Positions 1 to 64,000 of a stretch of 64,000 bases of DNA are shown piece by piece. The stretch is from NCBI GenBank assembly GCA_035221665.1, contig CM069132.1, positions 51,212,001-51,276,000 on the forward strand. The letters run 5' to 3'. Origin of the DNA: Okamejei kenojei. Its lineage: Eukaryota. The notes beneath the pieces are model-generated. The model was not told where the DNA came from and did not search any database. It was given only the letters and a program-made list of their open reading frames with translations. The translations under genes were made by a program, and so were the position numbers. Every line of letters starts with the position of its first letter. Within the stretch, counting starts at the first letter, position 1.

Positions 1-855
1 GGGAGAATACAAATGCGACACGGTGGAAGGATGATGAATAGATTTTTTGGATGGGGGGGGGGGTTGATGGGGAGGGGATGTCTCAGTGAGGACCCTGGAT
101 AGAGGAGGGGGGGAGAGGGCCAAAGGTTATGCTCTGCGCCAGAGGGGGAGATGGTTGGGAAACCTCACACCGCCTTACCCCTCCTCCGCCAGCCGACAGA
201 GTAGGTGCGGGGACCGCAGCGGTGCAGCTCCAAAAAGGATCCTATAGCTATTAGATTCTTTGGTGCAGCTGCTTCGACGGCTGAACCCGGAGGACCTCCC
301 CCCTTCCCTCTTTCCTCTCCCAGCCTCGGCGTGCAAGAGGGATTGTATTGAAGAGCAAACGCGTATTAGCGCGTTTGCCAGGGCAGTGGCTGTTACAGGG
401 TGACAGCGGCGGGATGCTGCCTGCAAATCGAACAAGATACTGCTGCAAATCACACAACTGCGCTTTCAAAAACAATTCCCATCTCACACGCCGAGGCCAG
501 GGGGGAGGGAGGGAGAGAGAGGAGGTCTCCTTCGGCCCCGGGCGTGGTGCGGCCGCTACCTGTTCAGGGCAAGTCATCTACGCTCCGACCTTCATCACAT
601 GCAACGCTGGTATCTTCTCGTCCCCGCAATCAAAGATATAGAGGAATCACAGCCACCAGCATCGACACAAAATGTCACGCTCCTATTTCAGGAGATGCTG
701 CCTGGACCCGTGGAGTTACTCAGTTTTTGAGTCTATCGCCATAAACCAGTATTTGCTTGCCAAGCCGGGCAAAATGAGTCGGCGTTTTAGGTTGCCCGGC
801 GGCTAACCTATTGGGTGGTCATTGGCACCAGGGCAACCGCTAATTTCGAGGCCTG
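1..855. mobile_element. GC-rich non-autonomous DNA transposon (hAT-like MITE), copy A
   Basis: Ends in TAATTTCGAGGCCTG (reverse complement CAGGCCTCGAAATTA, hAT-like terminus) after TTGCCCGG/GGGCAACC subterminal motifs. Collinear with 3660-4658. Confidence 0.5.
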
Positions 856-869
856 CATCAAGTCCAGTC

Positions 870-2144
870 TACTATCTAATAGAATCAATAGAAAATAATC
901 CTCATCACTCTGCATTCCTCCCTTCCCCATAGTAAAAAAACAAAAAATCCTTGGTTTTCCATGATACCCATCCCATCTGCCTTAAATAAAATCAATGACC
1001 TGTTTCACAAACCTCTGAAGAAGGAGGAAACCAAAAGGATTCAGGTTCCCAAGAGAAACTATTTAAAACTTATTTCTTTGCTTTCAATCAGGCAGGCCCA
1101 TTTTTTTCCTCCATTTTTACAAACACTATTTCTTTGCTATGGATTCTCCCACATTCACCCATTTTAAAACTCCTCAGGATATTACATTCCATTCAAGTCC
1201 TCACTCTTCCCAGTTGAAGGGAATATGTCTAGTTTGTCCAAACGTTCAAGACAACTACCCATTTTTGTCTGGTAAGCATACCCCAAAAAGCTCTTAACAC
1301 ATCCTTCAACATTCTTTCTTTAAAGTGATGAATTAGGTACACGATACTCCATCAATCCAGCCCAAAATACTGAACCATAACTTCCCTACTGTTAAGAGTC
1401 AGAGCATAACAACAAAAAAAGCTTTTCATTGTACCTCAGTACACGTGGCAATAAACAAAACTAAAAACTAAGTTAGTGCATGCCAATTGTCCCATTTAAG
1501 CTAATCCTATTGGTTTGGCCCATATCTCTCCAATAATTTCTTATTCATGTACCTGCTAACTAGTCTCCCGGATCACATTGTGATCCGAACCTATCAGAGA
1601 AGCCTTATCATGCTAGAGCTCAAAGGGGCCTTACTGAAGTCGATTTAGACATCGGATGACTGCCCTCCATCAACCTTCTTGGACAAATTCAATAAAATTA
1701 ATGAGGACACTATCTTCCCATTGCACAAAACCACGTGGACAATCTTTAATCAATCCTATTGGCCCGAAGCGGGGTTTCTCGACCTTGAAGCTGTCACCCC
1801 ATTCCTTCTTCAAGAGATGTTGTCCCGTACCACCGAAGTTACTCATCTCTTGGTGTTCTATCTCAGTTTAAAACCAGGGCATCTGCAGTTCCTTTTACCC
1901 ACCTTTCACTTCCACCATTTCTTATGAGCATACTTAACCGGCAGAGTCGGAAAGGCCAGTGGTTGTAACTTTCCTCAGATACAAGTTGGCTCATGGTCTA
2001 CAGTTCCCAGGATCTTCTTTCTTGCAGTCCTTGGATAAAGCTCCATCAATAATAGCCGCTCCTCCACTGTCTTAAGGCATACTCACCTGTGCTCTAACGG
2101 CATGAATTGTGTGCTTTTCCTAAAATTCAACTTGCTGTACTGCA
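870..2144 (-). mobile_element. Highly degenerate CR1 LINE ORF2/3' remnants
   Basis: Minus strand near 1620-1680 resembles the CR1 RT motif 'vdeg..vdv.y.DFSKA'. The 870-1400 part resembles a decayed CR1 3' region. Confidence 0.4.
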
Positions 2145-3659
2145 CAGCAGCTTTAAAAAATATATATATTTTTTATATGGGAAGCAATTGTGCAAAAAGA
2201 CAATGACTCTGGGTTCTTACAACTACTAGCAGCTTCAATTTTTACATTTTACAAAACAGAACATTACAATTGAAAAGCGATGAAAAGGAAAGTGAAGAAA
2301 AAGGAAAAGAGAGAAAAGTGAAACAGGAGAAAGAAAGAGGAGATATGTCCATCAAACCCACCCATGCGCTAGACTACCCATAACCTTGCAATCAGTTTTG
2401 TGTTTGTCTGTTCAAAATTGTATTGCTCAAGAGAAATTCAATATAAAAACGGAGACCTGATATTATAAATTGTTCCTGTTTGTCAATCAAGACTAGACCC
2501 CCAATTCTTTATAGGATGCTAGTGTATTCGGTCATTTCTGTAATCAACATCTTCTACTGAGGGGACTTATCTTTTTCAAAATGTAAGTACAAGTTTTTTG
2601 CTGATAATATACTGTAATCAAGACAAGGTTTTTGAGAGGATGTTTAGGGTTGCTACATGCTCTCATATTCCCAGTATTTCAATTTTGGGTCTGGCTACCG
2701 AGTGGGCGTTTTCTGTGTGTTAGAGGTTTGACGTTGAATACTTCAGTCGTAAACACTTTCTATTTTTGTGCAAAAGCATCAAAACGTGGGTTTAAGGCGC
2801 GCATCTTGAAATGTGCCCCGTTATCGCAAAGAGGGGAAACACAATGGGGAAAATCGTGCTCAATCTTGGTGTCCTTTGAGTAATACAGCATGTGCAGCAC
2901 TTTAAATGTATCATGCAGTGTATGGCATTTAGAGAGCTAAATAAAGTATGTATTGTCAGCGTTAGTCACATATATCCTTAGAGATGTGTTGAGACCCAAT
3001 TCTCATCCTCCCCTGAAACACGCGATCTATATAAATTCCACGAATGGAGTGTCGATGTTGTGGAGGGCAATTGTAAATGTGAGATTATCAACTTCTCTGT
3101 ATCTGCATGTTCCATATTCAAACATTCATCAAGTCATTCTGGACCTGCAGAGGTAGCAGTCTTGCTTGCATGTTTCACCGTAATCCCTAACTTGGGGGGT
3201 ATCTGAAAAAGATTGTGGATGTTCAGATTGTATAGTTCTCCTGCAATTCTTGAAAGGAGGGGGAGGTAAGAAGGTCCCTCTTCTGATTAAACGGTCTGTC
3301 CACAGGTTATTTGATTCTCCCTGGTTCTTCCATATGTACAAAAACACCATCTAGAGTAGAGGGTTTATAGGAGGGATCTGTTCCAATGGGATAGAAGGAG
3401 AGACATGTCTCTCAGTTTGAGGACTGAGCTTCAAACTGTTTGTCCAGATACAAAATGTCACTATGTATTATCGGGTTAGCTTCATACATTGATTTGTTCC
3501 AGGGAATATTTGAGAGACAGGATAATCGAGCCTTGAGAGAGGCAAGCAATCTTCTTCTTTCCATTTTTGCCAGTTTTGCTGTTGGTTATGAATCATCCAG
3601 CCAAAACATTATAGTTTTAATGTTCGGTTGCACATTAGTTAAAAAAAAGGGAAGTTGTA

Positions 3660-4658
3660 GGTGGAATCAAATGCGATTCGTGGGTTAGGGTGATGAATAG
3701 ATTTTGGGGGGGGGGGGGAGGGTAGATTGGAGGGGGAGCAGTAGGGGAATGAGGGATCAGTGCGGGATGGAGCGGAGGGGTTCCAGGATAAGAGGGGTGG
3801 GAGGGAAGGCATACAACCGGGAGAACGGAGAGAGCGAGAGGGGGGGGGGACAGGGCAAGAGGAAGGTGGGCAAGGAAAGGTAGCGTCTCCACCGGAACAA
3901 CATCGCCCCGTGCCTTGGCGTCCTGTCCAAACGCAAAGTGCGCCTCAAGGGCAAAGGCGGTTGGGATCTACTCCACCACCGCCTCACTCCTCCGCCAAGC
4001 CGACAGGTAGGTGCCCCGAGCGGGGCCCGAGCGGTTGCAGGCTCAAAAAGATCCTATAACTAATGGTTGCACAACTGATTTACAGACTGCGGAAGGAGAC
4101 TCCTCCCATCGGCGTGCGAGAGGGGTTTTTGTTTTGGAAAGCGCCGTTATACGGATTGTAAAGCAGCGGCCGTTATCAGGGAGATGGATGGATTTGCAAG
4201 CAGCGGAACAACTAATGAGCACTTTCAAGGAATACAACCCCTCTGCACGCCCGAAGGCGGGGGAGGGGAGGGAGAGGCGAAAGTCTACTTCCGCGGGCGG
4301 GGTGTGGCGAGGTTCATGAGGAGTGGTGATGGAGCCGCTGTCGCCGGCCGCTGCTGCCGCCTGATCGGGGACCCGTAATTCGCTCGACCACTTCGTCACC
4401 ACGCACCTAGTATCTTTGCCCCCACAATCAAGATTACTAGAGGAATACAGCCGACGCACAAACACAATACGTTCAACAGTTCATATTATCCAGAAGATGC
4501 TGCACTGACCCGTTGGAGTTACTACAGTTTTTTGGTTATTGGTATTAAACCAGTATTTGCGTGCCAAGCTGGGCAAAATGAGTCCGCATTTAGGGTTGCC
4601 GGCGGCACTTTGGGTGGTAACCATTGGAACCTGGCAAAACCTCTTTATTTCGAGCCCG
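3660..4658. mobile_element. GC-rich non-autonomous DNA transposon (hAT-like MITE), copy B, inside L1 ORF2
   Basis: Shares ordered blocks with 1-855 (GATGAATAGATTTT-G tract, CTCCTCCGCC-AGCCGACAG, ATCCTATA, CAATCAA, TAAACCAGTATTTGC, GGGCAAAATGAGTC) and ends TATTTCGAGCCCG. Confidence 0.5.
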
Positions 4659-4818
4659 ACGACACTCTGGAGTACGAAGGAATAGTTTCTTCCGGTCGGA
4701 TTGGAAAATCCTCCATACGTCCTTTAGATTTGTGTTGCGTAATAGGTGGGGACAAGAAGTTCATTAGTCTTGGGGAGGCAATCTCCGTCTTGGAAATTGG
4801 ATGAATAGTATACAGGTA

Positions 4819-5097
4819 NNNNNNNNNNNNNNNNNNNNNNNNNNNNNNNNNNNNNNNNNNNNNNNNNNNNNNNNNNNNNNNNNNNNNNNNNNNNNNNNNN
4901 NNNNNNNNNNNNNNNNNNNNNNNNNNNNNNNNNNNNNNNNNNNNNNNNNNNNNNNNNNNNNNNNNNNNNNNNNNNNNNNNNNNNNNNNNNNNNNNNNNNN
5001 NNNNNNNNNNNNNNNNNNNNNNNNNNNNNNNNNNNNNNNNNNNNNNNNNNNNNNNNNNNNNNNNNNNNNNNNNNNNNNNNNNNNNNNNNNNNNNNNN
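4819..5097. other. Assembly gap (279 N)
   Basis: Run of N in the sequence. Confidence 1.
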
Positions 5098-6514
5098 TTG
5101 GACTGGGATGAGTCTGATACCAAATTGAGTATTTTATTGAAAAATTGGGAGTTATGAAAATTTGGAGCATATATGTTCACCAACATCAATGAGGTTGAGA
5201 ACAGATCACTGGATACTATGGTGTACCTACCTTCCTTGTCAGCTATTGTAGACTAATGTTTGAATGGAATACCTTTACAGATTAGAATTGCAATTCCCCT
5301 AGCTTTAGAAGAAAATGTGCAGTGATACAACTGTCCGATCCACCTACCCCTCAGCCTGTTATGTGCTTCGTTTTTGAGGCGAGTCTCCTGAAGGAATATT
5401 ATATCAGTGTTAGAGATTTTAAGTGGGCTAGTATTTTACCCCTTTTTATTGGTCCATTTGCGCCCCTGACATTCCAACTACAGAACGTAATTCCTTTCCC
5501 CCCCATTTTTCTAGCTATATCATCTTGCATATCAAAAATTATATGATCTCTGCTGAATTAAATGGTCCAACACAATGATTAAAATATTTATTTCGGATGT
5601 AGGCTGAGTGAGCCCCTCGCCCTTTATCCCTACCCCCCCCCCTCCCCCCTCCCCCCCCCCCCCCCCCCCCCACCCCGAGATATCTCCAAGAAAGGTGTAC
5701 ATTAGTAGAAGATATTAAGATACTTATTACAAAGGTAAGAAAAAAGAGAAGCAAAAGAAAAAACACGAGGATGTTGCTAATGTGTACCACGCATCAGTGG
5801 TTGAATTTGAGTAAACTTTCTTGCTGTAAATACTATCATTAATATAAGATTTTAGATATTAAGATAGTCCCACACCTTTAATTTGTTAGAAAAACTAAAT
5901 ATAACAAAATGTGAAGAATTTTTCTTTTTTCCTTTAAGGGGCTCAGCATTCCCCTCCAGTTAGGGATCTACACAAAAGGATGAGTAAGCAGCCGAGTGTT
6001 GGTTTTAACTGACATACGTCGTGTAGTAATTACCTTTCAGCCGATACCGTTTTGACATATTACCAAATTGCGAGTCTGTAACAGCTTGTAAACTCTATGG
6101 ACAAGTCCCTGTCGGCTACGGCAATGTCCTGGGCAAACCGTAATGCTTTGTTTGGATCGGTAAAGAAGGATTCAACATCTTTATATGTGACATGGAGCTT
6201 GGCAGGGTATAATAGTCCAAATCGCACTCCTGGTAAGTCCCTCAGAATGGCTCGACTTGGAAAAGAGTGCTCTTTGCCCAATGACTTTGAAAATTCATAT
6301 TTGTTGTCCTTGGAATGTTAAATTCCTGTTCTTGGCCACTTTACGAAGGATTTCGTCCAGAACATGGCAGTGATGCACCCGCAGGATCAGATGTCTCGGT
6401 GGGGCGTTGTCGTCCGGCCGGGTTCTCAGAGCTCTGTGTGCCCGGTCGATGTACGGGTTTCCTCCAAAGCGAGTACATCCTTAAGTAGTTGAGCCGTAAA
6501 GTCGCAGACTTTTT

Positions 6515-7260
6515 TTTTTTAATTAAAAATTTTATTTACTAGAGGTACAGTAAATTACATCAGTGTACGTCCCGCATATATTACTACAATTATTGTCCCC
6601 CTTAGTTTTTTAAAGCTATTAAAAAAAGAATAGAAATAGAGAAAGTAGAGGAAGTGTGAGAGAATTGTGAAAGTGAAGCAGCGTGACAAAGGGAAAGAAG
6701 AGAGAACCCTTAGTCGAGGAATTTGAGAAACGAGATTAAGAGATAACCCTAGAAAAGAGAGAAAAAAGGAAAAGACAGTTACTTTATTATAAACATCACA
6801 CAAAAGGAATTTACCAACTCAACAGTTTTTCATCCCCCTTCACCAAGACCTGACGCCGGTACCTTTTTGAGGTTCTCTTGCACCCTATCCTTGTAATAAA
6901 TCTATAAATGCAGACCACATCTTTTATAAGATCACTTTTATCTGATATTCCTGCCAGGCGGAGTCCCATATCTTCCAGATGTAGTGTTTCAAACATAGTT
7001 GAAATCCACATATTTACTGTTGGTATAGGAGCATTTTTCAGGAATTTTTAAATAAGCTTTTTTCCAGTTATTAACCTGTATTCAAATAGATTCTTTTGAA
7101 ACACATTTAATTCAGTGCTACCTTCCGTTGTTCCAAAAATAACCCATTCTGCTTTTGGTGTCAGTTTTATTTTAAATGATTTTGTGAACATTTCAAAAAT
7201 TTCAGTCCAAAATTTTTCAATTTTTATACAAAAGACAAATGAGTGCGCACTAGTAGCTTC
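6515..7260 (-). mobile_element. 5'-truncated L1 3' fragment inserted into ORF1 of the host L1
   Basis: Poly(T) at 6510-6520 and a 17-bp TSD AAAGTCGCAGACTTTTT at 6498-6514 and 7261-7277. The sequence is the reverse complement of the family at 10530-11250. Confidence 0.92.
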
Positions 7261-7945
7261 AAAGTCGCAGACTTTTTGACCATGTTCTTTGCCTTCTTTC
7301 ACTCCGACAATCCTTGGGGTTCTGATGCTTGGAACGCCCCTCCAAATCTAGAAATCTTTCTGTTACTTTTGATAACAAACCAGAGATGTGCTCCACTTCA
7401 GCTTTACTGTAACCTCGGAGTTTGTTGCCGCTGCTATTTCCAGCTCCCAGATAGTCTCGCTGTGTGTAAGTGAGGTAGCCAGAATAGATTCCAGCTTGTG
7501 GCTGATGTTGGTTTCCAGCCTTTGAATTTCCCCTCTCAGGTTGGTATTTACCCCCTCAATACGAGAGTCTATCTTGTCACAGATCTCTTGCTTCACTATC
7601 GAAAGTTCCAGACGTAGAAGCGCTCCAATGCCTTGCAGGGCCGGCGTTTGAATTGCCGTTTCTTTTCGGGACTGTTCTTCAGGTGAGGTCGAGGCTTCTC
7701 CACGGACTTCCTCTTCGATTTTTTTTCGGGCGTTTGGGTGACATGTTCAGGAATTACGGTAGTCATTTGACGTCTGCTTACCGGTCTGCTGAGCCTCCAC
7801 TGGCGAATATGTAGTTAACGATCTGTTTTGGTCTGTTTTTAAAGTAATTTAGTCGACACGATGCGGAGGTGTTGCACACGTGTCCTAAGCCTCCGCTGCG
7901 CCACCGGGAGTCCAGCTGCTTTTTTCAAATCAAACTATACCACAT

Positions 7946-10900
7946 CAACTAAAAGTACCATACCAACACGATCTCAAATCACTCACCACTAACTTTCTTT
8001 TTAAAACTGGAAGGAATGTCTAAGAATAAATCGTTTTGGAGGTATAATCCTCAAATTTTAAAAGACCCGCAAGGAAGTATATATCTAAAACAACAAATGG
8101 ACCTCTTTTTCGAAATAAATGACACTCCAGACATATCACCCACATTATTATGGGAATCCTTCAAAGCATTTATTAGAGGCGTTAAAATTTCATACCAAGC
8201 TTTTAAAAATAAAAAAACAAGAACGAACAAAGACAATTAGAAGAACAAATTAGACAACTGGATATAGATAATGCTAAAGACCCAGCTATGGATAAACACA
8301 ATCATATATTAATATTGAAATTTAAATTAAATAAATTATCAGCTAAAGTTTTAAGATTATTCCAAATTACAAGACAGGAACATTTTGAATTTGGAGATAA
8401 GCCCCACAAACTTTAGGCACGTCAGTTAAAAAAAAAACGAGAAAAAGAACACACGAACCTAAAGATCAAATCAGATAGAGGGGAAGTATTAACTTTACCG
8501 AATGACATTAATAAAAGATTTGCACAATTTTATGAGAATTTGTACACATCCAAAACGACAACGGACACCAATAAAGTCATAGAGTTCTTGGATAATTGTA
8601 ATCTTCCAAAACTAGAGTTGCAGGAACAAGAGGAATTGGGAGCACAAATTTCAATTAAGGAAATAGAAGACACAATAATTTCATTAAAGAATGGAAAAAC
8701 ACCAGGACCTGACGGATTGAGTAATAAATTTTATAGAAGTTGTTACGACATAATTACACCCCGTTTACAGAAAATGTATACATATGCCTTTGAAGAACAA
8801 ACATTACCTGAAACACTAGCCGAATCAACGATTACATTCATACTTAAGAAAGACAAAGATATAGAAGAACCCGGATCATATAGAGCTATTGCGTTGTTAA
8901 ATATACAGATCAAAAAATATTAGCAAAAATATTAGCTAGAAGATGTTAGTAAATTAATAAATCTGGATCAAGTGGGATTTATCCCTAAGAGACAATCATC
9001 TAATAATTTGAGATGTTTGCTCAACATAATGCATTCACACCAAACTGAAGAACAAGAATTATCAATTATTTTGTTGGATGCAGAAGAGAAAGCATTCGAT
9101 CAGGTGGGATGGGATTATATGGTTAAAGTATTGCAAAAATTCCAATTGGGAGAAAATTTCATCCTATGGATTAAATTACTATATAATAAGCCAATGGCTA
9201 GAATATTAACTAATAATATTTAATCTTTGAAATTCCAGTTATCAAGGGGTAATAGACAAGGATGCTCACTATCACCGCTGTTATTTGCTCTTATAATTGA
9301 ACCCCTAGCGGAAATAATTGGAACACATCCGAATATCCACGGCTACAACACAAAATATTCAAATAATAAAATATCATTATACGCTGATGATGGACATCAC
9401 AAAACCCCATACCACTATACCAAACTTATTAAACTTAATTGAGGATTTTGGATCATTCTCAGGATACAGAATAAATTGGAACAAAAGTGAAATCATGTCA
9501 ATGAAACCGAAAGACTCAACACACCTCTTAAAATTCCCTTTTAAATTAACTACAGAAAAATTTAAATACTAGGGTAATGAAATTACCAGAAAATATCAAG
9601 ATATGTTTAACGCAAATTATAATCCTTTATTTAAGAAATTAAATAACTTAATTAAATTCTGGAAAACGCATCCGATGTCTTTAATAGGTCGAATAAATGC
9701 TATAAAAATGATTTTTCTACCACAAATTTTATACCTATTCCAATCAATTCCTATATACCTACCAAAAAATATTTTTTTTTATTATTAAATTGGATTCAGA
9801 CATTACAAATTTTATATGGGATTATAGTAAATATTAAAACCACGATTCAACTGCTGGACAATTCTGCCCAGCAAGGAGACTGCTCCCCTTGTAATATTGG
9901 AGCGATCCTCCTCTCACCAATGAAGTTGAATAACACAAACTATAACAAAAACCCAATTATACATAGTACAATTAGAACTTGGAAACAAATAAAACATAAT
10001 TTAAAATCTTATCTCCAATAGTTAATAACCCTTCGTTTAAACCACCATTATAGACAAATCATTTATACAATGGGAAAGAATAGGAATTAAAATGCTCGGA
10101 GACTTGTATGAAACTGGAAAATTACTATCATTCAAACAATTACAACTAAAATATAATCTGGGAAACAATCAATATTTTAAATATTTTCAAATATGTGATT
10201 ATCTGAAAAAAATATACGCAAGATTACAACATGCCATTAGATTTACTGGATGAAGTAATGAAACAAAGGCCGAATCAGCAAATTTAATCATATTTATATA
10301 TTATTTTAAATGTAGAAATACCAACCGAAGGTATTAGAAGAGACTGAGAACAAGTAGCTATTAAAATCTCAAAAGAGAGGTGGGTTAAACATTTATTAAA
10401 TGTGCACAAATGTTCAATTAATGTAAGACACACTTTAATCCAATTAAAATTTCACATAGATTATACTATTCAAAAATCGAAAGTAAACTTTTTCCCAACG
10501 TATCACCTATCTGTGATAAATGCCAGTCTCAAGAAGCTACTATAGTGCATTCATTTGTTTTTTGTATAAAAATTCAAAAATTTGACTGAAATCTTTGAAA
10601 TCTTTACAAAATTATTTAAAATAAAACTGATACCAAAAGCAGAATGGATTACCTTTTGAATAACGTAAGATAGCCCCGAACTAAATGTGTTTCAAAAGAA
10701 CCTATTTGAATATGGGTTAATAACTGGAAAAAAGCTTATTTTAAAACTTTGGAAAAACGCTCCTATACCAACAATAAACATGTGGACTTCAACTATTTTT
10801 GAAACACTACACCTGGAAGAAATTAGACTCCGCCTGGCAGGAAAATCAGATTGCTTTTATAGGACGTGGTCTTCATTTATAGAATTACTACAAGGATAAG

Positions 10901-11248
10901 GTGCAATAGTACTTTAAAAAGGCACCAGTGTCAGGTCTTGGTAAAGGGGGATGAAAAGTGTCAAGTTGGTATATTCCTTTTGCATGATGTTTATAATAGA
11001 GCAATTGTCTTTTCCTTTTTTCTTATTTCTCTTTCTTCTTTTTTAGGGTCCATGTCTTAATTTCCTTTCTCCAATTCCTTGACTAAGGGTCTTTCTTCTT
11101 CCCTTTTGTCACGCTTCTTCACTTTCTCTATTTTCTTAATTTCTATCCTTTTTTAATAGCTCTAAAAAAAGGAGTGCAATAAATGTGAATATATACGGGA
11201 TGTGTATTAATGTAATTTTCTGTACTTCTAATAAATAAAAAAAAATTA
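7946..11248 (+). mobile_element. 5'-truncated L1 (ORF2 from EN end through RT, Cys-rich C-terminus, 3'UTR, A tail), frameshifted
   Basis: KTPGPDGL, SYRAIALLN, LDAEEKAFD, RGNRQGCSLSPLLF, ISLYADD and CDKC motifs. AATAAA plus A-tail at 11230-11248. TSD AAACTATACC(A/G)CAT at 7932-7945 and 11249-11262. Confidence 0.92.
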
Positions 11249-11262
11249 AAACTATACCGCAT

Positions 11263-12010
11263 TTCCAAGCTCTGCAATCTCTCACCAGTTAGATACTTTG
11301 CACTTTAAATACATTTTCTGCTGAAAAGCACAACTCATGTTTTCATATTATACTTCGTCAAATATCTTTAATTTTAACTCAAACTTTCTAGATCCCTTCA
11401 TAGTTATGTTCTCATTCATCTCCAGCCAACTTTAGATCATCAGAAAAATAATTAAATGTACCTTTGGGGCATCGTTCAAATTATTTATATAAGCTGCAAA
11501 ATAGTCAAGGCCCCCAACACCAAACTACTCATTACATCTTTTAACCAGAAAAAAAAAATCTGTACCTACTCAGTATTTGTTCTTAGACAATCAATCGCCT
11601 ATCCACACCAATAAATTTCCCCCCAACACAAACACTATTATTTTCTACATTGACCTTTAACACAGACCACCAAATGCCTTCTGGATACATTGGTACATCC
11701 AGTACATCCCCTGTATTTACAGCACATGTTACTTCATCCAATCAATTGGTCAAGTAAAATATTAAGCTTTATCTTGACATTTTCTAGTGTCCCATTATAA
11801 TGACCTCATTTATAGCTTTTAACAATTTTCTTATGATAGATATTAACTTAACTGGCTTGTTGTTATCAGTGGAAGTGATAGAGGTGGGTACAATTACAAT
11901 ATTTGAAAAGACATATGGACAGGCTCATGGATAGGAAAAGCTTTTGAAAGATGCGAGTCGGGTGCAGGCAAGTCGGACTAACTCAATTGGACAGCTTGGT
12001 TGGTATGTAC
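11263..12010. mobile_element. Old degenerate CR1 fragments
   Basis: Minus-strand RT-like remnants (e.g. AGTCAAGGCCCCCAACAC, CAAATGCCTTCTGGA) and a plus-strand CR1 3'-end piece at about 11865-12000. Confidence 0.4.
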
Positions 12011-13199
12011 GAGTTGATCTGAATATCGTTTTTGAACACGGGAAACATAATAGCCATTTTTCTAGGAAAATGAAAATCAATCCATTATCTTTTTCACTAA
12101 CTATTTTTAATATTCTTGGGCCAAGTGCATTGGTATCAGAGTACATCTCAGCCAGCAACAATTTCATGATTGTTTGCTGGCAATGATAATTTTTTTTCCT
12201 CCAATTTGTAGCAACGTATGGTATGCTACTTATGTGTTTAGTAGTGAAGACTGATTTTTTTTTTTTAAAAATTACATGGTTAATCCATCTGTTTAAACCA
12301 TTCAAACTACATGGTTAGTTCATTCATTCCATTATCAATTCCCCAGACTTGCCTTCTATAGGACCAATGTTCATGGTTAACATATACTTTTAAATATCTA
12401 GAGAAACTTATGTTCTATATTTGTGCAATTATATGATTTTGTCCAAATTTGACTGATATTTTTTACTTACAGATGGAGGATACCTCCTAGGCATTTTTCT
12501 TTCTTATTGAAATGCATCTATTATTCTGTGTATTCCCTAATAAAACATATGCATAGCTGAGGAAGAGGGGGAGCAAGCAGAAAGAAACAAGGTAAAACAT
12601 TGTACAAGTTTAATTAAAAGGGGAATATGTAAAAAGGTTTGTTCAGCACCAGAAATACAAACAACCCTATCCATGTCCTGATGACAAATATCCAGATACT
12701 TACCCAGCAATTTAAAAGTCACTACAACTCTCCCCTACCACCAGGATTTCCAGAAAAGAAAAATGGGACCTCAAGTACAGGTTTGTTAGTTAATATTAAG
12801 ATTAGAGGACAGCTAAATGACTGGAGGGAAGAAAAGTTCCAGCTGAACTTCGATAGTATTTTCTACCAATCCTTGGGCTTTAACAATGACATGCTCCCAC
12901 TGCAGATCTAAGGAGCACAAGTTCATGTGTGCAGCTTCTTTGCTCAGGGTTTGCACGTTGCACACCAATTACAACATGATCTTAACTGAGCAAGGTCAAT
13001 GGGAAGTATATCCAAGACAATTTGAGCACACACACACACACACAACAGAAATTCAAATTAGAACAAAAACACTTGAATGCTCTGCTAGTAATCTTCCAGC
13101 CTGGAGTCGTAGAAAAGTAGCAATGGGGAAAGCTCTCTTTTTTAAAGGAGGAAGGCTGAGGAAGCATTTCTAATTGTCTTCTTGAGGCACATCGGTCAA

Positions 13200-14132
13200 T
13201 AAAAAGGCAACAAGGTGTGGAAAAACAGCCATCTTTTGGGAGTGCCTGTGTTTGAGTAATAAGAGGTGAAGCTTTGGCTTGCAGGGGTTTGGCTAAGCAG
13301 AGAATAGGCAAGAACTGTTGTGAAGATATTACAGCAGTGCTTTGGCAGGATAGATTAGAGGGCTCGTCTAGGGAGGCTATTTGGGTGGAACTGAGAAGTG
13401 GGAACGGTGTAGCAACACTTTTAGGGGTGTATTATAGACCGCCAAATGGGGAGCGTGAATTGGAAGAGCAAATATGTAAGGAGATAGCAGATATTAGTAG
13501 TAAGCACAAGGTAGCGATTGTGGGAGATTTCAATTTTCCAAAAATAGACTGTAAATTCTGTAAATGGGCTGGATGGTTTAGAGTTTGTAAAATGTGTGCA
13601 GGATAGTTTTTTGCAGCAGTACATAGCGGTATCGACCAGAGAAGCGGCAGTGCTGGACCTCCTGTGCTGGACCTCCAGGAAATGAGGCAGGTCAGGTGAC
13701 GGAGGTATACGTTGGTGAGCACTTCGGGACCAGTGATCACAATACCAGTAGTTTCAATATAATTATGGAGAGAGTCAGAACTGGACCTAGGGTGGAGATT
13801 TTTGATTGGAGAAAGGCTAACTTTGAGGGAATGCATAAGGATTTTAAAGGAGTGAATTGGGACACTTTGTTTCATGGGAAGGATGAAGAAGAGAAATGGA
13901 GGACATTTAAAGGGGAAATTGTAAGAGTACAGAATCTTTATGTCCCTGTTAGGTTGAAAGGAAATAGTAAAAATTGGAAAGAGCCATGGTTTTCAAGGGA
14001 AATTGGACACTTGTTTCGAAAAAAGAGAGATATCTACAATAATTATAGGAGGCATGGAGTAAATGAGGTGCTAGAGGAGTATAAAGAATGTAAAAAGAAT
14101 CTTAAGAAAGAAATTAGGAAGGCTAAAAGAAG
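13200..14132 (+). mobile_element. CR1 fragment (5'UTR-like piece plus ORF2 endonuclease segment)
   Basis: EAIWVELR, GVYYRPPN, IVGDFNFP and GTSDHN motifs. 13322-14132 is a near-identical inverted copy of 17189-17994. Confidence 0.88.
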
Positions 14133-15258
14133 GTTTGCCCATTCTTCTTTGCAAAATAGCTCAAGCTCAGTCAGATTGGATGAAGAGCGTCTGAACAGCA
14201 ATTTTCAAGTCTTGCCAGAGATTCTCAATTGGATTTAGGTCTGGGCTTTGACTGGGCCATTCTAACACATGAATATGCTTTGATCTAAACCATTCCATTG
14301 TAACTCTGGCTGTATGTTTAGGGTCATTGTCCTGCTGGAAGGTGAACCTCCACCCCAGTCTCAAGTCTTTTACAGACGCTAACAGGTTTTACTCCAAGAT
14401 TGCCCTGTATTTGGCTCCATCCATCTTACCATCAACTCTGACCAGCTTCCCTGCCCCTGCTGAAGAAAAGCATCCCCACAGCATGATGCTGCCACCACCA
14501 TGTATCACAGTGGGGATGGTGTGTTCAGGGTGATCTACAGTGTTAGTTTTCTGCCAGACATTTGCATTTAGGCCAAAAACTTCAATTTTGGTCTCATCAG
14601 ACCAGAACACCTTCCTCCACATGTTTGCTGTGTCCCCCACATGGCTTGTGGCAAACTGCAAACAGGACTTCTTATGGCTTTGTTTCAACAATGACTTTCT
14701 TCTTGCCACTCTTCCATAAAGGCCCGATTTGTGCAGTGCACGACTAATAGTTGTCCTGTGGACAAATTCTCCCACCTGAGCTGTGGATCTCTGCAGCTCC
14801 TCCAGAGTTACCATGGGCCTCTTGGCTGCTTCTCTGATCAATGCTCTCCTTGCCCGGCCTGTCAGTTTAGGTGGACGGCCATGTCTTGGTAGGTTTGCAG
14901 TTGTGCCATACTCTTTCCATTTTCGGATGATGGATTGAACAGTGCTCCGTGAGATTAGATTACACACAAGTGGACTCTATTTACTAATTAGGTGACTTCT
15001 GAAGGCAATTGGTTGCACTGGATTTTATTTAGGGGTATCCGGGTAAAGGGGGCTGAATACTTTTGCACGCCACACTTTTCAGGTTTTTATTTGTAAAAAT
15101 ATTTGAAAACTATGTATCATTTTCTTTCCACTTCACAATTATGCGCCACTTTGTGTTGGTCTATCACATAAAATCTGAATAATACATTTCTGTTTGTGGT
15201 TGTAATGTGACAAAATGTGGAAAAGTTCATGGGGTATGAAAACTTTTGCAAGCCACTG
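14133..15258 (-). mobile_element. Tc1-family transposon, one end only
   Basis: Transposase with [20 protein letters not shown] and [15 protein letters not shown] (DD34E) motifs. TIR CAGTGGCTTGCAAAAG ends at 15258 next to TA. The other end is replaced by CR1 sequence. Confidence 0.92.
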
Positions 15259-15329
15259 TATATTTCCAAGTGAGATGGTCTGTGGTTTGGAAAGCAACTC
15301 CCTGTACTGTTCCCATGTTTATGTCACCT

Positions 15330-18300
15330 ATATAACCATATAACAATTACAGCACGGAAACAGGCCCTCTCGGCCCTTCCAGTCCGTGCCGACCATTTGT
15401 TTTCCCCTAGTCCCATCTACCTGCACTCAGACCATACCCCTCCATTCCCTTCACGTCCATATACCTATCCACTTTACTTCTAAATGTTAAAATCGATCCT
15501 GCCTCCACCACTTCTGCTGGAAGCTCATTCCACACAGCCACCACCCTCTGAGTAAAGAAGTTCCCCCTCACATTACCCCTAAACATCCGTCCCTTAATTC
15601 GCATGTCATGCCCTCTTGTTTGAATCTTCCCTACCCTTAATGGGAAAAGCTTATCCACGTCAACTCTGTCCATCCCTTTCATCATTTTAAAGACCTCAAT
15701 CAAGTCCCCCCTTAACCTTCTGTGCTCCAAAGAATAAAGACCTAACTTGTTCAACCTTTCTCTGTAACATAGTTGCTGGAACCCTGGCAACATTCTAGTA
15801 AATCTCCTCTGTACTCTCTATTTTGTTGACATCCTTCCTATAATTAGGCGACCAAAATTGTACACCATACTCCAGAATTGGTCTCACCAATGCCTTGCAC
15901 AATTTTAACATTACTTCCCTGCTCCTATATTCAATGCTCTGATTTATAAAGGCCAGCACACCAAAGGCTTTCTTTACCACCCTATCTACATGCGATTCCA
16001 CCTTCAGGGAACTATGCACAGTTATTCCTAGATCTCTCTGTTCCACAACATTCCTCAATTCCCTACCATTTACCATGTACATCCTATTTTGATTTGTCCT
16101 GCCAAGATGTAGCACTTCACACTTATCAGCATTAAACTCCATCTGCCATCTTTCAGCCCACTTTTCCATATGGCCCAAATGTCTCTGTAGACTTTGAAAA
16201 TCTACTTCATTATCCACAACACCACCTATCTTAGTATCATCTGCATACTTACTTATCCAATTTTCCACCTCATCATCCAGATCATTGATGTACATGACAA
16301 ACAACAGTGGACCCGACACAGATCCCTGAGGCAACCCACTGGTCACCGGCTTCCAACCTGACAAACAGCCATCCACCATTAATCTGACATCTCCCATTCA
16401 GCCACTGTTGAATCCATCTTGCTACTCCACCATTAACACCCAAAGATTGAACCTTCTTAACCAACCTTCCATGGGGAACCTTGTCAAAGGCCTACTGAAA
16501 TCCATATAGACAACATCCATTGCTTTACCCTCATCAATTTCCCTAGTAACCGCTTCAAAAAATTCAAGAAGGTTGGTCAAACATGACCTTCCAGGCACAA
16601 ATCCATGTTGACTGTTCCTGATCAGACCCTGTTTATCCAGATGCTTATATATTATCTCTAAGTATCCTTTCCATTAATTTACCCACCACTGACGTCAAAC
16701 TAATAGGTCTATAATTGCTAGGTTTATTCTTTGAACCCTTTTTAAACAATGGAACAACATGCGCAGTACGCCAATCCTCGGCACTATTCCCGTTTCTAAT
16801 GACATTTGAAATATTTCTATCATAGCTCCTGCTATTTCTACACTAACTTCCCTCAATGTCCTAGGGAATATCCTATCAGGACCTGGAGATTTATCCACTT
16901 TTATATTTTTCAAAAGTGTCAGTACTTCCTCCTCTTTGAATCTCATAGTTTCCATAGCTACTCTACTGTTTTTCCTTACTTCACATAGTTCAATATCCTT
17001 CTCCTTGGTGAATACCGAAGAAAAGAAATTGTTCAATATCTCCCCCATCTCTTTTGGCTCTGCAGATAGCTGTCCATTCTGTCTCTCTAATGGTCCAATT
17101 TTATCCCTCGTTATCCTTTTGCTATTAATTATAGCTGTAGAAACCCTTTGGATTTACTTTCACCTTTCTTGCCAAAGCAACCTCATATCTTCTTTTAGCC
17201 TTCCTAATTTCTTTCTTAAGATTCTTTTTACATTCTTTATACTCCTCTAGCACCTCATTTACTCCATATCTCCTATAATTATTGTAGATATCTCTCTTTT
17301 TTCGAAACAAGTGTCCAATTTCCCTTGAAAACCATGGCTCTTTCCAATTTTTACTATTTCTTTTCACCCTAACAGGGACATAAAGATTCTGTACTCTTAC
17401 AATTTCCCCTTTAAATGTCCTCCATTTCTCTTCTACATCCTTCCCATAAAACAGAGTGTCCCAATTCACTCCTTTTAAATCCTTACACATTCCCTCAAAG
17501 TTAGCCTTTCTCCAATCAAAAATCTCCACCCTAGGTCCAGTTCTGACTCTCTCCATAATTATATTGAAACTAATGGCATTGTGATCACTGGTCCCGAAGT
17601 GCTCACCAACGCATACCTCCATCACCTGACCTGCCTCATTTTCTAACAGGAGGTCCAGCACTGCCCCTTCTCTGGTCGGTACCTCTATGTACTGCTGCAA
17701 AAAACTATCCTGCACACATTTTACAAACTCCAAACCATCCAGCCCATTTACAGAATGTGTTTCCCAGTCTATTTTTGGAAAATTGAAATCTCCCACAATC
17801 ACTACCTTGTACTTACTACTAATATCTGTTATCTCCTTACATATTTGCTCTTCCAATTCTCGCACCCCATTTGGCGGTCTATAATACACCCCTAAAAGTG
17901 TTGCTACACCGTTCCCACTTCTCAGTTCCACCCAAATAGCCTCCCTAGATGAGCCCTCTAATCTATCCTGCCAAAGCTCTGCTGTAATATCCTCTCTGAC
18001 AAGCAATGCAACACCTCCACCTCTGGTCCCTCCAATTCTATCACACCTGAAGAAACGAAATCCTGGCATATTTAGTTTCCAATCACAGCCATCCTGCAAC
18101 CATGTTTCACTGATTGCCACAACATCATATTTCCAGGTGTCAATCCAGGCTCTAAGCTCATCCACCTTTCTTACAATGCTCCTAGCATTAAAATATACAC
18201 ATTTTATAAACCCACCATCCCTTATTCTCTGTCTATTATCTTTTTCCTCTTTCTCCCCGCCCTACATTTTGGGTCCGAGTGCTTCCCTTCTCTGCCTCTT

Positions 18301-19333
18301 GCCCCACACCCTGTCCCCTGGCCCCCTCTACCCGAGGTCCCTCCCCCATCAGCCTTTCTTTTGGACACGTTCCGACACGTGCGAGACCCTGGCACTAGGG
18401 AGGCAAACTACCATCCGGGTTTCCCGACTGCATCCACAGAATCGCCCATCCGACCCCCTAACTATAGAGTCCCCTATTACAATTGCCCTCCTCTTTTTGC
18501 TACCCTTAAGAGCATCAGGGCCGGTCTCTGTGCTGGAGACCCGGCCGCTGTTGCTGCCCCCAGGTAGACTGTCCCCTCCAATTGTACTCAAAACCGAGCA
18601 CCTATTTTCCAGTTGTACAGTCACAGGGGTACTCTCTAGCCCCTGCCTCTTGCCCTTCCTAACCGTGACCCACTTGTCTGCCTCCTGTGGTCTGGGAGTG
18701 ACTGCCTCCCTGTAGCTCCTCTCTATCCCTGACCAGACGGAGGTCATCGAGCTGCTGCTCCAGGTTCCTAACACGATCCTTTAGGAGCCCCATCTCGACA
18801 CACCTGGCACAGATGTGGATGTCTTGAGGGCTAACAGATTCCCTGACCTCCCACATCTGACATCCAGAACAGTACACTGCCCTGGCCTTCATACTGCCCC
18901 CCTTACACAGGATACAATAGCAACACAATACAAAGTACACAATAAACTGCTGGAATCTGACTGCCAATCAGCTGCTTTCCCTAATCCACTTTCCACCAAT
19001 CAGCTGCTTACCCTAGTCCACTTCCCACCGATTAGCGGCTTCCTCAAAAGAAAAACACTTCTCTGAATGGAATGTTATGGATTTAGGTAAAAACAAGCCC
19101 CGCACTTGATTTTGAACCTTACCGGTCGGGTGTCGCTCCTCCCCCTCCTTCTCTTCCAACGGCTCCTGTGGGCCTCTGAAAAACCTTACCTTAGGGTGTC
19201 GCTCTCCCCCACCTTCTCTTCCAACGGCTCCTGTGGCCTCCGAAAAAACAAGCCCCGCACTTGATTTTGAACCTTACCGGTCGGGTGTCGCTCCTCCCCC
19301 TCCTTCTCTTCCAACGGCTCCTGTGGGCCTCTG
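15330..19333 (-). mobile_element. Near full-length CR1 LINE (ORF1 zinc finger/leucine zipper + SGNH esterase; ORF2 EN + RT)
   Basis: ORF1 from ATG 18892: CxxC...CxxC, LEQQLDDL and IVIGDSIVRG, internally deleted. ORF2: 346-aa EN ORF, KSPGPD, GLPQGSV.GPLLF and KYADDTK. The 3' end has (TATGGTTA)-type repeats near 15330-15345. Confidence 0.95.
19089..19333. repeat. Tandem ~90-bp monomers in the CR1 5'UTR
   Basis: AAAAACAAGCCCCGCACTTG...GGCTCCTGTGGGCCTCTG occurs twice in full, with a partial unit between. Confidence 0.9.
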
Positions 19334-19965
19334 TCCTCACCCATGTCCTTCTAGCTGGTAGTGTTAATGGATATGGAAGCTGCTCTCCAAGGAATCTTGT
19401 TTAAGAAGGAACTGCAGATGCTAGAAAATCAAAGGTAGACAAAAATGCTGGAGAAACTCAGCGGGTGAGGCAGCATCTATGGAGCTCCATAGATGCTGCC
19501 TCACCCGCTGAGTTTCTCCAGCATTTTTGTCTACCTCCACGGAATCTTGGCTTGTTGTGCCATAATGTAGACTGTACAACTGCTGCTACTGTACATTGGT
19601 GGCAGAGTGAGTGAAATGGGTATGAATGAGGTGCATGTCAAACAGGTCAAGGATTGAGTTTGTGTTGTTGAAGACACACTCATCCAGTTAAGCCGAATAT
19701 TCCATCATGCTCAAGACAAATTTTTTAGATAATGGATTGGCTTTGGGGGAAGTTTAGAGTTACTCACTACAAGATTTCAAATCTTTGACCTGATCATGTA
19801 TATTGCTTTTCCAATTCGGTTTCAGGCCAATGGTAACCCTTAGGATATTGGGGGCGGGTTCTGTAATGGTAATGCCATTGAACGTCAGGCGGTAATAGTT
19901 GGATCTCATCATTGTCTGGCAATTGTGCCTAGCAATTGTGAAACTTGCCACGGCATTCTAAACGT
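19334..19965 (-). mobile_element. Older CR1-clade LINE fragment (host of the CR1 and palindromic insertions; continues at 15262-15328)
   Basis: LTFNGITITE...NILRVTI..K.NW motif of the ORF2 C-terminus. Confidence 0.55.
19400..19536. mobile_element. Penelope-type short repeat with a perfect 104-bp palindrome
   Basis: 19433-19536 is a perfect inverted repeat centred on GAG|CTC. TSD CTCCA(A/C)GGAATCTTG at 19385-19399 and 19535-19549. Confidence 0.8.
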
Positions 19966-20144
19966 GGCACGGTATGCAAAACAAAGAAATTCACTGTGAC
20001 ATGTCACATGTGATAATAAAGTATCATTCATTCACCTATCATTTCAGCTATTTTATGAACAGAATTGTCTAAGGATCGTTTAAAGTACTCTCGCTGTGCT
20101 ATTAGGTTGAAATTCCAAGCTCTAAATATAGCATTGATGAAGAA

Positions 20145-20355
20145 TGTCTGGGAAGGAACTGCAGATGTTGGTTAAACCGAAGACAGACACAAATAGCTGG
20201 AGTAACTCAGAGTGACAGGCAGCATCTCTGGAGAGAAGGAATGTTTGACGTTACACATTCAAAGAGGGGTCTCGACTCGAAACGTCACCCATTCCTTCTA
20301 TCCAGAGATGCTGCCTGTCCCACTGAGTTACTCCAGCTTTTTGAGTCTATCTTCG
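20145..20355. mobile_element. Penelope-type short repeat, hairpin form with partial hammerhead motif
   Basis: Inverted arms 20178-20252 and 20281-20355. GGGTCTCGACTCGAAACGTCACCC lies at the loop. ATTGATGAA direct repeat at 20133-20141 and 20357-20365. Confidence 0.75.
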
Positions 20356-20559
20356 TATTGATGAACGACATTGGTCAAGTCCTTAAGTATACAGCTGTCA
20401 GATGCACATTTCGAGCAAATCAAGGTCATAGAGCATTTAGTTGTCATATGCATGGATACAAACAGGAAATGTGCAATTTTTACCCGCTGCAGCTTGAAAG
20501 GCAGATTAGATGCACAACATGGGTATATTCACTTTATCAGGCCTGCAGCGAGAAGCATC

Positions 20560-21800
20560 TGCCCATAATACAAAGTATTACTATCTCACTGTCCTTATGG
20601 AGAAAGTCTTGCCTTCACACTAAGAACAACCTGCATGCACAATTGCATAAACAAACACCTGGCAGCACAGAACTCGATGCCCACAAGGCAATGTGGACTC
20701 AACAGCAGAAGAACCTTGCACCACCCAACGTTACTTGCAGCTAAGCATATTCCACATTCTGCTATGATCGTCGTATTCACTGGTTCAAAGAGCACATGCC
20801 AGGTACAGTATCAGATGTACCCAGAATAGACCAAACTGCACAGAATTACATGCACTAAACATGCGGTATACAGGACTAAGCTGGTCCACATTCAAAAATC
20901 AAATCTCTGGAAACGTGACATTATTAGCCCTGAAAGGTGGTGGACAATTAAACAGCTGATGGGAGAAATTGAGACTTAAAGGAAACTTTCCATTCTCAAT
21001 GACGGTTGGCCCCAGCAAAAGACAAGGCTGGGGAAACCCTATTTAGCCTCAAGTGCCAAGGGAGTGATCCATCTTGATTTCCTCAACATCTGACCATCAT
21101 AAAAGCACGTCTCCAGATACTTTAATTCACTGCACGTTATGCCTGAATACAACAAACGCTACATGACTCTGAATAACATCCTGACTACAGTACTCGTCTT
21201 GTGCTCCATATTAGACCATGCCTCAAGACAAGCTGTTGCAATAGTGACTGCATTGATATCTAATTAACAAAATGTTGAAAACTGTCCACATCTTGTTTAC
21301 AAACAAACAGCATGTCAAATCCATCCTGCTAATTATAAATTAATCTATTCCCAATTAGCAGCAAAGATGTGGATGGTGTGTACGACACAATCAAGCAGAA
21401 CTTTTACTCCAATAACCTGCTCATCATTGCTCATTTTAGTTTTTGCTAAGACTACACCACTCCAATCTCATTATGACCTTGGACCACCTTAAATATTTAT
21501 TCCTTCGATCACCAACACTATGATTACAGCAATTATTCCCCTGGGCTACTCTTGATAATATATCACACACATTACCACCATGGCTAAAGGCAGCAAGCAC
21601 AGTGGAAAACAACCATCTGCATGTTTCCCTCAAGTCCCAGGTCACTATTCGACTGATACCGGGCTTAAATCTTGGAATACCCGACTCTACAGTATTGCAA
21701 CAATGCCTGAACATAAAGGAATGTTTGAATGATTCAAGATGGCAGCTCAACCCACCTTCAAAGGACAATACATTGTGGTTATGCCAGTATTATGCAGATC
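20560..21800 (+). mobile_element. Ancient degenerate CR1-clade LINE
   Basis: Decayed ORF2-like blocks (AAAGGTGGTGGACAATTAAACAGCT, AAAAGACAAGGCTG) and a 3' end TTCAAGATGGCAGCTCAACCCACCTTC. Same family as 19334-19965. Confidence 0.5.
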
Positions 21801-22494
21801 TCAAAACAACACACAAGAAAGAAAATCCACATATTTTATACAAGGAATGGCGTGCAATGTAGCAGAACTGGCAACAGTCTCTAATGCCTGCTGCCTTTTC
21901 TTTATTGGCATCAACAGCAGCCAACGGATGAACTGCTGCTGGAGTGGACAAGAGAGTAACTGCAATCCTTCTGTAGAATTCTCATGCTACATCTGTAATG
22001 GGATACCAAGTGTGTTGCTTTGCTCTTTATGGTGTCAAATGTTGTTGGAACGGCTCTCATACAAGTTTTTCATCAGGTTCCTGACCCAAGTCCTGTGGAG
22101 AAAGACCTGGGGATGACAGAAGACTAATCACTCACTGCAGGATACCCAACCATTTATCTGCTCTTGAACAATGGGTAAATCTCCTCACCCCACTATAAAT
22201 TCAACATTTTTGGCAAAGGATTCCACAATATAAACTCAACACCAAGGACAGTGGTTAAACTTGATCCCTAATCTAACAATTGTATCCGATATCAATCCTT
22301 CACCCTTACCTCGTGTTCAAAAACCTTCGGTTTTCTTCTACTGATTCAGGTCTACAAAAGCTACCTCAGATTCACCAAGACGTTTGTAGCTGACATATGA
22401 AAAAGGTATGAATAACGTGGGAGATGGAAGTGGCATAAGTGACAAATTAAATTCATGCAACACTGGATGATCCTACGAGAGACGACAGAAATAC

Positions 22495-23092
22495 GAAATA
22501 TCAAAATAATCTCGGAAAGTTATTAATATTACTATGATTTATGACCCAAAGTTAATCATACTTGGAATACGGAAATATTACAAGGAATCATAGAACTTTT
22601 ATCGACTATTCTTGGAAAGGCCCTGTATCAATTAAAATGTGGAATACAGAAATCTTCACTTGGGAGATTGAGACTTGTCCTTCATGTTAGATCTCTTCAT
22701 GGATCTACATCACAACGGTTCGGCGCAGGGACTTGACTGAGGCCTGAATATCTGAGTGGATGAAGGTATCCTCCAAGATTGGATTACTTAGAATCTCTCT
22801 ATCTTTAATTAAGAAAAATTATAGAAACAAACTATATAAATTTTTAATATGTCTGTTTGTATGAAAAAGATTATATGTCTTAAACTTGTAATTTATAAAC
22901 TATGTACTTTCAATTATACAATAACTACACGTAGTAAATTAGCGGGGAGTGTATTACTAGGATCATAAATAGTACTAATTAATAATCAATACGTTATAAT
23001 TTTACACTAAATCTCACTTGGTATATACTGTTTCTACAATAAAAAAATATTAAAAAAAAAATTAAAAAAATTTAAAAAATATCAAACACAAA
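22495..23092 (+). mobile_element. Short L1 3'-end insertion with A-rich tail and 25-bp TSD
   Basis: ATCCTACGAGAGACGACAGAAATAC at 22470-22494 and 23093-23117. DPKLIILGI-like ORF2 C-terminal remnant, then AATAAA and an A-rich tail at 23038-23080. Confidence 0.75.
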
Positions 23093-23707
23093 ATCCTACG
23101 AGAGACGACAGAAATACTGGGGAAATTAAGTATTACTGAACATCCTCAAAGGCGTGGATAGCCTTGATATTCATATTCATGAATGTTGTAACAATTAAAT
23201 TCAGAAATAGTAGAATTGGAGGAGCTGTTGGGCTGGGGAGATTACAAAAACCAAGTGAGACAGTCAATATATTTGACAAGAAGAATTAATTTTACAAATA
23301 GCTGCCAGATTTTAAAGCCAGGAGTCAAGTGTGTTTTAATGTTGTACGAAAGAGAACAATGAAATTCCGATATGTAAACGTACTACTCTAAACATAATAA
23401 ATAGCAAATATAAATCAGCAAGCACAAAGGCAATTACAGCAATATGTAAATCAAAATAATGGCACTTTTAAATTAGCTCGAGTTTACATACGATACAGGA
23501 AACCATCCTGAAGAAAGCTGATAAAATCTAGAACCCACAAAAATGCATGGACCTCAAACAATGAGCGGATAAGGATGCATGACATATCTTTATTTGCTGT
23601 GCCTCTCAATGTGATCATCCTGGTACCAGTGTTCAAGATATTTAATGCGTTGAAATCATACAGGGTAAAATCTCTACCATCACCTAATCAATTTCATTTG
23701 TGGTATA

Positions 23708-23952
23708 CAGTGCGCTCCATAGTGTTTGGGACAAAAACCCATCATTTATTTATTTGCCTCTGTACTCCACAATTTGAGATTTGTAATAGAAAAAATAAAT
23801 AAATAAAAAATCACATGTGGTTAAAGTGCATATTGTCAGATTTTAATAAAGGCCATTATATACATTCTGGTTTCACCATGCAGAAATTAATGCTGTGCTT
23901 ATACATAGTACCCCCACTTCAGTGCACCATAATATTTCGGACACAGCAATGT
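23708..23952 (-). mobile_element. Solo right-end TIR of the Tc1 family found at 26296-27792
   Basis: TA-CAGTGCGCTCCATAGTGTTTGGGAC through the inner direct repeat and ACACAGCAATGT. Matches the reverse complement of about 27560-27792. Confidence 0.85.
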
Positions 23953-23954
23953 AT

Positions 23955-24045
23955 AGAGAGAGAGAGAGAGAGAGATCAGCCATGATTGAATGGCAGAGCA
24001 GACTTGATGGGCTGAATGGCCTAATTTGGCTCCTATCACTTACGA
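23955..24045 (+). repeat. (GA)n microsatellite followed by a CR1 3' tail
   Basis: (GA)10, then GATCAGCCATGATTGAATGGC...GAATGGCCTAATT..GCTCCTAT. Confidence 0.7.
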
Positions 24046-24196
24046 CATATTTTGAACTCAAAAAAGTGTCTCTATATCCCCTAAGGAGATCTTAATTTTA
24101 AAATCCATTCACGTTGCCACTTGGTCTTCTCTGTGTTTACAGGCTCCAAAAGTAGCTGGTTTTTATAAACCTAGTGCCCCGAGAGAATTAGACAAA

Positions 24197-24301
24197 TGTT
24201 AGGAAGGAACTGCAGATGCTGGTTTAAACTGAAGATAGGCACAAAAAGCTGGAGTAACTCAGTGGGACAGGCAGCATCTCTGGAGAGAAGGAATTGGTGA
24301 C
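24197..24301 (-). mobile_element. Penelope-type short repeat
   Basis: AGGAAGGAACTGCAGATGCTGG...GGCAGCATCTCTGGAGAGAAGGAAT.GGTGAC, same family as 20145-20355. Confidence 0.75.
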
Positions 24302-26295
24302 AAATGCTAGTTACCCTTCCTTTATTCCAATTTCAGTTTTATCCATCCAATATTTAAAAATTGTGAGATGTTTGACTTCAACCAATGATCTGGCAGGTCA
24401 TTTTCCATGCATCAGTCTTAATGAAACAAAAAATGTGTTCAACATCTCGCTATACTTTTGCCAGGTTACAAACTTGCAGCTTCTTGTCACCAACATGCAG
24501 ATGTGTGTTTTTACAATACTAGGTACAAAAAAAATGTGACATCACATATAATACTGTTCACAAATAAATTTCAACATGATTCAGATTAATCAAAAACCCT
24601 CTCAGCGGCAGTACATGACAGGGAGCGATAATTCATGAAGTTTGAGAAAATTTGACTAATGAACAAAATTCCTAGTTTAACATGGGTTCCTATGCGTTTT
24701 TTTAACGCTTTGTTTGGTGTCCACCATAACAACTGTTACACGGAATTTAGAAAGTCATTTTTTCTAAAGCATGATAGCCGATTTCTTCACTTTCACTGTT
24801 TTTCAACATACAAATGTACTTTCTTGCTGTAAACATGGAGTATGTGACCAAATGAGCAATATTCCTGTTATCTACTGAAACGTGTGTTACACAATGTCCA
24901 AGGGAGAACATCAAAATGTTTGTTTCTTCCAGTATTCTTCAGCTCCTCTTTCTTCCAGTATTTATTTTTTTGTTTAATTTCTTTCTCATGTTTTGAATAA
25001 ACTTTATGGAGGCAATTACCATTCATAATGAGACACTGCAGGTACATAGTTTGTGGAAATATAGCCCCTGCAAAATGCTGGTGTTACGCGTGCATAGCAA
25101 CAAACTTGAAAATATTTGAATTTATAACAAAATTAATGCAGAAATTGCCGCTTTATTTCATTGTGTCAAAGCATGTCACATTTTTGGTGTCCTAAAATTT
25201 GATATATTTAAGATTTAAAATGGGTGAATCAATTCCCAACTTGATTTTATCTCTACTATCTCTTGCACATTTGAGTAACAATCCCTGGAAGAAATAACAC
25301 CATATTAATTGAAACAGTGGAGATATGACATTTTTAATGGTCTGTGCTAAAATCTCCCCAGTATTGCAAAAATACACAGATACTTCCGACTAAATGCTGT
25401 GCATCAAACATCCGGTTTTGAAAGTATTTCCTTTCACCTTTTCACATTTGTAACTGTCCCCTCATTTTGATACATTTTTCATTCATTCGATCCACACGCC
25501 CTTTAGAGCACCTGGAAATAATTCTGAATTAGGACTCAAAATTAGGCACAATATTCAAACTGCTGCACAGCTAACACACTTTGGTATTTTAAATGCCATT
25601 TACAAAAGACATTATCTTGCTTTTGTTTTTATACATTTTTTTATGTTCAAAGCTTATTTTCAAGAATCTATTTAGTTGAATTTTTAATCCTACAAGAATT
25701 ATTTAAAGCTTTACAAACCTGTCCTTTTATTTAAAGTGTATCAATTTATACTAGCTTTAAGTGACCTGATGATAGTTGTCCAATTCACTAACGTGCAAGG
25801 CATACTAAAGATTAAACACGAACGCAATGCACACAAAGCTAGTTAGTTTCTTCTTAAGCATAACATTTTGAATTCACTCAGATATACATGGAGATTAAAT
25901 CAGTATTAAAAAAAAAACTGAAAATAGCAGATGAAGAAACTTTATTTAGCACTTAGATGATCAGAATCTAAATTCCCCAAAAATTAAATATTTCAAGATA
26001 TATTCACGAATGGAAGGAAACCATGTTTCTACATTTTTAAATCAACAAAAAACCCGAGGGAGAAAGTCTTTAAAGAAACCCTTTGAAAACAAAATTAAGT
26101 AGATCCCCCAAATACATTCCCCCAAATATTATTTATATCAACAGAATTGCAGTAGCTGTTGGAACCAATTCGATACAGGTTGTTTGCCTTGGAAATTGAA
26201 CAAATTTAGAACTACATTTAAAGTGTCATTTTGTTTTAGGATTTGGTGCCTTTTATTTCTAGTCGGCATTCTGATATTTAAAAAGCAACTTGGTA

Positions 26296-27792
26296 CAGTG
26301 CCCTCCATAATGTTTGGGACAAAGACCCATTTATTGGCCTAAGTACTCCATAATTTGAGATTTATAATAGAAAAAAAAATTACATGTGGTTAAAGTGCAC
26401 ATTGTCAGATTTTAATACTGGCCATTTTTATGCATTTTGGTTTCACCATTAGAAATTACAGCAATGCTTATACAGAGTCCCATTTCTGGGCACCATAATG
26501 TTTGGGACACATGGTTTCACAGGTGTTTGTAATTGCTCAGGTGTGTTTAATTGCCTCCTTAATGCAAGTTTCCATCACCTTTGCAAACTTTTATTGCTGT
26601 TTATCAACATGAGGTCCAAAGTTGTGCCAATGAAAGTCAAAGAAGCCATTATGAGACTGAGAAACATGAATAAAACTGTCATCAGCCAAGCCTTAGACTT
26701 ACCAAAATCAACTGTTTGGAACATCATTACGAAGAAAGAGAGCGCTGGTGAGCTTACTAATCGCAAAGGCAGTGGCAGGCCAAGGAAGACCTCCACAGCG
26801 GATGACAGAAGAATTCTCCCTCAAAGAAAAATCCCCAAACACCTGTCCGACAGATCAGAAACACTCTTTGGGAGTCAGGTGTGGATTTGTCAATGACCAC
26901 TGTCACTGCCGCAAAAATAGGATGGTCAGGTTATAGTTTGCCAAGAAGTGCGTAAAAGAGCAACCATAGTTCTGGAAAAAGCTCTTGTGGACAGATGAGG
27001 TGAAGATTAACTTATATCAGAGTGATTACAAGAGCAAAGTATGGAGGAGAGAAGGAACTGCCCAAGATCCAAAGCATACCACCTCATCTGTGAAACACGG
27101 TGGTGGGGGTGTTATGGCTGCTGAAGGAACTGGCTCGCTTATCTTAATTAATGGTACAGCTGCTGATGTTAGTTGCATAATGAATTCTGGTGTGTAGACA
27201 CATCCTATCTGCTCAAGTTCCATCAAATGCTCCAAAACTCATTGGCCAGCAGTTCATTCTATAGCACGACAATGATCCCAAACATACTGCTAAAGCAACA
27301 AAGGAGCTTGTCAAAGTGAAAAAATGGTAAATTCTCATGACCAATCACCCAATTTGAACCCAATTGACTATGTTGAAGAGAAAATTGAAGGGGACTAGCC
27401 CCCAAACCAAGCATAAGCTAAAGATTGCTGCAATACAGGCTGAGCAGAGCATCATCAGAGAAAAAACCCAGCAACTGGTGATGTCCATGAATCACAGGCT
27501 TCAAGCAGTCATTGCATGCAAAGGATATGCAACAAATATTAAACATGACTACTTTCATTTACACGACATTGCTGTGTCCCAAAAATTATGGTGCCCTGAA
27601 ATGGGGGGGACTATGTATAAACACAACTGTAATTTCTACATGGTGAAACAAATGTATAAAAATGGCCTTTAAAATCTGACAATGTGCACTTTAACCACAT
27701 GTATTTTTTTCTATTACAAATCTCAAATTGTGTCGTACCGAAGCAAAAAAATAAATGATAGGTCTTTGTCCCAAACATTATGGAGGGCACTG
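26296..27792 (+). mobile_element. Complete but decayed Tc1 element of IR/DR type
   Basis: TA-flanked TIRs of about 215 bp (CAGTGCCCTCCATAATGTTTGGGAC) with inner direct repeats. Transposase from ATG 26609 with GRPRKT, WTDEVK, VKHGGG and HDNDPKH motifs; multiple stops and frameshifts. Confidence 0.95.
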
Positions 27793-29859
27793 TAGATGCA
27801 GTAAATAACTCTATTCATCCAAGTGCTTGGGAAAGCCTTAAGTTCATCATGTGACTGGGATCTCTCTTTAATTTTAGCTACAGCTGTTTAGATAGTATCA
27901 CAATGGGTCTTAGTCCAACTAGTTTAGCAAGAAAGGAAAGAAATCAAAGTCCCCAATACCAGTAGGTGACCTTTTAAAGTACATAATTGGGCAAAAACAA
28001 GCATGCTCTCCACTTCTTTATTTATCAGCTTTTACATATGGGCAAAGTAAATCCTGCTGCCAGCACTATCATACCCAATAATAAAACATTCAAGCAAATC
28101 ACCAGTTTCTGCACACAAATGTTAACAAAATTAAAGATTAGGATGTATTCATTTGAGTAAGTTAAGGATCGGCGAATGAGAATATAGTAATCCAATTAAC
28201 AATTTTCAGCAGAAAGACTAGTATCAATGAAAATGACAAATTGATAAATATTTGTTCCAAGTTTATTTTTTACCTGTCAATCTGTTTAAAAAACTGGCAA
28301 GAAATGTAGTAACTCAAATTCTTTATATTATGCAATATTAAAATGATTTTTAAGCTGTTTGGATAAATCATACATTTGACTATGTGGAAGTTGTATGCTC
28401 AATTCTTGGCTTCCCCAAAACTTATATCTGCACAACTTCTTATCAAAGTAATAATTAATCATCCAGAAAACATTCATTAGCTTCATTGTATTTCATTTCA
28501 GCTGCTTGCTCTTTTTCGATCAATTGCAGCTGTTGCAATTAGAGTCACTTGCCCAGCAAATCAAGAATAGTTTACACATTTACTCAAAAACGGCTTTAAA
28601 TCTGCAATGGTAGCAGGGAGTTGGAGGAATACACAGGTGGTCATTGCAGAAAGAAAATAAATCGCTATTTGCATATAATTCAACACTTGGTCAAAGAGTC
28701 ATTTTCAGTGATATGTGATTAAAGACTAAAACATTTATTCTGACAAACTTGTCACAGTGTTTTTTTAAGATTCCCCATTTACAAAGCACAATACTTAAGA
28801 AATCTAATAAGAATTGTAAACACATTATTTCATTACTGCCATTTTGGGTTACTCAAGTGAATGATTAGCTAAAAAATGTAATCACACATTTCTAATTTTT
28901 ATTTGAACTCTGAGGAGGGTTCTCACTGCAAACAGAAGTTGCAATGAATAGAATGACTTCAAATAGTTACATGGCAGGAATTTAGTTAGTTCAGTACATT
29001 ATTTATTATTAAGCTATATTGCTACAAAGTGGCGATTATAATTCCACTCATATTGATAGAACATTTCTAACAAAACGTTAGTTTTGAAAACTGTAGGTGA
29101 TACATTTAAGTTAAAATTTGCAATTGATAATTTATTCAAATGTTTTTAGAATAACCAGTGAGAAACAAAAAAGTATTAAACTGGCTAACTTATGAATACT
29201 AAAAGAAATGCATCCACAAATTAAATTTACACTCACTTTTAATTGATCTGTGTGAGAGATGGTCTATCTCAGAAGAAGCCTCAAAAGCAGGACCCCCAGG
29301 GTGGTTATCTCCAGTTTCTCGTGCTGGTGAGGGCAGGAACAGGGAGATAGGGGATCTGAATGCGCGGCTGAGGAGCAGGTGCAGGTGGCAGATATTTAGA
29401 TTCTACGACCACTGGGATCTGTTTTGGGGCACGGGTGAATTGTACAAAAGGGATGGGTTGGACCTTAACAGACAGGGGACCAGCATTCTGGCAGGCAAGT
29501 TTGCCACTGCTACATGGGTGGGTTTAAACTAAATAGGCAGGGCCGGATTTACGTATAAGCTAGACAAGCTTAAGCTTAGGGCCTCGCCCCGCTCATCCAA
29601 GGCGTATAAAACTTTTGACATATTCGTATTTTCTGAACCTTGTCCTTTCAACAGTCTGGAGTGTTGGAGTCAGTGCGCGGCTGCAAGTTTAACAATGTCA
29701 GAACCAGCTCCAACTGTGCCCGACCTGCCTGCTTCAGGGGAGAAGAGATAAGGCTCCGCGCGAGGTAAAGGGTGGGTGGGAACGAGCAGACACCTGCTAC
29801 GATAGGCGGAATGGTCCTTTCTATAGTTAACCCTGCTCACAGTCTCTGATGGAGCTGGT

Positions 29860-30326
29860 TTCCCGCCCACCGGGACCTCCCGCTGACCCTCGCCATTCCA
29901 TCGCCGTCCAGCAGCCATCGCCTTACCTGCAGCCTGGACCTGAGGTTTCCACGCTGCAGACTCCAACTCCCCAGAGTTTGACTGGGCTGGGTCCTGGTGC
30001 TAGTCTCCTAAATCCTGGTAACCTCAGTGGCTGTTCTACTGGGTATTCCCCATTCCCCTCAAACCATGTGACCCCAGCTCTTCCCCACCCACACTACAGT
30101 CCTCATACCCCCTGACCACCCACCACCAGACATTGCCTCTGCCTCAGTCCACTCACCTGCCTACCTCTGGCCCCAACCCCCATCCCTGCCGTGTGTTCAC
30201 CATCCCCCCTGACCTCCCCCTCTCAGATACCGAACGGTCTGTCCGCAGCAGAGGCCTCACCCTTGTCCCCCTCCGTCCCCACCTCAATGAGTTCCGCGCC
30301 CGCCGCGATTTGGAGCTCTTCTTCCG
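29860..30326 (+). mobile_element. Penelope-like element ORF N-terminal fragment inside the hAT element
   Basis: C-rich segment encoding RVFTIPPDLPLSDTERSVRSRGLTLVPLRPHLNEFRARRDLELFFR, resembling the LSxGLxFxP motif that precedes PLE reverse transcriptases. The left boundary is approximate. Confidence 0.6.
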
Positions 30327-31551
30327 AGGGCAGTCTTATGACAATGCTGCAACAAGGGTATGCAGCAAAAAATCCTCGAAAAATCCAATTTTCAAGATTT
30401 AATCCATGCGCTGCTCACTCATTAAATTTGGTAGGCTGTTCAGCTGTTGACTGCTGCCTTGATGCAGTGAACTGTTTTGGAATTATCAATGAAATTTATA
30501 CCTTCTTTTCATTCTCCACAAAGAGATGGGCAGTTCTAAAATTATTTTTGCAACCTCAGTCAAAAGTGCCTAAATATTTGTCAGACACTAGGTGGAAGGC
30601 ACATGCAAAAGCCACAGAAGCTAGTTTGGAAAGTTACAGCGCTATCACTGATGCCCTCAGTCATTTGTACTCTGATGTTAATGTGAAGGGTGATACCAGG
30701 CTTCAAGCTAACAATCTTTTGCAGAAAATAGAACTGGAATGTGTGTTTATGCTGCATTTTTGGACCCGTCTGCTAGGTCATTTCCACAAGGTCAACAAAG
30801 CCATTCAGAAATCCAAACTGTTACTGAGTACTTGTGCAAGTTTGTACAGTTCATTTCAGGATTTTGTAAGCAAAATTAGAGAAGATTTTGATGAGCTTGA
30901 GCAACAAGCAAAGGCCACCTTGCCAGATGTTAAGAGTAAGGAAATGCCAAGGAAATGGAGGTGCACCTGGTCCTGATGCTTTAGATAAAATCTCTTCAAG
31001 AGACAAGTTTAGGATAAAATCCTTTATTCCTGTACTAGATGCACTTGAAACCAATTTTAAAGAAGAGGTACCATGTACACTGAAGTTGCACAACAGTTTT
31101 CCTTTCTTGCTAATCTGACCGCATCTAAGCAAGAAATTCAGCAAGGTGTTGAACTGTTGATGGAAGCATACCCAGAAGATGTTGACCTGAAACTTACTGA
31201 TTAATTTTTGCACTTTCACTCGTATGTGAGACAAAGTCATAGGCATACAGAAGAGCACTCTGTCTGATACAGATGGCCTTCCCTAATGTGGAATCAATCT
31301 AGCGGCTGTTTCTTAGCTTAATGGTCACCAACTGCTCAGGTGAGAGGTCTTTTACAAGACTCAAAAGAATTTAAAATGAATTAAGGTCCACAATGTCTCA
31401 AGAGAGGTTGTCTGCACTGAGCATTCTGTGCATTGAGAGTGACAAACTTAGACAAACAGATCTTGGTGAACTTCTGGATGATTTTGCTATGAAGGAGAGA
31501 AAAAAACATGTTTGCTCTTAGTGAATTTGTAGTTTCTTTATATTCCACATT

Positions 31552-31890
31552 CAATTCAAGAGACACTTATTGTCACATGCACCAATTGGTACAATGAAAT
31601 TTGGGGGTCACCATCCAACATCGGGAAGGAAGAACATTCTCAGCGGCTTGGACTTCCGAATCGGCCACTTCCTACCAGAGACCACAGCTCCCGAAGTCCA
31701 CAGGCTGAGCTGGATGGAGATTCGCGCTGGCGGCCCTTGGCAAAGGGATCCCAGGGCTCCACAATGTTGAAATCAGCGTGGCCCGAGGCTGGGAGCTCCG
31801 CAAACCACAGCTCTGATGTTGAAGCAGCAGGCCCAACACTCCAGAGCTTCAAACGGCGATCCAGGTAAGGCATCGCCCGCTCCGCAGTGA
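31552..31890 (-). mobile_element. LINE 3'-end fragment nested in the hAT element
   Basis: TTATTGTCACATGCACC..GGTACAATGAAATT tail motif, like other LINE tails in the window, followed by a GC-rich UTR-like segment. Confidence 0.45.
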
Positions 31891-34800
31891 ATCCAATATG
31901 TATTTTAAAACCAACTGTGTAATGACAACATACAGTAGAATCTAAAAGTGTCACACTGTCACTGTCGGGTAGTCATGGTCCTCTAGTCATGGGGGTGGGG
32001 GTTTTGGAGGGGGGGGGGGGCCTCACATGTGAAATAGCTCTTCATCTAAATCCGGACCTGGGGGGAGGAGACAAATTGGAAATAAAGGGAAAGAGTATAG
32101 GAAAGACACCAAGAATTAACGGGGCAGAAAGCTCACTAGGTGAAATAGGAATTGATGTGAAAAGTGAGGTGAGTAATGAATTAAAAATATTATACATGAG
32201 TGCACAAAGTATAAGAAGTAAAGTGGATGAGCTTGAGGCTCAGTTAGAGATTGGTAGATATGACATTGTAGGGATTACAGAGACATAGCTGCAGGAGGAT
32301 CGGGGCTGGGAACTGAATATGCAGAGTTACACGTCCTAAGGACAGGCAGGTGGGCAGAGGAGGTAACTCTGTTGGTGAGGGATGAAATTCGATCCATTGG
32401 GTGGGGTGACATTGGTACTGATGATGTAGAGTTGCTGTGGATAGAATTGAGGAATTGTAAAGGTAAGAAGAAACTAATGAGAGTTATCTACAGGCCCTCA
32501 AACAATAGCCTAGATATAGGGTGCAAGTTGTAGCAGGAGTTAAAACTGGCATGTAACAAAGGTAATGCCACTGTGGTTATGGGAGATTTCAAATATGCAG
32601 GTAGACTGGGAAAATCAGGTTGAGTCTGGACCCCAAGAAAGGGAGTTTGCAGAATGCCTCCGAGGTCGATTTTAAGAGCAGCTTGTACTGGAGCCAGAGA
32701 GAAGGCAATTCTGGATTTAGTGTTGTCTAATGAACCAGATTTAATAAGGGAACTCAAGGTAAAGGAACCACTAGAAAGGTAGTGACCATATATGATGTAT
32801 TAATCTGCAATTTGAGAGGGAGAAGGTTAAATTTGAAGTGTCAGTGTTGCAGTCTTTCCAAGGGGACTATGAAGGCACGAGAGAGGAGCTGGCCAAGGTC
32901 GACTGGAAAAGGATCCTAGCATGAATAACAGTGGAACAGCAATGGCAGGAATTTCTGGGCATAATTCAGAAGATGCAGGATCATTTCATTTCAAAGAGGA
33001 AGAAAGATTTTATGGGGAGGAAGAGGCAACCGTGGCTGACAAGGGAAGTTAGGGTTGGAATAAAACTAAAAAAGGTGTATGACATAGCAAAGAGTAGTGG
33101 GAAGCCAGAGGATTGGAAAACTTTCAAAGGACAACAGAAGGTAACAAAAAGGGCAATACGGGGTGAAAAGATGAAGTACAAAAAGGGCAATACGGGGTGA
33201 AAAGATGGTAAGCTGGCCAAAAATATATAGAAGGATAGTAAAAGCTTCTTTAGGTATGTTAAGAGAAAAAGATTAGCAAAGACAAACGTGGGTCCCTTGA
33301 AGGCAGAAACAGGTGAAATTATTATGGGGAACATGGAAATGGATGAAGAGTTAAACAGGTACATTGGTTCTGTCTTCACTAAGGAAGACACAAACAACGT
33401 CCCAGATGTACGAGAGGACAGAGGATCTGGAGAGACAGATGAACTGAAAGAAATTTGCATTAGGCGAGAACTAGTATTGGGTGAACCGATGGGACTGAAG
33501 GCTGATAAATCCCCAGGGCCTGATGGTCTGCATCCCAGGGTACTCAAGGAGGTGGCTCTAGAAAATGTGGATGCATTGGTGATCATTTTCCAATGTTCTA
33601 TACATTCAGGGTCAGTTCCTGTGGATTGGAGGGTAGCTAATGTTATCCCACTTTAAGACAGAGCGAGAGAGAAAACAGGGAATTAAAGACCAGTTAGCCT
33701 GACATAGGTGGTGGTGGGGAAGATGCTGGAGTCAATTATTAAAGAGGTAATAACTGCTCATTTGGATCGCATTAAAAGGATTGGTCCAAGTCAGCATGGA
33801 TTTATGAAGGGGAAATCCTGCTCGACAAATCTTCTGGAATTTTTTGAGAATGTGACAAGTAAAATGGATGAAGGCGAGCCAGTGGATGTAATGCATCTGG
33901 TATTTCTGGAAGCCATTGATAAGGTCCCACACAGGAGATTAGTGAGCAAAATTAGAGCACCTGGTATTGGGGTAGGCCATTGACATGGATAGAGAATTGG
34001 TTGGCAGACAAGAAACAGAGTAGGAAGAACCAGGACCCTGTCAATGGAAGGTAGTGGTAGTGGAGTGTTGCAAGGCTCGATGCTGGGGCTGTAACTATTT
34101 ACAATATATATTAATGATTTAGATGATGGGATTAAAAGTAACACTAGTAAATTTGCAGATGACACAAAGCTGGGTAGCAGTGTTAACTGCATTGAGGATG
34201 CTAGGATGTTGCAGGGTGATTTGGACACATTGAGTGAGTGGGCAGATGCAGTATAATGTAGATAAATGTGAGGTTATCCATTTCAGCAGCAAGAAAACGG
34301 GTGGCAGATTATTTTCTCAATGGTGTCAGATTAGGAAAAAGGGACATGCAACGTGACCTGGGGGTCCTTGTACACCAGTCACTGAAAGTAAACATGCAGG
34401 TATAGCAGGCAGTGAAAAAAAGCTAATGGCATGTTGGCTTGCATAAGAGGATTTGAGTATAGGAGTAGGTCCTTTTGCAGTTGTACAGGGCCCTGATGAG
34501 ACCACATCTGGAGTATTGTGTGCAGTTTTGGTCTCCTAATTTGAGGAATGACGTCCTTGCTATTGAGGCAGTGCAGCGTAGGTTCACGAGGTTAATCCCC
34601 AGGATGGCGGGGCTGTCATATGAGGAACGATTAGAAAGACTGGGCTTGAATTCATTGGAATGTTGAAGGATGAGAGGATATCTTATAGAAATGTATACAA
34701 TTATAAAAGGATTGAAAAATGTTCCCAATGTTGGGGGAGTCCAGAACCAGGGACCACAGTCTAAGATTAATGGGGAGGCCATTTAAAACCGAGATGAGAA

Positions 34801-37800
34801 TAAACATTTTCACCCAGAGAGCTGTGAATTTGTGGAATTCTCTGCAGCATAAGCCAGTAGAGGCCAATTCACTGGATGAATTTAAAAGAGTTAGCTAGAC
34901 CTCTAAGGGCTAGGGGAATCAAGGTATATGGGGAGAAGGCAGGCATGGGTTACTGATTGTGGATGATCAGTCATGATCACAATGAAGTGCCAAATGGCCT
35001 CCTCCTGCACCTATTTTCTATGTTTCTCTTTAGTGTTACTTTCCACTGTTTGAGTCAACCAATTCAAGACAATGTTTTTTTTGAAGGAATAGTATGGAAT
35101 TATGCTGTGAAATTAATTTATGACTTTTGATTTTAATCAATGAAAGCTAGAAATTGAAATGCTGAAAAAAAATACACATCGACTTTACATATTTCCTTTA
35201 ATAGGTTAATGAAATTACACTCAATTCTGTATTTTGTGGAAACAAGTGATTGCCGTAATTTAATTCACAAATTATCAATATATGAACGAAATTTTCAAAG
35301 ACAAATGTAACAAGTCATATCAAAATTGCTCTACATTTACAATTCTATTTTTCAATGTCGAGGTCACTGCAACCAAGATCCTGCTCTGATTTATGGAATT
35401 TAAGGTAAGACTTCTCACTAACTTTAGAAATACCAACCCAATTATCACATTTCAAGTTAACTAATCGAGAAAATAAGTATGGCTTCGTGAGTTGGAAGGG
35501 TTGAGGGGAGAAACAGTTAAACTTTCAAAAAGTTGAGAATTCTCTGAATTGAGACAGCAGCAAAATAAATGCAAGCATAATTAAACAGTTTGACAAGGGT
35601 TCTAGCAACAATATCATGGTCACTTGTGAGACTTCTGCCATGTACTATTAGATTCCATTAAAATATCACAAACGGGTATTTCTTAAGTAATGCGCGCATA
35701 GGCGATATATCTGATAGAGCATTGGATCTAGTCGTTAGTTCATACTGAATTAAATGTCCAATATACCACTTCATACCAATCACATCCAAATCAGATTTTG
35801 ATTGAAGTTTAATACCATTCGATTTATTATATACAGGGATTCAAAGTTCAAGCTACATGAGGCAATTGGTCCATTCAACAATTCCCACACATTACTCCTC
35901 ATTTAAGTTCTACTACTTTATAGCCATTTTGAAAAAATGGCACAACAGAGATGAATATGGCCAAGTAAATAACCAGTAATTAGGCTTTTCAAATGGATTT
36001 AATTGTAATTTACCTTAATTTCAGAAGGCAATCATTGATAGTTTTAGTTTCCAAATCAGAAAGTGAAAACAGCCTGCATGCCATCCAACTAATCCATTAA
36101 AATTGAGCCCAATTTTTTGTGCTGCTTCCCAGGCATTTACAAAAGGTAGCTGCTCACAATTCAGTGGTGCTTGTATGTCCCCAATTAAAAAGCTGCATGT
36201 CTATGTGTAACTAAATTATTAATGAAACAATTTTCTCAAACTTTCCAAAAAAGTGTAATTGCAGCCATTACTCATTCCTACAATGCCACCAACACTACAG
36301 CAGATACTTTCAAGTTGAATTTAAAAAATATATCATTTACATCTGCTGTCTGGCAGATCTTAGTTGATCTAAGACACATTTGAACACACAAATTTGAAAT
36401 TTATTTACACACTTAAAACTTACACATGAAGCAGGTTTTGCAGATATATCTTTTTAAAACCAAATATGGACAAGAGTGAAGTTAATGGTGAGAAATTTGA
36501 GTGAATTAGCCAGACTGAAAATTAAAGCCTATCACCAGTCTTAAAATATAAATATGTCAGAAGATCGGTTATACAATTTAAGTCACTATACAGAACAAGG
36601 TTGTCAGATCATACTAGTCATTCTTTTTGTATTTAGCAAATTCCTGCTGGAAATAAATACCAGACCCAAGTCTTCAAACGTGTGTTTTTCCTACATATGT
36701 CTATAAAGCCATTGACACGTTCATAGAAATCTGATGACATGCAGAAAACTATTCCTATGATTTTAACCGTAATACTTTCAAAAACCCAACAGCTGTAGGA
36801 AGCCACAACACCCATCCAATGCAATCTTACTCATCAAAAGTAGTCAGGCTGCCCCATGTGCAATGGCTGCCCCTTTACTGACTGCAGCCAGAGGTCAAGA
36901 AGGAAATAACTCCAGACAGAATAAAGAACATGCACTTCCCAGCCATTTCTCAATATCTTATAGGCACAGCAAATCAATTTGGGCCTCAACCTCACTCAAG
37001 ATGCACATGAAAGGAAGTGCTTTTTATAGTTGTAAAGAGCACTATAATTTTCTTCAAAAGAAAAAGATGGTGTTATTTAAACAGAAATACTTGCTTACTT
37101 ACAGTTGTATGAAGTACGAGTCAAAATTCTAACCCCAGGTAGAAAATGTCAGATCATCACCCACCCCTCCCCCCACCAAACTGCCCAGTCCACAACAAAT
37201 AACAGCAGGTCGTTTGCATAATCAGATTGAAAGCATGTACAGTGTCCATCGTACACCAGCTGCTGTGATATCACAGCAAGACTACAGAACGCCACAACAA
37301 ACATTAATGCAAGGGAGAGTTCAAACACAAGTATGAATAGAATCTTAGTCACAGTTGGGAATTCATTAAAACGTAAATTATTATATTCATACTATTTTCT
37401 TCAATTCATTCCCAGTAACAGCTGGTCCTAAGAAATGGGGAAAGAAAAGCCACATAGCTGACACGTAGATTTGTTGAGCAGTTTGAGAATTAAAGGCAAA
37501 TATTCAAACATATCAGGCCAAAGTCATCTGACCCATCCCCCATTGCAAATCCCCACCCTTCTACCAAGCAAGTTTTAGCCATTCCCCCTCCAATTGCAGT
37601 GTGCAGCCTTGCATCCTTTTAACGCTTCACTAAGTGCTCTATGGCACCATATTCCCAACCTGCCTTTCACAGCAGGTACAAAGGTCGCTTTTGCAATGGT
37701 GGGCGTACCCACATCAACTCTGAACGTTCCAACGCGAGCTGGAATGCAGTGACTGCTGGGCCCAAGAATTTCACTTTGAATAACAAATCAAACACACTTT

Positions 37801-40800
37801 GCCCCGATTGGTCCTCTGGCCTCAAACACAACTTTATGGCAACCCTAACTGACACCATCTCTTGACCTTTCTTTACGTGATGAGGATGTGGATTAGCAGT
37901 GCCCCTTACATTTGCCTTGAGGCAAAATGAGAGAAGCTCCTACTGCTCAACTGTGCACATCATGTCACACACAAAAAAAAACTAGACAATTCAAACTACA
38001 TTTCCTAGCTTGAAAATGAATATATGCAGCACTCTGGCATTTGAATAAATATGCACATTGTGCATTGATGAAAACTGAGCAGGAAGACCAGTGTGAAATA
38101 GTTGCATATGTCATTTGTTGGTTTGTTATTCGCAAAGCAAGCTTTTTCCATTTGAAATCACTACCATTTCTAGCTACACAACACCACCTCTCCAAAGAGT
38201 TACATTTTAAGTAAGGTATTATACAAAAAACTAAAGAAGGCATGTTCACCAAATCCAGTCCTTCAGACCAAAGTGAATACTTTTGTAGGAAAGGCTTTAT
38301 GTACAGCTCACAGAATTCACATAGCAGCAAACTGGGTGGGCTTCTATACTGGTACATATGCAAGATTCCAAATACTGTAGAAGCAATGTTACTAAATAAA
38401 GCTAAGTTACTGATCGATCTTTTTCCACACATTACAACACCCAAAATATTCAGCAGACTTGCATGCAAAAAACTTTAAAGAAACCAAAGTATACAAACTA
38501 ACTTTTCCTATTTGAAAAGTATTTTAGCAACAAACCCAAAAATGTTTTTAAAATTATTTTTTTTAAATGGTTACGAATCTCTAAATCTGCAGAATATCTA
38601 AAAAGCAATTAAAAAAACCCTTTCTATTCAACCTCACAATTGCTAAACTTAATTGAAAAGAAAATATTATTTGAACCACAAAGGAACACATAAACTCAAT
38701 TTTGTGCTGATTGAAAAATGGTAGTATTTAAAATCTAAATACAGCCCATTTATTTTATACACAAATCTAGCCACTATTGGCAAATGTATCTACCCTTTCA
38801 TTTCAAAAGGGGTACTAACACGTGGAAATAAACCACTTTGTCATGCATTGTTTCCATATTCGCAGAACAAAGGCAATTTACACATTAATTTCAAACCATT
38901 TCCACAAGACTGTTTGAATTATTCAAAGCATAGCCAGCCTTTCTATACCCACAACAAGGTTTAGCCTAGAACACCAATGTTAAGATCAAGAATGTTACAC
39001 CCTTTGCGTTACATTTAATAAATGAGAATTTGCACTCATGAGAAACTATGGTTAATTCAAGATCCTCAAACCAAGATTGCGTGCCCCCTTCATTCCTCCA
39101 CAGGGGACAAATTAGATTCATGCACAGACCCCAGAACCAACAAAAAAAATTGTGTTTGGGTTTGTTTGGCAAAGAACACCAAGTTTTAACTCAAATTGAG
39201 CTATGCGGTTCTCTACAAATTTTGAAGACGTTCTCTTTTCCAGAAAGACAACGTTTTTTATTTCAACAATCTAAATTTCAATATGAAGAACACTCATTAT
39301 TATTTTGTAGCATTGACAAATGCAATACCAAATGTAAAATGTATATGTATAAACAATGGATCATATTATGGTGTATTTCTCACAATGTTAATATTAAAGT
39401 TCTCTTATCAAGTATTTGGTAATTCAAATACAGGCATTTAAAACAAAAAATATCTTTAAAGATGACTTTTTTGGAGATGCCACATTGTAACTGTCAATGC
39501 ATTCAGAACTCAGATTGGTGTGGAACACAAAAGATGTTTATGTCATATCTGATCAAACCCATTCCAATGGAATTTAGCACAAAAACAACAAAGCCATAAT
39601 GTAATATAAAATTCAGCACATTGTGTTCGTTTTCAAATGTATATAGTTTTAAATTGTAGAACGGTTAACCAGATTCAGTTTGTAAATATGTTTGCAACAC
39701 AAACATAATACAGGTTTCAAAACCAGATATAAACAAAGGGACAAATTTACAAGCAAAGCAAGGGTAAAAAGATGAACATATTATAAACTTGTCAATTGAT
39801 ATTAGAACACAATTTTTTAATATTAGAGCAAACATTTTAAACAATATTGCTACTGCAATAGAGGATTAAATGACTGTTTTTTAAATAAATGCAAACAGAA
39901 TCTATGTTTTCTAAGGAAAGCCTGAATGATAGCAACAATATTGAAAGTGAACCTGGTCCATATCTATGGGGCTAATTTCCGTGCACAAAGAATGAAGTTC
40001 CAAACCATTGCTAGAATGGTGAATTATATAAAGTTTCAACTTTGAGTGAGAAGAAAACTAAGTCACACTCACTTGTTCAGATGCATGGAAAATCTTACAA
40101 GAATCAACTTTAATTTAGAACAGGTTATACAAAAAACACTTTAAATGAATCATTCAATAAATCAGTCTCATTTTTATATTCAGGTTTAAATGTTCAAGTT
40201 ATGTCATTCACATCACTTTTGCATTCAACCCACATGTACATCAATTGTTACTTCAAATGTCTTCACGCATTGCAATCAAATTGAAAATTTAGTCAAATTA
40301 TTATATACCTAGGTCCTGGAACATGAGTAATGTAGATTTAAACTGTACACATATATGGGTGAAGGAGATTCAACACAGGATTTTATCCAAAAGTTTATTC
40401 TACAAAACACTTCACAATCTCCTTGGATCCATGAAAATATTTTCAGCAACTACCTCTTTGCATTCTATACAAATGTCCAATTTATTTAGAACTAGAGTCC
40501 ATGATCAAAAAGCAGTCAATTAATTTGAACGCTGGAAAACATTCTCAATTGATACACATCTCAAATATGTGTTCACTCTTGAGGCAGAAATACAAAACAT
40601 GTATGTATTCAGCTTGTGGGGAACATCATACCCTGGTCAAATTAATAAAACTTGGAAACATATCCCATCAAAAACTGAAGCTTTAGCATGCTATGTGGAC
40701 TAAATATTATAAAATAACAATTTTGACCATCAATAAACTTTTGATATCACCGCCCCAAAATATGATCCAGTTTCTTGTAATGGTCAGAGCTCTCTCAAGG

Positions 40801-41359
40801 TTTAAGAAAAATTAGTGCTTAGTTCCAATTTTAACCTGTACAAACTCCAAACTGTAGTTGGATAATCTCAGCAGCATTTTATGTTGATTACATTTGCATA
40901 CATGGGAACTATCTAGGAGTAATACACGTTCAGAATCCTTTTGAAATCGATTCAGCTATTCATGTATAATAAAGGAAACGTTTTAACTTTAATCAATCGT
41001 CTTGGGTTTTGTCCCCCTTTGGTTGACAACTCCTCACGTGCTTCTCAGCTAACACAACGTAAAGCATTTCCTGTTGACCCACAAGCTTATAGTATGGCAT
41101 AAGGTCCTATGGCTTTAGTAAATTTCATTTACTAAAGTATTTTAATGAAAAACTAGTGTGAATTAAGGAAATAAGATTATGGACATAATGCATTACCCCA
41201 AAGACACAATAATAAGCAAATTAAAAAGGGCAATTAGATGTTACACAACAGTCGAATACACATGGTTTGGATCACATTTAGCTCTAAATAGACGGATGAA
41301 TAATAAAAGCGTTTTATTTAAATTTATACATGCAAGTTAGAATGAGCGAATCCCTTTAC

Positions 41360-41420
41360 CTTTGACGTTTAGGAACGGAGTGCTCCACTTCTATAGATTT
41401 TCCGTGCAGCTCAACTTTAC
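41360..41420 (-). CDS. IGF2BP3: IGF2BP3 coding exon 2 (61 nt)
   Basis: TTTCTGCAG acceptor (AG at 41422-41421) and GTAAAG donor at 41359. In frame with exon 1 it gives GKVELHGKSIEVEHSVPKRQ-R, the conserved end of IGF2BP RRM1. Confidence 0.95.
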
Positions 41421-42329
41421 CTGCAGAAATTGACAAAATACACTTGTTTACCAAACTACTGCGAATTCAACATATTTTAAAAGTGACCAGTTGATTTATG
41501 TGCGTTTATCTTAGTGTGCAGATATCAGCAACTTCCCAGGTAACAATGTTACAAATCTTTGAATCGGATGAAGAGCTGGAATTCGAACACAGACGCAAAG
41601 AGTTAAACGCACTCTCAAAAGTGATGTAAACAAATACATTAGAAAAAGTCGTGGACAATTGTTATGTATTCTAATTTTCAGCCATGTTTCCAGTGGCCGA
41701 GTCCTAAAGGACACTTTTGGGACTCAGCATGGCCGACCAGAAACGAATTCGCGCTGTCACACGTAATGAACGAAAAAAAACTTCATAGTTGATAATTTCT
41801 GGGACAATGGGATTTCATTTGTCGTTCCCCCCTAAAATTAAAATATAAAAACACAAGTGCACGCTCCCTTCCTGGGCGCGCATTGATTTGAATGATGCTT
41901 CCGAGCTGCCGCTAGGGTCGTTAAAGGCCTACACAATACAATTACGAACCAACTTGCCCATTTTAAGTATTTTTTTTAAACCCATTAGTTTAATAAGTAA
42001 GCGACGAAGCATTCTGCACGGCATTGACCTTCGCTTAGTTTCGTACTAGCCTTTACAATGCTGCAACATTTCATAAACAGCGTGGAAAAAAGACCGCGTG
42101 CCGCTGTAAAAGGATGGAATCGATTATAATAATAATAACTTCGTTAAAAATTGAAGCAGGTAAATAAAGTTTGCAATTTCTTCCGCTGATGCCCGAGCAA
42201 GGGCGGTTTACGCGCGTGTTCTGGAAAGAGTTATTTTTGAAGTGTTCAATAGCAATCATCCTCTCACCAGAGTTTCTGCTAAACCAGGACGCAAGCAGCT
42301 GTTTTAGGCCTCTCCACAAACAAGGTTTA

Positions 42330-43480
<1,151 letters not shown>

Positions 43481-44924
43481 TGCAATGGCTGCTCTTTAAT
43501 AAACGAGACGTAAATACTTTATATATTTAACACTTTTTATTTGTAATTGTGTGGGTTTTTTTTAAACTCCCAATTCCTTAGCTATCGGTTAGACCCACCA
43601 AGAAGATAATTGTAGGATCGCATCGAAATGTTGGTTGGAAGCAATTTTGAAAGTGAACATAGATTTTCTTTAATTTAAATCTGGGTGGTGCGCGATGGCT
43701 CCCACAAGACGTCGATGCCGTTCTAAAATTGGATTTAGATATCTTTGTCTTAAAGGGTCGTTGGTTGTAATATTTACGCATAGATGTTGCCCTAAATACG
43801 AAAATCGATCAAATTTGTAGGCATTCGTGTTGAAACGTAGCGTTATTTATTTTTTAAATGGGAGGGTTTTTTTTGTATTTGTGAAGGAAACAACAACGGT
43901 TAACTCAAATCATATTCTTCAGTTTTAGTGACGAAAGTGTTCAAAATGAACGAACAGAAGAAACCCCACGTCCGAAATTAAACTCGTGTGGGTTTTTCTT
44001 TCTGTTAGCGGACTCGTCTTTAAGAAATTCGGGGTATTGCTGATTTAAACTTGTTTAACGCTAAGTTGCCATTTAATGTTTAAAAAAAATATACCGGTCC
44101 CCCTCCCCTGAAGCTGGAACCCTCTGATAGTTAGAAAATTGTCAATATCTGGTCATTTTTAACCTTTCATTTGTTGAACGTGAATGTAGCTCTCGGCTTT
44201 AACACACAACGCCCTATCGAGCGCACACCACGTTTTTATATCTTTAACATTGACCTAAAACGCGCAATTAATTTGCCATTTCATTTACGTTCGCGACTGC
44301 AAAATTTTTTGTTTCGATCGTATGATTTTTTAAAAAATCGATTGTTACCCTCCTTTCTCCGAAAATCATAATAATCTTAATGAAGTTCAAATATGTAGTG
44401 ATTAGTAATGAGCGACAAATTGTTTTTACTTAAATTGCATGAAAGCGTTATCTTTTCTGATGTAATTAAAGCCCGAAAAATGTTCTGATTGTGTGGGGAC
44501 TTCATGCTTTCAGTGATTCGGTTGATTGTCTATAATTTCCTATTTTTAGAACACTTAACTCTGTACAAGATAAAACAACTGTCTATTGTGAGGATGTGCA
44601 AAGTATGTCTATAGAAGTAACAAAATATGAAAATACCAATTTAATTTGGTTAACGTAAATTTATAATTCAAACACGTACCCCACTTTAAATACAGAAATA
44701 ACTAACTGGACAATGTGATTGAAACGTTTAACCACAGTGCTGTTTTAAAAGCTTCATTTCAGAAGGACAATCCTGGCAGAAATATAATGCAATATATAAC
44801 ATTCAGAATTTGACAATTTACAGAAGATAACTTTATGGCAACATTTGGGAGGGGGGTAACATTTGTATCAGCGCAGTGTAGTTATTCAAGTAGTCAGATC
44901 AAATTTGAAATCTATCTTGTATAT

Positions 44925-45017
44925 TGGATGAAGGGTTTTGGCCCGAAACGTTGCCTATCTCCCTCACTCCATAGATGCTGCTGCACCCACTGAGTTTTTC
45001 CAGCATTTTGTGTACCC
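44925..45017 (+). mobile_element. Penelope-type short repeat with hammerhead-like motif
   Basis: GATGAAGGGTTTTGGCCCGAAACGTTGCC...CTCCATAGATGCTGC...CAGCATTTTGTGTACC. Confidence 0.7.
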
Positions 45018-48000
45018 ATGAAATATACCTTAGTTTTTTTAGCTCTTCGATAAGTTGTTTTCGAATTTGGTTTAAATCCCAGAAATCCCAGGAAGTTTAA
45101 TTTGGAAGCTATCAAAAAGCTGACCAAAAGCTTATATTTTTAAAAATGTGATATTTTAATTGGGAAACCCAAGTTTCCAAATATAAAATGTTGACTGCTT
45201 TTGTGGTTAAAAATACCCATTTCAACTTTATGTACCTGGGTTTGTTAATGTTGTAAAAAAACATTATTATTTCAAACTAACCTCGCGTTCCTAATTTGCA
45301 AAAAAAAACATAGTTGTGCAGTTGGTATGTGTGATAAGAACTTGTCATTAAACTTTTATATTTATATAAAAGTTTGAATTTTGGGGGGAATTTTCTTCCA
45401 TAATATTTTAAACTAAAATCTTAAATCTGATGTATGCCTTCTTTACACTAGAGTATATAATATTGGACATTTGTTTTATTACTTTATTGTAATCCTTGCA
45501 AACCGAATGATTATATCAAATGTTAAGAAGTTACGAACATGGAGTAAAACCTGCTTTGATTAAGGACAAATGAAGTGGTGATTGATTTAAAAAAAAAACT
45601 TTTCAAACAGTTAAATAACATATGTTTGTGAAGAAGAACAGTTCTTTATTTTTTTCTTTACATTCGGGGTAATCCTGATAGTGAATTTAAATAACTGATT
45701 TATATTAAAGTGCTTGACCTCTGAAGTTTGCATATCCAAATAAATATATTGGATTTATAATTTACACTGTTCAACATATTTAGTTGTCAAGTGTTTCTTT
45801 AATGCATAAACATAAAATTGAAATATTATAAAACAAGTTTTAAACTATTATGAAAGATATGCAATTTTATGGAATAATAAGTTTGAGAATGATTTTGATA
45901 ATTACAGTACAAAATGGATTGTGTTCTTTGTTATTAAATCCAAGACACTTTTAAAAGTTTTAATCAGGAATATTCATGTTTTATGGAAGTATTTGCATTT
46001 GTTATATGAATATGCAAATACAATCTGATATTGTAAATTTTGTTGCTTGATGTGAATCTAGCCGGTTTAAAGCTTTGATTGGACCAATCTAATGAGGCAT
46101 AATTCTGTGCACGATTTAAACGTAGTTTTTGTTTTTAAAAGTCCACATATACAAACTAATGGCATTGTTTTATTTCGGGCTGCTTTACGTAAAATTGACT
46201 GTATTGGTGTTGATATTTGAATCCCTTCATCTTTCATGATAAGTTGTGAAACTATCATATTGACGTCACTAATGTTTCTGTAATCATTCTCACAACTTTA
46301 GAATTATTAAAATATGCATTGTTAATAGTTTCTGGGAATCCTGCACTCTGTATTCTGCAACTTTCTAATAAAGCTGATTGCATTTTCTGTTGAAGCATGT
46401 GTGTTTGGAGTAGACAATATACTGTGTAATCAATTTATCTATCTCACATTTTACACAAAGTTTTTTGTTTTTTGTATGAGATCAATTATTGTAAGTACAT
46501 ACAAAAATTCTGGTCCAAAACACTAGTATATTAACATATGAACTAATCTTGTGCATATATTTCCATTTTTAATTTATAAATGTTCTGATTGCCATTGTTA
46601 CCATGTGCATTTACTTAGATCATATGTTTAAAGAAATATAAATCTTACTTTTTCAATAACATACATGTGGTTGGTCTTCAGTTCATGCATGTCAAAGCAT
46701 GAAAGGTTAATGCTGATGTAGAGGTAACAGTTTTAAAATTGTTAGTGTGCATGAATCATTAAGTAAAAATGGGGGGAAGAAAGCCTTTCCCATGTCTATG
46801 GACAGTATGAAGATGATAATGGAAATAAACGTGGTCTATTAAAATGTTGATGTACGAAGAAAGGCAAACTTGGGCTAAGTGTTGGGAATCTTTGGAAGGC
46901 AAGAGGGTGGATAAGCCAGATGTAATAATGTTTCTGAAAAGAGCAGGGAATAATTAACCAAGTAATGCCCTTTTCTAACACATTTTATTAATGTTAGAAA
47001 AATGTTTTTAGAGAAATGGAAATGAGCTTTGCAATGGACTCTATTTCATTAATCTGATTTGAAACGTTAAGAAAAAACTTGAATGTTGCATATTAAAAAT
47101 CAAAGTGATATTCTGTTTGGGGAAGGCAGTTGCTTTATCCCGATCCTATTCTAGCCATGTTTGAAATATTGTGTATTCATAAGGTTCAACAAAGATCCAC
47201 TGAAGCCAGCTGCCGAAGCATAGCGAAAATACTACTAACAGTTCCCTTTTTGGTACTCTTCTATTTCAAGCGTTTGAATTTGGTTTTTGCTCTAACTTTC
47301 CAACATAACCTCACTTTAGAAATCAAATCTGTTTTCCTCCCTCAGGCTCCATCAAGTAATAGGTGTTGATACTTGTGTGTAATCAATTCTCCTTGTGATT
47401 TATATAATCAGTTGTCCTCACTAATTCTCCATTAGAGGTAAAGGTCTGATAAGCGAATAATGACAAGTTCAAATGGAGGTAGGTTTTGTTGGTGAAATTT
47501 GGGTATAATTTTTTTAGAATTCTGGTTTAGATTTTTATTTTTTTTAAAATCATAAATGAAGAGCCTTTAATATTATTGTGTACCGTTTGTTGAAGATTCA
47601 GAATGCCTAGTTTTCTACTAAGTTTAACGATTTTTAGTTTGTGTTTCTCTCAATGATTAAACAGAAGTGTCAAATAAGCCATTCATCCCCTTGTGCCAAT
47701 GCCTGTGTTTGAGAGAACTATCCATTTAGTTTGATTTTTCCTTTGTACCATTCCTAATACACCAATTAAACTTGGTATAAGATTTGCTTCTAATTTTATG
47801 TTGTTTAATTCGTTAAGATTCAAATCATCAAACTCCCTATATAAATAAAAATGACATATTAATTACAAGTAAATATAATTACCTACTGAAATATTATTCG
47901 ATTTGTAGCTTACTGTCTTAATTAGATAAGAGGTTCAGTTCGAGTAAATTATAAAATAGTAGTATTTTCTGAACTTTTTATATGCATTAGAGAAGTTGTA

Positions 48001-51000
48001 GTAATATTTTAAACATTGTCGTACATAGCTAAGTATTTGAAAACTTAGATTCATGCAACTAAAGGGATTCTAAGTTCAGCTGTTTTGTAAATTGTTCAAA
48101 AAGTGTTCTAAAGAGAGACTTGCTTTTAACAAACCATGCAAAGGAATTTTCAGGTTTCCTCATCAATTGAATATTAAAAATATAGTATTTAATCTGAATC
48201 ACTTAATTTAGATCTGTGTACATAATTTAATTTGTGGTCATTTGTTTACAAATGTATTTCTTCAGTCAGAACTATATTTTTACAAATTAATTTATAATTC
48301 ACGTTACCTACTGACTGGTACCTGAAATTTAATGGAGATTTGTTTTTTTTAAGCAGGAGAAAGGTGTAGAAATAATATCTGTTCCTTTAGAAATTTTAAT
48401 TTTGTATGTAGTCTGTCACAAAATTATCTATTAACCAACGATTACTTTATAGAACATTTATTTCATTTATGTTATTAGACATCAAAGAGCCACTGAATAC
48501 AGATGTGCAAAAATAAAGCTTTAAATTAATTCAATGAAGTGATTTATAAATTGCCACATTAAAAACAACATTCACCAAAAGTAATTCATATTGGTATTCG
48601 TTATCCTCTTATCTAAACCACCTGAGTTACATTTTGTGTGTTGAATGCATAGTCATTCCATAGTTAACCTTGGAAATGGTTTGGATGTAACCAAATCGTA
48701 CAACAATGAATGCTGATGGGTGGAGATAATCACTTCTGTACTAAGGGGTATTTATAGAATTTCAAAATGTTCATCAAGACTACTATTATGAAAAGTTGTA
48801 AGAAATTGTATTATGATGAAGAGTAACTCAAGAACAATGAAGCTCTAAAGCATATGGGTGTTAATCTAAATTCATGGTATGAAATTCTGGAATGCCAGGT
48901 GGAATTTGAACTACTTTTCCTATCTACAATTGACACTTTATGTGGACATGGATATCAAAACAAAAAAGTGTGTACACAGCTATCGATGTCCAACTTCTAA
49001 TCAGGAAAAGGAAAACCATGAATGTAATTGTAAAATATTTTAAATTGTATTCGATATACCACTGTCAACGAGACTAATAATAATTAATTGCAAGTTTACA
49101 TTAAATGCAAATTAAGTTATTACTACAATTGTGTTATGTAACATTCAGAATATTTGCAGTTTGGGGCTCAAAATATTCTTCATAGAGAAAATGTTGAATC
49201 CAATGACAATGAGTATTTGTAAAGACAAATTATTAAAATAGTTATTACTGGAGATGTGAGTGAGAAGTAAACAGAGAAAATGCAAATTTTGCTTTGTTGA
49301 AATGATTACTGAGTAAGTGTCTGAATAAAAGATTGAATGTGTGAAGTAGAGATTAGAAGAAACCTTTTAATATAACTTGATTCCTTTGAAAATCAATTAA
49401 TTTATGATCAACTAACAGTTGAAATAGATGTTGAAAGGATATTTGTTAATTTATAACAAATAATGAAACATTAGACAGCATTTTTAATGTACTACTTAAA
49501 TTTTTCATGTGAAATTTTAAGTGCTGTAGCACTAGGAAAATATAGTCTTATTTTTGGTTTGTTTGTATTCAAAAGGGAGAAATCTGTCTATTTTTAGTTT
49601 TGATTGGGAGAACAGTTAGATTCTGCTATGACGATCAGTAACCTGATCAATGATTGGTCATTAAAATGAAGAATGTACAGTTGGAAGAGATACCAGTACT
49701 TGTGTAGCCACACTTGAGTCTTCAGAAGGGATGAGAGAATACTTTGGGGAGTGGTTGGAAGGAATAAAAGATTAGAATTGTAAATTGGATTATGTTCATT
49801 TGGGGGAAAATATAAATTAATTGAGACCATATTTTAATAGCGATTTACAAATTAGGTAAATTTAGTGAAAGAAATGAGAGGAGATTTGATAGATGGAAGA
49901 TTTAGATATGGCAGGTGACGTTTTTCCTCATTTGCCAATGATTCAGGGACATGAGCAGCTGATTCCAAATAATGGGCAAAGAAAGTGAACTTCGTTCATT
50001 GCGAAATGATCCAAAAACTTGCAGCCTGCAAAGTTGCAAACTGGATCAATTAGGGCTTTCAAGTGATAATTGGATGGGTACTTGTATGGTGAGGAATAGT
50101 TTGCAGAGTTGCAAGAAAAGAATGCTGTGCAAGGGAGCTGACTATCTGGAGGCTGAATGGCCACATGTGCAGTAACAATCCTCTGAAATAACAAATGTTC
50201 CAGTGTAAGCATGCAAAAACATGTCTATGGACACATTTTAGCTTAATGTTACAATATTTTAAAATTGTGCTCTTAACATGGTGCTGTAGTTTGTCTACAT
50301 GTTGAATGTTTCACAAACCAAAATTGGTTAAAACAGAAATGTTGCCAAACAGAAGTACATGGTTTATTTTGTGACTACTGCAATGTGCACCGTTACCTAA
50401 ATTAGGGAGTGTCTAAATATTATAAACACAAGGATGAAATGTAATTCAATTTATACAACAAAATAATGTAGCATCTTTGACAGATTTGTTACTAATTAGT
50501 AAGATGTTTTAAAAAATTTGAGTTTTAAAAATGTAGACCCGATTTATGCCAAATGGACTTCATCTACCTAAGAATTAAATTAGAAAGATTAAATTTTACA
50601 TTGATATTTAAAGCAGAAAAGGGGAGAAAATACTAATTGAAAACACTGTCATGTTTGTTCATTTAAAGTCATAATTTCTAAACTAGTTAGAAATTTTAAA
50701 ATTAGTTCTGACAAGCAATTGATTTGAGCATGTTGGAATATGGAAAAGATGGGAAACAATAGTTAATAATTAAATGTGTAGTAAGTGGGCTTGTTTTTGA
50801 GTAATAAATGATTCCAGAATCTCTGCATTTATTAACAAAAGGTGAGATCATTCAGTTTGATAACTAAATAATCCAACCTCGATAGCTGGTATATATAGTT
50901 AGAAATGTGTGACTTAATTAAAAAAATTAAAAATTAGGAATTGCCAATAGATCGAATGTTCGAACTTAAAGCTTGAATCAGAATCAACAAACTACAAAAT

Positions 51001-52314
51001 CACATTTGTTCTGATATTTCAAAATGTTCTATACAAATTCATAATTTAGGCACAATCTTTCCAAAGTGAAAGGTGGAAATTTGGAGTCAGGATATCAAAA
51101 AATAAACAAAAACAAATGTTGACTACATCAGGCAATATCTGTGGCGAGAGCAATGGAATATAGGTCCCTTCATCAGAACGGAGTCCATGGATTTCAATAA
51201 CCAGTTTATACCCACCATTGTGCTAACAACTAGATTTCTAAATTCTGTTATAGTATTATGCGTACATTTAATAATTTGCAGTTTCTGTGAATCGTGGGAA
51301 AGCTGGTGAAAGGTCTTACATTTTTTAATTACAAAATACAATTGCCTATGTATCTGCAAACTTCCCACTACCAACAAAAATTAGTGCTCTGTTAATGGTC
51401 ATGTTTCCACTTAGAATTGATTTGAACAGCTTCAAATACTTTTTTTTTAAATCATTCCACATGTATATCAAATGATTCAAACTATAAATATGTTGGTGAG
51501 ACTATTAATCTCATAACTTGTGAATGAAATAATCATTAGTCTGACAACAGACGGATCGGGACCTTGATCAATTAAGATTTTGTACTTAAATATTTAATAC
51601 CATCTTTAAAGTAATTAGACTTACTTTTTCACTGTTAAAGTTCATCAAGGCTAATTTAGCCTTCTACATTTAAATAGGGAAAAAAAGATACAAATTCAAG
51701 AGAAAGCACATCTCAATTTGTTGTATCTAGATTCCAATAATGTACATAAGCCAACAGAAAAATAAGATGCAGTCAGATTTAATATAAATTTCACAATGTA
51801 TAGAAAAACAAAGGTGATGACTTTAACATAAGTGTTTAGTGGAAAGGTGGACAATAAACAGTACCACCAACTCTATTAAAGACTGGTGTTGAGATGCTTA
51901 ACAGCAGTTAGTAAGGAGTCGTGATACAGCAGAAATAATAAATGGCTGCCTTGCATTAATCATCACTAACTGCTATTATTAATAAAGGTTTTATTAGTTT
52001 GTTATAAAGATGATTTTAGCCCAGTAAGAATTGCCTACCTGAGAGTTATTAATACGTTATCACGTAAGATGTTTAGAAATACTAAAGTCTTCAGGAATTG
52101 CCAGTAACCTTTAACAATATCCATTCTTTAGTGGATTTGGATCAGCTGGTTATCTTTGATTGTCATAAGTATTAATTTAGGACTATTGCTATTTACCATT
52201 TTAGTAAAGATAGAGTTGTAGGCTTTAGAATAATCCACAAATTTACAAGCAAGACAAAGCCCACGTGTAAGATTTATAGATGTTGTGGACACTTGAAACT
52301 AAACGGCTATAGAT

Positions 52315-52447
52315 CAGTATGAAGAAGGGTCTTGAATGGGAAATGTCACCCATTCCTTCACTCCAGAGATGCTGCCTGTCCTGAGTTACACCAGCATTTT
52401 GTGTCTACTTTTGATTTAAACCAGCATCGGCAATTCTTTTCTGCACA
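52315..52447 (+). mobile_element. Penelope-type short repeat with 9-bp TSD
   Basis: GCTATAGAT at 52306-52314 and 52448-52456. Internal GAAGAAGGGTCT...GTCACCCATTCCTT. Confidence 0.75.
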
Positions 52448-53799
52448 GCTATAGATAAAATCAAGACTGGGATAGTATTTGACATTTTCTGGTATTAACA
52501 AAAGCTTTTCACTGTACCTTGGTATACGTGATAATAATAAACTAAACTTTGCACAGCATGAAATGTATATATAAATAAATAAACCAATATAGATATGATT
52601 AATCTTTTGAAAAAGATGTGGATTTTTGAGAGACTAAAAATGGCAATCAAATTGAACTATTGAAATTGCACAAATTGTGCAACTAACGGGTTTAGTTTAT
52701 TGTCACATGTACTGAAGTAAACAGCCTTAATACAGGCAGGTACAAATGTTGCTAATTGAGACATCCATGCTTCAAGATTGGTGCTGAGCTGGTTACACTT
52801 TAAAACATTTTTTTGGTTTTGAAGCTGCAACATTTAAGTCCAAAGATTTTAGACATACGATTTTATGGCTAGATTTCACTTTATGTTCCAAGTCCATTTC
52901 TGGTTCCATTGGAGACCACGACGATCTAACTTCTCTTCCTTACGAAGGAATTTGAGATAATCAATCAGAGATATTTAAAAAATGAAGGAAAAAAGATTAT
53001 TCCAGAATATTTTAAAATTAATTGTTCTGTAACCTCATAAGTTGAAACTATCAAATATAACTGCTAGGATAACATCAGAATGAAACTTAATTAAACACAA
53101 AGAATTAGCAGTCCAAACCCTAGAATCATCTAAAATATTCAGATCAAGGTTCTCAAAGATCTCTAATTCCTGTCATGGCTGTCCAACACAAACACTTCAA
53201 ATTGATGTCCTATGCATAGAACCCAATATAACAGAGCTTCTATCTTGGGAGGGCGAGGGGAGCGGGTAGTATTCCATCTAACTTGACAACCAGTTAACTA
53301 AATCCATGCAATAAGGACGTCCATGCATCTAAATTTTGTTTTTATCATACTTTAAATTTATTTATCTCAGAAGGTTTAGAGGATTTGGCCATGGCCACAA
53401 ATATGATTGTAAGTATGTGCTAGTGCGGTGTTGCAGAAGTACACAATAGAGGTGGTTCCTTTGGTTAATGGTGAATGTGAATGGAATTCCAGAAGGACAT
53501 TACTATTGAACACCACACATTTAAAACAACTGGATGTTGAACTAGGAGCAGAATTATCATCTTTCTGGCAGGATGAATCAGTGGGTTAGATGTTGTTCCA
53601 CAAATATAAGTAATCCATGCAAGGTGGTGCATTTGATTCAAAGTGCTCAAAAGTGCTAATTCTGTATTTTGTTTAAATGGAGAAAGAACAAACTAGAATT
53701 TTAAAAAACATTTTCACCACCATCTGGCACATCTTGCTTTATTAAAACTAATTTTGAACCTGGGGCAATGTGGTCCTTCCATAAGGTAGGTACTGTCTG

Positions 53800-54013
53800 A
53801 GTTCCCTCTACCTCATTGCAGACATTGGATGTTGTCTCTGGGACTATTGCACTATAAAATTATAATCATGCACTCAGCACCTTTTCCTTCAGTCAACTAT
53901 TGTACTTGAGTTTGACTTAATTCTTTTTGTGTATAGTATTTTCCCATTTCATTGGATCACATACAAAATAAAGCTTTTCACTGTACCTCAGTAAACATAA
54001 TTCTAATAAACCT
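53800..54013 (+). mobile_element. LINE 3' tail family (AAAGCTTTTCACTGTACCTC..ACGTG..AATAAAC)
   Basis: The same tail recurs near 1415-1470, 19975-20030, 52500-52548 and (minus) 52692-52720. Clade uncertain (L2 or Rex-like). Confidence 0.5.
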
Positions 54014-54015
54014 TT

Positions 54016-54105
54016 GATAGACACAAAAAGCTGGAGTAACTCAGCGGGACAGGCAGCATCTCTGGAGAGAAGTTTCTGGGTGACGTTTCGAGCCGAGACC
54101 CTTCT
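54016..54105 (-). mobile_element. Penelope-type short repeat
   Basis: Minus strand reads AGAAGGGTCTCGGCTCGAAACGTCACCC. TAATAAACCT direct repeat at 54004-54013 and 54110-54119. Confidence 0.75.
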
Positions 54106-54647
54106 GTAATAATAAACCTGATGCATGTGATTAGAGCAACCATGATACTCGTTTTCATACTTTAGTGTCAATACTGTTTTAGGCATCTCTTTTCTAGTCC
54201 TATTTCCAATTGAACATTAATAGTTGCATAAGTGTTATTAGTAAAGTTTCCCAAAATCTTTGTGGTTTATTTTTGTGCAATGTCTATTTGTAAACATGCT
54301 ATTAATGTGCAGTGAGACACTCTTAAGGCAATGAAACAATTGATACAACTAGTACTGAGCAATATGTAATCTGCCTGTTATGGATAAGAACTCAACATCC
54401 CTGTATAACGTCCCTTCTTTGACAATCAAAGCATCATCCTCATTGAATTTTCCCACCATCATGAATCTTGTGAGTTACCATTTCCTCTAAAATAAATGAA
54501 TCATTAGTGTCTCACAAATTGTTAGTATCACAAATAGTATATCCAGCATAGATAAAGTTGGAGTATTTTCTAAAATGACTTCAACTTCCAAAGTATGTAA
54601 TATATTCGCAACTTTCCTGGAAAAGTGTAAAAGCCTACAGCACTCGA

Positions 54648-54900
54648 GATAGAAACATAGAAACATAGAAATTAGGTGCAGGAGTAGGCCATTCAGCCCT
54701 TCGAGCCTGCACCGCCATTCAATATGATCATGGCTGATCATCCAACTCAGTATCCCGTACCTGCCTTCTCTCCATACCCTCTGATCCCCTTAGCCACAAG
54801 GGCCACATCCAACTCACTCTTAAATATAGCCAATGAACTGGCCTCAACTACCCTCTGTGGCAGAGAGTTCCAGAGACTCACCACTCTCTGTGTGAAAAAA
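54648..54900 (-). mobile_element. CR1 3'-end fragment
   Basis: (ATAGAAAC)n terminal octamer and FFTQRVVSLWNSLPQRVVEA C-terminal peptide. Confidence 0.9.
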
Positions 54901-55487
54901 GTCACATGAGATGACTTAACTGAGATGATTAAACCACCTAATATAAAGTGGCCTGCAAAACTAAACCTGAGGGGAAAGGTTGCCTCCATTATCCCTGACT
55001 CTTCCCACAGAGTTTGAATCTGTTGATGATGCTTCTTTCACAATGTTTTGCAAACTGGTAATGTTTTACTCTTTGAAGGACAAGGATATAAATTTTATTT
55101 CTTTAAGCACAGATTGTAGCTCAAGCTCACTATACCTACTGCTAAGTGGGTTTGGATGCAGTTAATAAATACTCACTTTGCCCTTGAGATCCACATTTCA
55201 GCTATCCAAAAGAAATTGTACATAAACAAAAACACTAGAGTGAAACATTAGATGATAGTGTTCTACCACCATACAGAACCAGTACAAGTTAATGTTTTTA
55301 CAATATCACTTTAGTAAAAAAGCTTTTGACAGAATTACTGAAGTGAATTGAGTGACAACTGCTATTGATGCATTTTTCCCTTCTATATACCTAATACACA
55401 TCTACAACATTGCTAATTAAGTTTGATAATATTAGTATACATTTAAAGAATGATTCCAATTTTCTGCAGCTGCAAAATTTAATGTGC

Positions 55488-55825
55488 AGCACAGTGTCGC
55501 AGTGAATAGAATTGCTGCCTCGCTGCTCCAGTGACCCAGATTCAATCCTGACCTTTGACATTGCCAGGGCGGAGGTTGCATATTCTCCCTGTTGCCACAT
55601 GGATTTCTTCTGGTTGTGCTGTATTTTCTCTCATTATCCAGAGATTGGAGGTGGGTGGTAGGTGAAATGTTAATTGGCAAATGTAAAATGCTCTTAGTGA
55701 GTGGTAGAATATTGGAGCTATTGGGAATGGGGGGGATAATAAAATGAAACCAGTGTAAATGAGTGTTTGATGGTCATCTTGTATCAGTGGATTAAAGAGC
55801 ATGTTTCTGCACTGGATAACTTCAA
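55488..55825 (+). mobile_element. tRNA-derived V-SINE (HE1-like), degenerate
   Basis: tRNA-like head (GCACAGTGTCGCAGTG...GACCCAGATTCAATCCTGACC), V-domain-like GGAGGTTGCATATTCTCCCTGT and a CR1-like tail. Confidence 0.6.
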
Positions 55826-56267
55826 GACACTCATCTCTTTAACTGAAGATGTTTTCATACTGCAGCAACCTTTCAGTATTGCTTTCTAAAGAACCTATTT
55901 TCCCCTGATGACTTAAGTCTGGGAATAAGGCACTATAGCATCTAAACTCCACAACCTGTCCTGATCATGATATATAAACATGTAGGGATATGTCTAGAAT
56001 TTTTTTTTAATGAAATCTCCTCAATTAATACCAAAAAGAAGCAAGATTTTAGATAACCTAAAATACTGTAGCTACCAAAACTACAGAACCATGAAGTGAA
56101 TTGGAAATTAATTGATCAGTTAGTAAAGAATTAAAATTTATAGTGTTCAACATAATGTAGTGATTGCATGCAAGGTTAATTTTGCAATAATTTGTTGAAA
56201 ACACAAAGTTTGAATCATTAAAATTTACTATTTTATGAATCAAATATAACAGCTTATTGATTTCAAT

Positions 56268-56390
56268 GAGACTGAAGAAAGAGTCCAAACCAAAACGTTG
56301 TCTGTCCATTTCCTCCACAGCAGCTTCCTGACCCACTGAATTCCTCCAGCACTTAGTATTCTGCTGGTGGTTTAAAAACTGCTTCTGCAT
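56268..56390 (+). mobile_element. Old Penelope-type short repeat
   Basis: CTGAAGAAAGAGTCCAAACCAAAACGTTG...CCTGACCCACTGAATTCCTCCAGCA. Confidence 0.55.
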
Positions 56391-57495
56391 TCCCTGAAAT
56401 ACATTAAACTGAAACCATCAGCTGGAATATGATTTCAAAGGGTTACTTTGGACAGGTTACAATTTTGAGTTGTTTTAAACCTTTGAATTTACCAACATCC
56501 TAACAGGTGTTTCTTTCTAGTAACTAGAAATTATTTTATGATGCACTCAGAGATTATACCTGGCTTGTGCAAAATAAGTCAATTGATACATGTTTGCCAT
56601 AGTGTGCTGTTACTTCCCACCACTCTAGTAAGTATTTGACAGAAAATTCCTGATACACAATTTCATTATGTAGTGAGCATGATATTTTATAAATTGGTAC
56701 ATTAAAGAGCCCAGGAAAGAAGCCATCAATATGTTCTTTGTGTATTAATCTTCAACATCAAATAGGAGAGTTGTCACACCCCTTACAAATTATTGCTGTG
56801 AGATGTTACCTTCATTCCAGAGTAAATTCTGAATTGAGGAGAGGGCTAAGATCTCACAATATCTTGTAAGTTAAATGATGAAAATAAAGGATTACATTTT
56901 CTTGATCTGTGCCTTCTTCAAGGTAGTGATTCAACATTCAGATAGTATTTTGAAATGACAGTCCTGAGGAAGTATGCTTTTTGCTTTGATGCAAAAATCC
57001 TTTTAATTGAGGCATTAAACTGCAACATGTTTTATTCTGAGAAAGTGATGACAAAGGTGGTTTCAGCATCCTAATCAAACTTTTTTTAAAAAGCACCTTA
57101 CAGCTTTCCACATAAAATTCTATTTAACAAATGGAGCTCTATCATTTTAAAGCAAACCTTTGTGAAATAGCAACAACATACAGGAGGCATGCCTGGTTGG
57201 GGAACAGTATTGAAAGGAGTGCTGCAAGACTTGCTGTTAGAATTACTGCTGCTCTCATTGATATCATTAACCATTTTGAAAACACGGCAAATTAGTGAAT
57301 TTTATAAGTGCAAAAATAGAATAGAGGGGAACAGAATAAAAGTAACAAATTAGTGGATTATTTAAATTTTGTATGTGGACAGAAAATGAGCTATTTAAAT
57401 TGCAACTTACAAGAAATGTCATACGAGCAATATATCATCCATAAATAGCATAGTAAAGTGCGATAGTAAAGGAGCATAGTAAAGGAGTCAGACTT

Positions 57496-58160
57496 TGTGA
57501 ACTCAAGGACAAGCTTTATTAAACAAAAAAAAAACAACGGGGCAGCAGGGCACACCCTCTACTTCCTTTCCAACCTCAGTCACGTGCCTCATCACATGAT
57601 AAAGGAGGGTTTGAATAACCAGTGGCCCGACCACCAGATGGTGCCACACGACACCCCCCCCCCCCCAGAACCAGAGGAACAAAAGCGAGCAGGCGGACGA
57701 ATGCGCGGCCTCGCCGACACCCGACTGATAGAAAAGGCACCCTACAGTTTGTGCCGCAGCTCGTCGGCACATTCAGCCAGCCGCAGGGGGTCAGCAAAGT
57801 CCTCACCTTGCGAGGAGCAGGAAGATGTCCTCAGGCGTCTGCTCCAGAAACACGTGGAAAAAGGAAACGGTCTGATGACAGTCCATCAAGGTGAGCATTT
57901 CATTCATCAGATCCGACGGCTTGTGATCACCGAGACCACCCATGTGCTGAAACCGAGAGTCTGCAATAGGAGCACCTTCAGGCCGTCATACTAGCCGGCG
58001 GCTGGCGAAGAAAATGAACAAGATGACCGGCCGTGTCCTGATCCAAGGGCCCGATCACGCAATAATATTTTGTATCGTCAGCAGTAATGTGCCGAATATG
58101 AAATTGAGCCTTGGCCTGCTCAAACCATATGTGCAGCTGCGACGTCCAAAACACGGGCAA
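57496..58160 (-). mobile_element. Internally deleted Gypsy LTR retrotransposon (gag N-terminus, PPT, 153-bp 3' LTR)
   Basis: LTR TG...CA at 57648-57496 with AATAAA, preceded by a G-run PPT (57653-57666). Gag peptide PVFWTSQLHIWFEQAKAQFHIRHITADDTKYY...GDHKPSDLMNEML. Confidence 0.8.
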
Positions 58161-60200
58161 TTTAATCTTTCCTCCCAGCTATTCTTTGAGATTAATAAAC
58201 CAAATTCATCTTCCCATGCTCGCCCATGCATTTCAGAAGATGGGATGTGTGCAATTAAAAGAGTATTGTAAATGTAGGATTTTAACTTACTTGTATCCAC
58301 CTGTCTATTCATGCATTCGTCTAATATATCTGGACCCATAGAATGACAGTCTTGTGTATGTGTTTTCACATAGTGTCGGATTTGAAGACATATTAAAAAA
58401 AATACTTGCTTTCAAACGATATTTCTCCTGTAATTCTTGAAACAAGAGGAAAGTCCCCTTCACATAGATATCTCCCAGGATTTTAATTCCTGAGTTTTTC
58501 CATTGTGCAAACGCCTTATCTAAAGTAGATGGTTTAAACAAGGGATTGTTAGCGATTGGTAAAACGTGAGAGGAATTTCTCAGTTTGAGGCTTGATTTCA
58601 ACTGTTTCCAAATTCGTGGGGTGCTATGTATTATCGGATTTTGCTCATACGTTGATTTATTCAGGTGTGTTGGAGAAAGAAGAATCGAGCCTATATTAAA
58701 AGGTAAACAATCTTCCCTCTCCATTTTTAGCCAGTTTACCTGTTGACATGTATCTTCCATCCAGTAGATTAAGTTTTTAATATTAGTCGCCCAGTAATAC
58801 AAAAGGAAAGTGGGGAGTGCTAATCTTCCATTTTCTTTTCCATTTCCATAAGTGTCGTTTATGTATTCTATGAGTTTTATAGTCCCAAATGAAATTTGTG
58901 ATAACAGAGTAATTTTTTTTTTTTAATTTTAGGGAGATAAATCGGTATTGATTGATTATATAGGAGTTGTGGAAGGAAAATCATCTTTATGGCATTTACT
59001 CTACCTATAAGGGAAATATGGAGTGTTTTCCAAAATTGAATGAGGGCATTTAATTTAGTAATTAATGGTGGGAAATTTGTTTGAAATAGAGAGGTATATT
59101 TTCTAGTCACGTAGACTCCAAGGTAGATTTTTCAGTGACAATTCTGAAGGGAATTTTTTGGAGATGTAAAGGATCTTGAGCTTTTATTGGCATAATTTCA
59201 CTTTTATTCCAGTTTATTCTATACCCTGAGAAGGAACCAAATTGTTCTATAAGGTTTAATATATTTGGGATACTGACTTGAGAGTTGGTGATATATAAAA
59301 GTACATCATCTGCATATAACGAAATCTTATTATTGGTATGTTTAGTATTGTATCTGTGAATGCCTGGATGTACTCTTATGTTTTCTGCTAAGGGTTCTAT
59401 GGCTAAGGCAAATAACATTGGTGAAAGAGCACATCCTTGTCTATTACCCCTGGATAATTGAAATTTAGGTAACAGAATTTGATTAGTCAATATTCTGGCA
59501 GTCGGATTGTTATATAACAATGCTTTATCCATGAGATAACATTTTCTCCTAGTGGAATTTTTCCAACGCTGTAAAGAGGTAGGCCCATTCTACTTGGTTA
59601 AATACTTTTACTGCGTCTAAAGAAATAATTGTTAAGACTTCATTTATCGTTTTGTGTGAATACATTATATTAAACAGGCGTCTCAAATTATGAAACGAAT
59701 GTCTCTTAGGTATAAACCCAGTTTGGTCTGGATGTATTAATTGACTAATGTATGAAATTAGTCTTCTTGCAAAAGTCTTAGCTAATATTTTCTGATCTGT
59801 ATATAGAAGAGCTATTGCTCTGTATGATCCAGGCTCTTCAAGATTTTTGTCTTTTTTAGGTATCAATGTAATGGTTTATTTGGCTAGTTTGTGGTAAGGC
59901 CTGTTCTTTAAAAGCATGTATATAAAGGGTTCGTAGGCATGGGGAAATTAAGTCATTACATTTTTTATAGAATTCATTACTGAACCCATCTGGACCTGGC
60001 GTTTTCCCACTATTCAGTGATTTGATAGTCTCTTCAATATCTTTTATTGTAATCTCAGCTAATTCTTCTTGTTCCTACTCATTAAGTGATGGGAGGTTGC
60101 AATTATCAAGAAAGTTTTTGATCTTTGCAGAGTCGGCTAATGTTTTTGATGCATATAAATTTTGATAGAATTTTAGGAATCTTTCGTTAATATCTTTGGG
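58161..60200 (-). mobile_element. L1 ORF2 fragment (RT domain)
   Basis: [39 protein letters not shown] and [11 protein letters not shown] motifs. Truncated at both ends. Confidence 0.92.
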
Positions 60201-60469
60201 ATATTTTAAAATCTTCATCAGAAAAGATCTCTTCACACGCAGTGGTGTGAATTTTCACATGGAACAGGGGATGAAATGCAGAAATAATTAAAAAAATAAT
60301 TGCATATTATGTGAAGTAAAATTATTTGAAGTAAAATACCTGGTATCTTCCAGGATTGCCTATAGAATAACAGAGGCTACATTAAAAAAAATGTTCATAG
60401 CTGTTCAAAGTCCCAAGGATCAAATATAGTTTCTCACGATCAAGATTGATTTTGTTCTGCACTAGTTCT

Positions 60470-60750
60470 TATGTGGCAAGTTCTGATGTTGTAAAGCTGG
60501 AAAGGGTATCGAGAAGATTTACAAGGATGTTGCCAGGGCTAGAGGGTCTGAGCTGTAGGGAGAGGTTTATTAGGCTGGGACTCTATTCCTTAGAGCACAG
60601 GAGGATGAGGGGTGATCTTATTGAGATGTATAAAATCTTGAGAGGAATAGATCGGATAGATGCACAGAGTCTCTTGCCCAAAGTATGTGAAACAAGGGCC
60701 AGAGAAAATAGGTTTAAGGTGAAGGAAAAATTATTTAATTGGAATCTTTT
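60470..60750 (+). mobile_element. CR1 ORF2 C-terminal fragment
   Basis: KLERVSRRFTRMLPGLEGLS..ER..RLGLYSLEHRRMRGDLIE. Confidence 0.88.
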
Positions 60751-60788
60751 TTGGCACGTGCATCTTTAATCGGCAGTGAATTCACTTT

Positions 60789-60888
60789 CAGTCTGAAGAA
60801 GGGTCTCGACCTGACATGTCACCCATTCCTTCTCTCCAGAGATGCTGCCTGTCCCGCTGAGTTCCTCTAGCTTTTTGTGCCTAACTTC
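60789..60888 (+). mobile_element. Penelope-type short repeat with the best-preserved hammerhead-like core
   Basis: GT-CTGAAGA-A-GGGTCTCGACCT-GACA-TGTC-ACCC at 60791-60824. Confidence 0.75.
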
Positions 60889-63150
60889 AATGCATATACT
60901 CGGCACGGCCTCTAAATGACCTCTTGAAAGGGAACCGGGCATCAGGAGAAAATATTTCTCTTACTGAGGGACAACAGGAAGCATTCACTTCTCTAAAGGG
61001 GGCCCTTTCCTCTGCACCTGCACTTGGAATTCCCGATAATAGTAAACCTTTTACATTGTTTGTCAACGAGAAGGATGGATATATGACGGCAGTCCTCACT
61101 TAGGAGCATGGAGATCAACAAAAACCCATTGGCTACTATTCCACTAAATTGGATAACATTGCCTTGGAATGGGGAAGCTGTATGCAAGCTGGTGAAGCTA
61201 CGTGTTGTGCTGTCATGACAACCACAGGACTGTTACTGGATCAGAAATTTACTGTTAAGCGGCCCTATTCTGTGTATATTTTGCTCTCCATGAACAAAAT
61301 ATTACAGGTAACTTGCTCGATACTGGCGGTACTGGAAGCCCCAAACCTCCACATTGTCCATGCCAGTCCAGTCAACCCATCAAAGATGCTCCCGCTTCCT
61401 GAGGAGCAAAGGGGTGAAGACGGGGAGTATGACTGAGTTGACATTTTGGAAGAAATTGAATAATCCAGCCAAGCAGCAGAGAAACCACTAGAAAATCCCG
61501 ACCTCCTTCTCAATACTGTTAGTCCCTCCTTTGTGGATAATGGTGCCTGAAAAACAGGATGAGATGTTACAAATCAGCATTAGATAATAGCGAAAGGCAG
61601 TCTACCAGCAGATACCTACCAGCTCAACAAGCAGAATTATGAGCGTTTGCTAAGGCATGTCAGATAGCAGAAGGAAGAACAGCTAATATCTATACTGATT
61701 CCAGGGACACCTTTGGAAGTCACCCATCTTTGCACAGTTGTGGCAGAAAAGAGATTTCCTCACAGCAATGGAGATGCCTATCCAAATTAGGAAGGAAGTT
61801 CAGGAGCTTCTGGAAGCTATTTGTCTCCCACAAGAAGTTGCTATTCTTAAATGCAAGGCACATACGAAGGATGATACTTAGAAGCCCGGGAAAATGCAAT
61901 GGCTGATCAGGCAGGTCGGGAAGCTGCCTCTTTAATCTTGCCTACTGATGATCAGATGCACTTCAACAAGCTTAAGACTCCAGATATGTCGAGATTGAAA
62001 GAAATGCAAGACAACTGCTCCAGAGAAGAAAATTGGACGGATTGAGGATCATAAGATCATGTGATAGGAGCAGAATAAGGCCAATCAGCTCATCAAGTCT
62101 ACTCCACCATTCAATTGTGGCTAATCTGTTTAGGAAGGAACTGCAGATACTGGTTTAAACTGAAGATAGACACAAAATGCTGAAGTAACCCAGCGAGACA
62201 GGCAGCATCTCTGGAGATAAGGAATGGGTGACGTCTGAGATCAAAGCCCTTCTTCAGACTGAGTCACAGGAAAGGGTAATGGGAGGCTGACCGATCTCTC
62301 CCTCCTAACTCAATTCTCCTGCCTTCTCCCCATAACTTCTGGCATCCGTACTGATCAAGAATCTATCTCTGCCTTATAAATATGCACTGACTTGGCCTCC
62401 ACAGCCTTCTGTGGCAATGAATCCCACAGATTCACCACCCTCAAAGGAGGGTATTAAAGTGTGCTCCAATGGCTTATAGAGATGGGAAAATACAAGGACA
62501 ACCAGTTGCTCCACACGCATTAATGCATTATTTGGCTCACCAAATTCCTGGGGCCATCTGGTTCCATTACAAATGGTAACCTGGTTCCAAAGAAACTGGT
62601 GAAGTTATGGATTTCAAAGATATGCCCAGCATGTCTATGCCCCATATTTCCCTTCCTAAGTGCCAACGGTACATTGGAGATTTGGCCATAGTGGACTGAT
62701 TCTCACGATGGGCGGAAGCTGTCCCACCTGGACAGGCTACAGCCGCGCACACTGCTAAAGTACTATGTAAAGACAATATCCCAAGATAGGGTATCCCCCT
62801 CTACCATTGACTCAGGTCAGAGTATACACTTTACAAGTACTGTTTGTATGGAAGTCTGCAGACATCTGAACATTACCTAGGATTTACACTGTCGCATTTA
62901 GCCACAGTCCTCTGGTCTGGTTGAACGCATGCTTTGCACTACAAAGGATCGCCTAACTAAATATCACCAAGAGGGAATGCCATGACCACTGGCCCTCCCC
63001 ATTCTCTGATGTGGTATTAGGGCCTGTCCGAATCGAACAGGTCTGAGCCCCTTTAAAGTTTTACTCGCAGACCCATGTCACTGTCAGGAACCTTAAACTT
63101 GTGAAAAGCTGATTATCATCTTATGAGTGATGCTCTTTTAGAATACTGCT
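60889..63150 (+). mobile_element. Class I (gamma/epsilon-like) endogenous retrovirus pol remnant: RT connection, RNase H, integrase
   Basis: LARPLNDLLK, AFTSLKGALSSAPALGIPD.SKPFTLFV and PIGYYSTKLD; RNase H AQQAEL, ANIYTDSR, VAILKCKAHT and NAMADQA; integrase FSRWAEAVP, TIDS....HFT and PQSSGLVERM. Many stops and frameshifts. Confidence 0.85.
62047..62441 (-). mobile_element. CR1 3' fragment inside ERV pol, itself interrupted by a Penelope-type repeat (about 62127-62285)
   Basis: CATAAGATCATGTGATAGGAGCAGAAT tail and the RVVNLWDSLPQKAVEA peptide. The inner element reads CAGTCTGAAGAAGGGC...GACGTCACCC on the minus strand. Confidence 0.85.
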
Positions 63151-63704
63151 TTCTTTAATGTATCGTATTTGTAATCTTTGTTGTTTTACCTACAAGCTGT
63201 TCTTTGCTCACCCAACACAGGTATTAGAAGCTGTATCTGAAATATGCAGACCATTAAAGAAATCTAATAATGTGTGCTTGGGCTACCTTTCCTTATAATT
63301 CTTACTTAGGTGATTCATTCCGTCTGGTAATTATCAAAGAATCAAAGGCGGGGGAGGGAGATTCTATGGGCTTGCAGACAATTGATGGGGTTAGTCTAGA
63401 AATTGTTTATTTAAAAAGCCATTAACAGCTTGAGAATGGGTCTACTGAACACAGTTACAAAGAACAGTTTCTGAATTCAAAATTACAACTAATAAGAACT
63501 TAGACAGTACTGTAAACAATAATCCCTTCAATTTTATGAAGGTGCTACATACATCCTGGTCACCCTATGTAGATAAGGAAGCCTGTTTTTTCATCAGTGT
63601 GTTCTTTGTGAAAGTGTTAGTTGAATGTCCAGTGTCCTTTGTCCATTAGGAATCAAAGCAGTTACCTCTGTGTGGAGCCACAGGAAATGGGAAAGGTCCT
63701 CAAT

Positions 63705-64000
63705 TAGTATTTTTCCTCTGTATTTACCGAGGAGAAAGACAGTAGGACGGAGGAACTTGGGGCAGTCAATGGAAGTGTCTTGAGAGCAGTCAGTGTTACC
63801 GTCAAAGAAGTACTGAAGGTACTGTCATGTATGAAGGTAGACAAATCTCCAGGGCCTGATCAGATATATCTGAGGACATTGTAGGAAACTAGAAAGGAAA
63901 TTGCGTGAGCCCTGGTTAAAATTTACAAGTTATCCTTAAATACAGGAGATGTGCCGGAAGACTGGAGGGTGGCAAATGTTGTGCCTCTTTTCAAGAAGGG
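63705..64000 (+). mobile_element. CR1 ORF2 fragment running off the window
   Basis: FSSVFTEEK, KVDKSPGPDQIY and VPEDWRVANVVPLFKK motifs. Confidence 0.9.

Follow-up and report, generated by a model that had tools for sequence, protein, structure and literature searches.

Copies of a hammerhead-bearing repeat in the window

The window, that is, the whole 64-kb stretch of Okamejei kenojei DNA analysed here (contig CM069132.1, positions 51,212,001 to 51,276,000), contains short copies of a hammerhead-tail repeat on both strands. A profile search, based on 15 natural genomic copies of the hammerhead-tail unit, returned 15 window matches at E <= 1, of which 14 had E < 0.001, and the same profile gave no match in 400 kb of reversed sequence. 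All nine copies and both fragments listed in the initial annotation were recovered. An old copy overlooked there, with a broken core, was also detected on the plus strand at 1764-1896 (profile E = 1e-8; blastn). The earlier account of the core, copy by copy, proved correct as well: the copy at 60793 has CTGAAGA but GACA, those at 20262 and at 54105 (minus strand) have GAAACGTC without CTGA, and none of the profile-matched copies keeps the whole core.

Two of the matches lie in a larger duplicated unit, the copies of which (about 607-853 and about 4406-4656) are 75% alike; the first contains a decayed hammerhead-tail piece (662-757, plus strand; profile E = 2e-9) and the second a tail-only fragment (4489-4560, plus strand; profile E = 8e-4). 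The copies near 19400 and 20145 are head-to-head pairs, each bounded by a 9-bp exact target-site duplication (TSD). The former (19396-19541) consists of tail pieces that form a perfect 52-bp palindrome without a hammerhead core; miRNA-type Rfam matches at 19446-19523 correspond to this palindrome and were rejected. The latter (20144-20359) is composed of a minus copy (20144-20253) and the plus copy retaining GAAACGTC (20262-20359). A tail copy on the minus strand (24198-24301) starts at the predicted cut site or at most 3 bases before it, and has a TSD of 8 bp exact, or 12 bp with one mismatch. The remaining copies are stubs: one of the GTT/GCC subfamily that has lost C3-U4 (44927-45016, plus strand); a full stub that begins at -4 and reaches the far tail end, its core mutated, with a 9-bp exact TSD adjoining CAGT (52313-52448, plus strand); the minus-strand stub with GAAACGTC and a 10-bp exact TSD (54006-54105); an old diverged stub (56268-56396, plus strand; profile E = 6e-11); the stub with CTGAAGA, in which most of stem II is preserved and the GAAA box has become GACA (60787-60895, plus strand); and a stub reaching the far tail end together with about 19 bp of upstream pLTR, its GAAA box and stem II broken (62126-62276, minus strand).

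The window also holds, on the plus strand at 29879-30326, a fragment of the pre-RT region of the open reading frame (ORF) of the same Penelope-like element (PLE), 77% identical in DNA to the intact genomic copy L189 (tblastn E = 5e-42). It has no pLTR attached and lies inside another repeated element, its flanks being common to other loci; positions 29953-30200, tried as a probe for the PLE 5' end, mostly recovered that other element and were set aside. We infer that the window repeats are dead, inert copies decaying neutrally.

The parent element and its hammerhead motif

The window repeats are the hammerhead-plus-tail end of an autonomous, endonuclease-bearing PLE with a Neptune-type linker, intact copies of which are present in the genome. 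The intact unit of 3,954-3,955 bp has the order pLTR, hammerhead, 95/130-nt tail, ORF, pLTR, hammerhead and tail, with direct repeats (pLTRs) of about 500-900 bp, and the motif is found at both ends of two intact (L187 and L189) and two near-intact (L191 and L192) copies. The ORF is a 1,197-codon RT and GIY-YIG frame, whose first ATG lies about 160 nt after C3. Pfam matches to RVT_1 (E = 5e-6) and GIY-YIG (E = 0.004) were both under the curated cut-offs, and a PDB sequence search with the RT-endonuclease part gave no match at E <= 1. As read from the translations, a CX4CxxC linker lies between RT and endonuclease in L189 and L004, and a CxxC lies inside GIY-YIG (CCHH finger). The association with PLE ORFs anticipated in the initial annotation was borne out, the motif being located about 80-125 nt past the stop codon in 27 of 30 endonuclease-picked loci (motif read by eye; one locus is the query itself). 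Very young copies are abundant: 40 ORF-start copies are 99-100% identical, and a 31-mer of one subfamily has 31,741 exact matches among near-identical stubs. Fragments of any age number about 1 million genome-wide by extrapolation from 154 matches in 400 kb.

The composite core drawn by overlaying the window copies is no overlay artefact. Exact matches to its 30-nt core number 14,101 across the genome (0 in the reversed control), and a genome motif search found 101,657 sites with both catalytic boxes intact (2 in the control). The core was fully intact in 8 of 86 core-spanning copies from random genomic DNA, CpG positions being its most changed positions. Intact elements contain the features of the minimal hammerhead ribozyme, namely CUGANGA with an extra base, G10.1-C11.1, GAAA, palindromic 15.2-16.2, NUH and canonical spacing, and agree with the accessible part of the published consensus, also in the C-G-U-C form known from fugu, Xenopus and Culex. 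Together with its presence in both pLTRs of intact elements, these features support the earlier identification of a Penelope-linked minimal type I hammerhead motif.

Structure prediction gave less agreement. Although the 4-bp helix II and 2-bp helix I are paired in 93% and 98% of cells, respectively, in an alignment of 30 copies, neither helix appeared in the predicted monomer or consensus fold; in the folded monomer, stem II pairs with a probability of about 0.01, which counts against a hammerhead structure, RNAalifold preferred an alternative pairing, and unconstrained cofolding gave no hammerhead dimer. Two-sided compensatory change was seen at 0 of 6 hammerhead pairs and 0 of 18 pairs tested in the 30 copies, which are too alike to be informative; the helix variants observed were A-to-G wobbles only, and the two tail helices likewise had no two-sided covariation. 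An Rfam scan, put forward in the initial annotation as a check, returned no hammerhead at E <= 10 in the window or in L189:3500-3900. Any activity of the hammerhead is likely weak and reliant on a dimer or on protein, and RNA that has been cut likely serves only rarely as template.

In the accessible account of the minimal hammerheads of metazoan PLEs (Cervera and De la Pena 2014, PMC4209133), the same features recur: CUGANGA with one extra base, a G-C pair closing helix II, GAAA, palindromic C-G and NUH without helix III. There, too, the motif is present in both pLTRs and is also scattered in great numbers as solitary copies left by truncated elements, with some opposite-strand pairs. The ray motif stands at the low end of their table (helix II of 4 bp, helix I of only 2 bp), as do Culex and Drosophila, and is nearly invariant, unlike the set described there; its 101,657 sites with intact boxes far exceed the roughly 4,000 that their descriptor counted in coelacanth and the 9,000 in Xenopus. 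The terms 'shark', 'Callorhinchus' and 'Leucoraja' are absent from the accessible text of supplementary file 2 of that paper. The element also resembles endonuclease-bearing PLEs of the Neptune type, as far as given in the available text of Craig et al. (2021, PMC8557442), in its single ORF with RT and C-terminal GIY-YIG, CCHH finger and CX2-5CxxC linker, and in its partial tandems as pLTRs, inverted truncated copy and optional 30-40-bp tail. The putative Neptune assignment follows from the linker finger, which Nematis also has; the ray frame differs from the Neptune type in a long proline-rich stretch before RT. A literature search, thin on subscription journals, found nothing on this PLE family or on hammerhead ribozymes in cartilaginous-fish retrotransposons, and the family may well have been catalogued already.

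Insertion signatures and 5' ends

The TSDs of variable length reported earlier were confirmed, 8-10 bp exact at 5 of 10 window insertions (19398, 20145, 24196, 52313 and 54007) and reaching 15 bp if one mismatch is allowed; the insertions at 44925, 56266, 60787, 62126 and 1777 had no TSD of 8 or more exact bases. Across loci, an exact TSD of at least 9 bases was found in 14 of 75 short copies, as compared with 1.05 expected from shuffled pairing, and TSD length ranged from 8 to 16 bp. This set was taken from matches with profile start <= 10, end >= 88 and score >= 60 (251 copies), with omission of 13 loci that overlapped others in the collection, among them the stretch of the window itself. 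Young copies were sampled as the first 78 distinct of the 31,741 matches along contig 1, a design in which starts beyond +15 are invisible. These 78 were 97-100% identical to the tail of the intact element, ended in two 3' clusters (+90-95 in 45 and +126-132 in 22), and had an inverted, head-to-head partner in 28 cases. All three features, namely the TSDs, the head-to-head pairing and the two 3' ends spaced some 35 bp apart, have been described for PLEs before.

The only unusual point is that most pieces start at the front edge of the hammerhead, which, judged from sequence, is likely the RNA start of the element. Among the young copies of this sample, 41 of the 72 reaching +8 start between -8 and +8, and the start rate at the edge was 0.034 per base, as against 0.0007-0.003 upstream. 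Of the 154 matches in 400 kb of random DNA, 92 had a profile start <= 10; as to the cut site, 2 of the 154 started near it and none ended there. Only 5 of 25 copies running into the ORF start at the edge (Fisher p = 0.002 against the young copies); these come from 30 loci chosen as the best matches by identity rather than at random, and the other 5 loci, with starts 3' of +8, do not enter the count.

Origin of the stubs

We consider, with a probability of about 0.8, that the stubs are decayed ends of autonomous PLEs, which likely arose through an RT start inside the 5' leader and run-off at the front edge of the uncut RNA. By analogy with the Anolis work (Frangieh et al. 2024, PMC11167929), the endonuclease would nick the target and RT would begin at either tail site. 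If the RNA began near the initiator-like YCAGT, a step to which we give roughly even odds, the tail site would be only 95-135 nt from the 5' end, resulting in stubs, while RT starts at the 3' tail would yield long, randomly truncated copies. The proposal that PLEs shed 'strong-stop' stubs, in which RT is internally primed in the 5' leader, RNA begins at the first bases of the hammerhead and a 95-135-bp cDNA integrates, is tentative, its chances being slightly short of even.

As far as the accessible text of that work goes, Poseidon PAc of Anolis carolinensis is alike in having a tail set by two internal RT start sites with the hammerhead just upstream; RNA that has not been cut predominates as its template, and no reads stop at the cut site. 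The PAc ORF begins inside stem II, in contrast to the ray element, whose first ATG lies far enough downstream to leave the tail untranslated, and the description of PAc there contains no 5'-end pile-up at the motif edge. Several observations sit less easily with the run-off model. Starts are scattered over about 14 bases (-7 to +6), with no single base preferred, which counts against it. Since 20 of 25 ORF-containing copies extend upstream past the supposed start, templates of a read-through, tandem or circular kind are required as well. In D. virilis Penelope, a 75-bp intron begins 46 bp downstream of the start site and its end adjoins the hammerhead (helix I), and the known PLE promoter is therefore not at the motif edge. 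Furthermore, the far tail end is used equally by long and short copies (51 of 118 and 34 of 75; p = 0.88, and p = 1.0 in a random subset) and hence gives no support for a leader origin.

This equal tail use also fits the reading that the stubs are ordinary 5'-truncated copies begun from the 3' tail, their pile-up at the edge reflecting RT pausing or template switching caused by RNA structure or an upstream pyrimidine/C-rich tract. The spread of starts over about 14 bases, some excess at the edge in ORF-containing copies (5 of 25) and the pairing of the far tail back onto the first bases of the motif in predicted L189 folds all agree with such a pause. A local block, however, should act alike at every pass, yet 57% of terminal passes and 20% of internal ones stop at the edge (p = 0.002); a uniform RT block therefore does not explain the pile-up. 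Subfamilies with differing upstream tracts, moreover, all show the edge, and we regard a pause as doubtful. In a splicing reading, the stub start would be set by a branch point or a splicing intermediate, with YAG|T at the motif edge acting as 3' splice site; D. virilis Penelope has such an arrangement, its intron ending at helix I. A pyrimidine tract and CTGAC/CTAAC with CAG precede the motif in several subfamilies. The one junction examined, between the GT located at the ORF stop and the CAG that precedes the motif, nevertheless had only 2 matches genome-wide, and was rejected for that donor only; no upstream exon is common to the 75 short copies, many starts lie 3' of the AG, and no GT..AG joint to the motif-edge AG occurs among the 15 joints listed, beyond which there were 78 more (assembled contigs from 24 runs, their RNA status mostly guessed). 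Splicing thus seems highly improbable.

The initial annotation regarded the repeats as a non-autonomous family. On such a reading the stubs would have become a self-propagating, SINE- or retrozyme-like family transcribed from dispersed stubs and mobilised in trans. A defined 5' edge, TSDs and great abundance would suit it, and from the literature, in the parts available, PLE machinery is able to act in trans on pLTR-bounded sequence, and non-LTR retrozymes, reported in the one chondrichthyan genome sampled, derive from pLTRs (Li, Clavereau and Pollet 2026, bioRxiv 10.64898/2026.07.22.740005). The window copies share with retrozymes, as described there, the relation to pLTRs, the hammerhead and the non-coding nature, but retrozymes are tandem arrays with a hammerhead in each unit, whereas in the window the copies, of about 100-135 bp, are scattered or paired head-to-head and have sequence in common with autonomous elements. 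No tandem array of the unit occurs within the window, young stubs match the intact element's tail almost perfectly, the three commonest tail variants of short copies are also present on ORF- or pLTR-attached copies (a comparison covering the main tail signatures, not rare ones), and an upstream flank adjoining the motif is common to 0 of 75 short copies. The claim of a distinct family did not hold up against these tail variants and flanks, and self-propagation appears improbable; the stubs seem to be side products of several autonomous subfamilies.

Collectively, the element is of a known kind, a PLE bearing a minimal hammerhead motif, and the locus consists of dead repeat copies of that described kind, with little importance for its own biology. 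The genome has some value as a resource, in that intact, very young elements and tens of thousands of near-identical stubs are available for study of the PLE hammerhead role and copying mechanism, and the stub end points place constraints on the RNA start, on the RT start and on whether cleavage of the RNA takes place. If the strong-stop proposal is true, the fragments, about 1 million in number, would preserve a fossil record of the transcription start and of the two sites at which RT begins, and would demonstrate that the ribozyme stays uncut in the template.

Repeat copies in the window and across the genome

A search profile built from 15 natural genomic copies, which had no match in 400 kb of reversed DNA, gave 14 matches in the window at E<0.001. 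These bore out the positions of the nine copies and two fragments listed in the initial annotation and included one new copy at 1764-1896. Copy-by-copy comparison with the profile agreed with the earlier reading that no single window copy keeps the whole 30-nt minimal hammerhead (min-HHR) core, and a pattern scan of the 64-kb window found no family member with both boxes (CUGANGA and GAAA). The core, then proposed only as a composite, does occur as real sequence: the 2.76-Gb genome contains it 14,101 times without a mismatch (control, 0), and both boxes, ACGU and the spacing are kept at 101,657 genomic sites (control, 2). A sample of forty stretches of 10 kb, placed at round-number positions, contained 154 fragments, which extrapolates to approximately one million fragments genome-wide. 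The target site duplications (TSDs) suggested earlier were exact and 8-10 bp long around 5 of 10 window insertions; across loci, 14 of 75 short copies had an exact TSD of at least 9 bases, against a chance expectation of 1.05.

Counting all 12 bp of its TSD as target puts the start of the minus-strand copy at 24198-24301 exactly on the first base 3' of the predicted GUC cut, three junction bases being assignable to either side; random copies show no start peak there. A unit that holds a decayed hammerhead-tail piece is present at both 607-853 and about 4406-4656 (75% alike), i.e., a stub (short hammerhead-plus-tail piece) captured and then re-duplicated by another repeat.

Among the neighbouring repeats, a piece (~450 bp, 29879-30326) of the ORF of the family's own parent Penelope element (next section) lies inside a repeated element spanning 29538 to beyond 31000, which had no Pfam match and which we take, from its end and a GQSYD motif, to be a hAT-like DNA transposon; the chimera is common to most of 30 related loci, with differing junctions. 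One large inverted duplication (13322-14137 and 17184-17994, 96-97% alike) coincides in part with LINE endonuclease frames and has a Tc1-type transposase frame (14389-14976) between its arms, and another lies at 6706-7233 and 10558-11090 (73-85% alike). Related direct and inverted repeats starting TACAGTG (23706-23857, 26294-26426 and 27705-27794) presumably resemble Tc1/mariner ends. Elsewhere in the genome, a 588-codon frame (locus L066:172-1935), which we assume to resemble an NLR-type immune gene, adjoins two Penelope insertions, and near-identical insertions are present on a different small contig (L069).

The parent element

The suggested association with ORFs of a Penelope-like element (PLE) was found: in 27 of 30 endonuclease-picked loci, scored by eye and including the query itself, the motif lies about 80-125 nt past the stop codon, and the end of a GIY-YIG frame lies upstream of the core in 7 of the first 30 exact-core loci. 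An RT search recovered frames of up to 1,197 codons. Two loci, L187 and L189, are intact elements with a unit length of 3,954-3,955 bp; their terminal repeats are direct, measure about 500-900 bp and each contain the motif, the first ATG is about 160 nt 3' of the motif's reference base C3, and the 3' copy ends at +95. Their protein matches the Pfam models for RT (E=5e-6) and for GIY-YIG (E=0.004), though neither match reaches its curated cut-off, and the translation contains CxxC inside GIY-YIG and a CX4CxxC linker, a type ascribed to Neptune and Nematis in Craig 2021 (PMC8557442). Since the motif is present in both terminal repeats of intact RT/GIY-YIG elements, the window repeat is the end of the pseudo-LTR (pLTR) plus the 5' leader of an autonomous PLE. 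A further young, full-length copy, L192 (G000:C13:43641000-43650999, in the host genome), has about 1.46 kb of its interior duplicated in direct orientation, giving a unit of 5,415 bp versus 3,954.

The hammerhead motif

The motif agrees with the min-HHR consensus of Cervera 2014 (PMC4209133) in the extra base 3' of CUGANGA and the G-C pair closing helix II, and its C-G-U-C form is also that of the fugu, Xenopus and Culex min-HHRs in that paper. Helix I comprises 2 bp and helix II 4 bp. In 30 copies, the common helix variants were A-to-G changes with wobble pairs remaining, no two-sided pair change occurred, and the shuffled control was not exceeded. In predicted monomer folding, the pairing probability of stem II is near 0.01, because GGGU pairs more readily with bases 3' of the cut site or with the far tail, and an Rfam scan did not recover the proposed hammerhead at E<=10 in the window or in L189:3500-3900. 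Published PLE hammerheads are inactive as monomers and weakly active as multimers; in Anolis, cutting is protein-assisted and dispensable for insertion, according to Frangieh 2024 (PMC11167929). The weak predicted fold and the lack of an Rfam match fit this published picture and are no proof of activity for the putative ribozyme.

The most-changed positions in genomic copies are CpG; the box letters are kept in 30 of 86 core-spanning copies and everything in 8, and the copies thus appear to decay neutrally. Predicted folds of L189:3649-3787 have the end of the far tail paired with the hammerhead's first bases, and an 8-bp inverted repeat within the tail is retained in about 96% of cells, with no compensatory changes.

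Stub ends and the origin of short copies

The youngest subfamily was sampled through its first 78 copies along contig 1: their 3' ends clustered at +90-95 (45 copies) and at +126-132 (22 copies), and 28 had an inverted partner. A two-ended tail and an inverted copy are known PLE traits (Craig 2021, PMC8557442), and the two tail ends in Anolis are described as two internal RT start sites in Frangieh 2024 (PMC11167929). The 5' ends lay between -8 and +8 in 41 of the 72 copies reaching +8, at 10 to 45 times the upstream per-base rate; they are not random. In random DNA, 92 of 154 matches start at the front edge (the motif's 5' start), 2 start near the cut site and none ends there. Almost no genomic ends lie at the cut site, which means that cut RNA seldom serves as template.

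The results do not support the non-autonomous family that the initial annotation saw in the stubs. Long copies carry the three commonest tail signatures of short ones too, and the identity of young stubs to the intact element is 97-100%. Also counting against such a family, a common abutting upstream flank was found in 0 of 75 short copies, and the window contains no tandem arrays of the hammerhead-tail unit. Some stubs may have been secondarily mobilised in trans. The pile-up of starts at the front edge could reflect a simple local RT block, but ORF-reaching copies stop at the edge less often (5 of 25, against the 41 of 72 above, p=0.002), which argues against it. The reading we prefer, at about even odds, is run-off of RT from the leader's tail: RNA would begin near the initiator-like YCAGT, and RT would prime at the tail of the 5' leader and run off the RNA's 5' end. 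Counting against run-off, starts spread across 14 bases, tail use is equal in long and short copies, most ORF-bearing copies reach further upstream than the edge, and the RNA start in D. virilis lies 46 bp 5' of a 75-bp intron that ends at the motif.

Min-HHRs in PLE pLTRs and massive single-motif dispersal were described in 2014 (Cervera 2014, PMC4209133). A partial literature search found no report of the skate hammerhead-PLE family for cartilaginous fish, although repeat catalogues and the supplements of a 2026 preprint and of the 2014 paper may list it. The copying mechanism can be tested with the help of the intact elements and of the end-point statistics.
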